This document shows positions 1-64,000 of a stretch of DNA of 64,000 bases, piece after piece. Made by a program: the position numbers and the translations under genes. The stretch is from Balanoglossus misakiensis (Eukaryota; Animalia; Hemichordata): positions 19,628,303-19,692,302 of the forward strand of contig CM082577.2 of NCBI GenBank assembly GCA_040954595.2, in the 5' to 3' direction. Within the stretch, counting starts at the first letter, position 1, and every line of letters begins with the position of its first letter. The notes beneath the pieces are model-generated. The model was not told the DNA's origin and made no database searches. It worked only from the letters and a program-made list of their open reading frames with translations.

Positions 1-790
1 TCAGTGCATTATTATCACATTTAGTGCATTATTTTCAGAAATAAAGTAAACAGAACAGTCATTAAATAAGCAAATTTGCATTGTATTAAATAGAAACTGG
101 CAGTGTTTATAAATGCAGCATAATTGATGTACAGACAGTTTGTCTGACTATTTTAATTAAATTTGGGGTAGTAACTCGGCATATCACCATTTCTAGCATG
201 TTTCATCAAATTTGATACATTTATTTCAGAAATATACAAATGTAGAAAAGTTCATAAAAATATGCAAATAAGCAGTAATTTGATTAAAATCTGTAAGTTC
301 TTACTAAATGCAGTTTAATTGATATGAAAATATCTGGCGAGATTCATCAGATTTGGTGCATGATCACTGGATCGTATCAGGCTAATTGATCAAAGTCATT
401 AAATGTGCAAATTAGCCATTAATTAACATGTCATTGTTAAAATTCTCATAACACAGCCACATGTCGGTCAGATCAATATAACCGTCATAACCTCGTGAGA
501 TTGCTATCTGTAGATGGTTTCATCAAATTTGGTGCAGTAATTCTCTGTTTTTGACAATGCTATTATGTTGCCTTCCATAGAGAACCATGTAACAGAAAAA
601 TCAAAACCCTGCTAACTTCATTAAAATGCAAGCCCCACCCACCAAAATCTAATCAGCGTTTGCCACTTGGAGACTGAACCAGCGTACCAAATTTGCTTGA
701 ATCTGTTCAGCCGTTCTTGAGATAGCATGCACACTGACAGACAGACAGACGCACACAGACACACACACAGAAAAGGCGGCGACATAAGAA
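1..790 (+). repeat. 3' part of a non-autonomous interspersed repeat with GACA microsatellite (HINE-like)
   Basis: Repeated catcaaatttg subunits followed by (GACA)n/(CA)n at about 737-771. Confidence 0.4.
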
Positions 791-1348
791 TTAAATTGGA
801 CAATATTTTCATTCAGCCTTCAAACTACATCATGTTCATTTACTTCTCATGTTACCAGACACATCACATAACTTGCATGTTTATTTGCTTCATGCCCTCT
901 GAAAGTTTGTAAGTCAGGAAAATGAGATGAAAATTATTGACCATGATTAAATAGATTTGTCTGACTTAGGGACTGTCTAGAATTTACTTCCAGGGGTGGG
1001 GGGGGGGGCACCCATTTTCCCCAAGAAAAATTAGGGGGGGGGGGGCAGACATAAAAATTACAATCCTTTAGGGGGCCATGTAAAAAACCCTCACAAATTC
1101 AATATTTGCCCTGAAGTACTGATTTATAAGAAACAAACCCTCATGGCTACCTGGATGACAGATGTGTATTAAATCTTCATAAGCTGGAATTTCGGGTAAT
1201 TTTTACGGTGGTTTATTTTGTATATCTAGTACAGTTTCTTGTTCTACTACTCTGTGAAGCATAATAAAATGTCCAACTTATTTGGCCTGCCAGCACAGAC
1301 CATACATGTATATGTACAATGAACAGTCAGTGTTGTTACTGTTGATAA

Positions 1349-2556
1349 CAAGGTGGTGAGGGTCACGACGTCACTTCCGGTTTAACCCGCTCTTAGTCAG
1401 CAAAACATGGTCGACCCAGCAGTGTCACGCATGTAGCTTTCTGTGCGCAATCGACTTATGTTTTCGTAGGTTATGTAAAGGAAACTCTGTTCGAACGAAA
1501 AACCAATCCAATTTTTATAAGTTCATGTATGTTAGCATCGTTCTGTGAGGAAAGTACTATCGATTTTGTTCCGAGTCGCGATTTATTGGTGTTTTTTCAC
1601 TCCGTATGTCAGCTGGCATCATGGCGTACTGTTGCCAACGATCGTACTCGGGCGACGTAGTTTGAAGTTAGCAGGCAGACTAAACAGCGGTCGCACAGCT
1701 TTGTTATTTGTATATTTTGAAAGACTAATATGTAATATGTGTGAAATTGCATGGGAGCCCCAAAGCGCCCCTTTTATTTTATCGATTTCACCGTATTTAG
1801 AAACTGTACTATCTCATAGGCGCCCAACATATTCCCTATCCGTATGTGAAGGCCGTGGTGATCGCAACTTACTGTAATACTAAATTTTAGAATAACCCTA
1901 TTACAGTCAACACGTTCCTGAAAAAGACCAACGACATTATGCTCACTTCGGTACCATTCCAGTGGCAGTAAAATTTTCTTTCAAGCACTTACATACGATT
2001 TTCTATGTGGTAGTTAAGGACGCGCGCCGTTTGACTTGCGTAACTAACCACATATTTACAAACATGCATGTAGGTTTCTTGTACTCATTGTGCGTAAAAT
2101 AAAATGAAGTCTTCTGGTTTTCGTTTATTTGCGGTTTGGAGTGGGGTTTAAACAAATTCTGTACATATTTGAGAAGAAAACTGAGTTGTAATAGAATGAA
2201 TAGAAAAGCTGCAACGGTATGTTGGCCTACGGTAAAGCTTTTCACGCTCGGCGGCCATCATGCAGCAACGCCCCGTTGGCGTATGCGCATAGCCCCGCGG
2301 CCAGTACATCGATCCGAATAGACGGTTAAAAACGTCAAGCGAGCCGAAAATATCACAGAGAACGAACTTGGTACCAATCTGTGCACAACTATATGTCCGG
2401 TGTCACAAAAATCGAAAATATCATACGTAAAAGGTTCAAAGAAAGTGATCGTCCAGACACTGCTGACGTGTGTACTCGAGGCCAGCCTGAAGTCAAATGA
2501 ACGCTTACTCATGTTGGACCCCCCATGGTGCTCTACGCGTGACCCTCACCACCTTG
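1349..2556. mobile_element. P-element-like non-autonomous TIR element
   Basis: Perfect 19-bp TIR caaggtggtgagggtcacg; 7-bp TSD ttgataa; CA...TG termini. Confidence 0.75.
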
Positions 2557-3421
2557 TTGATAACTGAGCTCAATTCAAGTCCAGACTAGAATTCATTAAT
2601 TTTCTCATCAATAACATTCACACATGGATGTCGCTGAAACAACATGGGGTGTTCTATGATGGGATAGCATAAGAAACCGTTGTTGGTTCATAGAAAATAA
2701 AATAATGAAAAAATGTCAAAACATTTAGCAATTAAACATCCCTTTACTTAAAAAATGACTAGCAACTCTGCCACTGCGCAAAGTAACATGTCCGCATGAA
2801 TTTGGAGAGATTTTTTCAGTGCCAGTATCAGTGTCACTTTCACTCTCACTTTCGCTAGGATTGTCACTCTTAAGAACCCCAATGACAGACATTTCCAATT
2901 TCACTGTCATCAGAATCACTGCTGTCTGACTCATCTGACTGATTACGTGTCATTATCTCCTTCCCTGTCATTTGTCTCAAATTAAAATTAGGTTGTATTT
3001 GGACATGGGTGGCAATTATTTTCACTTTTTCTCCTTTCAGTTTTTTCTGTTTGGTAATTTATGTTTATTGAGATATTTGTCCAACATTTGTCAAAATACT
3101 GAAAGAACTGCATGGTCTCTTTGATGAAAGTGGATGGGGTATTGTTGTTGACTGGTGGAGTTATTGGGACATCGATTATGACAGTGACTAATTAAGTTTA
3201 GTGAATGGAATTACCCTCAATTCTCATTGATTTAACAAATCTAACAGAAATATAACAATCACTTTATATGTGATTTCATGTTATGAATAAGGTGTTCTTT
3301 TTCAAGAAAAGGTCTGAAATACTCCTCAGGATTGTTGCTTTCAGTGGCGCAGTCACTTTGCTTTGTGCCAGGCAAAATTGTTTAAAAAAATTTTTTAAAA
3401 AACACATAAAATTGTGCATGA

Positions 3422-4661
3422 GGCCAGGAAGAAAAAATAAATTGTTCATCGGAATCGCCGCTTCTACTTTGGCTGATTTGGAATTTTTTTTTTTTTTTTT
3501 TTTTTTTGGGGGGGGGGGGGGATCTCGGCAAATTCTACTTTCGCGTTACAAAATTCTTAGTACTACCGCTGGTGGCCAGAATATGTTGTGCAAACACCAA
3601 CTGTAAATGTAATGGCCTATGTTATTGTTATCACATACATAGCTCCGCATATACCATAGTATGACGTCAGACGTAGGTAAATTTGCACCAAGCGTTATTG
3701 TAATACCCATCCCTCTGATGTCACCAAACGGAACTATTTTAAACTTGTAAAAAAGGCCCCTTAGGGCGACAAAATTCAGTGCAATTGTTCGTTTTATTTC
3801 GATATTAAAAAATAAGCAAAGATAAATAAAATGTTTCGTATGTGTAAATATGGACGATCGACGATTAGTTTTACCTGTGTACATTTTTATCGCACCAACC
3901 GGCACCAAAACTGTCGCGAGGTCGTCAGTGCTGAGCCATTGTCGTCGCGTTGTCGAACGAGCGACAGGTACAAAACTGAGTATTCGCAAAAATTTTGATG
4001 CGACGATTAGAGCAAAATGGTCTACTCATAAAGCAAAAGGCATAAGAAAGGTTTCCTGCTCCAGTGAAACCTTGACGGACGATGAAATCCAGCTGACTCA
4101 CGACAGACGGGTCCTCGCCAAAACCAGAATCGTCCAGGTCGTGACCTGAGTCACCTGACAGATAGACCGCATAACATCGATCTTCAATTTTGCACAAAAT
4201 AGTTCCAAATTTTATCGCAACCACAAAGAGATTTATTTGAAAATCAAAATTAGCGGATCTATGTATGTGATAAACATATAATTCCCCCGTATTCCTCACT
4301 CGTGTACCTGCGTCGCGAACTCATGATTCCCCGTATAGCTGTATCCCTCCTCGCCTGCAGCTCAGAGGGATACGGCCGCTATATGGGGAATCACTCGTCC
4401 GCGACGCAGGCACACTCGTTCGAAATACGGGGGAATTATATATAAGAATTCGGTTACAAGTACATGTATCAGTGTTTTTGTCTGAGATATTTCTGGTAAA
4501 AAAGGGAAACAATTATCTCGCCTTATCTGCATCTGTGCAAATATGCCAGAGAACCGCATTTACCTTCAGCCTAAAAAAAAAACAAAAAAAAATGTTTCGC
4601 TCGCCGCTCCTGGAACTAGGTCCAAAAAATCCGATGAACAAGTTTTTTTTTCTCTCTGGCC
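3422..4661. mobile_element. Harbinger-type MITE
   Basis: Imperfect TIR ggccag...ttgttcatcgga / tccgatgaacaa...ctggcc; TGA on both flanks. Confidence 0.65.
4277..4441 (-). repeat. Long foldback with TC/TC (GA/GA) mismatches
   Basis: Arms ataattcccccgtatt / aatacgggggaattat; three TC/TC mismatches in the stem; apex ctcgcctgcagctcag. Confidence 0.85.
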
Positions 4662-4795
4662 TGACTGCATTATTTTTTAATTTACCCATTGAAAAACAAG
4701 AAACATTTTATTTATGTTTTTGCCAAAACTTGCAGAATATTTTGAAAATACGGTAAAGGACACAATCTCCTGTTTGATTTGAATTTTCTAAAAAA

Positions 4796-6233
4796 TAGCG
4801 TCAAGGACACTGTGGTCCCATTTGAGGATTATGCGGAAACAGTGACACACCTGAATAAAAATAACAGGTGACATTGCAAGCAGATATGATCTTACCATAT
4901 AGAAATATGGAATGTAAGAAAATTATCAAAGAACATGCCCAATAAACGGTCATGTGTCATGGCAGTCTTACAAGTGGTGCTATAAAAAAAAATTGACCAA
5001 AAAATGTCTGTACAAATACATATAAGAAGCAACTTCTTTCAGTCAGCCATGGAACAGACAGTCTGACAGACACACACTGACCTGCCACTGGTAATTAAAA
5101 ATTTAATAGCTGGTGGTATCTGTAACAACTGGCCATTCAAAGTTATGTAAAAATGTCTTAGTTCAGGGTAACAACTCCTTGGAAATAGTAACTTTAAAAA
5201 CAACTGGACAAATGGTTTAGGAGAAGATTTGCTAACTAAAAACAAAGAAACTTACAAAAAGACTCGCTAAATATTGAATATTTCTGATATCAGAATTGAA
5301 TAAAAGTTGCACATATACATGTATTTGTTATGACATTATATCCTAAATTTCAGAGCAATCAGAGAAAAAACACATTTCAAAGCAATCCAACAAGAAGTTT
5401 CACAGAAAATATTTGTTCAAAAGTGGCAAAAACACAAATATGCAAATATCACCAAAATTGTACAATATCTTACTTCAATCACTACAAGGAACATACTGCC
5501 AAAGTTCAATGCAATATGACAAGCGGTTTCAGAGAAAACAATTTTTGACAAAAATTTCAAAAGTTTCCCCGATAACAAATTTATGCAAATTTCACATTTT
5601 TTTACAACATATTACTTAGGTTACCCCTACGAACATGCCTACCAAATTGCAAAGCAATCTGGCATGCGGTTTTAAAGAAAAAAAAAATTGACCAAAAATG
5701 GCAAATATTGCTCAAAATTATAAATATGCAAATTTTGCAACAATTTGAACAAAACTATGGTTACTCAGACAACCATTAGGAATCTTCATACTAAATTTCA
5801 AAGAAGTAAGCCCATCACTTTCAGAAATGAAGACTTTTTACCAATACCATGGAAAAATACAAAAAAATGCATAAAAAACAGGAAATCGATAATATTAGCT
5901 CAAAACATACAGGACTGTTTTGAGGATGACATAAGGTACATGCATACCAATTTTCAAATCAATATGACCAGTGGTTGTTGAGTTTTTACCAATTTCACAT
6001 TTTCCCAGCTAATTTGCATAATTTTGGCAATGACACCTTCATTTGAACAATCTCCCATCTGCAGCCCAGCCTGCATCTACGCACCAAATATCGAGGTCAT
6101 ACGCGCAGCGGTTTTCAAGTTTTTGATGTGGACGGACATACAGACATATATCCATCCATCCATCCATCCATACATACATACAGACGCAACAGATCCCATA
6201 AGGTCCCATGGTCATACCAATGGGACCTAAAAA
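4796..6233 (+). mobile_element. Helentron-associated-like (HINE/DINE-1-type) non-autonomous element, family A
   Basis: 5' tagcgtcaaggacactgtggtcccat; gacggacatacagac microsatellite; 3' hairpin aggtccca...tgggacct; A-rich flanks; related ends at 15369, 18610, 58391, 16597, 25133, 34070. Confidence 0.65.
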
Positions 6234-6938
6234 TACTTGATTGTTGATTGTTAAAAGGAGAAAGTAAAATGTGAAATTGTTAAACAATTGATTATTGTCA
6301 ATTTCCTGAAACTGTCACACATAACCCATTGAAAAATGCTGTATTGAAAAATATAAAACAAATACCATGTCACTCTGCTTGATAATTAGATACAACGATA
6401 ATTGTATATTTTCCTTTGAAAAACCTCTGATGCAAAAGTGCTGACGCAACGTTTTTTTGACATGGCTTATGTACAACTAAAGTGTTTGATGTAGTGGACA
6501 TAGTGACAGGAATTTTTGTCATAATTAACTTATTTTCAGAAACCTACAATCTTAGTTGCCCATTGCTAGGCTTCCCAAAAGTCCCCTGTACAATTGGTTA
6601 TATCAGTAAGTAAATGATCTCTTGATTGTTCTTGCAAAGGGTGATGAACTTGTCAGACTGTGTGTGCCGTAGTCTGTAAGCATGCATGTATATATTGGGG
6701 GGGGGGCATGGAAAAAAAACAGGAAATTTATGGGGGGCCACAAATTTCCTCCACAATTTACTAGGGGGGCCATGGAAAAAAATCACAAGGAAAATAAGAA
6801 ATCCTCCAGCCCCACCCTGGAAGTAAATTCTGGACAGTCCCTTAGTCAATTTTGTGTTTGCCTCCACTCCTTTTTCATCTGATGACAACTTCTCTGCATG
6901 GTTTCTTGACTTTTGTGGTGAATTAAAAGTCAATAGAT

Positions 6939-7088
6939 CGTCTCACGCGCATGCGTGTAACTTCCCAGCAAATTTTCCGTTCAATGCATTCAAATAGTGG
7001 ACTGCCTTCGCTTCCTCGCCTTATGGGATTGATTGTTCACTAAACGTCTGTAACCAGCGGCTACAGCTGGAACATGCGTGTGAGACGA
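6939..7088. mobile_element. Short MITE
   Basis: Inverted termini tcgtctcacRcgcatg / catgcgtgtgagacga. Confidence 0.5.
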
Positions 7089-7102
7089 GCTAGGCGCTTT
7101 AA

Positions 7103-7449
7103 AGGGACAAAGTCTCTCTCTCGCTGCTCTTTTTTCCATTAATTATATTTGATACAAGACACCGTTTGTTATTCTACATGTGGATATATAGTGAAGGAAC
7201 ATTCAACCACACACAACTTCCATCCCTCTTATAGACAGGAGAGTGAAAAAACTCGCCAAAATGAATAATCGTTCTTTCCCATTTATTCATTTTGGGCGAG
7301 TTTTTATTCTCATATCATACAAGTGGGATGGAAGTTTTGTGTGGTTGATCATTGATTCACTATATATCCACATTTACATTAACATAACCAGTGTCTTGTA
7401 TCAAACATAATTAATGGAAAAGGGGCAGCTGGAGAGAGACTTTGTCCCT
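7103..7449. mobile_element. Palindromic MITE with TTAA flanks (Kolobok-like)
   Basis: ttaa-agggacaaagtctctct...agagagactttgtccct-ttaa; arms complementary over about 160 bp; fragment also at about 14580-14630. Confidence 0.7.
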
Positions 7450-7619
7450 TTAATAGATCTGGAGGGAATACTCAGTCAGAATGAAAATGGCCTGTAAACA
7501 TCTTGCTTGTTAATCATAAGCAGTTAAATTTGCCTTTGCTACCATTTATACCCAAAATTCTGTGACCCTGTCTTGTTTGGAAAGCAGTTAGTACTATTGT
7601 TCATTGGCACAAATCAGAA

Positions 7620-10600
7620 TTCTATGAGTATAGACATAAAGGACAGATTAAAGATGACGAACGTGAAGCGCAAATCAGCACGCTATAAGTATGCGTGGAC
7701 GCGGAATGGTGAAGTTCTTGTGAAGAAAAGTGAGCAGTCACCTGTACTAGTGATAAGGAATGAGCTGGACCTTGCCAAGATTGTATAAACCATCTTGTAG
7801 ACATTTTCGTTAGTTCAAGTACTTTTGACCCTCATGGCTATGATCTCTGAAAATTGTGACATTCCTATTAATGAAGTTAAAGTTGTAAAAACTATTCTTT
7901 ATGTGAATTTAATGATGAGTTTGCTGTTAATGATAACTTATTTTCAATCTCTCACCTAAACATAAGGTCATTGAGAAGGAATTATGATAGTTTTAAGTTG
8001 TTTTATGAGGTTTGTTTGAATACTAAATTCAAAGTAATTGCACTGTCTGAAATATGGCAGGTGCAGGATAAAACTTTGTATAATATGTCGAATTATTCAT
8101 TTGAAATTAATACCAGGAGTACAGGTAGAGGAGGAGGGGTCGGGATGTACCTTCATGAGTCACTAAATTACAATTTGTTGGATATTGAAATCAGTAACGC
8201 AGAGTCGATGTGGGTTGAGATTAAAATGGGCAAGAATTTATATTTAGTTGTGGTATTGTACAGACCGCCAAACACAAATGTCAGTGATTTTATTTCAAGC
8301 ATGGAAAAAACTATTGCCTCATTCAGCAATAAATACAAGGGTTCTTTTCTTGTTGGTGAATATTGATCTGAGCAAATCGTCCAACACTATGGGGGATGAC
8401 TTGTTGGAAAGTCTAGCATGTTTTAATTTTGTACAAGCAATAACCTGCCCTACCAGAATTACAGATAACTCATCCTCAATTATTGATCATCTTTATACTA
8501 ATGTCATTGGTAAACAAATTAAGGCGGGTACAATAATCTCAGACATATCCGATCATTGGCCAATTTTTGCCTTTCTTCCTTCACTTATTATTCCATCTCA
8601 GTTATCTGCTACAGTATTTATTATTATTATTAAAATTGTTTAAAATGCGCTACACATATGTCTCAGCGCATTGTACATAGCTAAAAGAGTAGATTAAAAA
8701 ATACAAGGCTGGTAAAAAATAGTTAAAAGGACACAATCGAACACGTTACACATAAAACCGAGTAAAAAGGTATGTTTTCAAATTACGCTTAAAAATATTG
8801 ACACTTCTGGCGGTTTTGATATCAAGGGGTAAATTGTTCCATAAAATGGGCGCACAAACTGAAAAAGCTCTCTGTCCGTAGGTTTTGTTTAATTTACCAT
8901 GAGGATGAGTTAAAAAGAATTGAACGCTCGAGCGCAGTTCTCGAGCTGGTACATATAAATGTAAAAGATCAGTCAAATAGGCAGGTGCCTTACCACTGAT
9001 ACATTTGAATGTGAGCAAGAGAATTTTAAAACTGATGCGGGCCTCTACCGGTAGCCAGTGTAAATCTTTGAGTATGGGTGTGATATGATCGGACTTGCGC
9101 GTACGAGTAACTAGCCTCGCCGCAGCATTCTGTAGAGACTGAAGTCGAGCTAGATGTCCCTTCGGGATACCAAACAAAAGACTATTACAGTAATCTAAAT
9201 GAGACGTTACAAATGCATGAACTAGTTTCTCAGTTGTAGATCTGTCAAGAAGATTACGAATTTTAGCTATTCTATGCAAAGAGAAGAAACCGTTTTTGCA
9301 CAGCTTACTAATATGATCAGACATGCTACCATCCTGACTTAAAATAACGCCGAGATTTTTAACTGAAACTGAAGGAATTATGTCACATTGTCCGATTCTT
9401 AGACAGTCTAATTTTGTCACATTAGATTTTAAACTTGATGAAAAGTGAATAACTTCAGTTTTATCATCATTCAGTACAAGCATGTTAGATTTCATCCAGC
9501 TGCGGATATCATCGACGCAGAGCTCAATGTTATTGCGAACATCGTTAGGGCTGTTGCAGATGGCATAAATTTGCGTATCGTCCGCGTATATCATGCAATC
9601 AATCCCGTGTTTTCCGAAGATGTCTTCCAGAGGTGCAGTGTAGAGTGTAAACATGAGAGGTCCTAGAACAGATCCTTGTGGAACGCCATATTTCATGCGA
9701 GAACTTGCGGATGATGCAGATCCAACCTTGACGCACTGTTGGCGATTAAGGAGGTACGAACGAAACCACGATAAAGTGTTACCAGTTATTCCAAAACGAT
9801 GATGTAGTCTCTGTAGCATTATTTAGACGAGACTATAGGAATTTTCAGCCAGAAGCTTTTAGAGATGATATAACATCTGAGTGTTGGGATACAGTGTTAC
9901 ATTGTCAGGATGTTAATTTGGCTTACGCCAATTTTGCTAGCAGATTTCTGGAAATTTGAAACAAGTATGCTCCCTTAGTGAGCTATCAACAAAGTAAGAG
10001 CCTGAAGAAACAGAAGGATAAACCATGGATTACGAGTTCTCTAAAAAAGGCTATCAGAGCAAAGCACAGGCTACTTATGAAAGTTCACAAAAGTCATTTC
10101 AATGAGGAAATTTTTAGTCACTACAAAAAATATAGAAACACACTGACAAGTACGCTGAGAAAGGCAAAAAAGCAGTATTATGTTAAATTATTTTCTGATA
10201 ACAAAGGTAAAATGAAGGAGACATGGGAAACTTTGAATGAGTTAATTGGGAATTCAAAGCGTAAGAAGTTGACACTTCCTGATTATTTGAAAGTTATGGA
10301 AAATGGCGGTAACATAATACTCATACAAAACTAAGTGATTTTGTAGAAGATTTTAATTGTTTTTTCGTCCACATTGGGGATAATTTAGCCTCTAAGATAC
10401 CTTACTCGGACAAGATAGATTTTCAACATTACATGAATAACAATTTTAAAGACTCTTTCTTTTTACAGCCAGTGACTGAAAATGAGATCAGTAACTATAT
10501 TTTAAGCCTAGATATTCGTAAAGCCACAGGTTGGGATGACATCCCCTCAAGACTCGTTAAGGAAGCACATGATTGCATATGCACTCCATTATGTAACATC

Positions 10601-12298
10601 ATAAACCTCTCCTTTGCCACTGGTCAGTTTCCAAACTTGTTAAAAATCGCACGTGTAATGCCTTTATATAAAAAGGGTAATATTAATGAGATTGGCAACT
10701 ATAGACCTATCTCAGTGTTACCTGTATTGAGCAAAATTTTCGAAAAAGCTGCCAATGACCGTATCATTAAGTATTTAGACAGGTTACATATTTTGTATGA
10801 CCATCAGTACGGTTTTAGAGAAAAACATAGCTGTCGAGTTTCCCTTGTAAGTCTTGTCCAATGTTTGCTTGATGTAATAGATAATGGCGATTTATCATTT
10901 GGTATGTTTATAGACTTCGCCAAGGCATTCGATACGGTCAATCATGATATTTTAATTTCAAAACTGCAGCATTATGGCATTAGAGGGGTACCATTACTGT
11001 GGTTCAAAAGTTACTTAAAATCAAGAAGTCAATATGTTGGCATCAATAACACTGAATCACGGAAACAGACTATCACATGTGGTGTACCTCAAAGGTCAAT
11101 TCTCGGCCCAACTCTCTTCTTAATTTACATTAATGACATACCAAACTCCTCAGCTTTGTTTAATTTTAGGCTTTATGCCGATGACTCAAACCGTTTCCAT
11201 TCAATGCGCAAAATGAATATACTTTCCCTTAATGATATTAACAGCGAACTGTACAAGGTGATTCAGTGGTGTGATGCTAACAAATTGACCATAAATGCTG
11301 CAAAGACTGTGTATATGATCATCGGTGGAAAACAAAATAGAACGATTGAGGGGTCAATTTCTTTGAAGGGCACTACTGTAAACGAGGTTGAGTGCACATC
11401 CTTTGTTGGTCTTCTTATGGATAATAAGCAATTATGGAAAAATCATGTTGCTGAAGTGAGAAAGAAGATTTGTCGGTTTAAAATAACTGGAATTTTTTAT
11501 AAGCTGAGATTTACTGTTCCACAAGAGACACTTGTGATGTTGTATAATACTTTTGTTTTACCACACATTTCCTTTGGCTTAGAAGTATGGGGAAGTACTT
11601 TCAAAACATATCTTCATGATATTTATATAATTCAAAAACGTATTTTACGCATTATTACAGCCAGTAATTACGATGCTCCTCGTGCCCCATTATTTAAAAA
11701 GCTAGAGATTCTCGATATATACAGTCAATTTAAGTTACAAGTTGCTATTTTCGTCCATGACACACTTCATAATAGACTTCCTTCGCATTTTGACTCTTAT
11801 TTCACCCAATTACACCATCCTTATGGTACTCGTTCAAGAGATAAAAATATTCTTCATACCCCCCTAAGTATAACAGTCGGTTAGGTCAGACTTCAATCAA
11901 ATTTGTTGGTCCCACAGTATGGAATAGCATTCCAGAAAGAATAAAAAATGTTCACTCTCGTTACAGATTTAAGAATGAAATGAAACATTATTTGTTATTT
12001 GGTGTATAATATTTTCACGACCCGTTTTCACTACACTAAGAATTCTTTCACTACTTGTCATAAAGCTATACATGTTAGTCTTTTATTGTATGCTGCATGT
12101 ATTAGAAGCAGTTGCCACCTACAGATTTACTCAGTAATGTATATCTGGCTAAAAGGCTGATCGATTAGTTGCTAACGCAACTACTGTTCAGTCTTTTTCT
12201 CTCTTCAACTTTCTACTGTTGATGCTGACTTGTATTTAAGTTGTTATGATTATGATCCGATTTGATTTGAGAATAAACTATTATTATTATTATTATTA
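7620..12298 (+). mobile_element. CR1/L2-group LINE, 5'-truncated and decayed: ORF1 tail, APE endonuclease, RT
   Basis: ORF1 C-terminus YKYAWTRNGEVLVKK; APE motifs LSEIW, GGGVG.Y, YRPP, PTRIT...IDH, ISDH; RT motifs NYRPISVL, QYGFR, DFAKAFDTV, YADD; aataaa followed by (TAT)n tail; frameshifts and stops. Confidence 0.93.
8621..9819 (-). mobile_element. 5'-truncated L2/CR1-type LINE nested in the LINE above
   Basis: ORF 8746-9819 with GVPQGSVLGP, YADDTQ, LHWLPV; (TAA)n tail; TSD tattta at 8615-8620 and 9820-9825. Confidence 0.93.
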
Positions 12299-12386
12299 AA
12301 ACTATTTGCTGACAAAGGTGAAACCTAGTGATTGGAGAACTCTGCATACAATATTATTAATGTGAAAAAAGAACTTATGAACTTAC

Positions 12387-12486
12387 TGTGGCGTTCACAG
12401 CAGCATGTAGAATTACCCCCAGTGTATAAACAAGTCTTCCTAAGAGAAGGTGGTCTTGATCCAATAAATTTAAAGTGCAGATACTC
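12387..12486 (-). CDS. TELO2: TELO2 exon, last one found (SICTLNLLDQDHLLLGRLVYTLGVILHAAVNAT)
   Basis: tttgttAG/GTaag; resembles DLLGEDQLVLGRLAHTLG. Confidence 0.92.
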
Positions 12487-12733
12487 CTAACAAAAAAAAT
12501 CAATGTAAAATTATTTTATTTATCAAAATAATACAAAAACAGCATCAAGGTGACTGAATTCCCATATAGTTAGACTTGGTTCCACAACAAACCCTCTCCA
12601 TCAGACACCTTTAAATGTGAACTGTACATAATTTGAATAAATCTCATCAAGAACATTTCTGTGATCCTGTAAAAGTTAGTGGCACTTTGATCAGTTTTAT
12701 GTAAAATAGATATTTGGCTTCCAAAAGCCAAGC

Positions 12734-12792
12734 CAATCTGATTAAAATCAGATGTAGATGTGTGTTTCCTACATCTGATTTTAATCAGATTG
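12734..12792. mobile_element. 59-bp palindromic mini-MITE
   Basis: TIR caatctgattaaaatcagatgtag; flanking duplication aagccaagc; same termini as 53859-53984. Confidence 0.75.
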
Positions 12793-14368
12793 AAGCCAAG
12801 CTTGCCTGGTAACAATTTTGCGATGTCAACAAAATTTCTCACAAATAACTCAGTGATGTTATATTGTTTGCCACTGAGTCAGGTTCAAAATGGCGAGTTA
12901 TGCGAGAAGTCAAAATCGATAGTCTGCGCCCTATTCTGCGCTCTTGATCTGCGCTACAAAACTGCGCTATCGAGTTCGCCAAACAACAAGTTCACACTCA
13001 AAACTGTGATGAAATCGAACCAAAAGTGTCCACCTTGCCACATCGTGTTTTGACGATGGATAATGACTCTGTAGTCATACTCATAGGCCTATGCCTTGTA
13101 ATTCCATGGTGGCTGCTGCCATGCCCTGGCCGCTCTTGCACTGAACGAACGCATGACATTTAGGTACACTCTGATGAGCCTATAGTTATAAGTGTGTTGT
13201 TGTAATTACGAACTAAGTTAACTTTACTGCTCAACTTAAAGTCTCACACGACATCACGGCCTCAAATAGCGTTATGGTGTACAAGCCTGCGTGCTGGTCA
13301 CAACCCGATCATGGAGAAAAGTGAGTCGAGTGGCGCAGATTGCCTGGCACAAAATGACTGTACCGATGAACCGAAGACTGTTTAACATAGCGCATACCAG
13401 TAGCATTACACAGACATTCAGGAAACCCTTTTCAGTAAAACAAAATGCTTCTAAAGAATATAACACATGATAAAAATCTCACAAAAATGGTCAAATAGTA
13501 CAATAATGGATAAATCGCGGCTATATCACGTGAGCCCCAAAACATTTCAAGTGTACTTGATCAGACTATTTTGTATTGGCGGTCCTAAATTTTATGGAAA
13601 AAATGTTGTCGATTAAAATGTCAGATTTCTGCTGATAAGTGATTTGATCACTGCTCAAGGTGTTTGCCGATGTCATTTGACTGGTACTGGTTTAGGCCCA
13701 GCCAGACCTTCAAAGTGAGAGGAAATATCATCAAATTCTGTACGTTATTCCTGGGCTTGGAAAACATAAGCCTGAGCCACTGTGCCATATTTGAGCCTGC
13801 ATATTGATTGATATTTCGTAAGTTGATGAATGTATGTCTCGTATTGTAGCTGTTTGTATTTATTACTCTGGTGATCTGCAAGATCTGTGGTGTGGATGAA
13901 ATGTAAACCCAAACGAATGTTGTTGTTATGAGGTGATAAATATGTTCATTTTGAATGCTTTTTATATTTACATTGTAACATTTTATACAACAATTTCTGA
14001 ATGCTTATTGAAATACATAATGGATTATCAGTTGCTTTGCCAGTGCATGTTTGCTTGTGTGATTGCTGTTCTCCACATTCCAATATGACCATACCAATTG
14101 GAAAATGGTCCCTGCCATATTACGTGGTGGAGGGCGAGACCGGCGCTTTTATCCCATGATTCAAATTACAAATGTACAGTCATTTGATGAAGCACTATAA
14201 TGCAACTTCTGCAAAAAAAATTCAGTTTTTGTACAAAATCTCAAGTTATTCATGGTCAAAATGGGTTTTACTGAATAACAGAACCCAACGATTGCACATA
14301 GGTAAACATCTGTTGGACTCAACTTCCCCTTTAAATAAATATAATTATCAGCTCAGGAAAAAACTTAC

Positions 14369-14460
14369 ATGTCATAAGTCTTCAGTAAAGGGAAGAAGAA
14401 ATGGCCAGCTACAGCTGCAAATCTATTGGGTACTGGTACAGCCTCAGGCTTGGATGGTCC
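14369..14460 (-). CDS. TELO2: TELO2 exon (GPSKPEAVPVPNRFAAVAGHFFFPLLKTYD)
   Basis: gtAG/GTaag; VAGHFFFPLL motif. Confidence 0.95.
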
Positions 14461-15169
14461 CTACCAATGAAATCACAGTAAAATGTTGGTTGTCAATTTA
14501 ATCTCCCTCAACTACACTGATGAGCACAGAATGAGTACTGTGAACCAAAGATATGCACTAATTTGTTGTATCAAAGAGACGTCTCTCTCGCTGCCCTATT
14601 TTCCATTAATTATGTTTGATACAAGACACCATTTATTGGAGCATGAACTTCAATGTTCTTACCAAAGAGTGCATGTATTGACTGGCCTTGAGGGTAACAG
14701 CATGTCTCTTTCCCCAAGGAACTGTGATATATGTTTAAAATGCCTCATAAATTTCACTCTGTGGAAAACAAGTCACGGAGGGTGACACGGTCCACACTGA
14801 ATTGAGATTGTCTCTGTGGGCTAGTGTTTTTGTATACCATCATGGTTTAGTCCAAACCCATTGTTTTCTGTGGTTAGGTTGGATCGCTAAAGAGGGAACT
14901 GGGAGTGAAAGGTTTAATTGCAGTGTTGTGATATCACTTTGGGAGTGTGTGGTATTTGGGTAGTTCACAGATATATAGATGATTTAGTTTTATTGATGTG
15001 TGAAAAGAAAGGATAACTCAGTCCACATATTTGTTTTGTTCCATGTGTTTGTTTCATCTATCAAATGGTCACAAAATGCTGCTGGACGCCAGTCGATATC
15101 CTTTAACTGCCCATACTACTATTGAACTGTCATTTCTCCCATTGGAATTGTGAATGGAATGTGAAATAC

Positions 15170-15349
15170 CTTTGCAAATATCCTGGTTTTACTATCTATT
15201 CTCTGTTGTACTATATCTCTCCAGTGTTTGGGAGTGTTGACATCATCACCTTCACTGACTGCTAAATTTGATCTATCAACAGTGGCATCGCCTTCATGTT
15301 TGACAATTTCACTTGGATCAGACAATTCCTGTGCTGCACTTGCTAAAAC
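15170..15349 (-). CDS. TELO2: TELO2 exon (VLASAAQELS...WRDIVQQRIDSKTRIFAK)
   Basis: catAG/GTattt; AAQELS and WR.IV..RI.SKT motifs. Confidence 0.93.
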
Positions 15350-15368
15350 CTATGAAGTGAAAAAAAAA

Positions 15369-16597
15369 TAGCGTCAAGGACACTGTGGTCCCATTTTAGG
15401 ATTATGCGGAAACAGTGACACACCAGAAAAAGTAGGTCAAAGGTCACCTGAAGTCATGCAAAATTTGGGCAAGAAATTTTGACCTTATACTGTTCCATGT
15501 TCAACAAAAACCACACCTATAGCCCTATTGGTTAGTCTGGAATTAGGTATGCACATAATTAATGAGATATGCAGGTGTCACAGGTGACCCCCCAATTTTG
15601 GCTTTTCAATTTTAGTCCCAACCCTACGAACGCCAAGTCTGTACCTGCTCTGGATGCCAAGAAATGGTAAAATAGGTCAAAGGTCACCTGAGGTCATGCA
15701 AAATTTGGGCAAGAAATTTTGACCCTATACTGGTCCATGTTCAACAAAAACCAAACCTATAGCCCTATTGGTTAGCCTGGAATTAGGTATGCACATAATA
15801 AATGAGATATGGAGGTGTCACAGGTGACCAATATTTTGGCTTTTCAATTTTAGTCCCAACCCTCCAAACGCCAAGTCTGTACCTGCTCTGTATGCCGAGA
15901 TATAGGAAAGTAGGTCAAAGGTCACCTGAGGTCACCCAAAATTTGGGCAAGAAATTTTGACCCTATACTGGTCCATGTCCCACAAGAACGAAACCTCTAG
16001 CCCTATAAGTTAGCCCGGAATTAGGTATGCACATAATGAATGTGTTAAGCAGGTGTTACAGGTGAGCCCAAAATTTTGCCTTTTATTTTGGCCCCATTGT
16101 GCTCACTGACCAATAGACAGTCACTGTACAGGACTATTGCACAGACCAGAATTCCACAATAAGACATGGACATAGCTTAACCATAGAGGTATAAGTAAAG
16201 GTATAAATTTAATAAAAAAATTCATAAAAAATAAAAAATCCATGATATTAACTGAACACTTACAGGTCGGTGTGAGGCTGACATAAGGTACATGCATACC
16301 AATTTTTAAAGCAATCTGACGAGTAGTTGTTGACTTTCAGAGTTTTGATAAATTTCACATTTTTCCGGCTAATTTGCATATTTTTGGGCCTGGCAACTTC
16401 GTTTGGATAAACTCCCATCTACAGCCCAGGCTGCACCTACACACCAAATATTGAGGTGATACACGCAGCGGTTTTCAAGTTTTTGATGTGGACGGACATA
16501 CAGACATACATCCATCCATACATACATACATACATACAGACGCAACCGATCCCATAAGGTCCCATGGTATATATGCCTATACCAATGGGACCTAAAA
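15369..16597 (+). mobile_element. HINE-like element, family A, with internal ~240-bp tandem units
   Basis: Same 5' and 3' ends as 4796-6233; internal units start with aggtcaaaggtcacctga at about 15434, 15674, 15912. Confidence 0.7.
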
Positions 16598-16683
16598 ATT
16601 GAAAACTTCCATATATTCATTGTTACAGTGATCATGTCTGTTTCCTGAGTATCAAAGTCGCTAGTTCCCTATCAATTTACCTA

Positions 16684-18023
16684 ATTATACCAAAATACAG
16701 TGGGGAGAATTCCTAAATTTAACTCTATTTCCCTGTCTGGTTTGAAGAATTGAGATTGGACATAACATAGTGGGGCTGCGCTGGCGAGTCTGGTGGTAAT
16801 TACCGGGAGGAACCATTTTCATCCAAATGGGCAGTTCAAGGGAATAAATAAAGAGTACAGATGAATACAATAAGGTCATAAAGGCATTTATTTCGATCCC
16901 AGGAAATGGGTGGGACGGGGCGGGGCGGAGCTCTGGCATGGCGACCACAAATTTATGCGTAACTCTGAGTGACGTTATCATCCACGAGTTTGTCTGCTTA
17001 TCTGGATGAAATCGTAATCTCAACCGCTATATCTGGAGGCAAATATAATAGTCCAACATGAGTAGCATAACAGATATAAAGTTGCCTCAATCATGGAGCA
17101 TGACTCAATGAAGTAGTTTTCATTAATATTTTGAATTTTTCGCAATTTTAAGCAAAAAACAATATGTTCCTAGGTTTTCTTTGAAAACCAATCTTCCCGA
17201 TGCAAGTATTTTTGTTCGCGTGGGATGGTGTGGGATGCCCGATATTCACCATTGTAATTGCCAGCGCGGAGACGTTCGGCACAGCAGTTTGGTCCGGTTG
17301 TTTATGCTTAGTAAATCATGGAGACGCGACGCCAGCTATGATTTGTTTATCTACGCAAGCGCACAGCTTTTATGAACGCCTATCAGGTGATAAAAGGATG
17401 AGAGCCTAATGTTATCTGCAAACAGATTAAGACAAACATGGGGTTCATAGGAAACAATAGCGTCCTTGCTCCTTCTCTTAAAGCTTGTTCTCACTAAAAG
17501 TTTCGACACTGGTGCTATGCCAGTGTTTACTCTCTACAAACACAGGGGATTAGCCCACAGAATCTCTGTGCGTCCACACACTAAACCTTTGGCCACTGTT
17601 TTGAAATAAACACCGTCTAAATGGCCATGTTTAGCAACACGGCAACTAACAAAATTGAGGAGTCATATATTATCAAACATGCTGCTTCGGCGCCCACCAT
17701 GTATCACTGATATATGTTGTTGGAACAATCTATTTATCAGTTGGGTAAGGTTGAAGTTAATATGACTATCTGAAGGATGTATCCCAAGATAGTGTATTTG
17801 TCAGATTTGTCAGATTAATTATATGAGACAAGATTGTATTTTATTCATCTGTAGTATTTATTCCCCTGAAATGACCCTTCAAAACTACATGAAAATGGTT
17901 CATGAACTTTATCCCAGAAATTACCGCCAGACTTGTTGGGGCCACCCCACAATCTCAATTCGTCACACTAGACAGGAAAATAGAGTTACATTTAGGAACT
18001 CTCCTCGCTACATTGTTCTAATT
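16684..18023. mobile_element. Diverged long-TIR non-autonomous DNA element
   Basis: About 16684-16880 is the imperfect reverse complement of about 17835-18023. Confidence 0.55.
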
Positions 18024-18298
18024 ATGCCATCACTGTAATGGAAAGCTTCCCTCTTGATAATTGTACCAATTAGATTACAGATTTTATTCTTTTGGTCAAT
18101 AAAAACTGTTTCATACATTTGCCCAGCGTGGTTGTTAGAAGGCTGTGTTGGATCAGGTTGCAAAACAAAATGGCTTCGATCTGTAAGCTAGATTATAGAA
18201 ACTGCACATTCATATGCAATGTCTGCTGTTTGACCAATTAAAAAGTGCACAGTAAACTGTTGAACCAGTTCATAAAAAGAACATAAACAATTTCCTAC

Positions 18299-18370
18299 CT
18301 CAAGAATATCCATTCTCTGTCGGATGTTATAATTTCTGCTATAAAATTCCTTAGTCAGATACCCACAAAC
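18299..18370 (-). CDS. TELO2: TELO2 exon (VCGYLTKEFYSRNYNIRQRMDILE)
   Basis: cacAG/GTagga; YLT..FY..NY..RQRMDIL motif. Confidence 0.95.
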
Positions 18371-19906
18371 CTGTGTGATGAAATTACCGTAACACATGGT
18401 GAATAATAATAGTATAAACCAATATGTTAGCATTGCAACACCTTGGAACAGGGTGATGAGTCTTTGCAGCCTAAGCTGCTGTTGGCAGAGAAGTGAAATC
18501 ATCATGAAAATAAATTGTGCAGGACAAGTTATACTTCATCTTTACTGGGAAAAGATTAAGTTTGGAACTGAATAATACCAGCTACTTCTCTACCACAAAA
18601 TTATAACATAGCGTCAAGGACACTGTGGTCCCATTTGAGGATTACACAGAAATAGGTATACACCAGATAATTTTCTCTGTTTTGTCAACAAATCTTCTCC
18701 TAAGCCACTTGTCCAGTTGCTTTGAAAGTTACTCTTTATATCAGCCCAAACGCAACCACCCAACGATGAGGGCGTTTATTGGAAAAAGTCACGTGACTAT
18801 TTTCAAAATGGTAGCTTATTTATGTTGTTGCGCTAACCTTCAGAAAACAAGGGTGATTTTGTCCGATTGGAGAGTAATTCACCTTGAAATGACAACAGTA
18901 TCGATAAAACTAGAATCGTATGGATATGTTGGCAGATTACTGCGCCTTAACCCTATGCAGCCCAGCTCATTTGCATAACAATGCACAGTGGAGACCAGAA
19001 CTTTCCACTCAAATTAGAAAATATTATTTAATGACTGACAGTGATTTCTTTTCTTCAATATAACCAAAAATGAGCTAAAAATTGACTGTAGCAACATATT
19101 TTCATATGAAATCTAACAAAATGGGCTCTCAAATGATGCTAAAATGATTATGAAAATATAAAAATTCCACTACATTTGACCTTTACTGAATATTCTTGAA
19201 CACGGTTTAGAGAAAATTTTAGTTTTTTTTTCAGCAACTACAGTTTGTCTTGGAATAAACATGAACAAAATATAGAGTCTGGTTGTCTTATTTATACTAT
19301 TTATTATAGTTTTTGTTATCCCTTTTACACTTCTGTGTTGTAACATGGCATTTATGTCAGTTGCCAGTCAGCTGAACTGCTCGCGCTCAAGCAGTAGCCA
19401 ATATGATAACATGCAACTATGTTCATTGCAATGCATACGCATTGAACTCCCACTCGACTGGTTTTGCAGGCATTTATATCATATGGCCGTTTTCTTTGAA
19501 TTACACCGTGGCCTGATCAATGGACAGCTCCTAAAATGCATAAAACTTGGCTGGAAATGATAGATGAACGATCTCTAACAGGGGCCGGATTTTGAACACG
19601 CGATCACAATCAGGTCACCTCAGGGCAAAACGAGGTCATTGTTGTTTACATGGAAAATACTCACAAAGTTTTTTGTATCTGCTCATTAGCATGATCTTAG
19701 AGATGCCTGGTACTTGAAATCTGTCACTTGTGAACTAATTTGACGTGTGGAAAACAGCGAACACGTATAAAAATATTCACGTAAATATTAAAACTCCCGT
19801 ATTTCATCAGCCTTGATTTTAGTACTGATCGAGTCAGCAGCGTGGACTTGTTGACATTGTGTAAAAAATGGTTAGGACCAGATTCCGAAAAAAACAGTGA
19901 TAATTT

Positions 19907-20760
19907 ATTATTATTATTATTATAAACTTTATTTCGGACTCATGGTCCATATTACAGTAGGATTAGTTGAAAGGGGAGAAAATAGATTACATATCTAAAT
20001 GACAAAAAGAAGCTTAACCCAAATGCTCAAAGTTTCAAAATTAAAATACAATATATCATGCACTTGCCGCACAATGACATTTTGGCAGTTCAAAAGTCTT
20101 TGTTTGAGACTAAAAATTTGCCTTCAATGCAGGGCATCGAATGTATCGATTCTGTTCGTCACAAACATAGAGCTTGCACTACTTCGTCTTTCATATCCCA
20201 ATAGGATACGAGCAGCGTTGTTGTATGCAATTTTCAATTTCCTCATTGTGCTGACAGTGAATTTTACCCACATTGGGCTTCCATACATTTGATAACAATA
20301 TGTTTTGAAGAGAATACTCTTAATGTCAAAAGTACATCTGAAAATATTTCTCTTAAGCATATTAGCTGACACATAACAACATTGCATCTGTCGCTCAATA
20401 TCATCATCATCATGGAGATGATTGTTGAGGGTAAATATAGATGCTTTTTCTTTGTTACAAATGCTAGTTTAACTCCATTAAGATAAACAGAAGGAATGCG
20501 ACGAATCATAGAAGAATCCGATTTGATACACATACAGTTAGTCTTTTTGTCATTAAATAAAATATCATGAGTATTACCATAGTCGCCACAGATATCGACC
20601 AACTTCTGAGTCCCCTTGACCGAGGGACTAATAAGACATATATCATCGGCATACATTAAATGGTTGATAAAATATCCTCCAATATTACAGCCTGTTTTGG
20701 AGTTTGACAACATCATACTCAACTGATCAACATAAATATTAATAACATAAATAAAATTCA
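19907..20760 (-). mobile_element. 5'-truncated LINE (RT C-terminal part), frameshifted
   Basis: GCNIGGYFINHLMYADDICLISPS; AYNNAARILLGY; (TAA)n tail at about 19907-19923. Confidence 0.85.
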
Positions 20761-21065
20761 ATCTCCGATATTACCAACGAACGTTGCGCAAGTCGCCCGG
20801 TGCTTCCGGTGAAAGTTCAACGGCCGCTGCCTCAAAATTCAAAACTTCCCATATCGAGATTCCCGTTCATGTTCATCAAAATCGCTAGCAGTTTCAACAT
20901 TTTTTAGTCCTAAAAATTCTTCCCAATCGTCATCCTTAAGAAAAATCAAATTATTTCGGCATATGCCACAGTTTTTCTCACAAAATTTGAGGTAGGTCAA
21001 GTCAGTTCTGTCAACAAATGTCGTGAATAAATTAACTAAAAGTAATCGGCAGCATCCTGTATTAT

Positions 21066-21350
21066 AACACACCATGCAGTGAACCCTCGATCGTGATTCG
21101 TCAATACGACGTCACGTGACCTTAGTCATTTCGAACTGTTGCCTGGGGCATCAGTTCGATCGGTTTGGTGTGCTATAAAACACATGATTACTGACATATT
21201 CGGGCAACAGTGTATTTTTAATGACCTCGGGACTGCCAGTCACACCAAAACAGTCTGTTTTCCCGAGGGCATAGCCTGTTTTAGTTGTGACTAGCAGCAC
21301 CCTCGGTCATCAAAATACACTGTTGCCCTCATTGTCAGTCATCATGTGTA
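21066..21350. mobile_element. Foldback-terminated element (sibling of 46451-46793)
   Basis: Near-identical leader cctcgatcgtgattcgtcaatacg.cgtcacgtgacc and hairpin arms. Confidence 0.8.
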
Positions 21351-23475
21351 TAGTGTCCCTTGAGATTAAATCTCTGATAACGGCAAAAGGTCAAATGGTC
21401 ACATGATATTTTCTTAGCGGGAAATGAGAGCCGATCATATGTTTAATACATCATTAGAAAAAGATAACACGTATTTCACAAGAAACCGTTACGTATCCCA
21501 CACTTTTTGAATCGCCCGATGTTCTGGAATCATTGGACGTTTACGGACGCTGTGGTTTCTCCCATATGGGACATCTGAGGGCGCTCTGGGCCGCACAGGG
21601 TGGGATTGGGTTGTAGACGTTTTTTCCCACGATCGACCGTGAATGAAAAACGGAGGTATTGTGATGTTTTTCAAGTTTACCGACCCGTATCTCAAGAAAT
21701 ATTGGAGGTTGCACAATAATCTTCACGCCACAAGTTAGGTAATTTATCAGTCTAAAGCTGTGTGAAATTTTAAGTGTTTCGGACGTTTTATATAAAAGTG
21801 TAGACTGTCGACAGTCCCTCGCGCCTAATGTGTATCGATTCGGCGTTTCGTGCAAGGGCCGAAGGCCCGATTCGGCGTTTCATGGTGCGAGGGCCGAAAG
21901 GCCCGAGGGACTGTTATAGCTTGCAAGCCTTGCCTTGATATTCATTATGCATGCAGAAAATGACGTAGTAAAATTTGCATATAGGGGCGTAAATTAAGGT
22001 CACCGTGTTCATGAGTTTATGACGTATTAACTGTCAATCATTTTACAGGGGCATTTTCCCACAGTGCCCGTGTGAGGACGAAACAAGGTATAACAGTCCC
22101 TCGGGCCACGCCCTCGGGCCTTACGGCCATCGCACAGCGAAACTATTTTACAAAAAAGTGCGGCGCTTTCTTGTGAACCTTGCACTTTCCGTGACACGGC
22201 TCGACTTCTGCGTTTCGTGCAGGCGCAGCCAGTTTTCACGATGTGAAGTGAACTGCGCGATTGTTTTGTCCGTAGACCCTAGGGTCTATGTTTTGTCTAG
22301 TGACCGTGGAACGGGCCACACTTTCTTGGATATAATAAAAAAATTAAATTACTGTAAAACTGTGTATGACTCTGTTCCTACAGATATATTCCTACGATTT
22401 ACAATGTCAATTTTCAGTGCATTATTGCCGATGCTACGGCCGGGTGCTACGGGCACTGTTTAATAGCTCTGCTTGGCTGGGCTGCGTGTCTTATCACCGC
22501 AGACGTACACACACAGCCCCGGCTGCCACGCAGAGCTACGGGCACTGTGTACATGCACGTATGTCCACGGTTCATCTTGATTGCCACAGTGATTCATATT
22601 TTGAAGACTTGAGCACAGTGTCAAAAGAAAAGAAATGACTGAAGTTATGTTTATTGAGAACAAGCTTTTGTAATTTGTCTATTCTGATACATAGACTGAC
22701 CGCGTCCATGATTTAGGCAGTACGAGCTGTACGACTACGAGTGAAATCCTCAACTAGGCCCCCTGTGACTTTGGCCTTCCACTCTCCACAAACTGTTCTG
22801 TGTTCAGAACGGGGAGAGAGCAAGGGGAGGCAGTACAAGATTTATACGCTGGAATACAGAGATCATGCCAGCCACATGCTAGCCAATTTCGACACAATGA
22901 AAATTTGATGATTGCAGACTCTGCAGAGCAACAGTTCGGCGATACAAATCGACCGAGTACATGCAAAGCTATGAGCTACTCTGAGGCTGTTGCGTCACAA
23001 TATGGGCTAAGTTTAAGGAGCTCTTGAGCGAATACCTCTGGGGGTTGCATCATGATTTTTTTAATTTTATTACAAGATATATCGAATTCACTGAAAATTA
23101 TGTTTAAATTTAAAAATTCATTTTTATATAAAAGTGCGGCAGTTCGTAAAAACCCGGAAGTGCGGCGTGTTTTGATTTTAGTTGTTCTGGGTTCACTCCG
23201 TAATTCGCTCATTTTTGCAAAGAAAACATGTTCTTTACCAACAAAAAACATACAGATATGTAGTTTAGATATAATTTTGCCCATGTTATCAGTTTGAGTC
23301 ATTCAACTGCCGTCCCTGCTTGTTAATTTGGCATTAAAAAAAGCGCGGGACTTTCGCATGCCACTTCTGGCTGTGTGTACGACAGAACGTTGAGGGCGTC
23401 ACCAGAACTAGAAAGCTGGGCAATTAACGGTCAAACGGCTGACCTGCGTTCGGGCTGATATGAGGTGGGTGAAAC

Positions 23476-23513
23476 CATAGGCAGAGTAGGAAATCTTCCC
23501 TCTACTGTCTATG
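23476..23513. mobile_element. 38-bp P-like micro-element
   Basis: catag...ctatg palindrome flanked by direct repeat gtgaaac. Confidence 0.55.
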
Positions 23514-23859
23514 GTGAAACCCCTACTGAGAATTTACATTATTCATGTTTACATAACTTTAATATCCCAGCTGTTACAGAGACCACCAGCTATTTTATCA
23601 TAAACTAGTGGTAGGTCAGTGAGTGTCTCTGTCTGTACTGTTTGTCTGAAAGAAGTTGCACTGCTTCTAAGATTGCTATGACACTCGATTGGGCATGTCC
23701 CTCTAGTTAATTTCTTTTTACATGTCCCTGTTTATATATGGCTAAGTCATATCTGCTTGCCAATGTCACCTGTGATTTTAATTCTGCTGTATACCTATTT
23801 CTGTGTAGTCCTCAAATAAGACCAAACCAGTGTCCTTGATGCTATGTTTTACTGTTTCT

Positions 23860-24040
23860 CACATACATACATACAAACAAACATACATACATACATACAT
23901 ACATACATACATACATACATACATACATACAAACATACATACATACATACATACATACATACATACAAACAAACATACATACATACATACATACATACAT
24001 ACATACATACATACATACATACATACATACATACATACAT

Positions 24041-24071
<31 letters not shown>

Positions 24072-24085
24072 TACATACATACATA
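23860..24085. repeat. (TACA)n/(GACA)n microsatellite
   Basis: About 55 tetranucleotide units. Confidence 0.97.
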
Positions 24086-24971
24086 CCGTAGTTGTTCGGG
24101 TAAGAGCCCCTGTGCGGGCAAACGCCCCCCTATGGTTTTAGGGCCCATTTGAATTTCAAGGTTATATCTGGTCTAAAGCCCCCCCCCCCTCCCTCGGCCG
24201 AATATCCATTAAATTCTTGGAAATTTAAAAAAGTGCAATGCAAAAAAGGCGGATTTTCATCCCCAAAGTCACTAAATGTGAAAAAAAAAAAAAACTGTAT
24301 GATCATTGACTTTCGCGCTGATTATCGTACCCACGGCGGCCGACTGACCACGCTGAGTTATAGATAGCCGCTCTAGAAAACATGACCTCAGACAGGTCCC
24401 TCGGAACCGTGCCTCGAATTCAACGATCACATAGATGGACGCGCTGCCGCGTATGAAGTCACCGGAGAGCTTTCCAAAGCGGCCGCGTGGAGCTGCTTCA
24501 GTCCGTCCTCGACGTGAAATGCCCAAAATTGGAAGGTCCCGACTTGGACTCGGAGAATAAACCACTCAAAAATTCCGGTAGAGAAAGGCATGATTTCCAC
24601 GATGCCAATGCATCATTTTGTTCAGAAAACTACACATAAAGATAGATGTATTTATGTGCGTCCGTCGACGTCTAAGTAAACTATAGCATGTAAGAAGGTG
24701 AACATGCATCGACCATTTACCAATGTCCCAGTTAAACAAGATGTTTTGTCTGCGCCCATGGGGTCTCGATTAAACGGCGGCGACTGTAACATGTTTTCTA
24801 TATTTGATTTATGGGAAAAAAACTTTTTATTATTTAATAAAGTACATTGTTTGACCGTGAAATGTTTTGCCATGTTATTTGCATCATTATTCACCCCTTC
24901 CTCGTGTCCCTAGGCCCCTCATTTGCATAAAAGTCGAGGTGGTGTCCTGGCAAACGCCCCCCCCCCCCCCC

Positions 24972-24972
<1 letters not shown>

Positions 24973-25049
<77 letters not shown>

Positions 25050-25133
25050 CATGTACATACATACATACATACAGACGCAACCGATCCCATAAGGTCCCAT
25101 GGTATATATATACATATAAAGCAAATGGGACTT
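24973..25133 (+). repeat. (TACA)n plus family A 3' end
   Basis: acagacgcaaccgatcccataaggtcccatgg...aatgggact; may pair with the family A 5' end at 18610. Confidence 0.7.
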
Positions 25134-25767
25134 AAACTGTTGAACCCTTTCAAGCCTGGCTTTCTGGGAAAGAATCTGAATTTCTCCTATATATATAGGA
25201 TATCTGGCCAGAAAGGGTTAAAGACCAAAACCAGCAAAAATTGCCCCAAGAATATGAATTTCACCAACAATCTCACATCTACAGTGTTCATTCTATGTAC
25301 TGTGTACACATCAAAATCCACTGAGATATGTGGTCTAGTATTCGAGCCTTTACTGTCGACGGACAGACAGACAAAATACTTTTGAAGGCAGAGAAGTGAC
25401 AGTACAATTCAAGTGGATGGAGGATTTTTTTGGACAGATAATAAAGACGCCTTATACGAAACGATTTTCCTCCTGCAATGAGACTGGCAATAGAGCTTTG
25501 CTCGGTGATTACTTCCATCAAAATATACTAATTTTCACCTCAGACGTCTTATATCCACAACGAAATACCCTCGCTAGCTGTTTATAGCCTAGAAATATGA
25601 CATGGGAGCTTAAAAAAATATCCAATTAGATTCAAGACAACAGAAAAACTGGAAATGTCCATAAAGGAAAGCAGAATGTTCAAGCATTTTTTCTAAGAAT
25701 TAAATAAGCATTTGCATACAACAGATTGATAAGATGATAGCACATGCATAAAAATCTGGGGTCTGAC

Positions 25768-25884
25768 CTGAATTGGGCAAAAGACAGCTACTGCAACCAT
25801 TGCTGAGTGTCTCAGGAAGATGAAGTTGTCAATTGTGAAATTGTCTTGTAAATGTAGAAGGAGTTTTACAAACTGCACACTGAC
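25768..25884 (-). CDS. TELO2: TELO2 exon (VSVQFVKLLLHLQD...AMVAVAVFCPIQ)
   Basis: ctAG/GTcaga; resembles VSVELAKVLLHLEE...ALVAVTV. Confidence 0.92.
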
Positions 25885-26345
25885 CTAGAAAATGCAAAAA
25901 GTGATGTTATAGAAAAATATACTGTAAAAAGATGGAAAATAACAAAAAACTTACATTAAATTTACCAAATAAAACTCCGTTTGCAATAACAATTTTGCTA
26001 TTTTCAAGCATTTTTGTTCTGTGTCAAGGTTTCTTTTTTGACTATATTAAATCATGATAAAATGACCAGTATACCGGTATTATGTTTTCATTGAAATCCA
26101 GCCTGGACTTAATACAGGTAAATTTAGTATGCAGCCGAAAGATGGACAAGAAAATGTAGTTGATAATCAGAAAAATAACCAAAAATAACCAAAAATTACA
26201 GTTAATATTCTTCTCAAGTCACACATGTAAAATTCCAACAGAAGTGATTGTGTTTTGGATGAGTGATTATGCGCAAACACACACAATAGGAACTAGGTCA
26301 AGTCTTTCCACAGAGTTCATCAGAAAATACATGTATTAATTTTAC

Positions 26346-26437
26346 CTCACTAAGATTATCAGGATTTGCCCTGACAAGCCTCTCTGCAACATTCAAACAG
26401 GCTTCAACTCTGTCTGGCTCATCTTGTGATAGGAGAC
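26346..26437 (-). CDS. TELO2: TELO2 exon (LLSQDEPDRVEACLNVAERLVRANPDNLSE)
   Basis: ttttAG/GTaaaa; in the Tel2 conserved region; phases fit. Confidence 0.88.
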
Positions 26438-27713
26438 CTAAAAATGAGGTGACTGAATTTATTGCATGTAAAATGGCAGCATCTTTGCACATTTAATATA
26501 TATATATATATATATATACAAGTCAAATTTCAACATCTGGGAGGCAAAAATGTAAATACCTTATGTGTCAAAATAGGAAACGTATATACCATCCACACGA
26601 ATATGGTACTATACCGTACAATATGATACAGGTACTGGATCTGGTACATGTACACTTGTACAGTTTGATATAGTACGGTACGTTACGTATACAGTTGATC
26701 TGGTAATATTTGACATAGACCCACAGTCTACCATTCGGACATATCAAACTCAACTATAGGACAGCCAAAACGACTTTAATTACTAGTGCTTAATAAATGT
26801 TTAACATCCCTGTAGTGCTGATATTTAATCCCTTTCATGTTCTGATGATATGACGACCAAACTCGCTATAAAATACCCACGTTCTAGTAAAGTCAACATG
26901 TCTAGTAATCCGACAACCGAATCCTTATCAAGTTTGATGTTATTGAGACAGTTGAAAACTGCAATGTCAGTTATAGCAATCAACAGAGGCACTGAATGTT
27001 GTTGTCTAAAGAATGTAACTCTTAAAGCGAACTGCACAGAATGAGTTCTGTTAATTAGAGTTATGTAATACAGCCCCCGAGACCTCGAGAGCTGATACTC
27101 CGCCAATACCCAACACAACACCCCCAGCCATAGCAACGGGTCTACGTCGGTCCACAAGATTAACCAACACGCCTGCATGGCACAAGGACTACTCTATGAG
27201 ATAGTCATCACATTGTTATATCGTTATTTTGACATTTGTTCATGTACATGGGATTATCATCCTATTTGTTACATTGACGTTTTTTCACTTGCATAAATTA
27301 AACATTTTTCAGCCTTTATTCATGAGCATGAAAAAGACTCGGAGGGAGATAGAGAACATTAAGTCACAGCAGATAGACAATTCTTGTGTTAATGCGCATA
27401 CACGACCATGATGCATTGCAAGACACTCTCACATTTCCAACTGTACTTGCTCTGTACTTGTTTAGTTATTGTTGTCGCATAAAGTGATCAAACAAATAGA
27501 ATCGTGTTCTTATTTAACTGTCAAGTGTGAATTCCCAGGTATCAGGTGTGAACAAAAGTCAAGGTTCATCAACGTGTATATATAGCTTGCGTAAAGTTAC
27601 AATAAAGTAGACTTGAATTTGGTATCAACACCACGCGCATCTCGTCTCATTTCCCGGCCATTCGTCCCTCTCCACTCCCCGAACCTTTCCCAAAGTGTAC
27701 GCCGTACATTTTT

Positions 27714-27731
27714 TGGTGCCGAGACCAGGAT
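27714..27731 (+). other. Primer-binding site (tRNA-His-like) after the putative 5' LTR end ...TACA at 27708
   Basis: tggtgccgagaccaggat resembles the complement of the tRNA-His 3' end (TGGTGCCGTGACTCGGAT). Confidence 0.7.
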
Positions 27732-30700
27732 GGAGAAGGACAAGTGCAGCAGAAGGGGCCACTGCAGTCAGATGACTAAACTTATTCTCAAGGCTGAAGA
27801 CATCGCCTCGACCAAGACACCGCTAGAACAGGACCAGTTCATGGTTCTGGAAGCGACCACCAGGCTGGAAAAGATCAAAGTTCTGGACGAGAAAATTTTC
27901 GACGAGCTTGATGGTGACGATTACGACAAAGAGTTCGCGGTAGCCGACGACTACCGCATAGAGATCTACGAGAAGTTGGTGAAGTTTAAGAAGTTCTTAC
28001 AACAGACTTCACGACACCCAACACAAGCTGGGCCAGCCCTTGGGAGCAGCCAAGTAAGTCTCTTTTCCATTTTAAGTCAGTCTTCAAGAAAGGTCAACCT
28101 GCCGAAGCTGACACTGGCTCCATTTAGCGGAGACATTCTCACATGGCAGTGCTTCAAAGACGGGTTTGATGCTGCCATACACAAAGACACTGGTTTGGAT
28201 GACATCCAAAAGTTCCAGTATTTAAGGGCTCACCTTAGCGGTGAAGCAGAGAGAACCATCCGGCGGTTACCTTTGACCAGTGACCACTATATCGAGGCGA
28301 TTGAGCTACTGACCGAGCGCTATGGTCAACCACAGAAGATCACCAGCGCTTACATGAAGGCTCTGCGGCGACTAGAGAAACCCATAAGAACACTGAACAG
28401 TCTGATAACTTTTTATGACTCCTTGGAAAGTTACATCCGTGGATTGAACGCTCTCGGGAAATCTGAGGACAGCTACGGGGATCTCTTGGTCCCAGTTATC
28501 CTCGAGAAATTGCCGGCTGAAATGCGGAGACAGATTTCACGAGACAACGTGAATGGACGTTGAAGAGTCTCCGTGAAGCTATTCATCGAGAGATACTTGC
28601 TGGCAGAGCTGCTGAGCCCACCACCAACATAGAGCGTGAACACTCAGAACATCTACCAGCCACTGCTGCATTTCTCACAACTACCCGTCAACGACCAAGA
28701 AGACAGCCGGCACCAAAGTGTGCATTCTGTAAGGAGGGTGGGCACAAGCCAGCCAACTGTCTGGTTGTCACAGACAAATCCAGACGGCTGGAAATTGTCA
28801 GAATTAGAGACAAACTGTGCTACAACTGTCTCGGTGCCCACTGTGCTTCAGATTGCAAGTCAAAATTCAAGTGTCAGATTTGCCAGCGGAGGCATCACAC
28901 CACGATTTGCACGGAGGAGACCAGGAGACCGGATCCAGTGACGACAAGGAACGACGATGTCCGCGCATTCGTATCAGCTGATAGCAGCCAGAATTCGCCG
29001 GTGCTGCAGTAGCAGACGTCAGCGCCAAGGGCTCCAGGACATCAGAATCAGCGACGCTATTGTTTGACGATGGTTCCCAAAGACACAGCGAGAACAATCA
29101 GCATAGACATTGACAATTGCGACTCAACGTCTCCACACTTGGAGCAAAATCCACTGAAGATTGCAGAAGTCACAGTAATTATACCAAAGAATTCCAATGT
29201 CAATATACGTGCTTTGATTGTACCTCAAATTACAACACCACTCAGAAATTGTTTAAGGTCTGATGCTAGTTTTGCCAGGTTGCCATACTTGCAGGGTTTA
29301 GAATAAGCACATCCTGTGTCTGATGCTCATAATTTTGAGGTTTCTATTCTTGTCGGGGCTGACTACTACTATTCATTTGCAGGTGATCATGTTATTCAGG
29401 GAGGGGGACCCACACCAGTGTCCTCTAAATTGGGGTACCATATTTGTTATCTGGGCCCTTGCCATCCCCCAACATCTCCCATTCCACTTCCACTGTTATG
29501 CATGTTGCCACTCACACGGCCAGCGAAGAGAGCTTACTGCAAAACTTTTGGAATGTCGAAAGCATCGGGATTACCGATCATCCCGACCAGCGCGAGGTTA
29601 CCTACGATAGTTATACGAAAACGCACCTTCGTTTAGAGAATGATCGCTACGTCGCTAAACACGAGAATCACGACCGGTTACCGACAAATAGAAACGTTTG
29701 TTATGGTCAAACGAATTACGCCGGAAATTAGACAGGTTTACAATCGGCTTATCAAAGATCAGTTAGCACGCAGCTTCATAGAAAAGGTCCCTGATGATGA
29801 TGTGACTTCAGGTCATTATCTCCAACATCATCCCGTCAAGAAAGACTCAGAGACTACACCTATAAGAATAGTCTACGACTGTAGCTGTAAGGGTGGAAAT
29901 AACCCTAGCTTGAATGACTGCTTAGACACTGGTCCGTCGTTGTTAAATGATCTCGCTTCCATCATCTTATGCTTTCGCATGCACAAATTTGGCATTTCCG
30001 CAGATATCGAGAAAGTGTTCCTGCATGTAGGTCTCGATGAATCCGATCGCGACTTTACCAAGTTCATGTGGTTCTCTAATCCGCACGATCCGAATAGTCA
30101 TTTCGAGATCTACCGCTTTAAGGTCGTCCTCTTTGGCGCCGCGTGTTCACCATTCATTTTGATTGCTACTGTTCCATCTAGAAAGCGATGGTTCTGAAAC
30201 CGCCGCGGATCTTAGTAGAAATATCTACGCAGATAATGTACTGAGCGGACACGACTCTGCGGATAAATTAGTGAGCTAGTACGGAGAGACCCTGAATAAC
30301 ATGAAATCGAGTGGCTTCAACCTCCGCAAATGGGCCACAAATTGCGCAGATTTGAGAGAGATCGCCGAGAACGCGAACATTTCATGTTCAGATACAGTAG
30401 CTAGTGTTCTTGGCTTACGCTGGGACACCGAATCAGATTTACTCAGCTACGCGAGAAAACAGTCCAGTCGTGCAACTGAGACAGAGCCACTCGCTACCGA
30501 ACGCGAAGTCATCAGCGCAACAGCTAGTTTATACGACCCGCTCGGTTTCATTGCGCCTGTCCACGTCAACACAAAAATCTTGGTCCAGAAATTGTGGAAG
30601 GCTCAACTTCAATGGGACGAGCCATTGCCTGATGAATGGATCAAAATATACCGTAAATTAGAATCAATTGGTTACCCACACCCAAATTCCGCGTCGTCCT

Positions 30701-31443
30701 TTCACTTCAATCGCCGAAGGAAGCGCCTTCCAGTTACATGTATTCTCCGACACTAGCACGAAGGCCTACGGCGCCGCAGTTTATTTAAGCCATATGAATT
30801 CAGGTGAAACTGCGCTTATTATGTCTAAGAGTAGGGTGACTCCAGTCAAATCTATGACTATCCCACGCGCCGAACTTATGGGAGCTTTATTAGGTTCGCA
30901 TCTCTTGAAGTTTGTTCACGCCAGCCTCAAGGAACAAACCAGTATCGACAAGTGCTATATATGGTCGGACAGCCAAACCATGCTGCACTGGTTACGTAGC
31001 AACAAGAAATTGTCTTGTTTTGTGAATAATAGAATAACAGAGATAAGGGCAAACGCAGTCATCAGTGAATTTAAATACTGTCCTACGTCTGACAATCCTG
31101 CTAACATACTATCTCGCGGTATCCAATCGGATCAACTCTGTGACAATACTTTGTGGTGGCACGGAGATTGGCATGTGTGCGAAATCTTCGACAGTTAGGT
31201 CTTACACATCATCAGCGCAATCGATCGGTGTGAACAACTACTTCAGAAATACTGGATCCCGATGGATGTGTTGTGTGTAAACTTGTGTGCGGCAAACCAT
31301 ACAGAAAGCCGATCCCCGCACCACTGCAAAGTTTCCGTCTACGCGACACACCACCCTTTACCGGTACTGGTGTTTATTTTACAGGTGCGGTATATGTTTC
31401 GTCAAGTCGTTCTAACACTGAGCGAAAGGTTTATATTTGCCTA

Positions 31444-31757
31444 TTATATTATACCAGTATATTGATGGTGTAAATCAGGCTATTTGATTGGTCGAGACAC
31501 GACACGTGACCGTGATATATTAGCCATATACCACAGTCATATATCATAGTTAAAGAAAATGCCTTTTTAAAATGTTTTATGCAAAGTTTCAATATACTGG
31601 CATAATATAATAGCAATAAAACACCCCCAGCCATGGTATACCACTCGATTTTGACCAGTTCAACTCCATATACGCACTCGCTATCGCTCGTGCGTATATG
31701 TCGTGAACTGGTCAAAATCTCGTGATATACCATGGCTGGGGGTGTTTTATTGCTTAA
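31444..31757. mobile_element. 314-bp foldback-terminated insertion in the BEL integrase
   Basis: Removal restores KVYICL|FTCAVTRAIHLELV; hairpin about 31613-31753. Confidence 0.88.
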
Positions 31758-34478
31758 TTCACGTGCGCCGTTACTCGAGCAATACATCTAGAATTAGTGT
31801 CAGATCTCACGACTGAGACTTTTCCGCGTGCATTTAGGAGATTCGCTGCCAGACGCTCACTTCCCCGTAGAATTATTTCCGACAACGGGTCCACATATCT
31901 GTCTGCTGCTAATGAAATTTCAAAACTGCTAAGTTCAAGTTCAGTGCAGAACTACTTCGCAAATTGTCGTGTTGAGTGGTCATTCATACCAAAACGGGCT
32001 CCTTGGTTTGGGGGATTTTGGGAAAGGCTCATTGGTATGACTAAGACTTCCCTTAGAAAGGTTCTTGGACGCACTTTTGTGTCTGCAGATGAATTGTAGA
32101 CCGTACTGGCCGAGATTGAAGCCACTTTGAATGACCGACCACTGACCTATCTCTCTTCTGATTCAAGCGACCTACTCCCTCTAACCCCTTCACATTTGCT
32201 ACATTGCCGTCCCATAACGACATTGCCATATTTTTCTATTGATGAGGATGAGCTTAATGATCCAACCTTTGGTAATCATGAGAATCTCCAAAGGAGATCA
32301 GAGTATTTAGCTAAGATTCACAACCAGTTTTGGAAGAGGTGGGCCCAAGAATATCTTAACACTTTAAGTGAACAAGATAGAACTTCAGGGAAGGGGGCCC
32401 TGCATAATCAAATTCGGGTTGGGGATGTAGTTTTGGTAGAGGATAAATCCGTACCACGGATAAGATGGTCCCTAGCTGTGATCAATAGCCTAAACAAGGG
32501 AAATGATGGTTTAGAAAGTTCTGCTATTATCAGAACACGCACTGGTACAACTAGTACACCAATTACAAAGTTGTATCCCTTAGAGATAAATTCAATATCT
32601 GGAAATTCTCAAGCCATCGAGGTCGCACGTTCAAATAACAGTGACGAGACAGTCAAGAGACCAGTCCGTGCAGCGGCTGTAATAGCCCGCCAACACCTCA
32701 GAGAATTGTCGAACCCCTACCATGATATGTAACTTTCTTAGAGCATTCATTTCTTGTTGAAATAACTTTGAGAATTCGAATGGTTCATTTCATTGTATTT
32801 CGAGAATTTGTTCACACCTGTTGTCACATGATTTATTAGTTTACTGATGTGATCGTAGATTTCAGATTTCATTTTTATTTTCGAACTTGTCAGCTGTTTA
32901 GACAGGTTTTCTGAGTTTATTGTTGTGTTTGTAGTCCAGATTTCATTTATTTCGAGATTGTCACCTGTTATCACCAGGTTTTTCTTATTTTATTGATGTG
33001 CTTGCTTCTTTTATTGAAGTTTATGAAATTAACAAAGTACATGTGTATTTTCAGAAGTCTTAAGAAGCCAATCCCATTAACTTACAACTCAAATTTTAAA
33101 GTAATCAGCCATACACTTCCTGTGAAATATAATTTTTTTTATCAAAATTGGAAAATATGCCCCAAAATAGAAGATATTGCCCCCACAAAACATTGACACT
33201 TTCATCATAGGTTTTGTAAATCATCATGAGAACACACCTTGGAACCTTCAAATCAAATTTCAAAGCAATGGGGTAGAGGGTTCTGAGAAAGAGTTTTGAC
33301 CAAAAATGGCAAAAATCACCCCAAAAATATACTATTGGGGCTTGCCGCGCGTGAATAATAATTGACCTGAGCAGACAATGCATGCTTTGGGCTGATGTGC
33401 TATTTATTTACAAGATGAAATCGGGCACTACCACCCAAGTTTGACCATATGGCCAGGGCTTTGAAATAATAGGACTAGTTTCAAGTTGTGAATGTTTGCG
33501 GTATTAATTTTCTCATGAATATTCACGCAACCTGAGTACTCAGGCAACCTTGCCTGACCTTACATGTGTGAGAGCATGACAAAGACGCACTTGGACTAAA
33601 CCACTATATGTCAGTAGATTTTGTTGTTCAGCGAGCATACTGTAATGCTGCTCGTAGTATTCACTTCGTTGACAACTTTTTATTTCTGGAATATTGATTA
33701 GACAATACATTGAACTGGCTGTATTTGAAAAGAAATTGTTAAAACTTTACATATGAATTTGAAACCATCAAGCCATTCATTCACTGCGGACACCCCCTTA
33801 CGAGAACACTGATTGGAACGTCCCAAAGTCATTTGCATATGAATCAACAGGGTATAGGGGGGGGGGGGCGATCAAGGAATAAGTGTCACAGATTTTTGAA
33901 AAGGCAAATTCCTGCCTTTGTTTAGGCGCCACCAAAATTTGAAATGGTTGAAAAGTGGCGCTTAAATGCAGGAATTTACAGTACATGCATACCAATTTTC
34001 AAATCAATATGACCAGGGGTTGTTGAGTTTTTGACCAAATTTAGGTTTATTAAATAACCAAATGGGACCTAAAAATAAGTGCTGTTCCGATTACATGGTT
34101 TTCAAAAATAGGGTAGGTAGGTAGGATTTTTTTTTTATTTTGCAATTTTTTTATTTCTCTGGCCACCAGTATAAAAGAATTACGTCATAGTTGTTGCTTG
34201 ATGCGTGCGATTTCGTCATAATTCTCGCGTGATTCGCGCAATTTTCAAAAATATTGTATATCATTAGTTTTCAGTCCAGGTTTACGAAGCTCTAAAAAAT
34301 TTAGGGTCGGCGGGTTAAAATTAGGGGAGGTCGAGTAATTAGAACAGCAGATATTTTTTTATTTGGCCTTTAATTAAATTCTGAAAATTTTGTCAAATGC
34401 ATAGCATATGAAACAATTTATATTGTATGATTTTAATTATAAAATATAAGTATTTATAAAAGGTTAAACATTGTTAAT

Positions 34479-34590
34479 CTTTACAGCCCTGATATGGGTT
34501 TTGCGGCCCGAGTTCGTACGGCGGAAGCCGGTCGGGCGCGAATCGCCGAACGACCGAGGTGCCGCAAAACACGTATCTGGGCCGTAAAGG
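34479..34590 (+). repeat. Foldback with GA/GA mismatch on the + strand
   Basis: ctttacagccc.gata.g.gttttgcggc / gccgcaaaac.cgtatc.gggccgtaaag; ccgag in both arms. Confidence 0.7.
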
Positions 34591-35017
34591 TTTTATCATA
34601 TGCCTTATTGAACAATAATCACCAAAAAATTAATAAAATACACATTCTGTAATATTTTGGAATGTAAATATTACATTTTTATCTATCGTTTTGAAATGAT
34701 CAATCGCGTAGCATAGAGCCGTATTCCTCTAGTTCTTGCGGATTGATATGCATTATGTCATTTGTTTACATTCTATTGCACGTGAGATATAGACGCGCTT
34801 GAACTCACGCAGCTGAGCGCAAGCGTAACGATCGACGCCGACAGTCACACATTAATCAGATCAAATCATCAATATTACTAAGATATATCTCCAAATAAAG
34901 CTCTACAACATGCAACGATTACGGGAGATGATGGGATTCGGTAGCGGCATCACCATAGGACGTACACACACTGCAAGTGCAACACCAGTCACTGACACTG
35001 CACCAGAAAAAATTTAA

Positions 35018-35286
35018 GGTGGCATTGCATGAAACTGTCGAGGCCTGTTTCTCATCAAAGACAACGTTAAAACCCCCAGTTTTTGAACTTTTGTTTGAGA
35101 TGCCATTTGCATTGTTGACACCTATTTGTTAAGCTGTGAACACATTCAGAAAAGTGCTATTTTTGGGTGATTATGCACCATTTCCGCCAAGACGTATTAG
35201 TCAGGATGTGGATCAGTATTAGGCCTAACGATTTATGTAAAAAAGTAAAATTTGGCAAAAATCACAACTTTTCATGCAATGCCACC
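35018..35286. mobile_element. TTAA-flanked MITE (Kolobok-like)
   Basis: ttaa-ggtggcattgcatgaaa...tttcatgcaatgccacc-ttaa. Confidence 0.7.
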
Positions 35287-36198
35287 TTAATTCAGAAAGT
35301 AGCAATGACAACTTTCAAATCTCGCGCAATAAACTCAAAACTAGATCCGGATATCGAACGCGTCTTCCAAATATGGTCACCGTGCCGGGGCGTGATAAGC
35401 AAAAAAACTGCACGGATGTAAGGGCGCTTTTTTCCATAGACTTACATGGGCACGTGGATCTAGGCATATGATAATAGGTCTAATTTCAGTGACTGAAATC
35501 AGAACTCACAGCTCCGGGTTCTGAAACTTCAGAGGGCTCTGAAAAGTCAACTCTACCAGTAGATTACAGTAGTTAATTTTGTACTGCTTGTACCGCACCA
35601 ACTGTATTGAACCGTACCGCATTAAATCCGTGCCGTACAGTATCAAATCCATACTGAACAGGACCCAAGCCATACCGTACTGTTCACATACTTTATGGCA
35701 TGCAGGTATTCATTTCTGAGAAATAACTTTAACCTCTGTCATGATATAACCAAAAAAAACCCAACAATATGGGACTTTGAAGTTGCTGTGAGCCTATGAG
35801 GGAACTAAAGGATTTCAAGCTTTCACCTCTAGGGGCACTATTATTTTAGCTTGAAGTGCGGGCTTGGCTACCATGCACAGAAATAATCACTAGGGAATAA
35901 TATAAACTTTGTCTCTGTAACCCAATAATCTATATATTGAGTTGTTCTGTTGTCACCACAAGCCTTGCATTATGCCAAACTTGTATTGTAAAGTATCTGG
36001 TTGTAATTGCAGCTTCAAAAAAGCTGACAAAGCAAAAGATAACCAACGATCAACGATCACCTTCCACCCATTCTCTCATGCTACGAAAGAACTGCTTATT
36101 AAGAAGTGAGATCAACATGGTTAATGGTGGGTACGACATGATCTGAGCTGGGTATCCAACCATTTTTTACTTTGTAATTAACTGAAAACAACATGTAC

Positions 36199-36287
36199 CT
36201 TCCATGCACTCTCTGATATACATAGGCTGCTTTCCTTTGATAATATTGGTATCAGCTGCCAAATCAAATGGTTCAATATCATCATCA
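36199..36287 (-). CDS. TELO2: TELO2 exon (DDDIEPFDLAADTNIIKGKQPMYIRECME)
   Basis: tacAG/GTacat; resembles DDEFVPYDM...PAYVRDCVE. Confidence 0.92.
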
Positions 36288-36818
36288 CTGTAAATTAAAA
36301 TAATAATTTCTCTGTAGATAAATCAAGAACTGTTTATTTAGACCATTCTGCTGTCAATAAAATTCCCAAAAAGAATTATAATTAAACACAATCAAGTATC
36401 CCTTAATGGCCCAAACAAAAACCTGTATACCCCATTTCAAAGCTGTCAAGAAAACATTTTTGAGAAAAAGATGTCCAAAAAAAGTGGCAAAAGTTGTACA
36501 TTTTGACAAAATTTGATCAAATATGACTATTTTGAAGGGTTATCCATAATGGTGAGTGTATCCAAAATCTCAAATTTGTTGTTTTGGGGATTTTTAAAAG
36601 CAAGAAAATGAGAGGGGTTGACAAACATTGATGACAGATAAGTTCCATGTCACTGACAGTTGAGTTAGAAATGATCCCAAATCACAAAATTGTGTATATT
36701 TTATCTTACAAGCAATGTTTGATGTGACTTATTCTGAGACTAAAAATAGTAAATTTTACCCCTCCCCTCATAATAAAAAATTGCAGATTTCATCACAATC
36801 TAAAGAACTCCAGCTCAC

Positions 36819-36926
36819 CTGTCCAATTCATCTCCATTAACACATCGTCTGTCAGGCATTGGTTGCTCATTATCATTTGTTTGTCTGTGACTATATTCTT
36901 CTTCCAGATAAAAATCAGAAAACACT
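36819..36926 (-). CDS. TELO2: TELO2 linker exon (VFSDFYLEEE...GDELD)
   Basis: tttcAG/GTgag, 108 nt, phase 2/2; supplies ELDS of the ELDSDDD motif. Confidence 0.8.
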
Positions 36927-37656
36927 CTGAAATTACCAAAAAACAGTCTGAGCGAAAGAAGGCGAATGCAATTTTTACACCGTCATTACTCCACAACGGA
37001 GCGGCTCACAACATTAAAATTTCACGGTAACTTAGTTCAATATCTTCCTAACCTACCCAATTTTTTTCAAGACAAGAAATCTTTTCCGTGAGTCAGGGAC
37101 CACAATTTCAATCAACATACCGAAACTGTCTTTCTCGGGAACGCGTTGTTAAAACTTCACGAAAAATCATCCTATCATTGACTGTGGTGTTTCATACACG
37201 TCTTAGAAAAATGGATGCACTACAATCATTTGTAGTACCGAAAATCTCCGTTTGAAAATTTTTCGAACTGGCCGTAACTGCCACTCAGTGACGTTCACAT
37301 TCAAATAGATCCCTTTGATCTCGCCGCCTTAATGACCCTCCCTGCGACCAGACTGTAACTATAAACACTGAATCAGCTTTTTTGTCCAAAGTTGCCCATG
37401 TATAAACTAGCCTACTTGTTGAATGACACTAACTTATCTCCATACTTTTAATACTGAAATCTCTGACATTCAATTCATTATTGCATGTTCCCCACATTAC
37501 ACAAACCTGGCCATATTTGGTAGATTTATCTGCACAGTAGACGAGTTATTTTGTTTTGAGATTCTTCCCATGTACTCAATAGCACAGAGCCTTCTATATT
37601 ATGGTAATGCTCTTCATTTTTTGTGCAAGACAAAACTATATTTACCATCACCTCAC

Positions 37657-37873
37657 CTCTCTATTTCTTTGAGACCAGGATCTGTTGGTGGTGTCAGCAA
37701 TGATAAAAGTAGGTCGGTTTCTTCATCATGTTGGTATTCAAATTTTAACTGTGACTCAGCTGGGTTAATAAGTTGAGTCAGTGATTCTGCCACAATCATG
37801 CCGAGTCTCCTTACATTCATGACGGCACTGTCCAAATGACACTGCATACCATTCATTAGTTTTCTTATGAACG
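37657..37873 (-). CDS. TELO2: TELO2 exon (FIRKLMNGMQCHLDSAVMNVRRLGMIVAE...LKFEY...)
   Basis: VRRLGMIVAE is a highly conserved Tel2 motif; tttAG/GTgag. Confidence 0.95.
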
Positions 37874-38281
37874 CTAAAAGTTTACAACAGTACATGTATT
37901 GGTTAGTCATAAAAACCTGTAATGTGCGGAAGAGCCGGTTCATTTCCCAGGCTCTACTGCTTGATCAAGACAATGCCTGAAGGCCTTGGGAAGTAGACCA
38001 TTTTGATGTGACTCACAGGGACACAGACATCATGTTGTTTCCAAAATAGCCATTTTTGTAACACCACATGGAATTTACGTTTGCACAAGTTTGGCTACAA
38101 CACAAAAGCATATCCTCATTTCAGATTTTTTTTACACAGAAAAAAGATTACAGGTGACATAGCTTTATGTTGTTTTAGAATGTGTGGCTTCTTCATGAAT
38201 TTGTCAGTGATAAATCATTGCAGTTAACACAGTATCAATACAGATGGACAGTTGCAATAAGAAACATAATTGTATACTTGC

Positions 38282-38426
38282 CTTCTTTGTTGTATGTTCT
38301 CAACTCTCCCTCATTGATATGTCCTAGACCAACAAGAATAGCTTTTGTGATGTACAAATGTTGTTCATATGATGTGTGTCTCAAAGCACTGCCATCACCC
38401 CAAACATCAAACAATGTCTTCAGCGT
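38282..38426 (-). CDS. TELO2: TELO2 exon (TLKTLFDVWGDGSALRHTSYEQHLYITKAIL...NKE) with GC donor
   Basis: WGDGSALRHT resembles WGSSSAIRHT; ttcAG acceptor; donor AAG|GCAAGT is required for frame. Confidence 0.9.
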
Positions 38427-39899
38427 CTGAAAACAAATAAATCAAAGCAAACCTTAAATGCAATGGCCATCAACAGTACCTGCCACACCGACTCATCCAA
38501 ATCAATGTGTCAGGTTATTTGGTCCCCTACTTTGCACATCAACATGAGAGAACACAGTGAATTTGTTCAACTATGGCATTATTGCTCATTGTATGATATG
38601 AACAATGGTAGGAAATGCATTGATTTTGACAAAAAGTTTGCAAGTTTGCTTTGGCAAAATTGTGTTTGAATTACCAATAAACAGCTTCTAATCAAGCTAC
38701 TGGTAGATGCCTTCATTTGAAGTCTGTAATGTGGACAATAATTGAAGAAGACTCATGAGAATACCAGTAGCTGTGAAAAGCTATTGAATGACAATTGTAA
38801 CAATACAGGTTCAATAACATACCTACTGTTGAGACCTATGGTGTTCAATTATTCAATAACTCTGTACTATGCATTTTGCAAAATACTGTAAACATGCAAA
38901 TATTTGACATTTTCACCTTCAATGTGCTCAAGGAGAATGAGCGTATTTTAGTGATATCTGGAATCATTTTGAATCACTTAGTTTTGTTAAAATGCATTAA
39001 CCTACTACAAGTTCACCATCAAGTACCATATTGGCCATTGGTCATGCAATATTCTGTAACCATTCTTGAAATTTTAATGCCATTATAATTCTACCCCCCC
39101 CCCTTTTTTTTTGGGGGGGGGGGGATCATTTTTTATTTCAACTCTGGAAGTTTGACCATGAATGAAAACCACAATTTCTCCAACTTTGGAACCTCCCTAC
39201 TTTTGCAATAATTTCCACACGCAAGCACCAAACTCTTAGGAAACTCAACCCTTTCTAACATTTCATACACAAGCTGCATACTCCCTTGATCCCTACTGTT
39301 GTTATCTTTCAAGTCCAGAAAAATGTTATGCTTCCTCTACTTACTGTTATGGCACTTCTCAATATTCTCACACGGTGGAAAGTTGTTCTCTACGAACCAC
39401 TGTCAATGAATTTTCAATTGGTCGGCACCTGATTATATCAACAATGTCAGCCAATAAAACCCATGGGACCATTACTCAAAGTCATTAAGCCATGCAAAAC
39501 TACTTTTATGTATACGTCGTAACTAAAAAATGAGATAGCGACGCAACTCAGACTGTGAGGTAAATTAAAGGATATTGATGGTGGAAAAGTTCATTTTACT
39601 TATCGATTAGTTAGCGGTTACATTTTGCCTGGTCAGCATGAATCATTATTAGGCCTGAACACTACCTTCATTGGAAGGGTCAATGGCCATTCTGATCTGA
39701 AGGGGGGTCTTGATACCTAGACTCACTTTATTCACTGGTTGCGGCATCTGCGCATGCCTGGCAGTCAAAAACTGTTTCTTTTCTCATAGATATATAACTT
39801 ACAGCCCGAAAGTAACAAAAAAACAAAGGCAGAGTGATTATTCAACCACACTTATGTAGCAATCTTTATTTTTTCCAATAATTCAACAATTTCAAATCA

Positions 39900-42800
39900 T
39901 AATTAAAGCTGCAAGCAGCGTTGGCGGGGCACAAGCGGTTCCCATGGTGACCAGCAAATGCCAAGGCTGTATCTGCTGGGGATACCAAGATTTGGGAAAG
40001 TAGGTCAAAGGTCACCTGAGGTCACCCCAAATTTGGGCAAAAAAATCAAGTCTAGAAACAAGACCCCTAGCTCTATTGGTTCGCCTAGAATAAGGTATAC
40101 GCATGATTAATGAGGTCTTGTGTAAGACTCCATATGTGCTCCATCTGCCCCCCAAAAGCCAGGACTCTAACTGCTGTGGATGCTGAGATATGGGAAAGTA
40201 GATCAAAGGTCATCCAAGGTCACCCAAAATTTTGGCATAAAATATTGACCCCAGAGTGGGCCATGTCCAACTAAAACCAGACCTCTAGCCCTATTGGTTA
40301 GCCTGGAATTAGATATGCAGAAAAATGATGTTTCAGAAATAGGTCAAGGGTCATTGCCAAAATTACCAAAATATTTGTGCCATGTCCTGGCAGCATTGGT
40401 ACCCATGTCCACAACATTCATGACTGTGGTGCTTTTACAAGAGGTCGTATGGGGAATATGCATATAAAATTAGTTGTTGCAAAACTGGGTCAAAGGTCAT
40501 GTGAAAATTGCCCAGAAAAATTGTGACAACTTCCGGTCATATGATGACTCATATCCAAAAAAAGAATTTCCCTGCTGTCAACATTTTGGCTACAAAACGG
40601 AATTTTCACTTTTCAATGGTTTTCCGAAAATCCAACATGGCTGCCATAATGATCGACCAATCACAGTGCGCTTCGCAAACTTGATAGACATAGGTTAGGT
40701 GACCACATATCCCAAATCCCGTGACTCGGTAACAGCTAGTTCTGGAGAAGAAGATTTTTAAAGTTTTAAGTAGTTTTTCAGAAAAACAATTGTAGCAAAA
40801 AAACTTTATGTGTGACGTCATGATTTCAATGGGGTAAAATGATGGACAGAAGGTAGGCTACCTGCACACCAACTTTGAACTCGATCGGCCCAGTGGTTTT
40901 TGAGAAGGACTCGTTTAACGATTTTCAGGAAATCCAATATGGCCGCCAGGTCACGTGACTAATTAAATATTCACGAGCCACTGCACGTCTACTCATTGGC
41001 CCCTACCACCCTACCAAGTTTCAGCCCCCTAGGTGCTGCAGTTTTCCAGATCTACCATGACATATTTCTCGGAAGAAGAATAATAATAATAATTAAAGCT
41101 GCAAGCAGCATTGTCCGTGCCCAAGCTCTATTATCTGATCTGATTATTAGATATGCACATAATTAATGAGTAGGAACATAATGCTGTGTTTTATCCCATG
41201 AAATATCAAGGTTATATCTATGTTTGGTGTTGATATAGTGTTAAGTAGGTCAAAGGTCACCCAGAGGTCACCCACAATTTGGGCAGAAAATTTTGACCCA
41301 TAGTGGTCCATGTCCAACAAAAACCAGATCTCTAGCCCTTTTGGTTAGCCCGAAATTAGGTATGCACATAAATAATGAGTTAAGCAGGTGTCACAGGTGA
41401 CCCAAAACTTTGGCTTTTCATTATGGCCCCATACCTCCAAACGCCAAGGCTGTATCTGCTGTGGATGTCGAGATATGCAAAAGTAGGTCAAAGGTCATCC
41501 AAGGTCACCCAACATTTGGGCAAAAAAATTTGACCCAATACTGGTTCATGTCCAACAAAAACCAAACCTCTAGGTCTATTGGTTCATCTGTAATTAGGTA
41601 TGCGCATATTTAATGAGGTCAGCAGAGGTCAAAGGGGTCATGATAAGTAGTGAAATTTTTTGATCACATACAAATCCACATACATCAAAAACCAAAATCA
41701 TAGCCCTATAGGTTAGCCTGGAATTAGATATGCAGAAAAAAACGATGTGTCAAAAGTAGGTCAAAGGTCATTGCCAAAATTACCAAAATATTTGGGGTAG
41801 GTCCTGGCAGGGATGATACCAATGTGCACAAAAATCAGAACTCTGGTACATTTAGAACACGTAGTATGAGCTATATATGCATATATGCAGGTTCTTAAAA
41901 AAGTAGGTCAAAGGTCACGTGAAAATTTCCAAAATATTTGCAACATATTCTAGTCATATCACGACTCATATCCATAAAAAGAATTTGTATGCTATCTATT
42001 TTTAGACTAGAAAAATGATTTCTTAATTTTCGCTGGTTTTTACAAAATCCAATATGGCCGCCATAATCTTCGACCAATCACAACGCTCTTCGCAAACTTG
42101 ATAGACATCAGTTAGGTGATGTCATACCCTAAATCCCATGACTCGGTTATTGCCGGTTCTGGAGAAGAAGATTTTTGAAGATTTTACTGTACTTTTTCGA
42201 AAATCCAATATGGCGGCCAAAGTCACATGACCGCTCAGGATTTTATTGTCAAACTTTGAAGGGCAGAGGACATGTGTACCATACACCAAATTTGAACTTG
42301 ATTGGCCCTGTGGTTTTTGAGAAGAAGCCATTTAAAGATTTTCAGAAAATCCAATATGGCCGCCAGGTCACGTGACTAATTAAATATTCACAAGCCACTG
42401 CACATCTACTCATTGACCTTGACCACTGTAGCAAGTTTGAGAAGTGTACCTGTAGCCGTTTCAGAGATCTAGGAGAGCAAAGATTGACATAAGAATAAAG
42501 AAAGAAAAATTCCAACGAAACCAATACGGGCCCAAGCCTGGCTTGGCTTGGGCCCGTAATTAAAGCTGCAAGCAGCATTGTCCGGGCCCAAGCTCTATTA
42601 TCTGATCTGATTATTAGATATGCACATAATTAATGAGTAGAAATATAATGCTGTGTTTTATCCCATGAAATATCAAGGTTATATCTATGTTTGGTGTTGA
42701 CATAATGTTAAGTAGGTCAAAGGTCACCAGAGGTCACCCACAATTTGGGCAGAAAATTTTGACCCATAGTGGTCCATGTCCAACAAAAACCAGACCTCTA

Positions 42801-45750
42801 GCCCTTTTGGTTAGCCCGGAAATAGGTATGCACATAAATAATGAGTAAAGCAGGTGTCACAGGTGACCCAAAACTTTGGCTTTTCATTATGGCCCCATAC
42901 CTCCAAACGCCAAGGCTGTATCTGCTGTGAATGTCGAGATATGCAAAAGTAGGTCAAAGGTCACCCGAGGTCACCCAACATTTGGGCAAGAAAATTTTGA
43001 CCCATAGTGGTCCATGTCCAACAAAAACCAGACCTCTAGCTCTATTGGTTCGCCTGTAATTAGCTATGCACATAATAAATGAGGTCAGCAGAGGTCACAG
43101 GTGACCCAAAACTTTGGCTTTTCAATATGGCCCCATATCTCCAAATGCCAAGGCTGTACCTGCTTTGGATGCCGAGATATGCAAAAGTAGGTCAAAGGTC
43201 ACCCGAGGTCACCCAACATTTGGGCAAAATATTTTGACCCCATACTGGTCCATGTATAACAAAAACAAAACCTCTAGGTCTATTGGTTCATCTGTAATTA
43301 GGTATGCGCATATTTAATGAGGTCACCAGAGGTCAAAGGGGTCATGAAAAGTAGCAAAATTTTTTGATCACATACAAATCCACATACATCAAAAACCAAA
43401 CTTATAGCCCTATTGGTTAGCCTGGAATTAGATATGCAGAAAAATGATTTGTCAAAAGTAGGTCAAAGGTCATTGCCAAAATTACCAAAATATTTACAGC
43501 TTATTCTTGTCATATGATGATTCATATCCATAAAAAGAATTTCTGTGCTATCAATTTTTAGGCTAGAAAAGGAATTTTTACTTTTTAATCGTTTTTCACA
43601 AAATCCAATATGGCCGCCATAATCTTCGACCAATCACATTCCCCTTCGCAAACTTGATAGACATCTGTTTAATGACCACACACACCAAATCTTGTGACTC
43701 GGTTATCGCCCGTTCTGGAGAAGAAGATTTTTGAAGTTTTACTATGGTTTTTCGAAAATCCAATATGGCCGCCATAATCTTCGACCAATCACAATGATCT
43801 TTGCAAACTTGATAGACATCAGTTAGGTGACCACATACCCCAAACGGCGTGACTCGGTTATCGCCGGTTCTGGAGAAGAAGATTTTTGAAATTTTGACCA
43901 GATTTCAGAAAAACAACTGTAGCAAAAAAACTGCAACATTGACAGCAAAATATCCAATTACAAAAATGATGGGCAGAGGGTATACTACCAGCACGCCAAA
44001 TCTGAACTCGATCTGACTTGTAGTTTCTGAGATCTGAGATTTGCATTTTTTCAGAAAATCCAATATGGCCGCCATGTCACGTGACTAATTAAGTATTCAC
44101 AAGTCACTGCACATCTACTCATTGACCTTGACCACTGTAGCAAGTTTGAGAACTGTACCTGCAGCGGTGTCTGAGATCTAGAGCGCGAAAGAAGTGAACC
44201 AAGAATAAAGAAAGAATTAAAGCTGCAAGCAGCATTGTCCGGGCCCAAGCTCTATTATCTGATCTGATTATTAGATATGCACATAATTAATGAGTAGAAA
44301 CATGCTGTGTTTTATCCCATGAAATATCAAGGTTATATCTATGTTTAGTGTTGATATAGTGTTAAGTAGGTCAAAGGTCACCCAGAGGTCACCCACAATT
44401 TGGGCAGAAAATTTTGACCCATAGTGGTCCATGTCCAACAAAAACCAGACCTCTAGCCATTTTGGTTAGCCCGGAATTAGGTATGCACATAAATAATGAG
44501 TAAAGCAGGTGTCACAGGTGACCCAAAACTTTGGCTTTTCATTATGGCCCCATACCTCCAAACGCCAAGGCTGTATCTGGTGTGGATATCGAGATATGCA
44601 AAAGTAGGTCAAAGGTCACCCGAGGTCACCCAACATTTGGGCAAAATATTTTGACCCCATACTGGTCCATGTATAACAAAAACAAAACCTCTAGGTCTAT
44701 TGGTTCATCTGTAATTAGGTATATGCATATTTAATGAGGTCAGCAGAGGTCAAAGGGGTCATGAAAAGTAGCAAAATTTTTTGATCACATACAAATCCAC
44801 ATACATCAAAAACCAAACTTATAGCCCTATTGGTTAGGCTGGAATTAGATATGCAGAAAAATGATGCGTCAAAAGTAGGTCAAAGGTCATTGCCAAAATT
44901 ACCAAAATATTTATAGGTTATTCTTGTCATATGATGATTCATATCCATAAAAAGAATTTCTGTGCTATCAATTTTTAGGCTAGAAAAGGAATTTTTACTT
45001 TTTAATCGTTTTTCACAAAATCCAATATGGCCGCCATAATCTTCGACCAATCACATTCCCCTTCGCAAACTTGATAGACATCTGTTTAATGACCACACAC
45101 ACCAAATCTTGTGACTCGGTTATCGCCCGTTCTGGAGAAGAAGATTTTTGAAGTTTTACTATGGTTTTTCGAAAATCCAATATGGCCGCCATAATCTTCG
45201 ACCAATCACAATGATCTTCGCAAACTTGATAGACATCAGTTAGGTGACCACATACCCCAAACGGTGTGACTCGGTTATCGCCGGTTCTGGAGAAGAAGAT
45301 TTTTGAAATTTTGACCAGATTTCAGAAAAACAACTGTAGCAAAAAAACTGCAACATTGACAGCAAAATATCCAATTACAAAAATGATGGGCAGAGGGTAT
45401 ACTACCAGCAAGCCAAATCTGAACTCGATCTGACTTGTAGTTTCTGAGATCTGAGATTTGCATTTTTTCAGAAAATCCAATATGGCCGCCATGTCACGTG
45501 ACTAATTAAGTATTCACAAGTCACTGCACATCTACTCATTGACCTTGACCACTGTAGCAAGTTTGAGAACTGTACCTGCAGCGGTGTCTGAGATCTAGAG
45601 CGCGAAAGAAATGAACCAAGAATAAAGAAAGAAAGAAAAACCCCAACGAAACCAATACGGGCCCAAGCCTGGCTTGGCTTGGGCCCGTAATAAAGACAAA
45701 TTCCAACAATACCAATAGGGGCACAAGCCCGATAGGCTTGTGCCCCTAAT
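39900..45750 (+). mobile_element. Array of four Helentron-like non-autonomous elements, family B
   Basis: Units start aattaaagctgcaagcagc at about 39900, 41090, 42557, 44215; internal subrepeats; 3' hairpins at about 42525, 45657, 45714. Confidence 0.8.
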
Positions 45751-45962
45751 TACATCTGAACAACTCATGAAAATAATTAAGGTCCGTAGTGGTCGTAGCT
45801 CTAACTATGAAGCTATTATGGGCAAACTCATGGATCTGCTGGTAGTCATATAAACATGAACAGTATCTTAACAATACTGAGGTATGTCATAACTGACAAC
45901 TGGATTAGGATTTTTTGTTTGAGTCATTTGAAAATTAATGTAATTGAATGAGAACATCTTAC

Positions 45963-46031
45963 CTCAATATACAGTGTCTGTGTGTTTCTTGAATGAGCTA
46001 GATAACCAATGATGTTGTGCAGAATAAGTTC
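45963..46031 (-). CDS. TELO2: TELO2 exon (ELILHNIIGYLAHSRNTQTLYIE)
   Basis: tcAG/GTaag, phase 0/0; LHNIIGYLA resembles LQSLLGHLA. Confidence 0.85.
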
Positions 46032-46341
46032 CTGACAAACAAATGTAAAAGTATTCATAAAAATGTCCCAAATGACTGAAATATCCTTAAGATGATTAAC
46101 CAATTTTGTTATGGGTAATAAATTTATTATAATATGCTTTTGTCTGAATCCAGCCTTCTGATTGAATGAAGGCAGGATTTATATTCTGAATTATCAAACC
46201 TCACGTATTCTTTACTATCAATCACGTGATCTGGCCATGTGATCCCCGGCGTTGTCATTTCCAGATGATGGGCAAGCAATATTTCGTCATCCAGTATAAG
46301 TTTTCCCGAGTATGTTTTTACTTTAAAACCGCCACAACTGC

Positions 46342-46423
46342 ATGGTGATATCTGATCATAATATTGATGATACCCTCGCCTGCGGCTCGGGCATCATCAA
46401 TGTTATGGTCAGAGAGCACCATC
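46342..46423 (-). repeat. Foldback with apex c-tc-gcc-tgc-ggc-tc-g
   Basis: tctgatcataatattgatgata / gcatcatcaatgttatggtcaga arms. Confidence 0.8.
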
Positions 46424-46450
46424 CCTCGTGCAGGCTTCAAATTGTGTTGT

Positions 46451-46793
46451 AACACACCATGCAGCGAATCCTCGATCGTGATTCGTCAATACGCCGTCAC
46501 GTGACCTTAGTCATTTCGAACTGTTCCCTAGGGCATCATTTCGATCAGTTTCTGCCCGGTACTGTTGCCCCGTCTTTATATAAATCCGTGTTTGGTGTGC
46601 TACAAAACACATGATGACTGACATATTCGGGCAACATTGTATTTTTGATGACCTCGGGACTGCCAGTCACACCAAAACAGTCTGTTTTCCCTCGGGCTAT
46701 GCCCTCGGGAAAACAAGACTGTTTTAGTTGTGACTAGCAGCGCCCTCGGACATCAAAATACACTGTTGCCCTCATTGTCAGTCATCATGTGTA
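46451..46793. mobile_element. Foldback-terminated element, hairpin about 46607-46792
   Basis: About 90-bp arms with three TC/TC mismatches; apex ccc-tc-gggc-tat-gccc-tc-ggg. Confidence 0.85.
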
Positions 46794-47060
46794 TAATGTT
46801 GCCCTCATGTGTTATTATTTAATTATTGCCTGAATACATGGTGTATGGGCCCTCGTGACAGGCAGGACACCATTTGCCCTATCGTTTCGGACAAATGGCA
46901 CCCTGCAATCAGGCCATTAAACCCATGTATTTTGGTAATAATACATAATAAAAAACTGCAATAGTCTCTCCATTACTTTTCCTTCTGTGTCACAAGTACA
47001 TTTCACCCAATTGTGAGACTAAAATAAGTATGAGATGCGATGAACATATATCTTTCTCAC

Positions 47061-47163
47061 CTTTTGATAATGTCTTAGGAATAAACACTTCTGAGTAATA
47101 ATGTAAGCCATCTTCTGATTGGTTAATAAACTGTCACCAAAGATTTTTGACACCATTCCATAC
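47061..47163 (-). CDS. TELO2: TELO2 exon (YGMVSKIFGDSLLTNQKMAYIITQKCLFLRHYQK)
   Basis: gaAG/GTgag; hand translation (absent from ORF track); ITQKCLFL resembles MTQKLLFL. Confidence 0.85.
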
Positions 47164-48315
47164 CTTCAATCGCAAACATTACAGCATGGTAAAACTTACT
47201 TTATCCAAAAGTTGTGATTTTCACACTTTACAATTGTATATTACTGGCATTTCTTGGGTCAATGGACATTTTGTATTGTTTTACGCGATATTCGAGATGT
47301 ATGAAAACGAAAGTATTTTATGGTTAAATGCCGTATGTTGGTGCTATATATTTACATCTGGTAGGGCTAAATTTCAATATGGCTGCTACTGACATGTAGG
47401 GAACTTATTGTCTACAGCAGGAGACATACCTAAAAGTATAAATTTTTCATATTTTGAAACTTTTAGAACTGTACGCGTCCTCAAGATGCCTATTTTCTTT
47501 TGCTATCACATACATGGACCCAGTTATCCTTATAGTTTGACGTCACACTATAGACCTCAGTGATCCGAAACCATATTCCACATGTGAAGAATATGTAAAC
47601 AAACAAAAATTAGCTGTTCTCGATGGGAAATATGCCTGAAACCCAAAAGTGGGAGTGTTATGAAGTACATGGAAATATGGCGCAATAAAGCACATGTGTA
47701 AAATGAGCATGATAAATTACACGTTTAAACGTCAAGATCGACATCGCTAGAGCGTCAAGCAGCACAGCAGGGGCGGCCGGTCGCGCAGCCTGTAGTCAAC
47801 GGGTCGAGCGGAGGATTGGAGCAGCTGGGTGAGCGACGACCATTTGTTATTTCATACAGTAGTGACAACCATTCTCAGGACGTGAACGAGAAATGCCATT
47901 TACATGTATTCTCCCAGTCCCAAAGAGACTGTCGTCACTTTTGGAATGGGCTGCATAAAGTTTTCTATTTTCGGTTAATTCCACGCCGCTACATTGTATT
48001 TCTCTGTGTTTCTTGGATAAGAGTATGTGTTTGTATTTGTTGAGTAATGATGTGATGTGAGAACTATACTCAAACCCAATCTGACCATATACAGTGTTAT
48101 CATACATGCAACGCCTGTATTTGGCACTTTCTATTGTTCTCGCCCCGAAGATATTTTACGGTATTACACTGAGTGCAATATATCTTCACTCCGCGTCTCG
48201 AACTATTTTTGAGAACGCGCGGCCTAATTATTTGGCAAATACTAAAACTACAAATCAGGATCCAACAGATCCATAAATAATCTGCATGAATTGTTGATAA
48301 TTACATGGAACTCAC

Positions 48316-48532
48316 CAAGGTACAGTCAGTAAGGTATACTCCACAACACAATCAAGACAGTTCTCTGGAATCCTTGCAAAGACACTGTAGCATATTTTAC
48401 GCCATGCAAAATCATCCTGTGTCAACTGAATGAACTTTGGTAATATGAGACCCAGATAGACATCTGTATGTCCTTGGATACAAATTTTACCAAGTAGTTG
48501 ACTTATGAATGAAATGATCCAGTCTCTTGATT
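48316..48532 (-). CDS. TELO2: TELO2 exon (SRDWIISFISQLLGKICIQG...EYTLLTVP)
   Basis: ttcAG/GTgag; SFISQLLGKIC resembles TELO2 SFVSQVLGKAC. Confidence 0.9.
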
Positions 48533-48902
48533 CTGAAATAAACAGGGCACAAAAAATAATCATATTTTCACATCATGAGAAATCATACATGTGAAATACA
48601 TAACAAACAACTGAACAAAAAAACAAAGACTATGGCTCTGACTATTACTAATCAGCCAGGCATAATATCCACTAATTTTCAGTCTCATGTTTTAATTTCT
48701 CTGTAAGTTTGTCATTTTATCAACTCATTGTGATTGTAGCATTGCCAATATTAATTATTCATCGAATTATTGCTACCATGACAACACATACAGGCACATT
48801 TCTCAGCACACACAAGATTTGTCATACATGCACAAAGGATTTGGCTTGAACATATTCAATCTGAAAGTGTCTTTGATACACATAATCTTTCGCAAATATT
48901 TA

Positions 48903-50586
48903 GGGGTTATTACACGAATTTTGGTCGATAACGCGACGCATTCTCGTGATGTCCGTATTTTGACTCGTTGGGCCGAGAAAAACGATTTCAAATTTGAACC
49001 AGGTGCCCTGGGATCACGGCAGTAGCCATCATGTGACGTATGACGTGTGGGCCGTAGTATCATTTTAAGGGGGTTGGCAGCTTTCATTACGATGGGCACA
49101 TCCGCATTCTAAATAAAATTGTCTACGTTCTCTTTCAAAATATCATGTTAACAATTTAATATTTTGCATTGAGAATTTCGAAGAACTAAACATGATACAT
49201 TCAACATGACAAAACCGCCAGCTTTGAAAACTTTATTACAGCTTCTAATAACCGAATTTTACAACACCCCTCTCCACTAGAGTCCTATGGCCTGTGTGTC
49301 ACTCGCGCGCGCAGCGAACTGTCGCGCCGAGACGCGGACGCGATATTTCACATTGTGAAATACCGTTAAATATCTTCAGGGCAAGAACAATAGAAAGTGT
49401 TAAATACAGGCGTTGCATGTATGATAATAAATATTATTATACATCTAGTGTCGAGAACAATAGATTTTGGCGTGCAATAAAAAGCCGTACGGAACGGTAC
49501 GTACGGAACGCGCGTTAAATAAGCCTTAGTTTCAAGGCGCCCAAAACTCACCGTGTACAGGTATGCGCTGTTATGCGAACAGTTTCAAGGCGCCCGCATT
49601 CCAACGCACGTGCGCACACGTAAACAAAAAAGAAAGATGGCTGCTCACTGAGTCAACTGAGCGGTTTTCGATCGATTGTATCGGCATTTTGGGCGTTTTG
49701 AAAGCCAAGTAACATGCAACACAAGAACTAACGGAGATGTAAGATGTATAATAATAAGGTTATTACGAAAATACCGCAAAGTATGCACTCGGACATTAGC
49801 GCAGCGCATCGCCCTCCGCTACGCGTCGGGCGATACTCAGCGCTAATGTCCTCGTGCATACTTTGCGGTATTTTCGTAATAACCTCATATTATCATACAT
49901 GCAACGCCTGTATTTGGCACTTTCTATTGTTCTCGCCCCGAAGATATTTTACGGTATTTCACCGAGTGAAATATATCTTCACTCCGCATCTCGAACTATT
50001 TTTGAGAACACGCTGAAATCATCACACAGCGTTGACTGTTGTGATTGGCGTGATAGTGCGCTGCGCGCGCGAGCGACGTAGGGGCATAGGACTCTAGTGG
50101 AGAGGGGTGTTGTAAAATTCGGTTATTAGAAGCTGTAATAACGTTTTCATAGCTGGCGGTTTTGCCATGTTGAATGTATCATTTTTACTTCTTCGAAATT
50201 CTCAATGCGAAATAATTGTTAACATGATATTTTGAAAGAGAACGTAGACAAGTTTATTTAGAATGCGGATGTGCCCATCGTAATGAAAGCTGCCAACCCC
50301 CTTAAAATGATACTACGGCCCACACGTCATACGTCACAACATGGCTACTGCCGTGATCCCAGGGTGCACGGTTCAAATTTGAAATCGTCTTTCTCGGCGC
50401 ATTTTCGCAAATCGTACTGTTTTATAGGTAGGCATGTATGATAAAGGGGTTATTACACGAATTTTGGTCGATAACGCGACGCATTCTCGTGATGTCCGTA
50501 ATTTGACTCGTTGCTTCGCAACTCGTCAAAATACGGACATCACTCAAATACGACGCGTTAACGACCAAAATTCGTGTAATAACCCC
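48903..50586. repeat. 1.7-kb compound palindrome carrying two foldbacks (49758-49885, 50446-50586)
   Basis: 48972-49427 is largely the reverse complement of 49889-50398; 48903-48970 is a half-copy of the 50446-50586 hairpin. Confidence 0.88.
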
Positions 50587-50803
50587 TAATTATGTGATTG
50601 TGATATGCTAGTCACAAATATGAAATATCCATAGCGATAACTGAAATAAGAGCATGACTTAGTGGGCAATTTTTCATTTCGAAGAAAATGGAGTAATAAT
50701 ATTTCAATAACAAATGTGAAAAGATATACTGATGTTATTACAGTGTAGTGGTAAGACACATTCACCAGTGCATTGATAGAAATGAAATTAGTTTCACACA
50801 TAC

Positions 50804-50889
50804 CCTTCATTCCTCTGTAAATTACTTCAAGAACTGTCAAAGTGTCCTTGGCTAATATCTTAAAATAATTATTTGGGTAGAAGATATTT
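50804..50889 (-). CDS. TELO2: TELO2 exon (NIFYPNNYFKILAKDTLTVLEVIYRGMK)
   Basis: tgcAG/GTatgt boundaries; FYPNNYF resembles vertebrate FFPQNYF; phases 2/1 fit neighbours. Confidence 0.85.
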
Positions 50890-51456
50890 CTGCAATAAAA
50901 TGGAAAAAAATAGAATATTGTGTACTCCTTTAAAAAAGATAAAGTAAGATGATTAGCTTTTGTTCTTCACCATCTGTGACAATGTGATTGGTCATGATTG
51001 TTTACGGAGAGCATAAGAAAGTTATCCAGTTAAGTTGCAAAATGACTAGCAATCCAGTCAGTCATACAGCAAGGCAACATATAATTTTGGCAAGTACAAG
51101 TATTGGAGTAATGACATGTAGCTGTGACTGAACTCAGTGGGAATCCTCGATAAAGCTGCCTGTGATAAAAAAAGCATAAATTATGTTAGTGAATGGTGAC
51201 TAGCACTTGCCATTTATAAAGCTAACACTCGTTCCAGAGAATGAAACTTCACCATACCATAGTTAGTCGGGTAAGCGCCACCAATGGGAGAAACGTGCCT
51301 ACCACCCCCCACCCCCCGACAATTCAGGAATGATAACCATTCAAGCTGAACTATTTTATATAAAACTAGCTGTAACTAGATGACACATACTTCAGTCACC
51401 TTGTAGGTTTCAACCAGCATGCAGCATTGCAACATTTGACACAATAAATGGCAACA

Positions 51457-54400
51457 AAATTCGAAAGTTAAACGAGACTTACTGGTAAGTTGGATGACTA
51501 GAATTCTGCTGAGCTGTTGTCGCAGGTAAGGTGTTACTCGAGATTGCGCGATAATACCCAGCATTCAGTTTTTATCGGCGAGAGAATACACCATTCCTCA
51601 ATAATTTGGGAGGGTGAAACTCATCACGAATAGTACAGATGCATACAAACACATATATTTGGGTGGGCGAGTGACACCTTAGCTGCGACAGCAGCTCAGC
51701 AGAATTCTAGTCAAACTTCAACTTACCAATAAGTCTCGTTTAACTTTCGAATTCTGCCTCACTGCTGTCTCGCATGTGTCACTTTAGATGTTTAGAGTGT
51801 GTTCTTGAGCTAATGCATACACACACACACAATAAAAATGTGGTCCACACATATTTACAATTTCCATGAACAGGAATTTTAATTCTGTTTGGTCGTATTT
51901 AAAATCTTACGGCCAAGTTCGCCAACAGGAACAATGGGCTTTTTGTATAATTTTGCAAATGTGTTTCGCTGACTTGTCCTGGGGTAGAGTCAGCAGTGAG
52001 TTTCCTTTTGGTAGGAGGACAGGGTCTGCAATCAGGCACTTCGTCATGGTGGAAAACCATGGTTGAGTTGTCCAAAATGGCACTATCAGAATTCCCCTCA
52101 CTTTTTCCAGTTGTATTTTCTGTATTGTTCTCGGGAGTACACTGAAAGGAAGGAATGCATAAAAATACCATTTAGATCAATCTAAGCTAAATGCATCAAC
52201 TGCAAGTGCATGTGGGTCAGGTTGCCATGATACATATTTGTTGAACTGGTAATTCAACCTGGAGGCAAATAGGTCAATTTCTGGTTCCCCAAATTTTTGG
52301 GCTATTTGATGCACCAATTGTTTGTTTAACATCCACTCTGCGTCTCTATTGTGATGACGTGAGTGGTAGTCTGCTTCTGTATTACACACCCCAGGTATGT
52401 GTGTTGAGCTAATAGTCCTTTCAATGTCCAACATTCTATACAATAGTGGACCATGCATGACACCTGGGAACGAGGCTACCATACACCCAATCAGTTCTGC
52501 CAGTGTTCTTATTGTTACACAGTGGTGTTTACTGTGCTCTGCAAGTATATTTCTTGCCAAGGTTTTGATTCTCATGGCTTTTTCCTGGGTTAGTGATATG
52601 GTTATATTTATTGAATTCGGGACAAATCCAAGAAAGGTGATAATTTGAGAGGGTATGAACACAGATTTTCTTTGATGTGGGACAAATCCCAGATCATCCA
52701 ATAATGGTACTGTGTCCTGTACATTTTCAGCGCATTCTTTGTAAGAATCACTGCACAAAAATGAGTCACCTATGTATGAAGTGTTTGTATATCCCATTTT
52801 CCGCAGAGTGGAGAAGATTGGCTTCATGATTTTGGTAAATATGAGAGGGGCACATGCTAAGCCATTTGGCAGGCAGGTAAACTGGTACAGTTGTCCCTTC
52901 CATAGGAAACGCAAGTATTTTCGGTCTTCATGTGCAACTGGTACAGAGTAATATGCATCCTTTAGGTCGATGCTTGCCATGAAGCAATTTGGAGTCATCA
53001 AGGCAATAGCTGATTTTATGGTTTCCATTTTTAATGGTGATAGGCAACATTCTCATTAAACTGTTTTAAGTTCAGTATTAGTCGGAAAGAGCTGTCTTTC
53101 TTTTTCCTGAGAAATATTGGGGAGATAAATTCTCCTGCTGTGTGATCTGTTCCTTCAACTACATTTTTGGCAACTAGTTTCTGAATTTCATTGTTTACTA
53201 TGATGGTTTCAGATGGGTTGAAGTGATGAATGTTGATCGGACCAGTCTGTACAGGCCTTTGAAAATTATGCTCTGTATGCTTACAAGGGTAGGTCAACAC
53301 AATGCTTACCTCCAAATCTGGAGTGGGCTGTTCTACTGGCGTTTCTCGCCTTGTCCCTTCTTTGTGTACTTTTTCTTGTATAAAAAAAGTCTTGTCTCGT
53401 GGTTTGTAGTTGTAGTCTCCCCTGTAGCCACTGTAATTGTTGTTGCTCCTGCCCTGGGAGTAGGACCAGTTTCTGTGCCCTTGTCTGTTGGCAGTGGTGG
53501 CGTGCTGTACTCTGATTCCAATATTGTTTGTTTCCACAAGGTCTTTAACCTGTTTCGGCAGGTCATCACCGAAGAGGAAGTCTGTCACGGGGGTAGAAGT
53601 GCCACATAGTTGTTTGAGTACTGGCCCCAAAGTAGGCCGGATGAGCTCCCTTCTGCGTAGGCTCATCAAGTGATTGGCTTGTGTTACAAAGGAGAGTGCA
53701 TCAATGACGAGTTTCTGCATTTGGTCCATGTTTGTGGAAGCAGATATATTAACCTCAAAATTTACCTGTCTAATTAAATATAACGATTACAAATAGGCGT
53801 ACTGTTCCCAAAATTACCCACGCAGAAAATACGACGTACTACATTGTATGGCAAGTGCCAATCTGATTGAAATCAGATGTAGGGAATGGCGGCGTGGTTT
53901 TTTATGCTGTCGCCTACACTAGTGTGAGGCGACAGCATAAAAAAACCACGTCGCCGTTCCCTACATCTGATTTTAATCAGATTGGGCAAGTGTGAGATCG
54001 TGACTGCCTTTTTTCCCGCCATATTAATTGTTTTCGGAATTTATGTCGATTTCAGATTCAGATTAAGCCACGGATTCCGATTCACCAGTAATTACACAGG
54101 TAAATTTTGAGGTGATATCTGAGGTCAAAAAGAATTCTGAGGTCCGGGTTCTGAGGTTCTGAAACTTCAGAGGGCTCTGAGGGGCTCTGACTCAGAGGGC
54201 TCTGAAAAGTCAACTCTACCCCCATACTAGTACATGCAGTGATGGCGGACATTTGCCGCGCAACGCCCATAACTGTAGTAACGGCCACGGCCGATGCTGC
54301 CACAGTTTTTCTCGACGTCAGTCTGCTGCTCTTTGGTGGTTTCTCACCGCTATTTTGAGCTGCAATTCTGTTATTGCCCGTGGGCTTTCCATTTCCCGAT

Positions 54401-54749
54401 GTTGGGTTGTTGATTCCCATCGTGGTTCTCTGCTGTTGTCTGGCGTTTATCGTCGCGTCGCTCCCACTGCTAGTGCTAGCGGTGTCAGATTTCGATGTTT
54501 GCATATCGGCAAATTTTAGGTCATCAGAGTTCCTGATTACAGGGTCTGTGACCGTAGAAAGGTATTAGGATACAATGTACCTTAGAAAGTTACATCTGTG
54601 AGGTTTTTCTCACAAAAGTTATCTTTCCTGCTGAAATCGCTGAGTGATTTTCAAGCGGTGTTACTGTCGCCGAAGGAGAAAGCGCACTGAATGCTGGGTA
54701 GTATCGCGCAATCTCGAGTGACACCTGCGAGACAGCAGTGAGGCAGAAT
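51457..54749 (-). mobile_element. DIRS1-type retrotransposon, internally deleted (gag-like, RT, partial RNase H, start of methyltransferase-like domain; no tyrosine recombinase)
   Basis: FISPIFLRKKKDSSFRLILNLK, SIDLKDAYYSVP, HIPG..N..AD..SR, DLFASRLN, AVDAFSLD; ITRs about 54685-54749 and 51503-51570; ICR 51668-51783. Confidence 0.93.
53859..53984. mobile_element. 126-bp palindromic MITE inside the DIRS element
   Basis: Near-perfect palindrome; flanks ggcaagtgc / ggcaagtgt. Confidence 0.8.
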
Positions 54750-56949
54750 AATATTTAAGCCATGCATGTCTAAGTACGAGCCTCCGTACAAAGGAGGTCA
54801 CTGTGACGCATTCTGAGTGAGCAACAATTCTCAATACACCTACCACCGCAAGCAATCACATTCGGCGGAACACCTGTTCCCAAATGCTTTTTGGAAAGTG
54901 TCACAACACCCCACTCGTACACTGGCTATTGCTTTCAAAATTCTCTGAAACACTTAGGCCTATCGAAGACAAATAGAAAAGACAGACTCGCAACGCAGCA
55001 TACTCCCTTTGATGTCGTGTCTGCCTCGGAAAACAACGGCTAAGATAAGCTTTAAAATATGTCAGACGCCGCGGAGACAGGTTTGGTCTCGCGTAGGCGT
55101 CATTATTTAGAGGTTATAAACGGCTAGCGAGGGTATTTGGTTGCGGATATAAGACCTCTCAGGTGAAAATTAACATATTTTGCGGGAAATAATCACCGAG
55201 TGAAGCGAGCCGAACGTTGGTTTCATTCACTTTCACTTACGCATAACAGAGCCACAGCCAGCCAAAAAACTGCACGAAACCGGAAGTGATGTCAGCAACT
55301 TGTGGTACCGTCATCTGCTGCCGACGCGTAGGGGCGAGCTTATGCTTATGCACGCCTGCACTCACGCGACAGACGACGTTAGCATGGCAACATATTCTCG
55401 GGTAGTAGGCTTCAATTTTGAACCAGAGATTCCCTTTAATGACTACGCGACTGAATTTTTCAGAGGACAAAAGTGACTTCAATGCAGAAAGTGATAGTTC
55501 TTGCAGTTCCGAAGATGCTGATTCTCCAAACTGTGATTTTCCACTTCTGATCTCCGATGTGTCCCGTTTGTCAAGGCTTACACTTGGTGTGGTTTCAGTA
55601 AAACAGATCTGCTGTGATGAGACAATGCTGTAAACAATACGACGGTGTCTCTCCCTCGTTGTCACCTTTTCGAACCATTTTCTTACAAAAATACTTTGTC
55701 ACCTTTTATGCATTTGAAAAGAACGCAGATGCACCCTCCTTCTCACCAGGTGTAGTACGTCCATAGTATAGTGGAAGCTAATACCATAGTAATACTATGC
55801 ATGTTTCGTCTCTTGAAATGAATTAAAACTGCCCTTTTTAGTTTCTTTCATTTGATCACCATGCGATCGTCAATAAATGGAAATTAAACCAAATACGTGT
55901 ACCAAAAATGTGCGGGAAGGATTTAAAACGGTACGTTTATTAGTATCAGCTGCAGTTAGAACAACTTTGTATTGGCCTTACGGTTTGTTCATAAACGTCG
56001 GCATCGTGGACATTGCAGGGTCTATGTCCACACGCATCGACAAATACACATACAGAGAGCATTGCCTTTGAAAGAAACTTGTCCCCATCGATTTTCCGAA
56101 TCTGTTTTTAAAATCATGAACTTGACATTTCGCCAGATCAGCGCAAAATTTGTCTGTTTATTCGAAATGATATGCCAAAGGTGTAAGAGCGCTGCGCGTC
56201 GACTGCAACGCAAGTTGCTGACGTCACATCCTGTAGTATTTTCAACTCGCGTCTTCTGTTTGCGCAGGAAGTGAAAGTGAATAAACCCATCGGAACGTTG
56301 CCGTTTTTGACACCCGGTTTGTACTTTGAAGCCCAAAATTGTGGGTGTTGTCCACATTAAACACAGTAACAACACATCGTATTTTCCTTGACATCCAATT
56401 TGACAGATCAGTGACGGTATCGTACCATGACCACCGCTTTGCACTCAGGACATGACTGAAACACTACTTCACAACGACCAAATCTTAACACGTTAGAAGT
56501 CGAATTTACACTTACAACCACACAGACTTACCAGAAGACAATTCAGCAAATGGAATCTATTCCAAAAATTTCGAGATTGATGATCAAACCTTTTCAAATT
56601 TACGATCAAACACACTTATTATATATTCATAAATTTATCGTACAAACTTAAAATGGTCAAACTCATCTCTCCGACGCTCAAACTTCCTCCAATTTTGGCT
56701 GTCCACTCGTCTTCTGTCTACAGCTGACTGACTACAACAACACAAACTTTCACAAAGACACTTTCATTTTATAATCGGGAAAATTCCGGACATTGCTGAA
56801 GGGGATACGTTTGGGAAACTTCGGACAAACCGCAGCTGCAGGGCGACAGCCGAGACACACACTGGGGGATTAGGTCATGTTCTTCACACCTTTTGACAAT
56901 ACAGTTACAAGTCTGTCTTTTCTCTTTGTCTGTGGGCCTATTTTCATCA

Positions 56950-57352
56950 TATAGGACCTTGGGCATATGGTCTACAAAGTTTGAGAAAAAAGTTTAAATG
57001 CTGCCATTCATATGCAAATTAGGTCAGTTTGAAATTTTCAATTGAATATGGCCGCCAGGTCACATGACAAATTAAAATTATAATGGTTCAATGCTTGACT
57101 ACTCATTAACCTTGACCACTGTTGCAAATTTGAGAAGAGTACCTGCAGCGGTGCCCGAGATCTAGATCAACAAAGAATTGACGCAGGAAAAATTCCAACG
57201 AAACCAATAGGGACCCAAGCCTGGCTTGGGCCGCTGAAAACTACTTCAAAACCAACAGGGGCCCCGCCCCTTTTGGGGCGTGGGTCCCTTAGAAGATGAA
57301 GTCTAACGATTCAAATAGGGGCGGGCCTGTCAGCCAGAGGCCTTGGGCTCCA
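56950..57352 (+). repeat. 3' fragment of family B with degenerate stacked hairpins
   Basis: aatatggccgccaggtcac...ccttgaccactgt...aaattccaacgaaaccaata matches about 42350-42560. Confidence 0.7.
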
Positions 57353-57356
57353 ATTA

Positions 57357-57815
57357 CAGTGCAGCTTAGGAATAGCTTTCCAACTGCACCAACACTGGGT
57401 CAACTCTGTTTAAACACTGGGTCAACTCTGGGTTAGCACCCTATTGGCGCTCTAATTAACACCTATTGGGCTTGTGTTTAACTGGGGTGTGCCAAAACAA
57501 TAGGGTGCGCCAAGGTTTAACACCTTTGTAGCACATGCTAACACTGAACAATGCCAAGTGCCAGGGCCAACAGATTCACACCTTTGTAACACTTGGAACA
57601 CACAGGCTAACAATGTGTGCCAAAAAACAATAGGGTGCGCCAAGGTTTAACACCTTTGTAGCACATGCTAACACTGAACAATGCCAAGTGCCAGGGCCAG
57701 CAGATTCACACCTTTGTAACACTTGGAACACACAGGCTAACACTGTGTTGACTCATTATAAACACCGTGTCAGCAAGTTGTTAGCAAATTGGAAAGCTAT
57801 TCCTAAGCTGCACTG
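57357..57815. mobile_element. Tc1/mariner-type MITE with internal tandem duplication of about 128 bp
   Basis: ta-cagtgcagcttaggaatagctttccaa ... ttggaaagctattcctaagctgcactg-ta. Confidence 0.8.
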
Positions 57816-58165
57816 TACATGTATGCATCGTAACACAGTTGTTGAGTGATCCTGATTGTAAACAGGAATACAACTGAATCCACGTGTCTTGGCGTCATTG
57901 AAATCGAACCATAATTTGCTGAGCCGTAATTTTATGAAGACGAAATAACCAAATGTTGATGATGTCCGGCAACTCCTAGTTCTCAAATTTGATTGTGACA
58001 AGCTGTAAGGTTACTGTTTTTCCACTCAATTTGTATACATGTAAACACTTGAAAATGTACTCTATTACAATGTATGATAGAACAACTTTCCCCACTCCTT
58101 CCATACAGTCTACATGTTCCATGAAAAACTGGGACAGGACGTTTAAAATGATTTAAAGAACTTAC

Positions 58166-58369
58166 TTAGTTTTCCTTTGTAATTTATTAGCCATTCTATC
58201 AGGCAAAGTAGCCATGACTGTTATTAGGTGATCCCACAGAAGATTGCCTATGGTAGACTGTGGTGTATTCTTACTGCCTGTTAACCGACACTGTGATAGA
58301 ATAAGGCTGGCCATCTTGTGTCCTTTTATGAAATTCTCCAATAGTAAGACACTTCTTGAGAATGTAAGG
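58166..58369 (-). CDS. TELO2: TELO2 internal exon 1 of 15 seen (LTFSRSVLLLENF...ATLPDRMANKLQRKT)
   Basis: tttcAG acceptor, GTaag donor; LPDRMANKLQ resembles the Tel2 N-terminal region; phase joins the 50804-50889 exon. Confidence 0.85.
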
Positions 58370-58390
58370 CTGAAACTAAAAATTAAAAAT

Positions 58391-60470
58391 AACGTGAGGG
58401 ACACTGTGGTCCCATTTAGGGATTACACAAGAAAAAGTCTACACCGGAGTACATATACTGACAGACACACACACACACACATAAAGGGATCAACGGGCAA
58501 ACACTGACTGACCCATAAGCTGCCAATTGCATGTGTACTGTACATACACCAAGTAGAACAGCTGGTCTCTTTAAAGCCACAGTATTTCTCGTAGGGGCAA
58601 AATTTTGTTTGAAACGGCATCTATAATTTCTAAAAGTAGATGATAATTGATACTGAATCGAACAGTCATCATCCCCAGCTCTGCTGATAAACTCATACAA
58701 TTTACAATATAACGAGTGAAGAATGACTTTCTGTCCGGACAGAAAGTCACGTGAGTCAGGCTAATGTTGACACACGTGACTAGTGCGCATGCGCACTCAC
58801 ATGTGAATCTATTCTATACGGAAGAGGTTTGGTCGCCCCAAATCAAGCGACTCAGCGAAGAAATGCGCACTAATTCGGCGAAATTTTTGGAAGATAACTT
58901 TATGGGAGAAATCAGTCGATGGAACCAGATCAAATCCGAAAATGGTCTGACCATCAAAATGTCAAAGTGGCACGTTTGCTGATCGACATGTACAACATTT
59001 CCGTTGTAAACAAACCCGCGCATCATTTCAAGTGTTACGGGCGATATTTTCGGCTTGCATGTAGCTACAATTGCCCAAACCTTTCTTACATCTTCATTAT
59101 ATAGTATTCCATGATGGATGTACTGGAAAAACGGGCTTTTTTCGATGATGAAAAATGGATGCACACGAGAAATACTGGGGCTTTAACAATTTGCCAGTTA
59201 TGTAAACATGCAGGAATTTGCTGTGTTTACAAATCTCAGTAGGGGTTCTCCCTAATTACAAAGAACTACTGTAAAACACTTTATTTTCACGAGTTGAAAT
59301 TTTCGCGATATCGAGAGAGGCCACTGTTTCGCGAGTATTATTTTTCGCGTTATCTTATTTCATTCACTGTATCGTTATCTTCAAAAAAAAATTACGCGAC
59401 TTTTTATTTTTGCGCTATTTTGGCTCTCGTGTATTAGGCGAAAATTTATTGCTCGCGAAAATAAAGTGTTTTACAGTATGTACAGTAATTGCTCGTCTTT
59501 GGATATAAAAAAATTGTGGTATAAGACAAAACATCCTACAAAATATAAAAGTTCCAAATTACCTACAATGTATGATTTGATTCCATAATAATTCTAAAGA
59601 AGCCAATCCCATTAACTTACATGTACAACTCAAATTTTAAAGTAATTAGCCAAAATATTTCTGAAAAATATAAGTTTTTTATCAAATTTGGAAAATATGC
59701 CCCCAAAATACCATTTATTGCCCCCACAAATCATTGACACTTTCTTTATAGGTATTGTATTGAAATCATCATCAAAACTCACCCAGGAACATTCAAATCA
59801 AATTTCAAAGCAATGGGGGCAGAGGGTTCTGAGAAAGAGTTTTGACCAAAAATGGCAAAAATCATCACCAAAATATACTATTGAATTCTTCAAGTTGATT
59901 TGAAAAACATACATGCAAATTTTACTTGTGGTACCCCAAGGAACATGCCTACCAAATTTCAATGCAATCTGACTAGCGATTTTAGACAGAAAAAAAAATA
60001 ATAAAAAAAGGCAAAAATTATAAATATGCAAAAATTGCAACAATTTAAACAAAACTATGGTAACTCAGAACACATACATGAAGCCTCATACTAAATTTCA
60101 AAGAAGTCGGCCGATCAATTCTGGAAAAGTAGATTTTTTTACCAAAAATATTGAAAAAGACAAAACAATGCTTAAAAATAGAAAATTCACACTATATATT
60201 AGCTCAAAACATATAGAAATGTGTACATGCATACCAATATTCAAATCAATATGACCAGTGGTTGTTGAGTTTCTGAGTTTTGACCAATTTCACGTTTTCC
60301 CGAACTAATTTGCATATTTTTGGCAATGACAACTTCATTTGAAAAAACTCCCATCTGCAGCCCGTAATGCATCTGCACACCAAATATCAAGGTGAAATGC
60401 GCAGCAGTTTTCAAGTTTTTGATGTGGACGGACATACAGACATCCATACACACACACATACACACATATA
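58391..60470 (+). mobile_element. Family A HINE-like element, disrupted by insertions
   Basis: 5' ggacactgtggtcccatttagg; 59900-60470 matches 5600-6180; 59597-59883 matches 33060-33336. Confidence 0.55.
59269..59476. mobile_element. Tc1/mariner (pogo-like) MITE
   Basis: ta-ctgtaaaacactttattttcRcgag ... ctcgcgaaaataaagtgttttacag-ta. Confidence 0.8.
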
Positions 60471-62264
60471 CTAGTCCGGCCGCCAGAGGGGTAAACCTTG
60501 TTTTGGCGTCTAAAGTTTTTTTTAAAGCGGATTCTGCTTGTATAGATCACCAAACTGAAAAAAATGGTTACTGGAGCTCTGTCAGCATTGAGCAATTTGA
60601 ATAAATTACCATAATCAAAATGGCCGTCAACGTATTGCATTTTGGCTGAGAAAGAAGAGTCAAACGAACGTTATACACCCTGTAGCTTTGTTTTTATCAT
60701 TTATTTCACCAAGTTGTTGCTTAAGACAAACTAGAAAATAAATGTTGCCATATACAATGAGCTAATTTGCATAATTTCAAGATGGCGGCTATCTGTGAAC
60801 CTCTCTTTTTGTTGAATAACTTTTACGTATGTATTTTGCTACGTGCAGTCATTTTAAAACATTTCTTGTCACTGTTTTATAATTCTGGCCACCTTAAATA
60901 GTTTTTCACTTTGTGCTAGAGGGTAAAATCCCATAATAATTGCATTCTGGGTAAAAAGTAGACAATTCACTAGAGTAATAGATAGAAGACATTATATGTT
61001 TACTGTATTTCATGACTTCCTTTGGTCAAACATTTCTGCTTTGAAGTTGACATATTAAAGTCAATCAACTTTTTTTACATTTGAAAAAAAATTAGTTACA
61101 AAGTATCGGAATGACCGAATATCACTTTAGCTTATGAACTCCCATTTCTTAAACATGGCAAAAACTCGGCCATCTTGGAATTGTGTCGACCAGATGAGAC
61201 TTTTATTACTCACCTGGGTAGCAAAAATCTATTTAAAGTCGGGAGAATTGCAAGTACATAAATCTTCTTTCGCAAAATTAATGTTGATTATCACACATTT
61301 ATCATGAGCAGCCAGGTAATCCTTCGCCCTTTCTCAAAGGCAACATAATGCCGTTATATCCAGTCCAATAATCATTATCATACAAGGTAAAATTACCAGC
61401 TCCAAGAAATAATTGATAATGGCAGTTGCTATATTTTATCGCCTTGAACTACTTGAAGTTGAAGTAGCCGTACCAGGTGTCCCGAATTGGACAACGTATC
61501 ATGCGAGAATGTTACCCCAGTCAACATTGACCAAAAGGAACAAACTAAAGTGTAATTTACCAAAATGCAAATCTATTATTGTGAGTCAAATCCAGAAATA
61601 CTGTCACTTGCCATTTGAGTGACTGATGAGTCATATTTGGAATTACAAAGTCTCTGGATACCACTGAATTTCGTAAATTATTCTGCGAAAGTCAGAGAAT
61701 GTCTGCCTCAATTTCGTTTTAAAGCTAATAAGCTGTGTCTAATTTTAAAGTCCTCATATTAGTTGCAAACTTTACCGCATCTCGGGAGTTTTGTTTATTC
61801 ATTACAAAACTTGGCAAACAATGACTCTTGAAAAACATACATACACATTGTGAAAACATTTCGAACATTTAAAAAGGCAAGGATACACATGGAACATCAA
61901 TCAACTCATATCGTTTAAAAGCTGAATGTTTGTGCCTGTTCAACCTGCAAGCTGAAACCTTTAAAAATGTACGAGGAGGACGTTAAACTATGGTGATAAA
62001 TCATGGATGTTGAAGGATTGATTGTGCAAGCTTTGCGAAATACCTGTTGATTATAAAAAAAACATTGCTAATTTCTAACAGGAGTGCAGATTATTTTGGA
62101 ACTGCCTTGTCTTTTCCAGCATTTTTTTACTTTTAAGGACAGATAGGCAGCAGTCAACTGAAGGAAAATGTTAGAACGCTTTAAATGAATGAATTTCCCT
62201 TTCTTATCTAAACGATGCCAATTTCCTTTAAAAATACAAACACTGCTCTTTCTCACTACAAAAT

Positions 62265-62340
62265 ACGTGTTGGCATCCCATTTTAATGTATTATCAAAAA
62301 TGGAGCCAAGGTATGTGTGAGTCGGGACAATTTCTACTTG
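62265..62340 (-). mobile_element. LINE ORF2 relic
   Basis: Hand translation VEIVPTHTYLGSIFDNTLKWDANT, typical of the end of a non-LTR RT domain. Confidence 0.55.
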
Positions 62341-62889
62341 ATTTTTATAAAGGTCTTCTTGCGCATTTCTTCAGGTTTCTCAAGATGTTTCTATAAATGA
62401 ATTTAAAATAAGAAGCTTAACATCTTCCACACCAGTTCTTTTCGAAAACGCACATCAAAGGGATAGATCGGAAGACTTTACAGTTTTATCTAGTGTTTTC
62501 AGGAAAATATACATTAATGCAATGGAGTTGGAAATCAATTAATTGTTTGTAATTACTTTTATTTGGAATTTGAACAGCTTGTAGTGGGAATGATAAAAGT
62601 GTGAACAGAGATTTGAAGGTTGAAAGATCTCGTTCAGCTGATCAGTACATTATTTCGAGGCAAATCACAAATGCGATCTGGGGACCAGTGTTTGTATTTA
62701 ATTTCAGTGTTTATAGGGTTATACATGTAGCTGGTTATGACTACCCGTAGGTCACATATAGTAGGATAGTTCACAATTATGAAATCGACGACTGATCTAA
62801 GGTGTTACTCGAACATTTACTAGCAATAGTTTTACATCATATTTTGTAGAGATTGCATAAACTTGGCTCCATATGGATGTATAGAAAGG

Positions 62890-63130
62890 TGACAGGAAGT
62901 TCAGCATTCTTATTATTTCAACATCGGTGTATTTACATTTGGCATCATTGTTGAAAAATATAGCCTGAGTTGTGTTAATGACAATATGCTCATGCCTACG
63001 ACTGCCACCAAAGAAAGCCTGTTTCATCAGTAATGTTAGTCTCTGTTGTAATGGGACTGTTTCCTTCCCATGGTGTTTACTAGTATATAGAAATAGGAGA
63101 CTGTAGGTGTGTCCTGAATCGTAAGAATGT
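62890..63130 (-). mobile_element. Penelope-like RT relic
   Basis: RLTLLMKQAFF...KCKYTDVEIIRMLNFL resembles the region after TYDFSTLYT in Penelope-like RTs; recognised from memory. Confidence 0.5.
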
Positions 63131-63139
63131 TGCTAACTT

Positions 63140-64000
63140 TATTGGGGGCACAAGCGCCCTCAGGCGGCTTGTGCCCCCATTGGTATTGTTGGAATTTTTA
63201 GGGCCCAAGCGCAAGCAAGCGCTTGGGCCCTATTGGTTTCGTTGGGGTTTATCTTTAGGGCCCAAGCGCAAGCAAGCGCTTGGGCCCTATTGGTTTCGTT
63301 GGGGTTTTTTAGGGCCCAAGCGCATACCAGCGCTTGGGCCCTATTGGTTTCGTTGGGGTTTTTCTTTCTTCTTTCTTTATTCTTGTGTCAATTCTTTGTC
63401 GCTCTAGATCTCAGACACCGCTGCAGGTACACTTCTGAAACTTGCTACAGTGGTCAAGGTCAATGAGTAGTCGTGCATTGAACCCTTGAATTTTTAATTA
63501 GTCACGTGACCTGGCGGCCATATTGGATATTCTGAAAAAATGCAAATCTCAGATCTCAGAAACTACAAGTCAGATCGACTTCAAATTTGGTGTGCAGGTA
63601 GTTTACCTTCTACCCATCATTTTTGTAATTGGAAATTATGCTGTCAATGTTGCAGTTTTTTTGCTACAATTTTTTTTCTGAAATCTGGCTTAAATTTCAA
63701 AAATCTTCTTCTCCAGAACCGGTGATAACCGAGTCACGCGGTTTGGGGTATGTGGTCACCTAACTGATGTCTATCAAGTTTGCGAAGATCATTGTGATTG
63801 GTTGAAGATTATGGCGGCCATATTGGATTTTCGAAAAACCCTAGTAAAATTTCAAAAATCTTCTTCTCAAGAACCGGCGATAACCGAGTCACAAGATTTG
63901 GTGTGTGTGGTCACTAAACAGATGTCTATCAAGTTTGCGAAGAGGAATGTGATTGGTCAAGGATTATGGCGGCCATATTGGATTTTGTGAAAAACGATTA
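63140..64000 (-). mobile_element. Family B element in reverse orientation with four stacked terminal hairpins (runs off window)
   Basis: Reverse complement of about 45003-45750; hairpins at about 63141, 63199, 63256, 63310. Confidence 0.85.

What the first reader, a model, noticed from the sequence alone, without database searches (positions are those of the whole stretch)
4277..50586. Sequence-unrelated long DNA foldbacks share a strand-specific grammar: tandem GA/GA mismatches and GNA/GNNA apical loops
Seen: at least seven 80-190 bp imperfect palindromes (4277-4441, 21180-21349, 31613-31753, 46342-46423, 46607-46792, 49758-49885, 50446-50586; opposite polarity at 34479-34590). Apart from the 21180/46607 sibling pair, their arms are unrelated. 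The mismatches are non-random: TC faces TC, e.g. gcac-TC-ggac...gtcc-TC-gtgc, tgac-TC-gttgc-ttc-gcaac-TC-gtca, gcac-TC-gc-tatc-gc-TC-gtgc. On the other strand these read CGAG/CGAG, and the loops read C(GAA)G, C(GTA)G, C(GCA)G, C(GATA)G. Established: tandem sheared G.A pairs in a YGAR context and GNA/GNNA loops (the GCGAAGC mini-hairpin class) are exceptionally stable in DNA, so only one strand folds fully. Inference: a class of non-autonomous mobile elements selected for ssDNA structure rather than sequence, read by an unidentified trans-acting enzyme (HUH/rolling-circle or Crypton-type tyrosine recombinase are candidates). No such enzyme is encoded here. The families may already be catalogued without this grammar being noted.
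Basis: partly seen in the sequence, partly recalled or inferred. Interest (0 to 1): 0.85.

Follow-up and report, generated by a model that had tools for sequence, protein, structure and literature searches.

The report
Hairpin-ended transposons built for single strands
The odd hairpins are the right-hand ends of small gene-less jumping elements from six unrelated families whose shared design would let one DNA strand fold so that its two ends meet, which suggests they are likely moved as folded single-stranded DNA by a tyrosine recombinase (likely of Crypton type), a route not found described for animal DNA transposons in the papers searched.

Summary
In detail: 15 of 15 two-base stem mismatches in the eight named hairpins are TC/TC (GA/GA on the other strand), against 0 of 9 in control inverted repeats, and six of eight carry GNA/GNNA loops on the GA strand. 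The hairpins are only part of the elements. Seven of eight end a 0.29-1.0 kb unit laid out A...A'|B-loop-B', starting R|TT(A/G)T, so that on a folded single strand both termini meet on an internal junction, as at the DIRS internal complementary region, but with 2-3 unpaired terminal bases. For 31443-31757, a contig of the same sample shows the exact empty site (314 nt skipped, no fixed duplication), and the mismatches are fixed across a very abundant family, so they are not decay. No recombinase or HUH gene was found in the window and no genome was available, so the enzyme is inferred: a CryptonA-type tyrosine recombinase is most likely. 'Only one strand folds' is overstated; two copies have inverted cores. 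The scan's earlier notes report the same design in other genomes. Nine literature searches found no description of it.

The parts
3628..4445 (+). Element E1 (818 nt): A arm 3628-3648, A' ending 4273, hairpin 4274-4443, 2 unpaired terminal nt. Right boundary set by analogy to E3.
21062..21353 (+). Element E2 (292 nt), sibling of E4: A from 21062, hairpin 21180-21349; tip inverted and partly deleted
31444..31757 (+). Element E3 (314 nt): A 31444-31465, spacer with CCAAT-type and CACGTG words, A' 31589-31610, hairpin 31612-31754 with three TC/TC and a TATC loop; lies in the integrase region of a decayed Pao/BEL retrotransposon; empty site seen
34474..35474 (-). Element E7 (1001 nt), opposite orientation: A 35474-35462, hairpin 34592-34476 with branched tip; a separate inverted-repeat element (about 34993-35310) sits in its spacer
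46342..46422 (+). Hairpin with one TC/TC and a GCA loop on the minus strand; no A arm found on either side (likely truncated)
46447..46796 (+). Element E4 (350 nt): A from 46447, hairpin 46607-46792 with three TC/TC; loose contig ends near 46450 and 46800
48899..49429 (-). Damaged E6-family copy: left end at 49429, lacks A' and one arm; the remaining arm has a true right terminus but the letters of the opposite arm (inverted core)
49434..49889 (+). Element E5 (456 nt): A 49434-49446, hairpin 49757-49886; sits between the left ends of two head-to-head E6-family copies
49890..50589 (+). Element E6 (700 nt): A 49890-49902, A' 50432-50444, hairpin 50445-50587 with GAA loop on the minus strand
48097..48220 (+). 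Isolated left end of the E6 family (preceded by G, whereas the other two copies are preceded by A)
51455..54749 (-). Comparison object, not a member: decayed DIRS-like retroelement (RT hit) with classical inverted repeats, internal complementary region near 51750 and ATT ends; no GA grammar, no YR found

Best explanation
These are gene-less mobile elements of six unrelated families sharing one end design, likely moved in trans by a tyrosine recombinase (likely CryptonA type) that is predicted to act on one folded DNA strand. Shown: the layout R|TTAT-A...A'-ATAA^B-loop-B'-(AA)|, GA/GA pairs and GNA loops on the strand that reads hairpin first, high abundance, and one clean empty site. Inferred: the exposed GA strand folds into a dumbbell that brings both termini together on the internal junction. 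The sheared G.A pairs and GNA caps would keep that strand fully stacked and tell it from its complement. The recombinase would cut after AA/AW at both ends and close a single-stranded circle whose junction (TAA^TTA-like) carries a 2-3 nt bulge. It would insert the circle into an AT-rich R^WT target by one strand exchange, finished by replication as in integron cassettes. Because the internal junction lacks those 2-3 nt, it would be a poor site in double-stranded DNA.
For: A arm on the TC-strand 5' side in 7 of 8 hairpins (score 11-22) against 10 of 400 random positions at 11 or more. On the other side, 1 of 8 scored so, and that hit is the neighbouring element's arm. Same end words and 2 unpaired terminal nt in 5 of 6 families, 3 nt in the sixth. 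Empty site: 314 nt skipped, 3 letters fit both sides, 0 other differences over 243+244 nt. Left loose ends lie at 31442/31443 only among the rows shown, while right ends vary (AAT or ATT), which argues against a duplication. Only 4 positions differ in 15% or more of laid depth in each run, none at a TC/TC, and 31725 A>G restores a pair. Five more arm differences shown restore pairs. DIRS elements use the same ends-meet-on-ICR design, begin and end with NTT (mostly ATT), make no target duplication (PMC3266345, passages) and pass through single-stranded cDNA that needs the ICR (PMC7192593, passages). attC sites are strand-specific folded substrates of a tyrosine recombinase with only GTT/AAC conserved, resolved by replication (PMC2727003, abstract and passages). 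Mini-hairpins are more stable in DNA than RNA and occur at phage single-strand origins (PMC13037366, passages); CGAG/CGAG forms tandem sheared pairs (PMC10085684, passages). Non-autonomous CryptonA families exist in animals (PMC3212892, passages and supplement 1; PMC5753468, passages).
Against: No recombinase-coding element with these ends was seen: none in the window, no genome held, nothing relevant in viral or metagenome scans. The link to CryptonA rests on my recall that the Eulor5/6 consensus sequences have this layout and similar terminal words (not checked by any search; the figure and supplements of PMC5753468 were not held) and on unchecked scan notes. PMC3212892 reports no terminal repeats in animal Cryptons. 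No single-stranded or circular intermediate was observed; contigs cannot show one, and the internal junction mimics a circle junction. Computed strand asymmetry is small and within the range of controls. Only E3 has an observed right boundary; the others were placed by analogy. The empty site rests on one contig of one sample.
Confidence: 0.5

Rival explanations
1. Rolling-circle (HUH) elements: derivatives of Helentron/Helitron2-type or another HUH transposon, where A/A' are the subterminal inverted repeats and B/B' an enlarged 3' stem-loop.
For: HINE/DINE-1 have the same order (subTIR ... subTIR, 3' palindrome), 12-15 bp subTIRs and no target modification (PMC4067079, passages). HUH enzymes act on single strands and read hairpins (PMC10288648, passages). 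E3 has TT on both sides. One earlier scan note reached this reading.
Against: In HINEs the palindrome is 5-10 bp and the subTIR lies 38-60 bp from the 3' end, with at least two T on each side (PMC4067079). Here the arms are 39-93 bp, abut A' directly, run to within 2-3 nt of the end, and only 3 of 7 right flanks start TT (one of them the next element's own end). No microsatellite or tandem core inside the elements. Replitrons have direct terminal repeats, which these lack.
Confidence: 0.18
2. Non-autonomous Cryptons that move as the textbook double-stranded circle; the hairpin grammar serves a side role, such as cruciform extrusion, priming or nuclease resistance of a by-product strand.
For: The published Crypton model assumes a double-stranded circle (PMC3212892, PMC13565253, passages). 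The predicted circle junction is a short palindrome that resembles the AT-rich targets.
Against: A double-stranded route needs neither an internal complement of both ends nor strand-specific sheared pairs, yet six unrelated families keep both in one polarity. PMC13565253 states that the mechanism has not been demonstrated.
Confidence: 0.15
3. Non-autonomous DIRS-type retroelements: the TC strand is transcribed and the GA strand is the first-strand cDNA that folds on the internal junction and is integrated by a DIRS recombinase.
For: Same topology and NTT start as DIRS. The GA strand is the antisense strand, which is the strand found as DIRS-1 cDNA (PMC7192593, passages). A DIRS-like element is in the window. 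Promoter-like words occur in the spacers.
Against: There is no second copy of the left repeat, a defining DIRS part. The internal junction lacks 2-3 terminal nt and so could not template the full right end, whereas the window's DIRS-like element has a complete junction. The self-search showed no similarity to that element's ends, and its own foldback has no TC/TC. Expression was not tested.
Confidence: 0.12
4. Neutral decay of perfect palindromes or template-switch artefacts.
For: Single mismatches in the arms are mostly transitions (21 of 35 are A.C or G.T), and two copies show inversions with deletions, so decay does act.
Against: 15 of 15 against 0 of 9; TC/TC needs two adjacent transversions; the mismatches are fixed in the E3 family; polarity is tied to the A arm.
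Confidence: 0.01

Closest known systems
[quoted passage not shown]
   Same: Animal, small gene-less high-copy families, no classical terminal inverted repeats, no clear duplication. From recall only, Eulor5/6 share the hairpin-plus-tail layout and terminal words like those of E3.
   Different: No recombinase-coding partner was seen here. The papers read report no terminal repeats for animal Cryptons and assume a double-stranded circle; the words hairpin and palindrome do not occur in the main text of PMC5753468.
DIRS1-like tyrosine-recombinase retrotransposons (PMC3266345, PMC7192593)
   Same: Internal complement of both ends, NTT start, no target duplication, antisense strand as the folding strand.
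   Different: No ORFs, no paired long inverted repeats, the right arm pairs with an adjacent arm over a 3-4 nt loop, 2-3 terminal nt are not covered by the junction, GA/GNA grammar.
Integron cassettes with attC sites (PMC2727003)
   Same: Sequence-diverse folded sites with a strand-specific signature and a conserved GTT/AAC-like triplet; gene-less of their own recombinase.
   Different: Eukaryotic; the site is built from both ends plus an internal junction instead of one hairpin per cassette; strand marks are sheared G.A pairs instead of single extrahelical bases; no attI-like fixed target was seen.
HINE/DINE-1 (Helentron derivatives; PMC4067079)
   Same: Order subTIR...subTIR then 3' palindrome; no target modification.
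   Different: Palindrome about ten times longer and contiguous with A'; flanks not T-rich on both sides; no microsatellite core.
Mini-hairpins at phage and plasmid single-strand origins and N4 promoters (PMC13037366); short hairpins in viral contigs
   Same: GNA/GNNA caps. One tip motif occurs in 78 distinct viral contexts in GA polarity against 33 in TC polarity.
   Different: Short, with no long arms and no A/A'; no single enzyme next door.

Membership tests
CryptonA | Autonomous partner encoding a DUF3504-type tyrosine recombinase with the same ends | not testable with these tools
   None in the window; no genome; scans negative
CryptonA | Terminal alignment to catalogued families (Repbase rule: positions 1-11, PMC4455052) | not testable with these tools
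   Repbase and Dfam not available; Fig. 1c and supplements of PMC5753468 not held; resemblance is recalled only
CryptonA | No classical terminal inverted repeats and no fixed target duplication; at most a short shared motif at both junctions | tested here: met
   E3 only: 3 letters fit both sides, left end fixed, right flank variable
DIRS1-like | Internal complementary region covering both termini | tested here: inconclusive
   Present in 7 of 8, but 2-3 terminal nt are not covered
DIRS1-like | Long inverted terminal repeats that pair with each other | tested here: not met
   Only TTA...TAA-like trinucleotides pair end to end
DIRS1-like | NTT trinucleotide at both ends, no duplication | tested here: inconclusive
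   RTT at 9 of 9 left ends; at the right, ATT in E3, E6 and E5 (the last is E6's own left end), other letters in E1, E2, E4, E7
DIRS1-like | gag, RT/RNase H, MT and YR coding, or an RNA intermediate | tested here: not met
   No Pfam hit above curated cut-off inside the elements; RNA not examined
Helentron/HINE | 12-15 bp subterminal inverted repeats | tested here: met
   A/A' of 13-25 nt, but starting at the terminus
Helentron/HINE | 5-10 bp 3' palindrome, subTIR 38-60 bp from the 3' end | tested here: not met
   Arms 39-93 bp; A' lies about 120-190 nt from the end
Helentron/HINE | At least two T at both flanks, T-rich target | tested here: not met
   Right flanks start GA, TG, TT, TG, TT, TT, CA; some E3 copies continue AT
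Helentron/HINE | Rep/helicase partner | not testable with these tools
   No genome
MITE of a DDE superfamily | Terminal inverted repeats at both outer ends plus fixed-length duplication | tested here: not met
   The element extends 120-890 nt beyond the hairpin on one side only; no variable duplication among the rows shown

The most novel reading that the evidence does not exclude
Animal Crypton-type DNA transposons are eukaryotic counterparts of integron cassettes: a tyrosine recombinase peels off one strand, recognised by a DNA-only folding code (tandem sheared G.A pairs, GNA caps, a 2-nt bulge at a dumbbell junction) rather than by arm sequence. The DIRS internal complementary region would then be the retro-version of the same ancestral single-strand substrate.
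Probability: 0.35. Interest if true: 0.85.

Novelty: new variant of a known kind. Interest (0 to 1): 0.62.

Why it matters
A 2026 review (PMC13565253, passage) states that Crypton transposition has not been demonstrated and that the model assumes a double-stranded circle. The end design here names the strand, the cut positions, the junction and the mutations to test, so the question becomes directly testable with oligonucleotides and one enzyme. It would tie Cryptons, DIRS and bacterial integrons to one kind of folded substrate. It also gives a structural rule for classifying abundant unassigned animal repeats. A recombinase that reads structure rather than sequence and leaves no duplication could be useful as a tool.

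Tried and rejected
Whole-genome test: no genome held, so counts come from one 64-kb window plus summary tables of three contig sets from one sample. First idea that 49410-49445 was an empty site: wrong, it is the A arm of E5 (note corrected). Two-ended E3 pattern: 0 hits in viral contigs and 1 in metagenomes, locus L003, a chance match upstream of a bacterial tRNA with no hairpin or A arm. Tip motifs in viral contigs: 2, 90 and 4 loci against 43 for the opposite-polarity control. All are short hairpins. Of 94 neighbouring ORFs from 52 loci, 1 was an integrase, 2 were TnpB-like, 2 were geminivirus proteins and most had no hit, so no enzyme is singled out. Rfam: no family in the window. Coding search: 20 of 22 ORFs of 130 aa or more, 124 short peptides around the elements, and 221 of 233 other peptides of 60-129 aa were scanned (nine microsatellite frames left out, three scanned, two of them trimmed); no YR, DUF3504 or HUH hit. 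'Go-back' joints were not taken as circles because the internal junction gives the same signal. Folding energies were rejected as a strand test (the two DNA parameter sets gave identical values). PMC5737381 and PMC3733652 (passages) gave no description of the grammar. One review on eukaryotic transposon structure was not held. The host species was not identified.
Full report
Setting. The window is repeat-rich animal-type DNA (39% GC). It holds reverse-transcriptase pieces, a decayed Pao/BEL element at about 27.6-32.7 kb, a DIRS-like element at 51.5-54.7 kb and two pieces matching the Tel2 domain on the minus strand. No genome is held. All statistics therefore come from this window and from summary tables of three contig sets of a single sample.

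The observation. The eight foldbacks are present. With strand-neutral alignment, 15 of 15 two-by-two stem loops are TC/TC; in seven other inverted repeats of the window 0 of 9 are TC/TC or GA/GA. Thirteen are independent. The chance per loop is about 0.005-0.014. Thirteen of 15 are in YGAR context; two unrelated families share the variant CGAC/GGAG. GNA/GNNA loops lie on the GA strand in 6 of 8. The arms are unrelated apart from the sibling pair and one 9-mer. Both strands fold in silico and the computed advantage of the GA strand is small and inside the spread of three controls, so strand preference rests on published physical chemistry (PMC13037366, PMC10085684; passages read), not on my computation.

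What the units are. In 7 of 8 cases the 13-25 nt just before the hairpin on the TC strand (A') have a reverse-complement partner (A) 120-890 nt upstream. The same score is reached at 10 of 400 random positions. On the far side of the hairpins the only such hit is the neighbouring element. Whole-element folding pairs A with A' in 7 of 7, on both strands. The units are 292-1001 nt, begin R|TT(A/G)T, have ATAA or ACAA at the internal junction, and end 2 nt (five families) or 3 nt (E2/E4) beyond what the junction can pair, mostly AA. Only E3's right boundary is observed; the others were placed by analogy, so the offset is partly my choice, although AA directly follows the arm in 4 of 6 families.

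Mobility. For E3, laid depth is about 140,000-530,000 inside 31443-31757 in the two large runs and 39.5 outside in X2 (the tool warns that this is no copy number). One 5063-nt contig joins 31442 to 31757, skipping 314 nt, with three letters fitting either side and no other difference over 243 and 244 nt. It is an allele or a near-identical paralogue without the element; one contig cannot tell which. Loose ends fall at 31442/31443 on the left in all three runs and at 31757, 31759 or 31761 on the right, where some copies continue AAT instead of ATT; 96 further rows were not shown. A fixed left end with a variable right flank argues against a duplication. In the E6 family the base before TT is A, G and A in three copies, so I read the element as TT...AA and the target as R^WT. 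Four positions per run differ in 15% or more of depth, none at a TC/TC, and the one seen in the stem in all runs restores a pair. So the mismatches are inherited family features. One search shows depth of 10^4-10^5 over E4, E5 and E6 against about 50 in unique bins; of six arm differences among the 40 rows shown (192 not shown), five restore pairs.

Exceptions. E2's tip is inverted and partly deleted relative to E4, and the E6-family copy at 48899-49429 has a right terminus joined to the letters of the opposite arm. Polarity is thus broken in two damaged copies. This may be template switching at the hairpin, or an enzyme-driven flip; I cannot tell. Hairpin 46342 has no A arm.

Mechanism. The layout is that of the DIRS internal complementary region, which pairs with both ends, overlaps on a 3-bp junction, goes with NTT ends and gives no duplication (PMC3266345, passages including part of Table 3). 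It is required after reverse transcription of a single-stranded antisense cDNA (PMC7192593, passages). The window's own DIRS-like element shows this form with a complete junction and no GA grammar. The small elements lack the paired long repeats and their junction cannot template the last 2-3 nt, which argues against a DIRS-type RNA route. Integron attC sites show that a tyrosine recombinase can read a strand-specific fold with only GTT/AAC conserved and finish by replication (PMC2727003, abstract and passages). I therefore infer a tyrosine recombinase acting on the folded GA strand (0.5). Every step from folding to integration is inference. Helentron-type elements share the order of parts but fail on palindrome size, spacing and T flanks (PMC4067079, passages); an HUH enzyme of another kind is not excluded (0.18). 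Replitrons have direct terminal repeats (PMC10288648, passages).

Family. No recombinase or HUH domain was found in the window and collection scans gave no relative. CryptonA is the likeliest home: it occurs in fish, sea urchin, hemichordate and mollusc with non-autonomous derivatives (PMC3212892, abstract, passages, supplement 1), and Eulor5/6 were assigned to it by terminal similarity (PMC5753468, passages; figure and supplements not available, and they may bear on this claim). My recall is that Eulor5/6 have this layout; no call checked it. Membership is therefore not established.

Novelty. Nine library searches and term searches in the papers above, plus PMC13465315, PMC4455052, PMC13565253, PMC5737381 and PMC3733652 (passages), found no description of this end design or grammar in Cryptons. 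Repbase/Dfam entries and most subscription papers are outside the library. The scan's own earlier notes (opened after my reading was stated) report the same design in other genomes, mostly assigned to CryptonA and once to Helentron-type elements; they are unchecked and are not counted as support. No look-alike of these sequences was indexed. Verdict: real, mobile, structurally selected; a new variant of a known kind; interest 0.62.

Noticed in passing
window 18191-18535 and 25696-25884 (minus): Two pieces match Pfam Telomere_reg-2 (Tel2), so E2 and nearby repeats probably lie in introns of a TELO2-like gene.
   Followed up: no
window 21847-21923 and 22084-22143: An inverted pair of ends, each with CGAG-stem-GNNA/GNG-stem-CGAG mini-hairpins, on opposite strands; same grammar, different layout.
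   Followed up: partly
window 46822-46942: A further, strongly decayed foldback directly after E4; no clean TC/TC left.
   Followed up: partly
window 48097-50589: Cluster of E6-family pieces with E5 inserted between two head-to-head E6 left ends, hinting that element ends are preferred targets.
   Followed up: partly
spacers of E1-E7: CACGTG, ATTGG/CCAAT or TGACGT words occur in all seven spacers, often within 60 nt of the left end; promoter-like, not tested against chance.
   Followed up: no
window 51455-54749 (minus): Decayed DIRS-like element with intact textbook termini (ATT ends, internal complementary region) but no recombinase region found; a perfect-type foldback (53858-53985) is inserted in it and shares arms with 12734-12792.
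   Followed up: partly
window 39955-45750, 15363-16097, 63141-64000: Nested tandem arrays of 238-nt and 1417-nt units with short GC-rich 3' hairpins; resemble Helentron-type non-autonomous repeats (label recalled).
   Followed up: no
window 7528-7785: Baculo_FP_2nd match upstream of the RT pieces at 7881-11884, probably the first ORF of that retroelement.
   Followed up: no
L047, L048, L011, L062, L017: The same tip motif occurs between two TnpB-like genes (L047, with an inverted second copy 5 kb away in L048), between the genes of a geminivirus record (L011), five times at 160-nt spacing (L062) and in a recurring longer repeat (L017 and others).
   Followed up: partly
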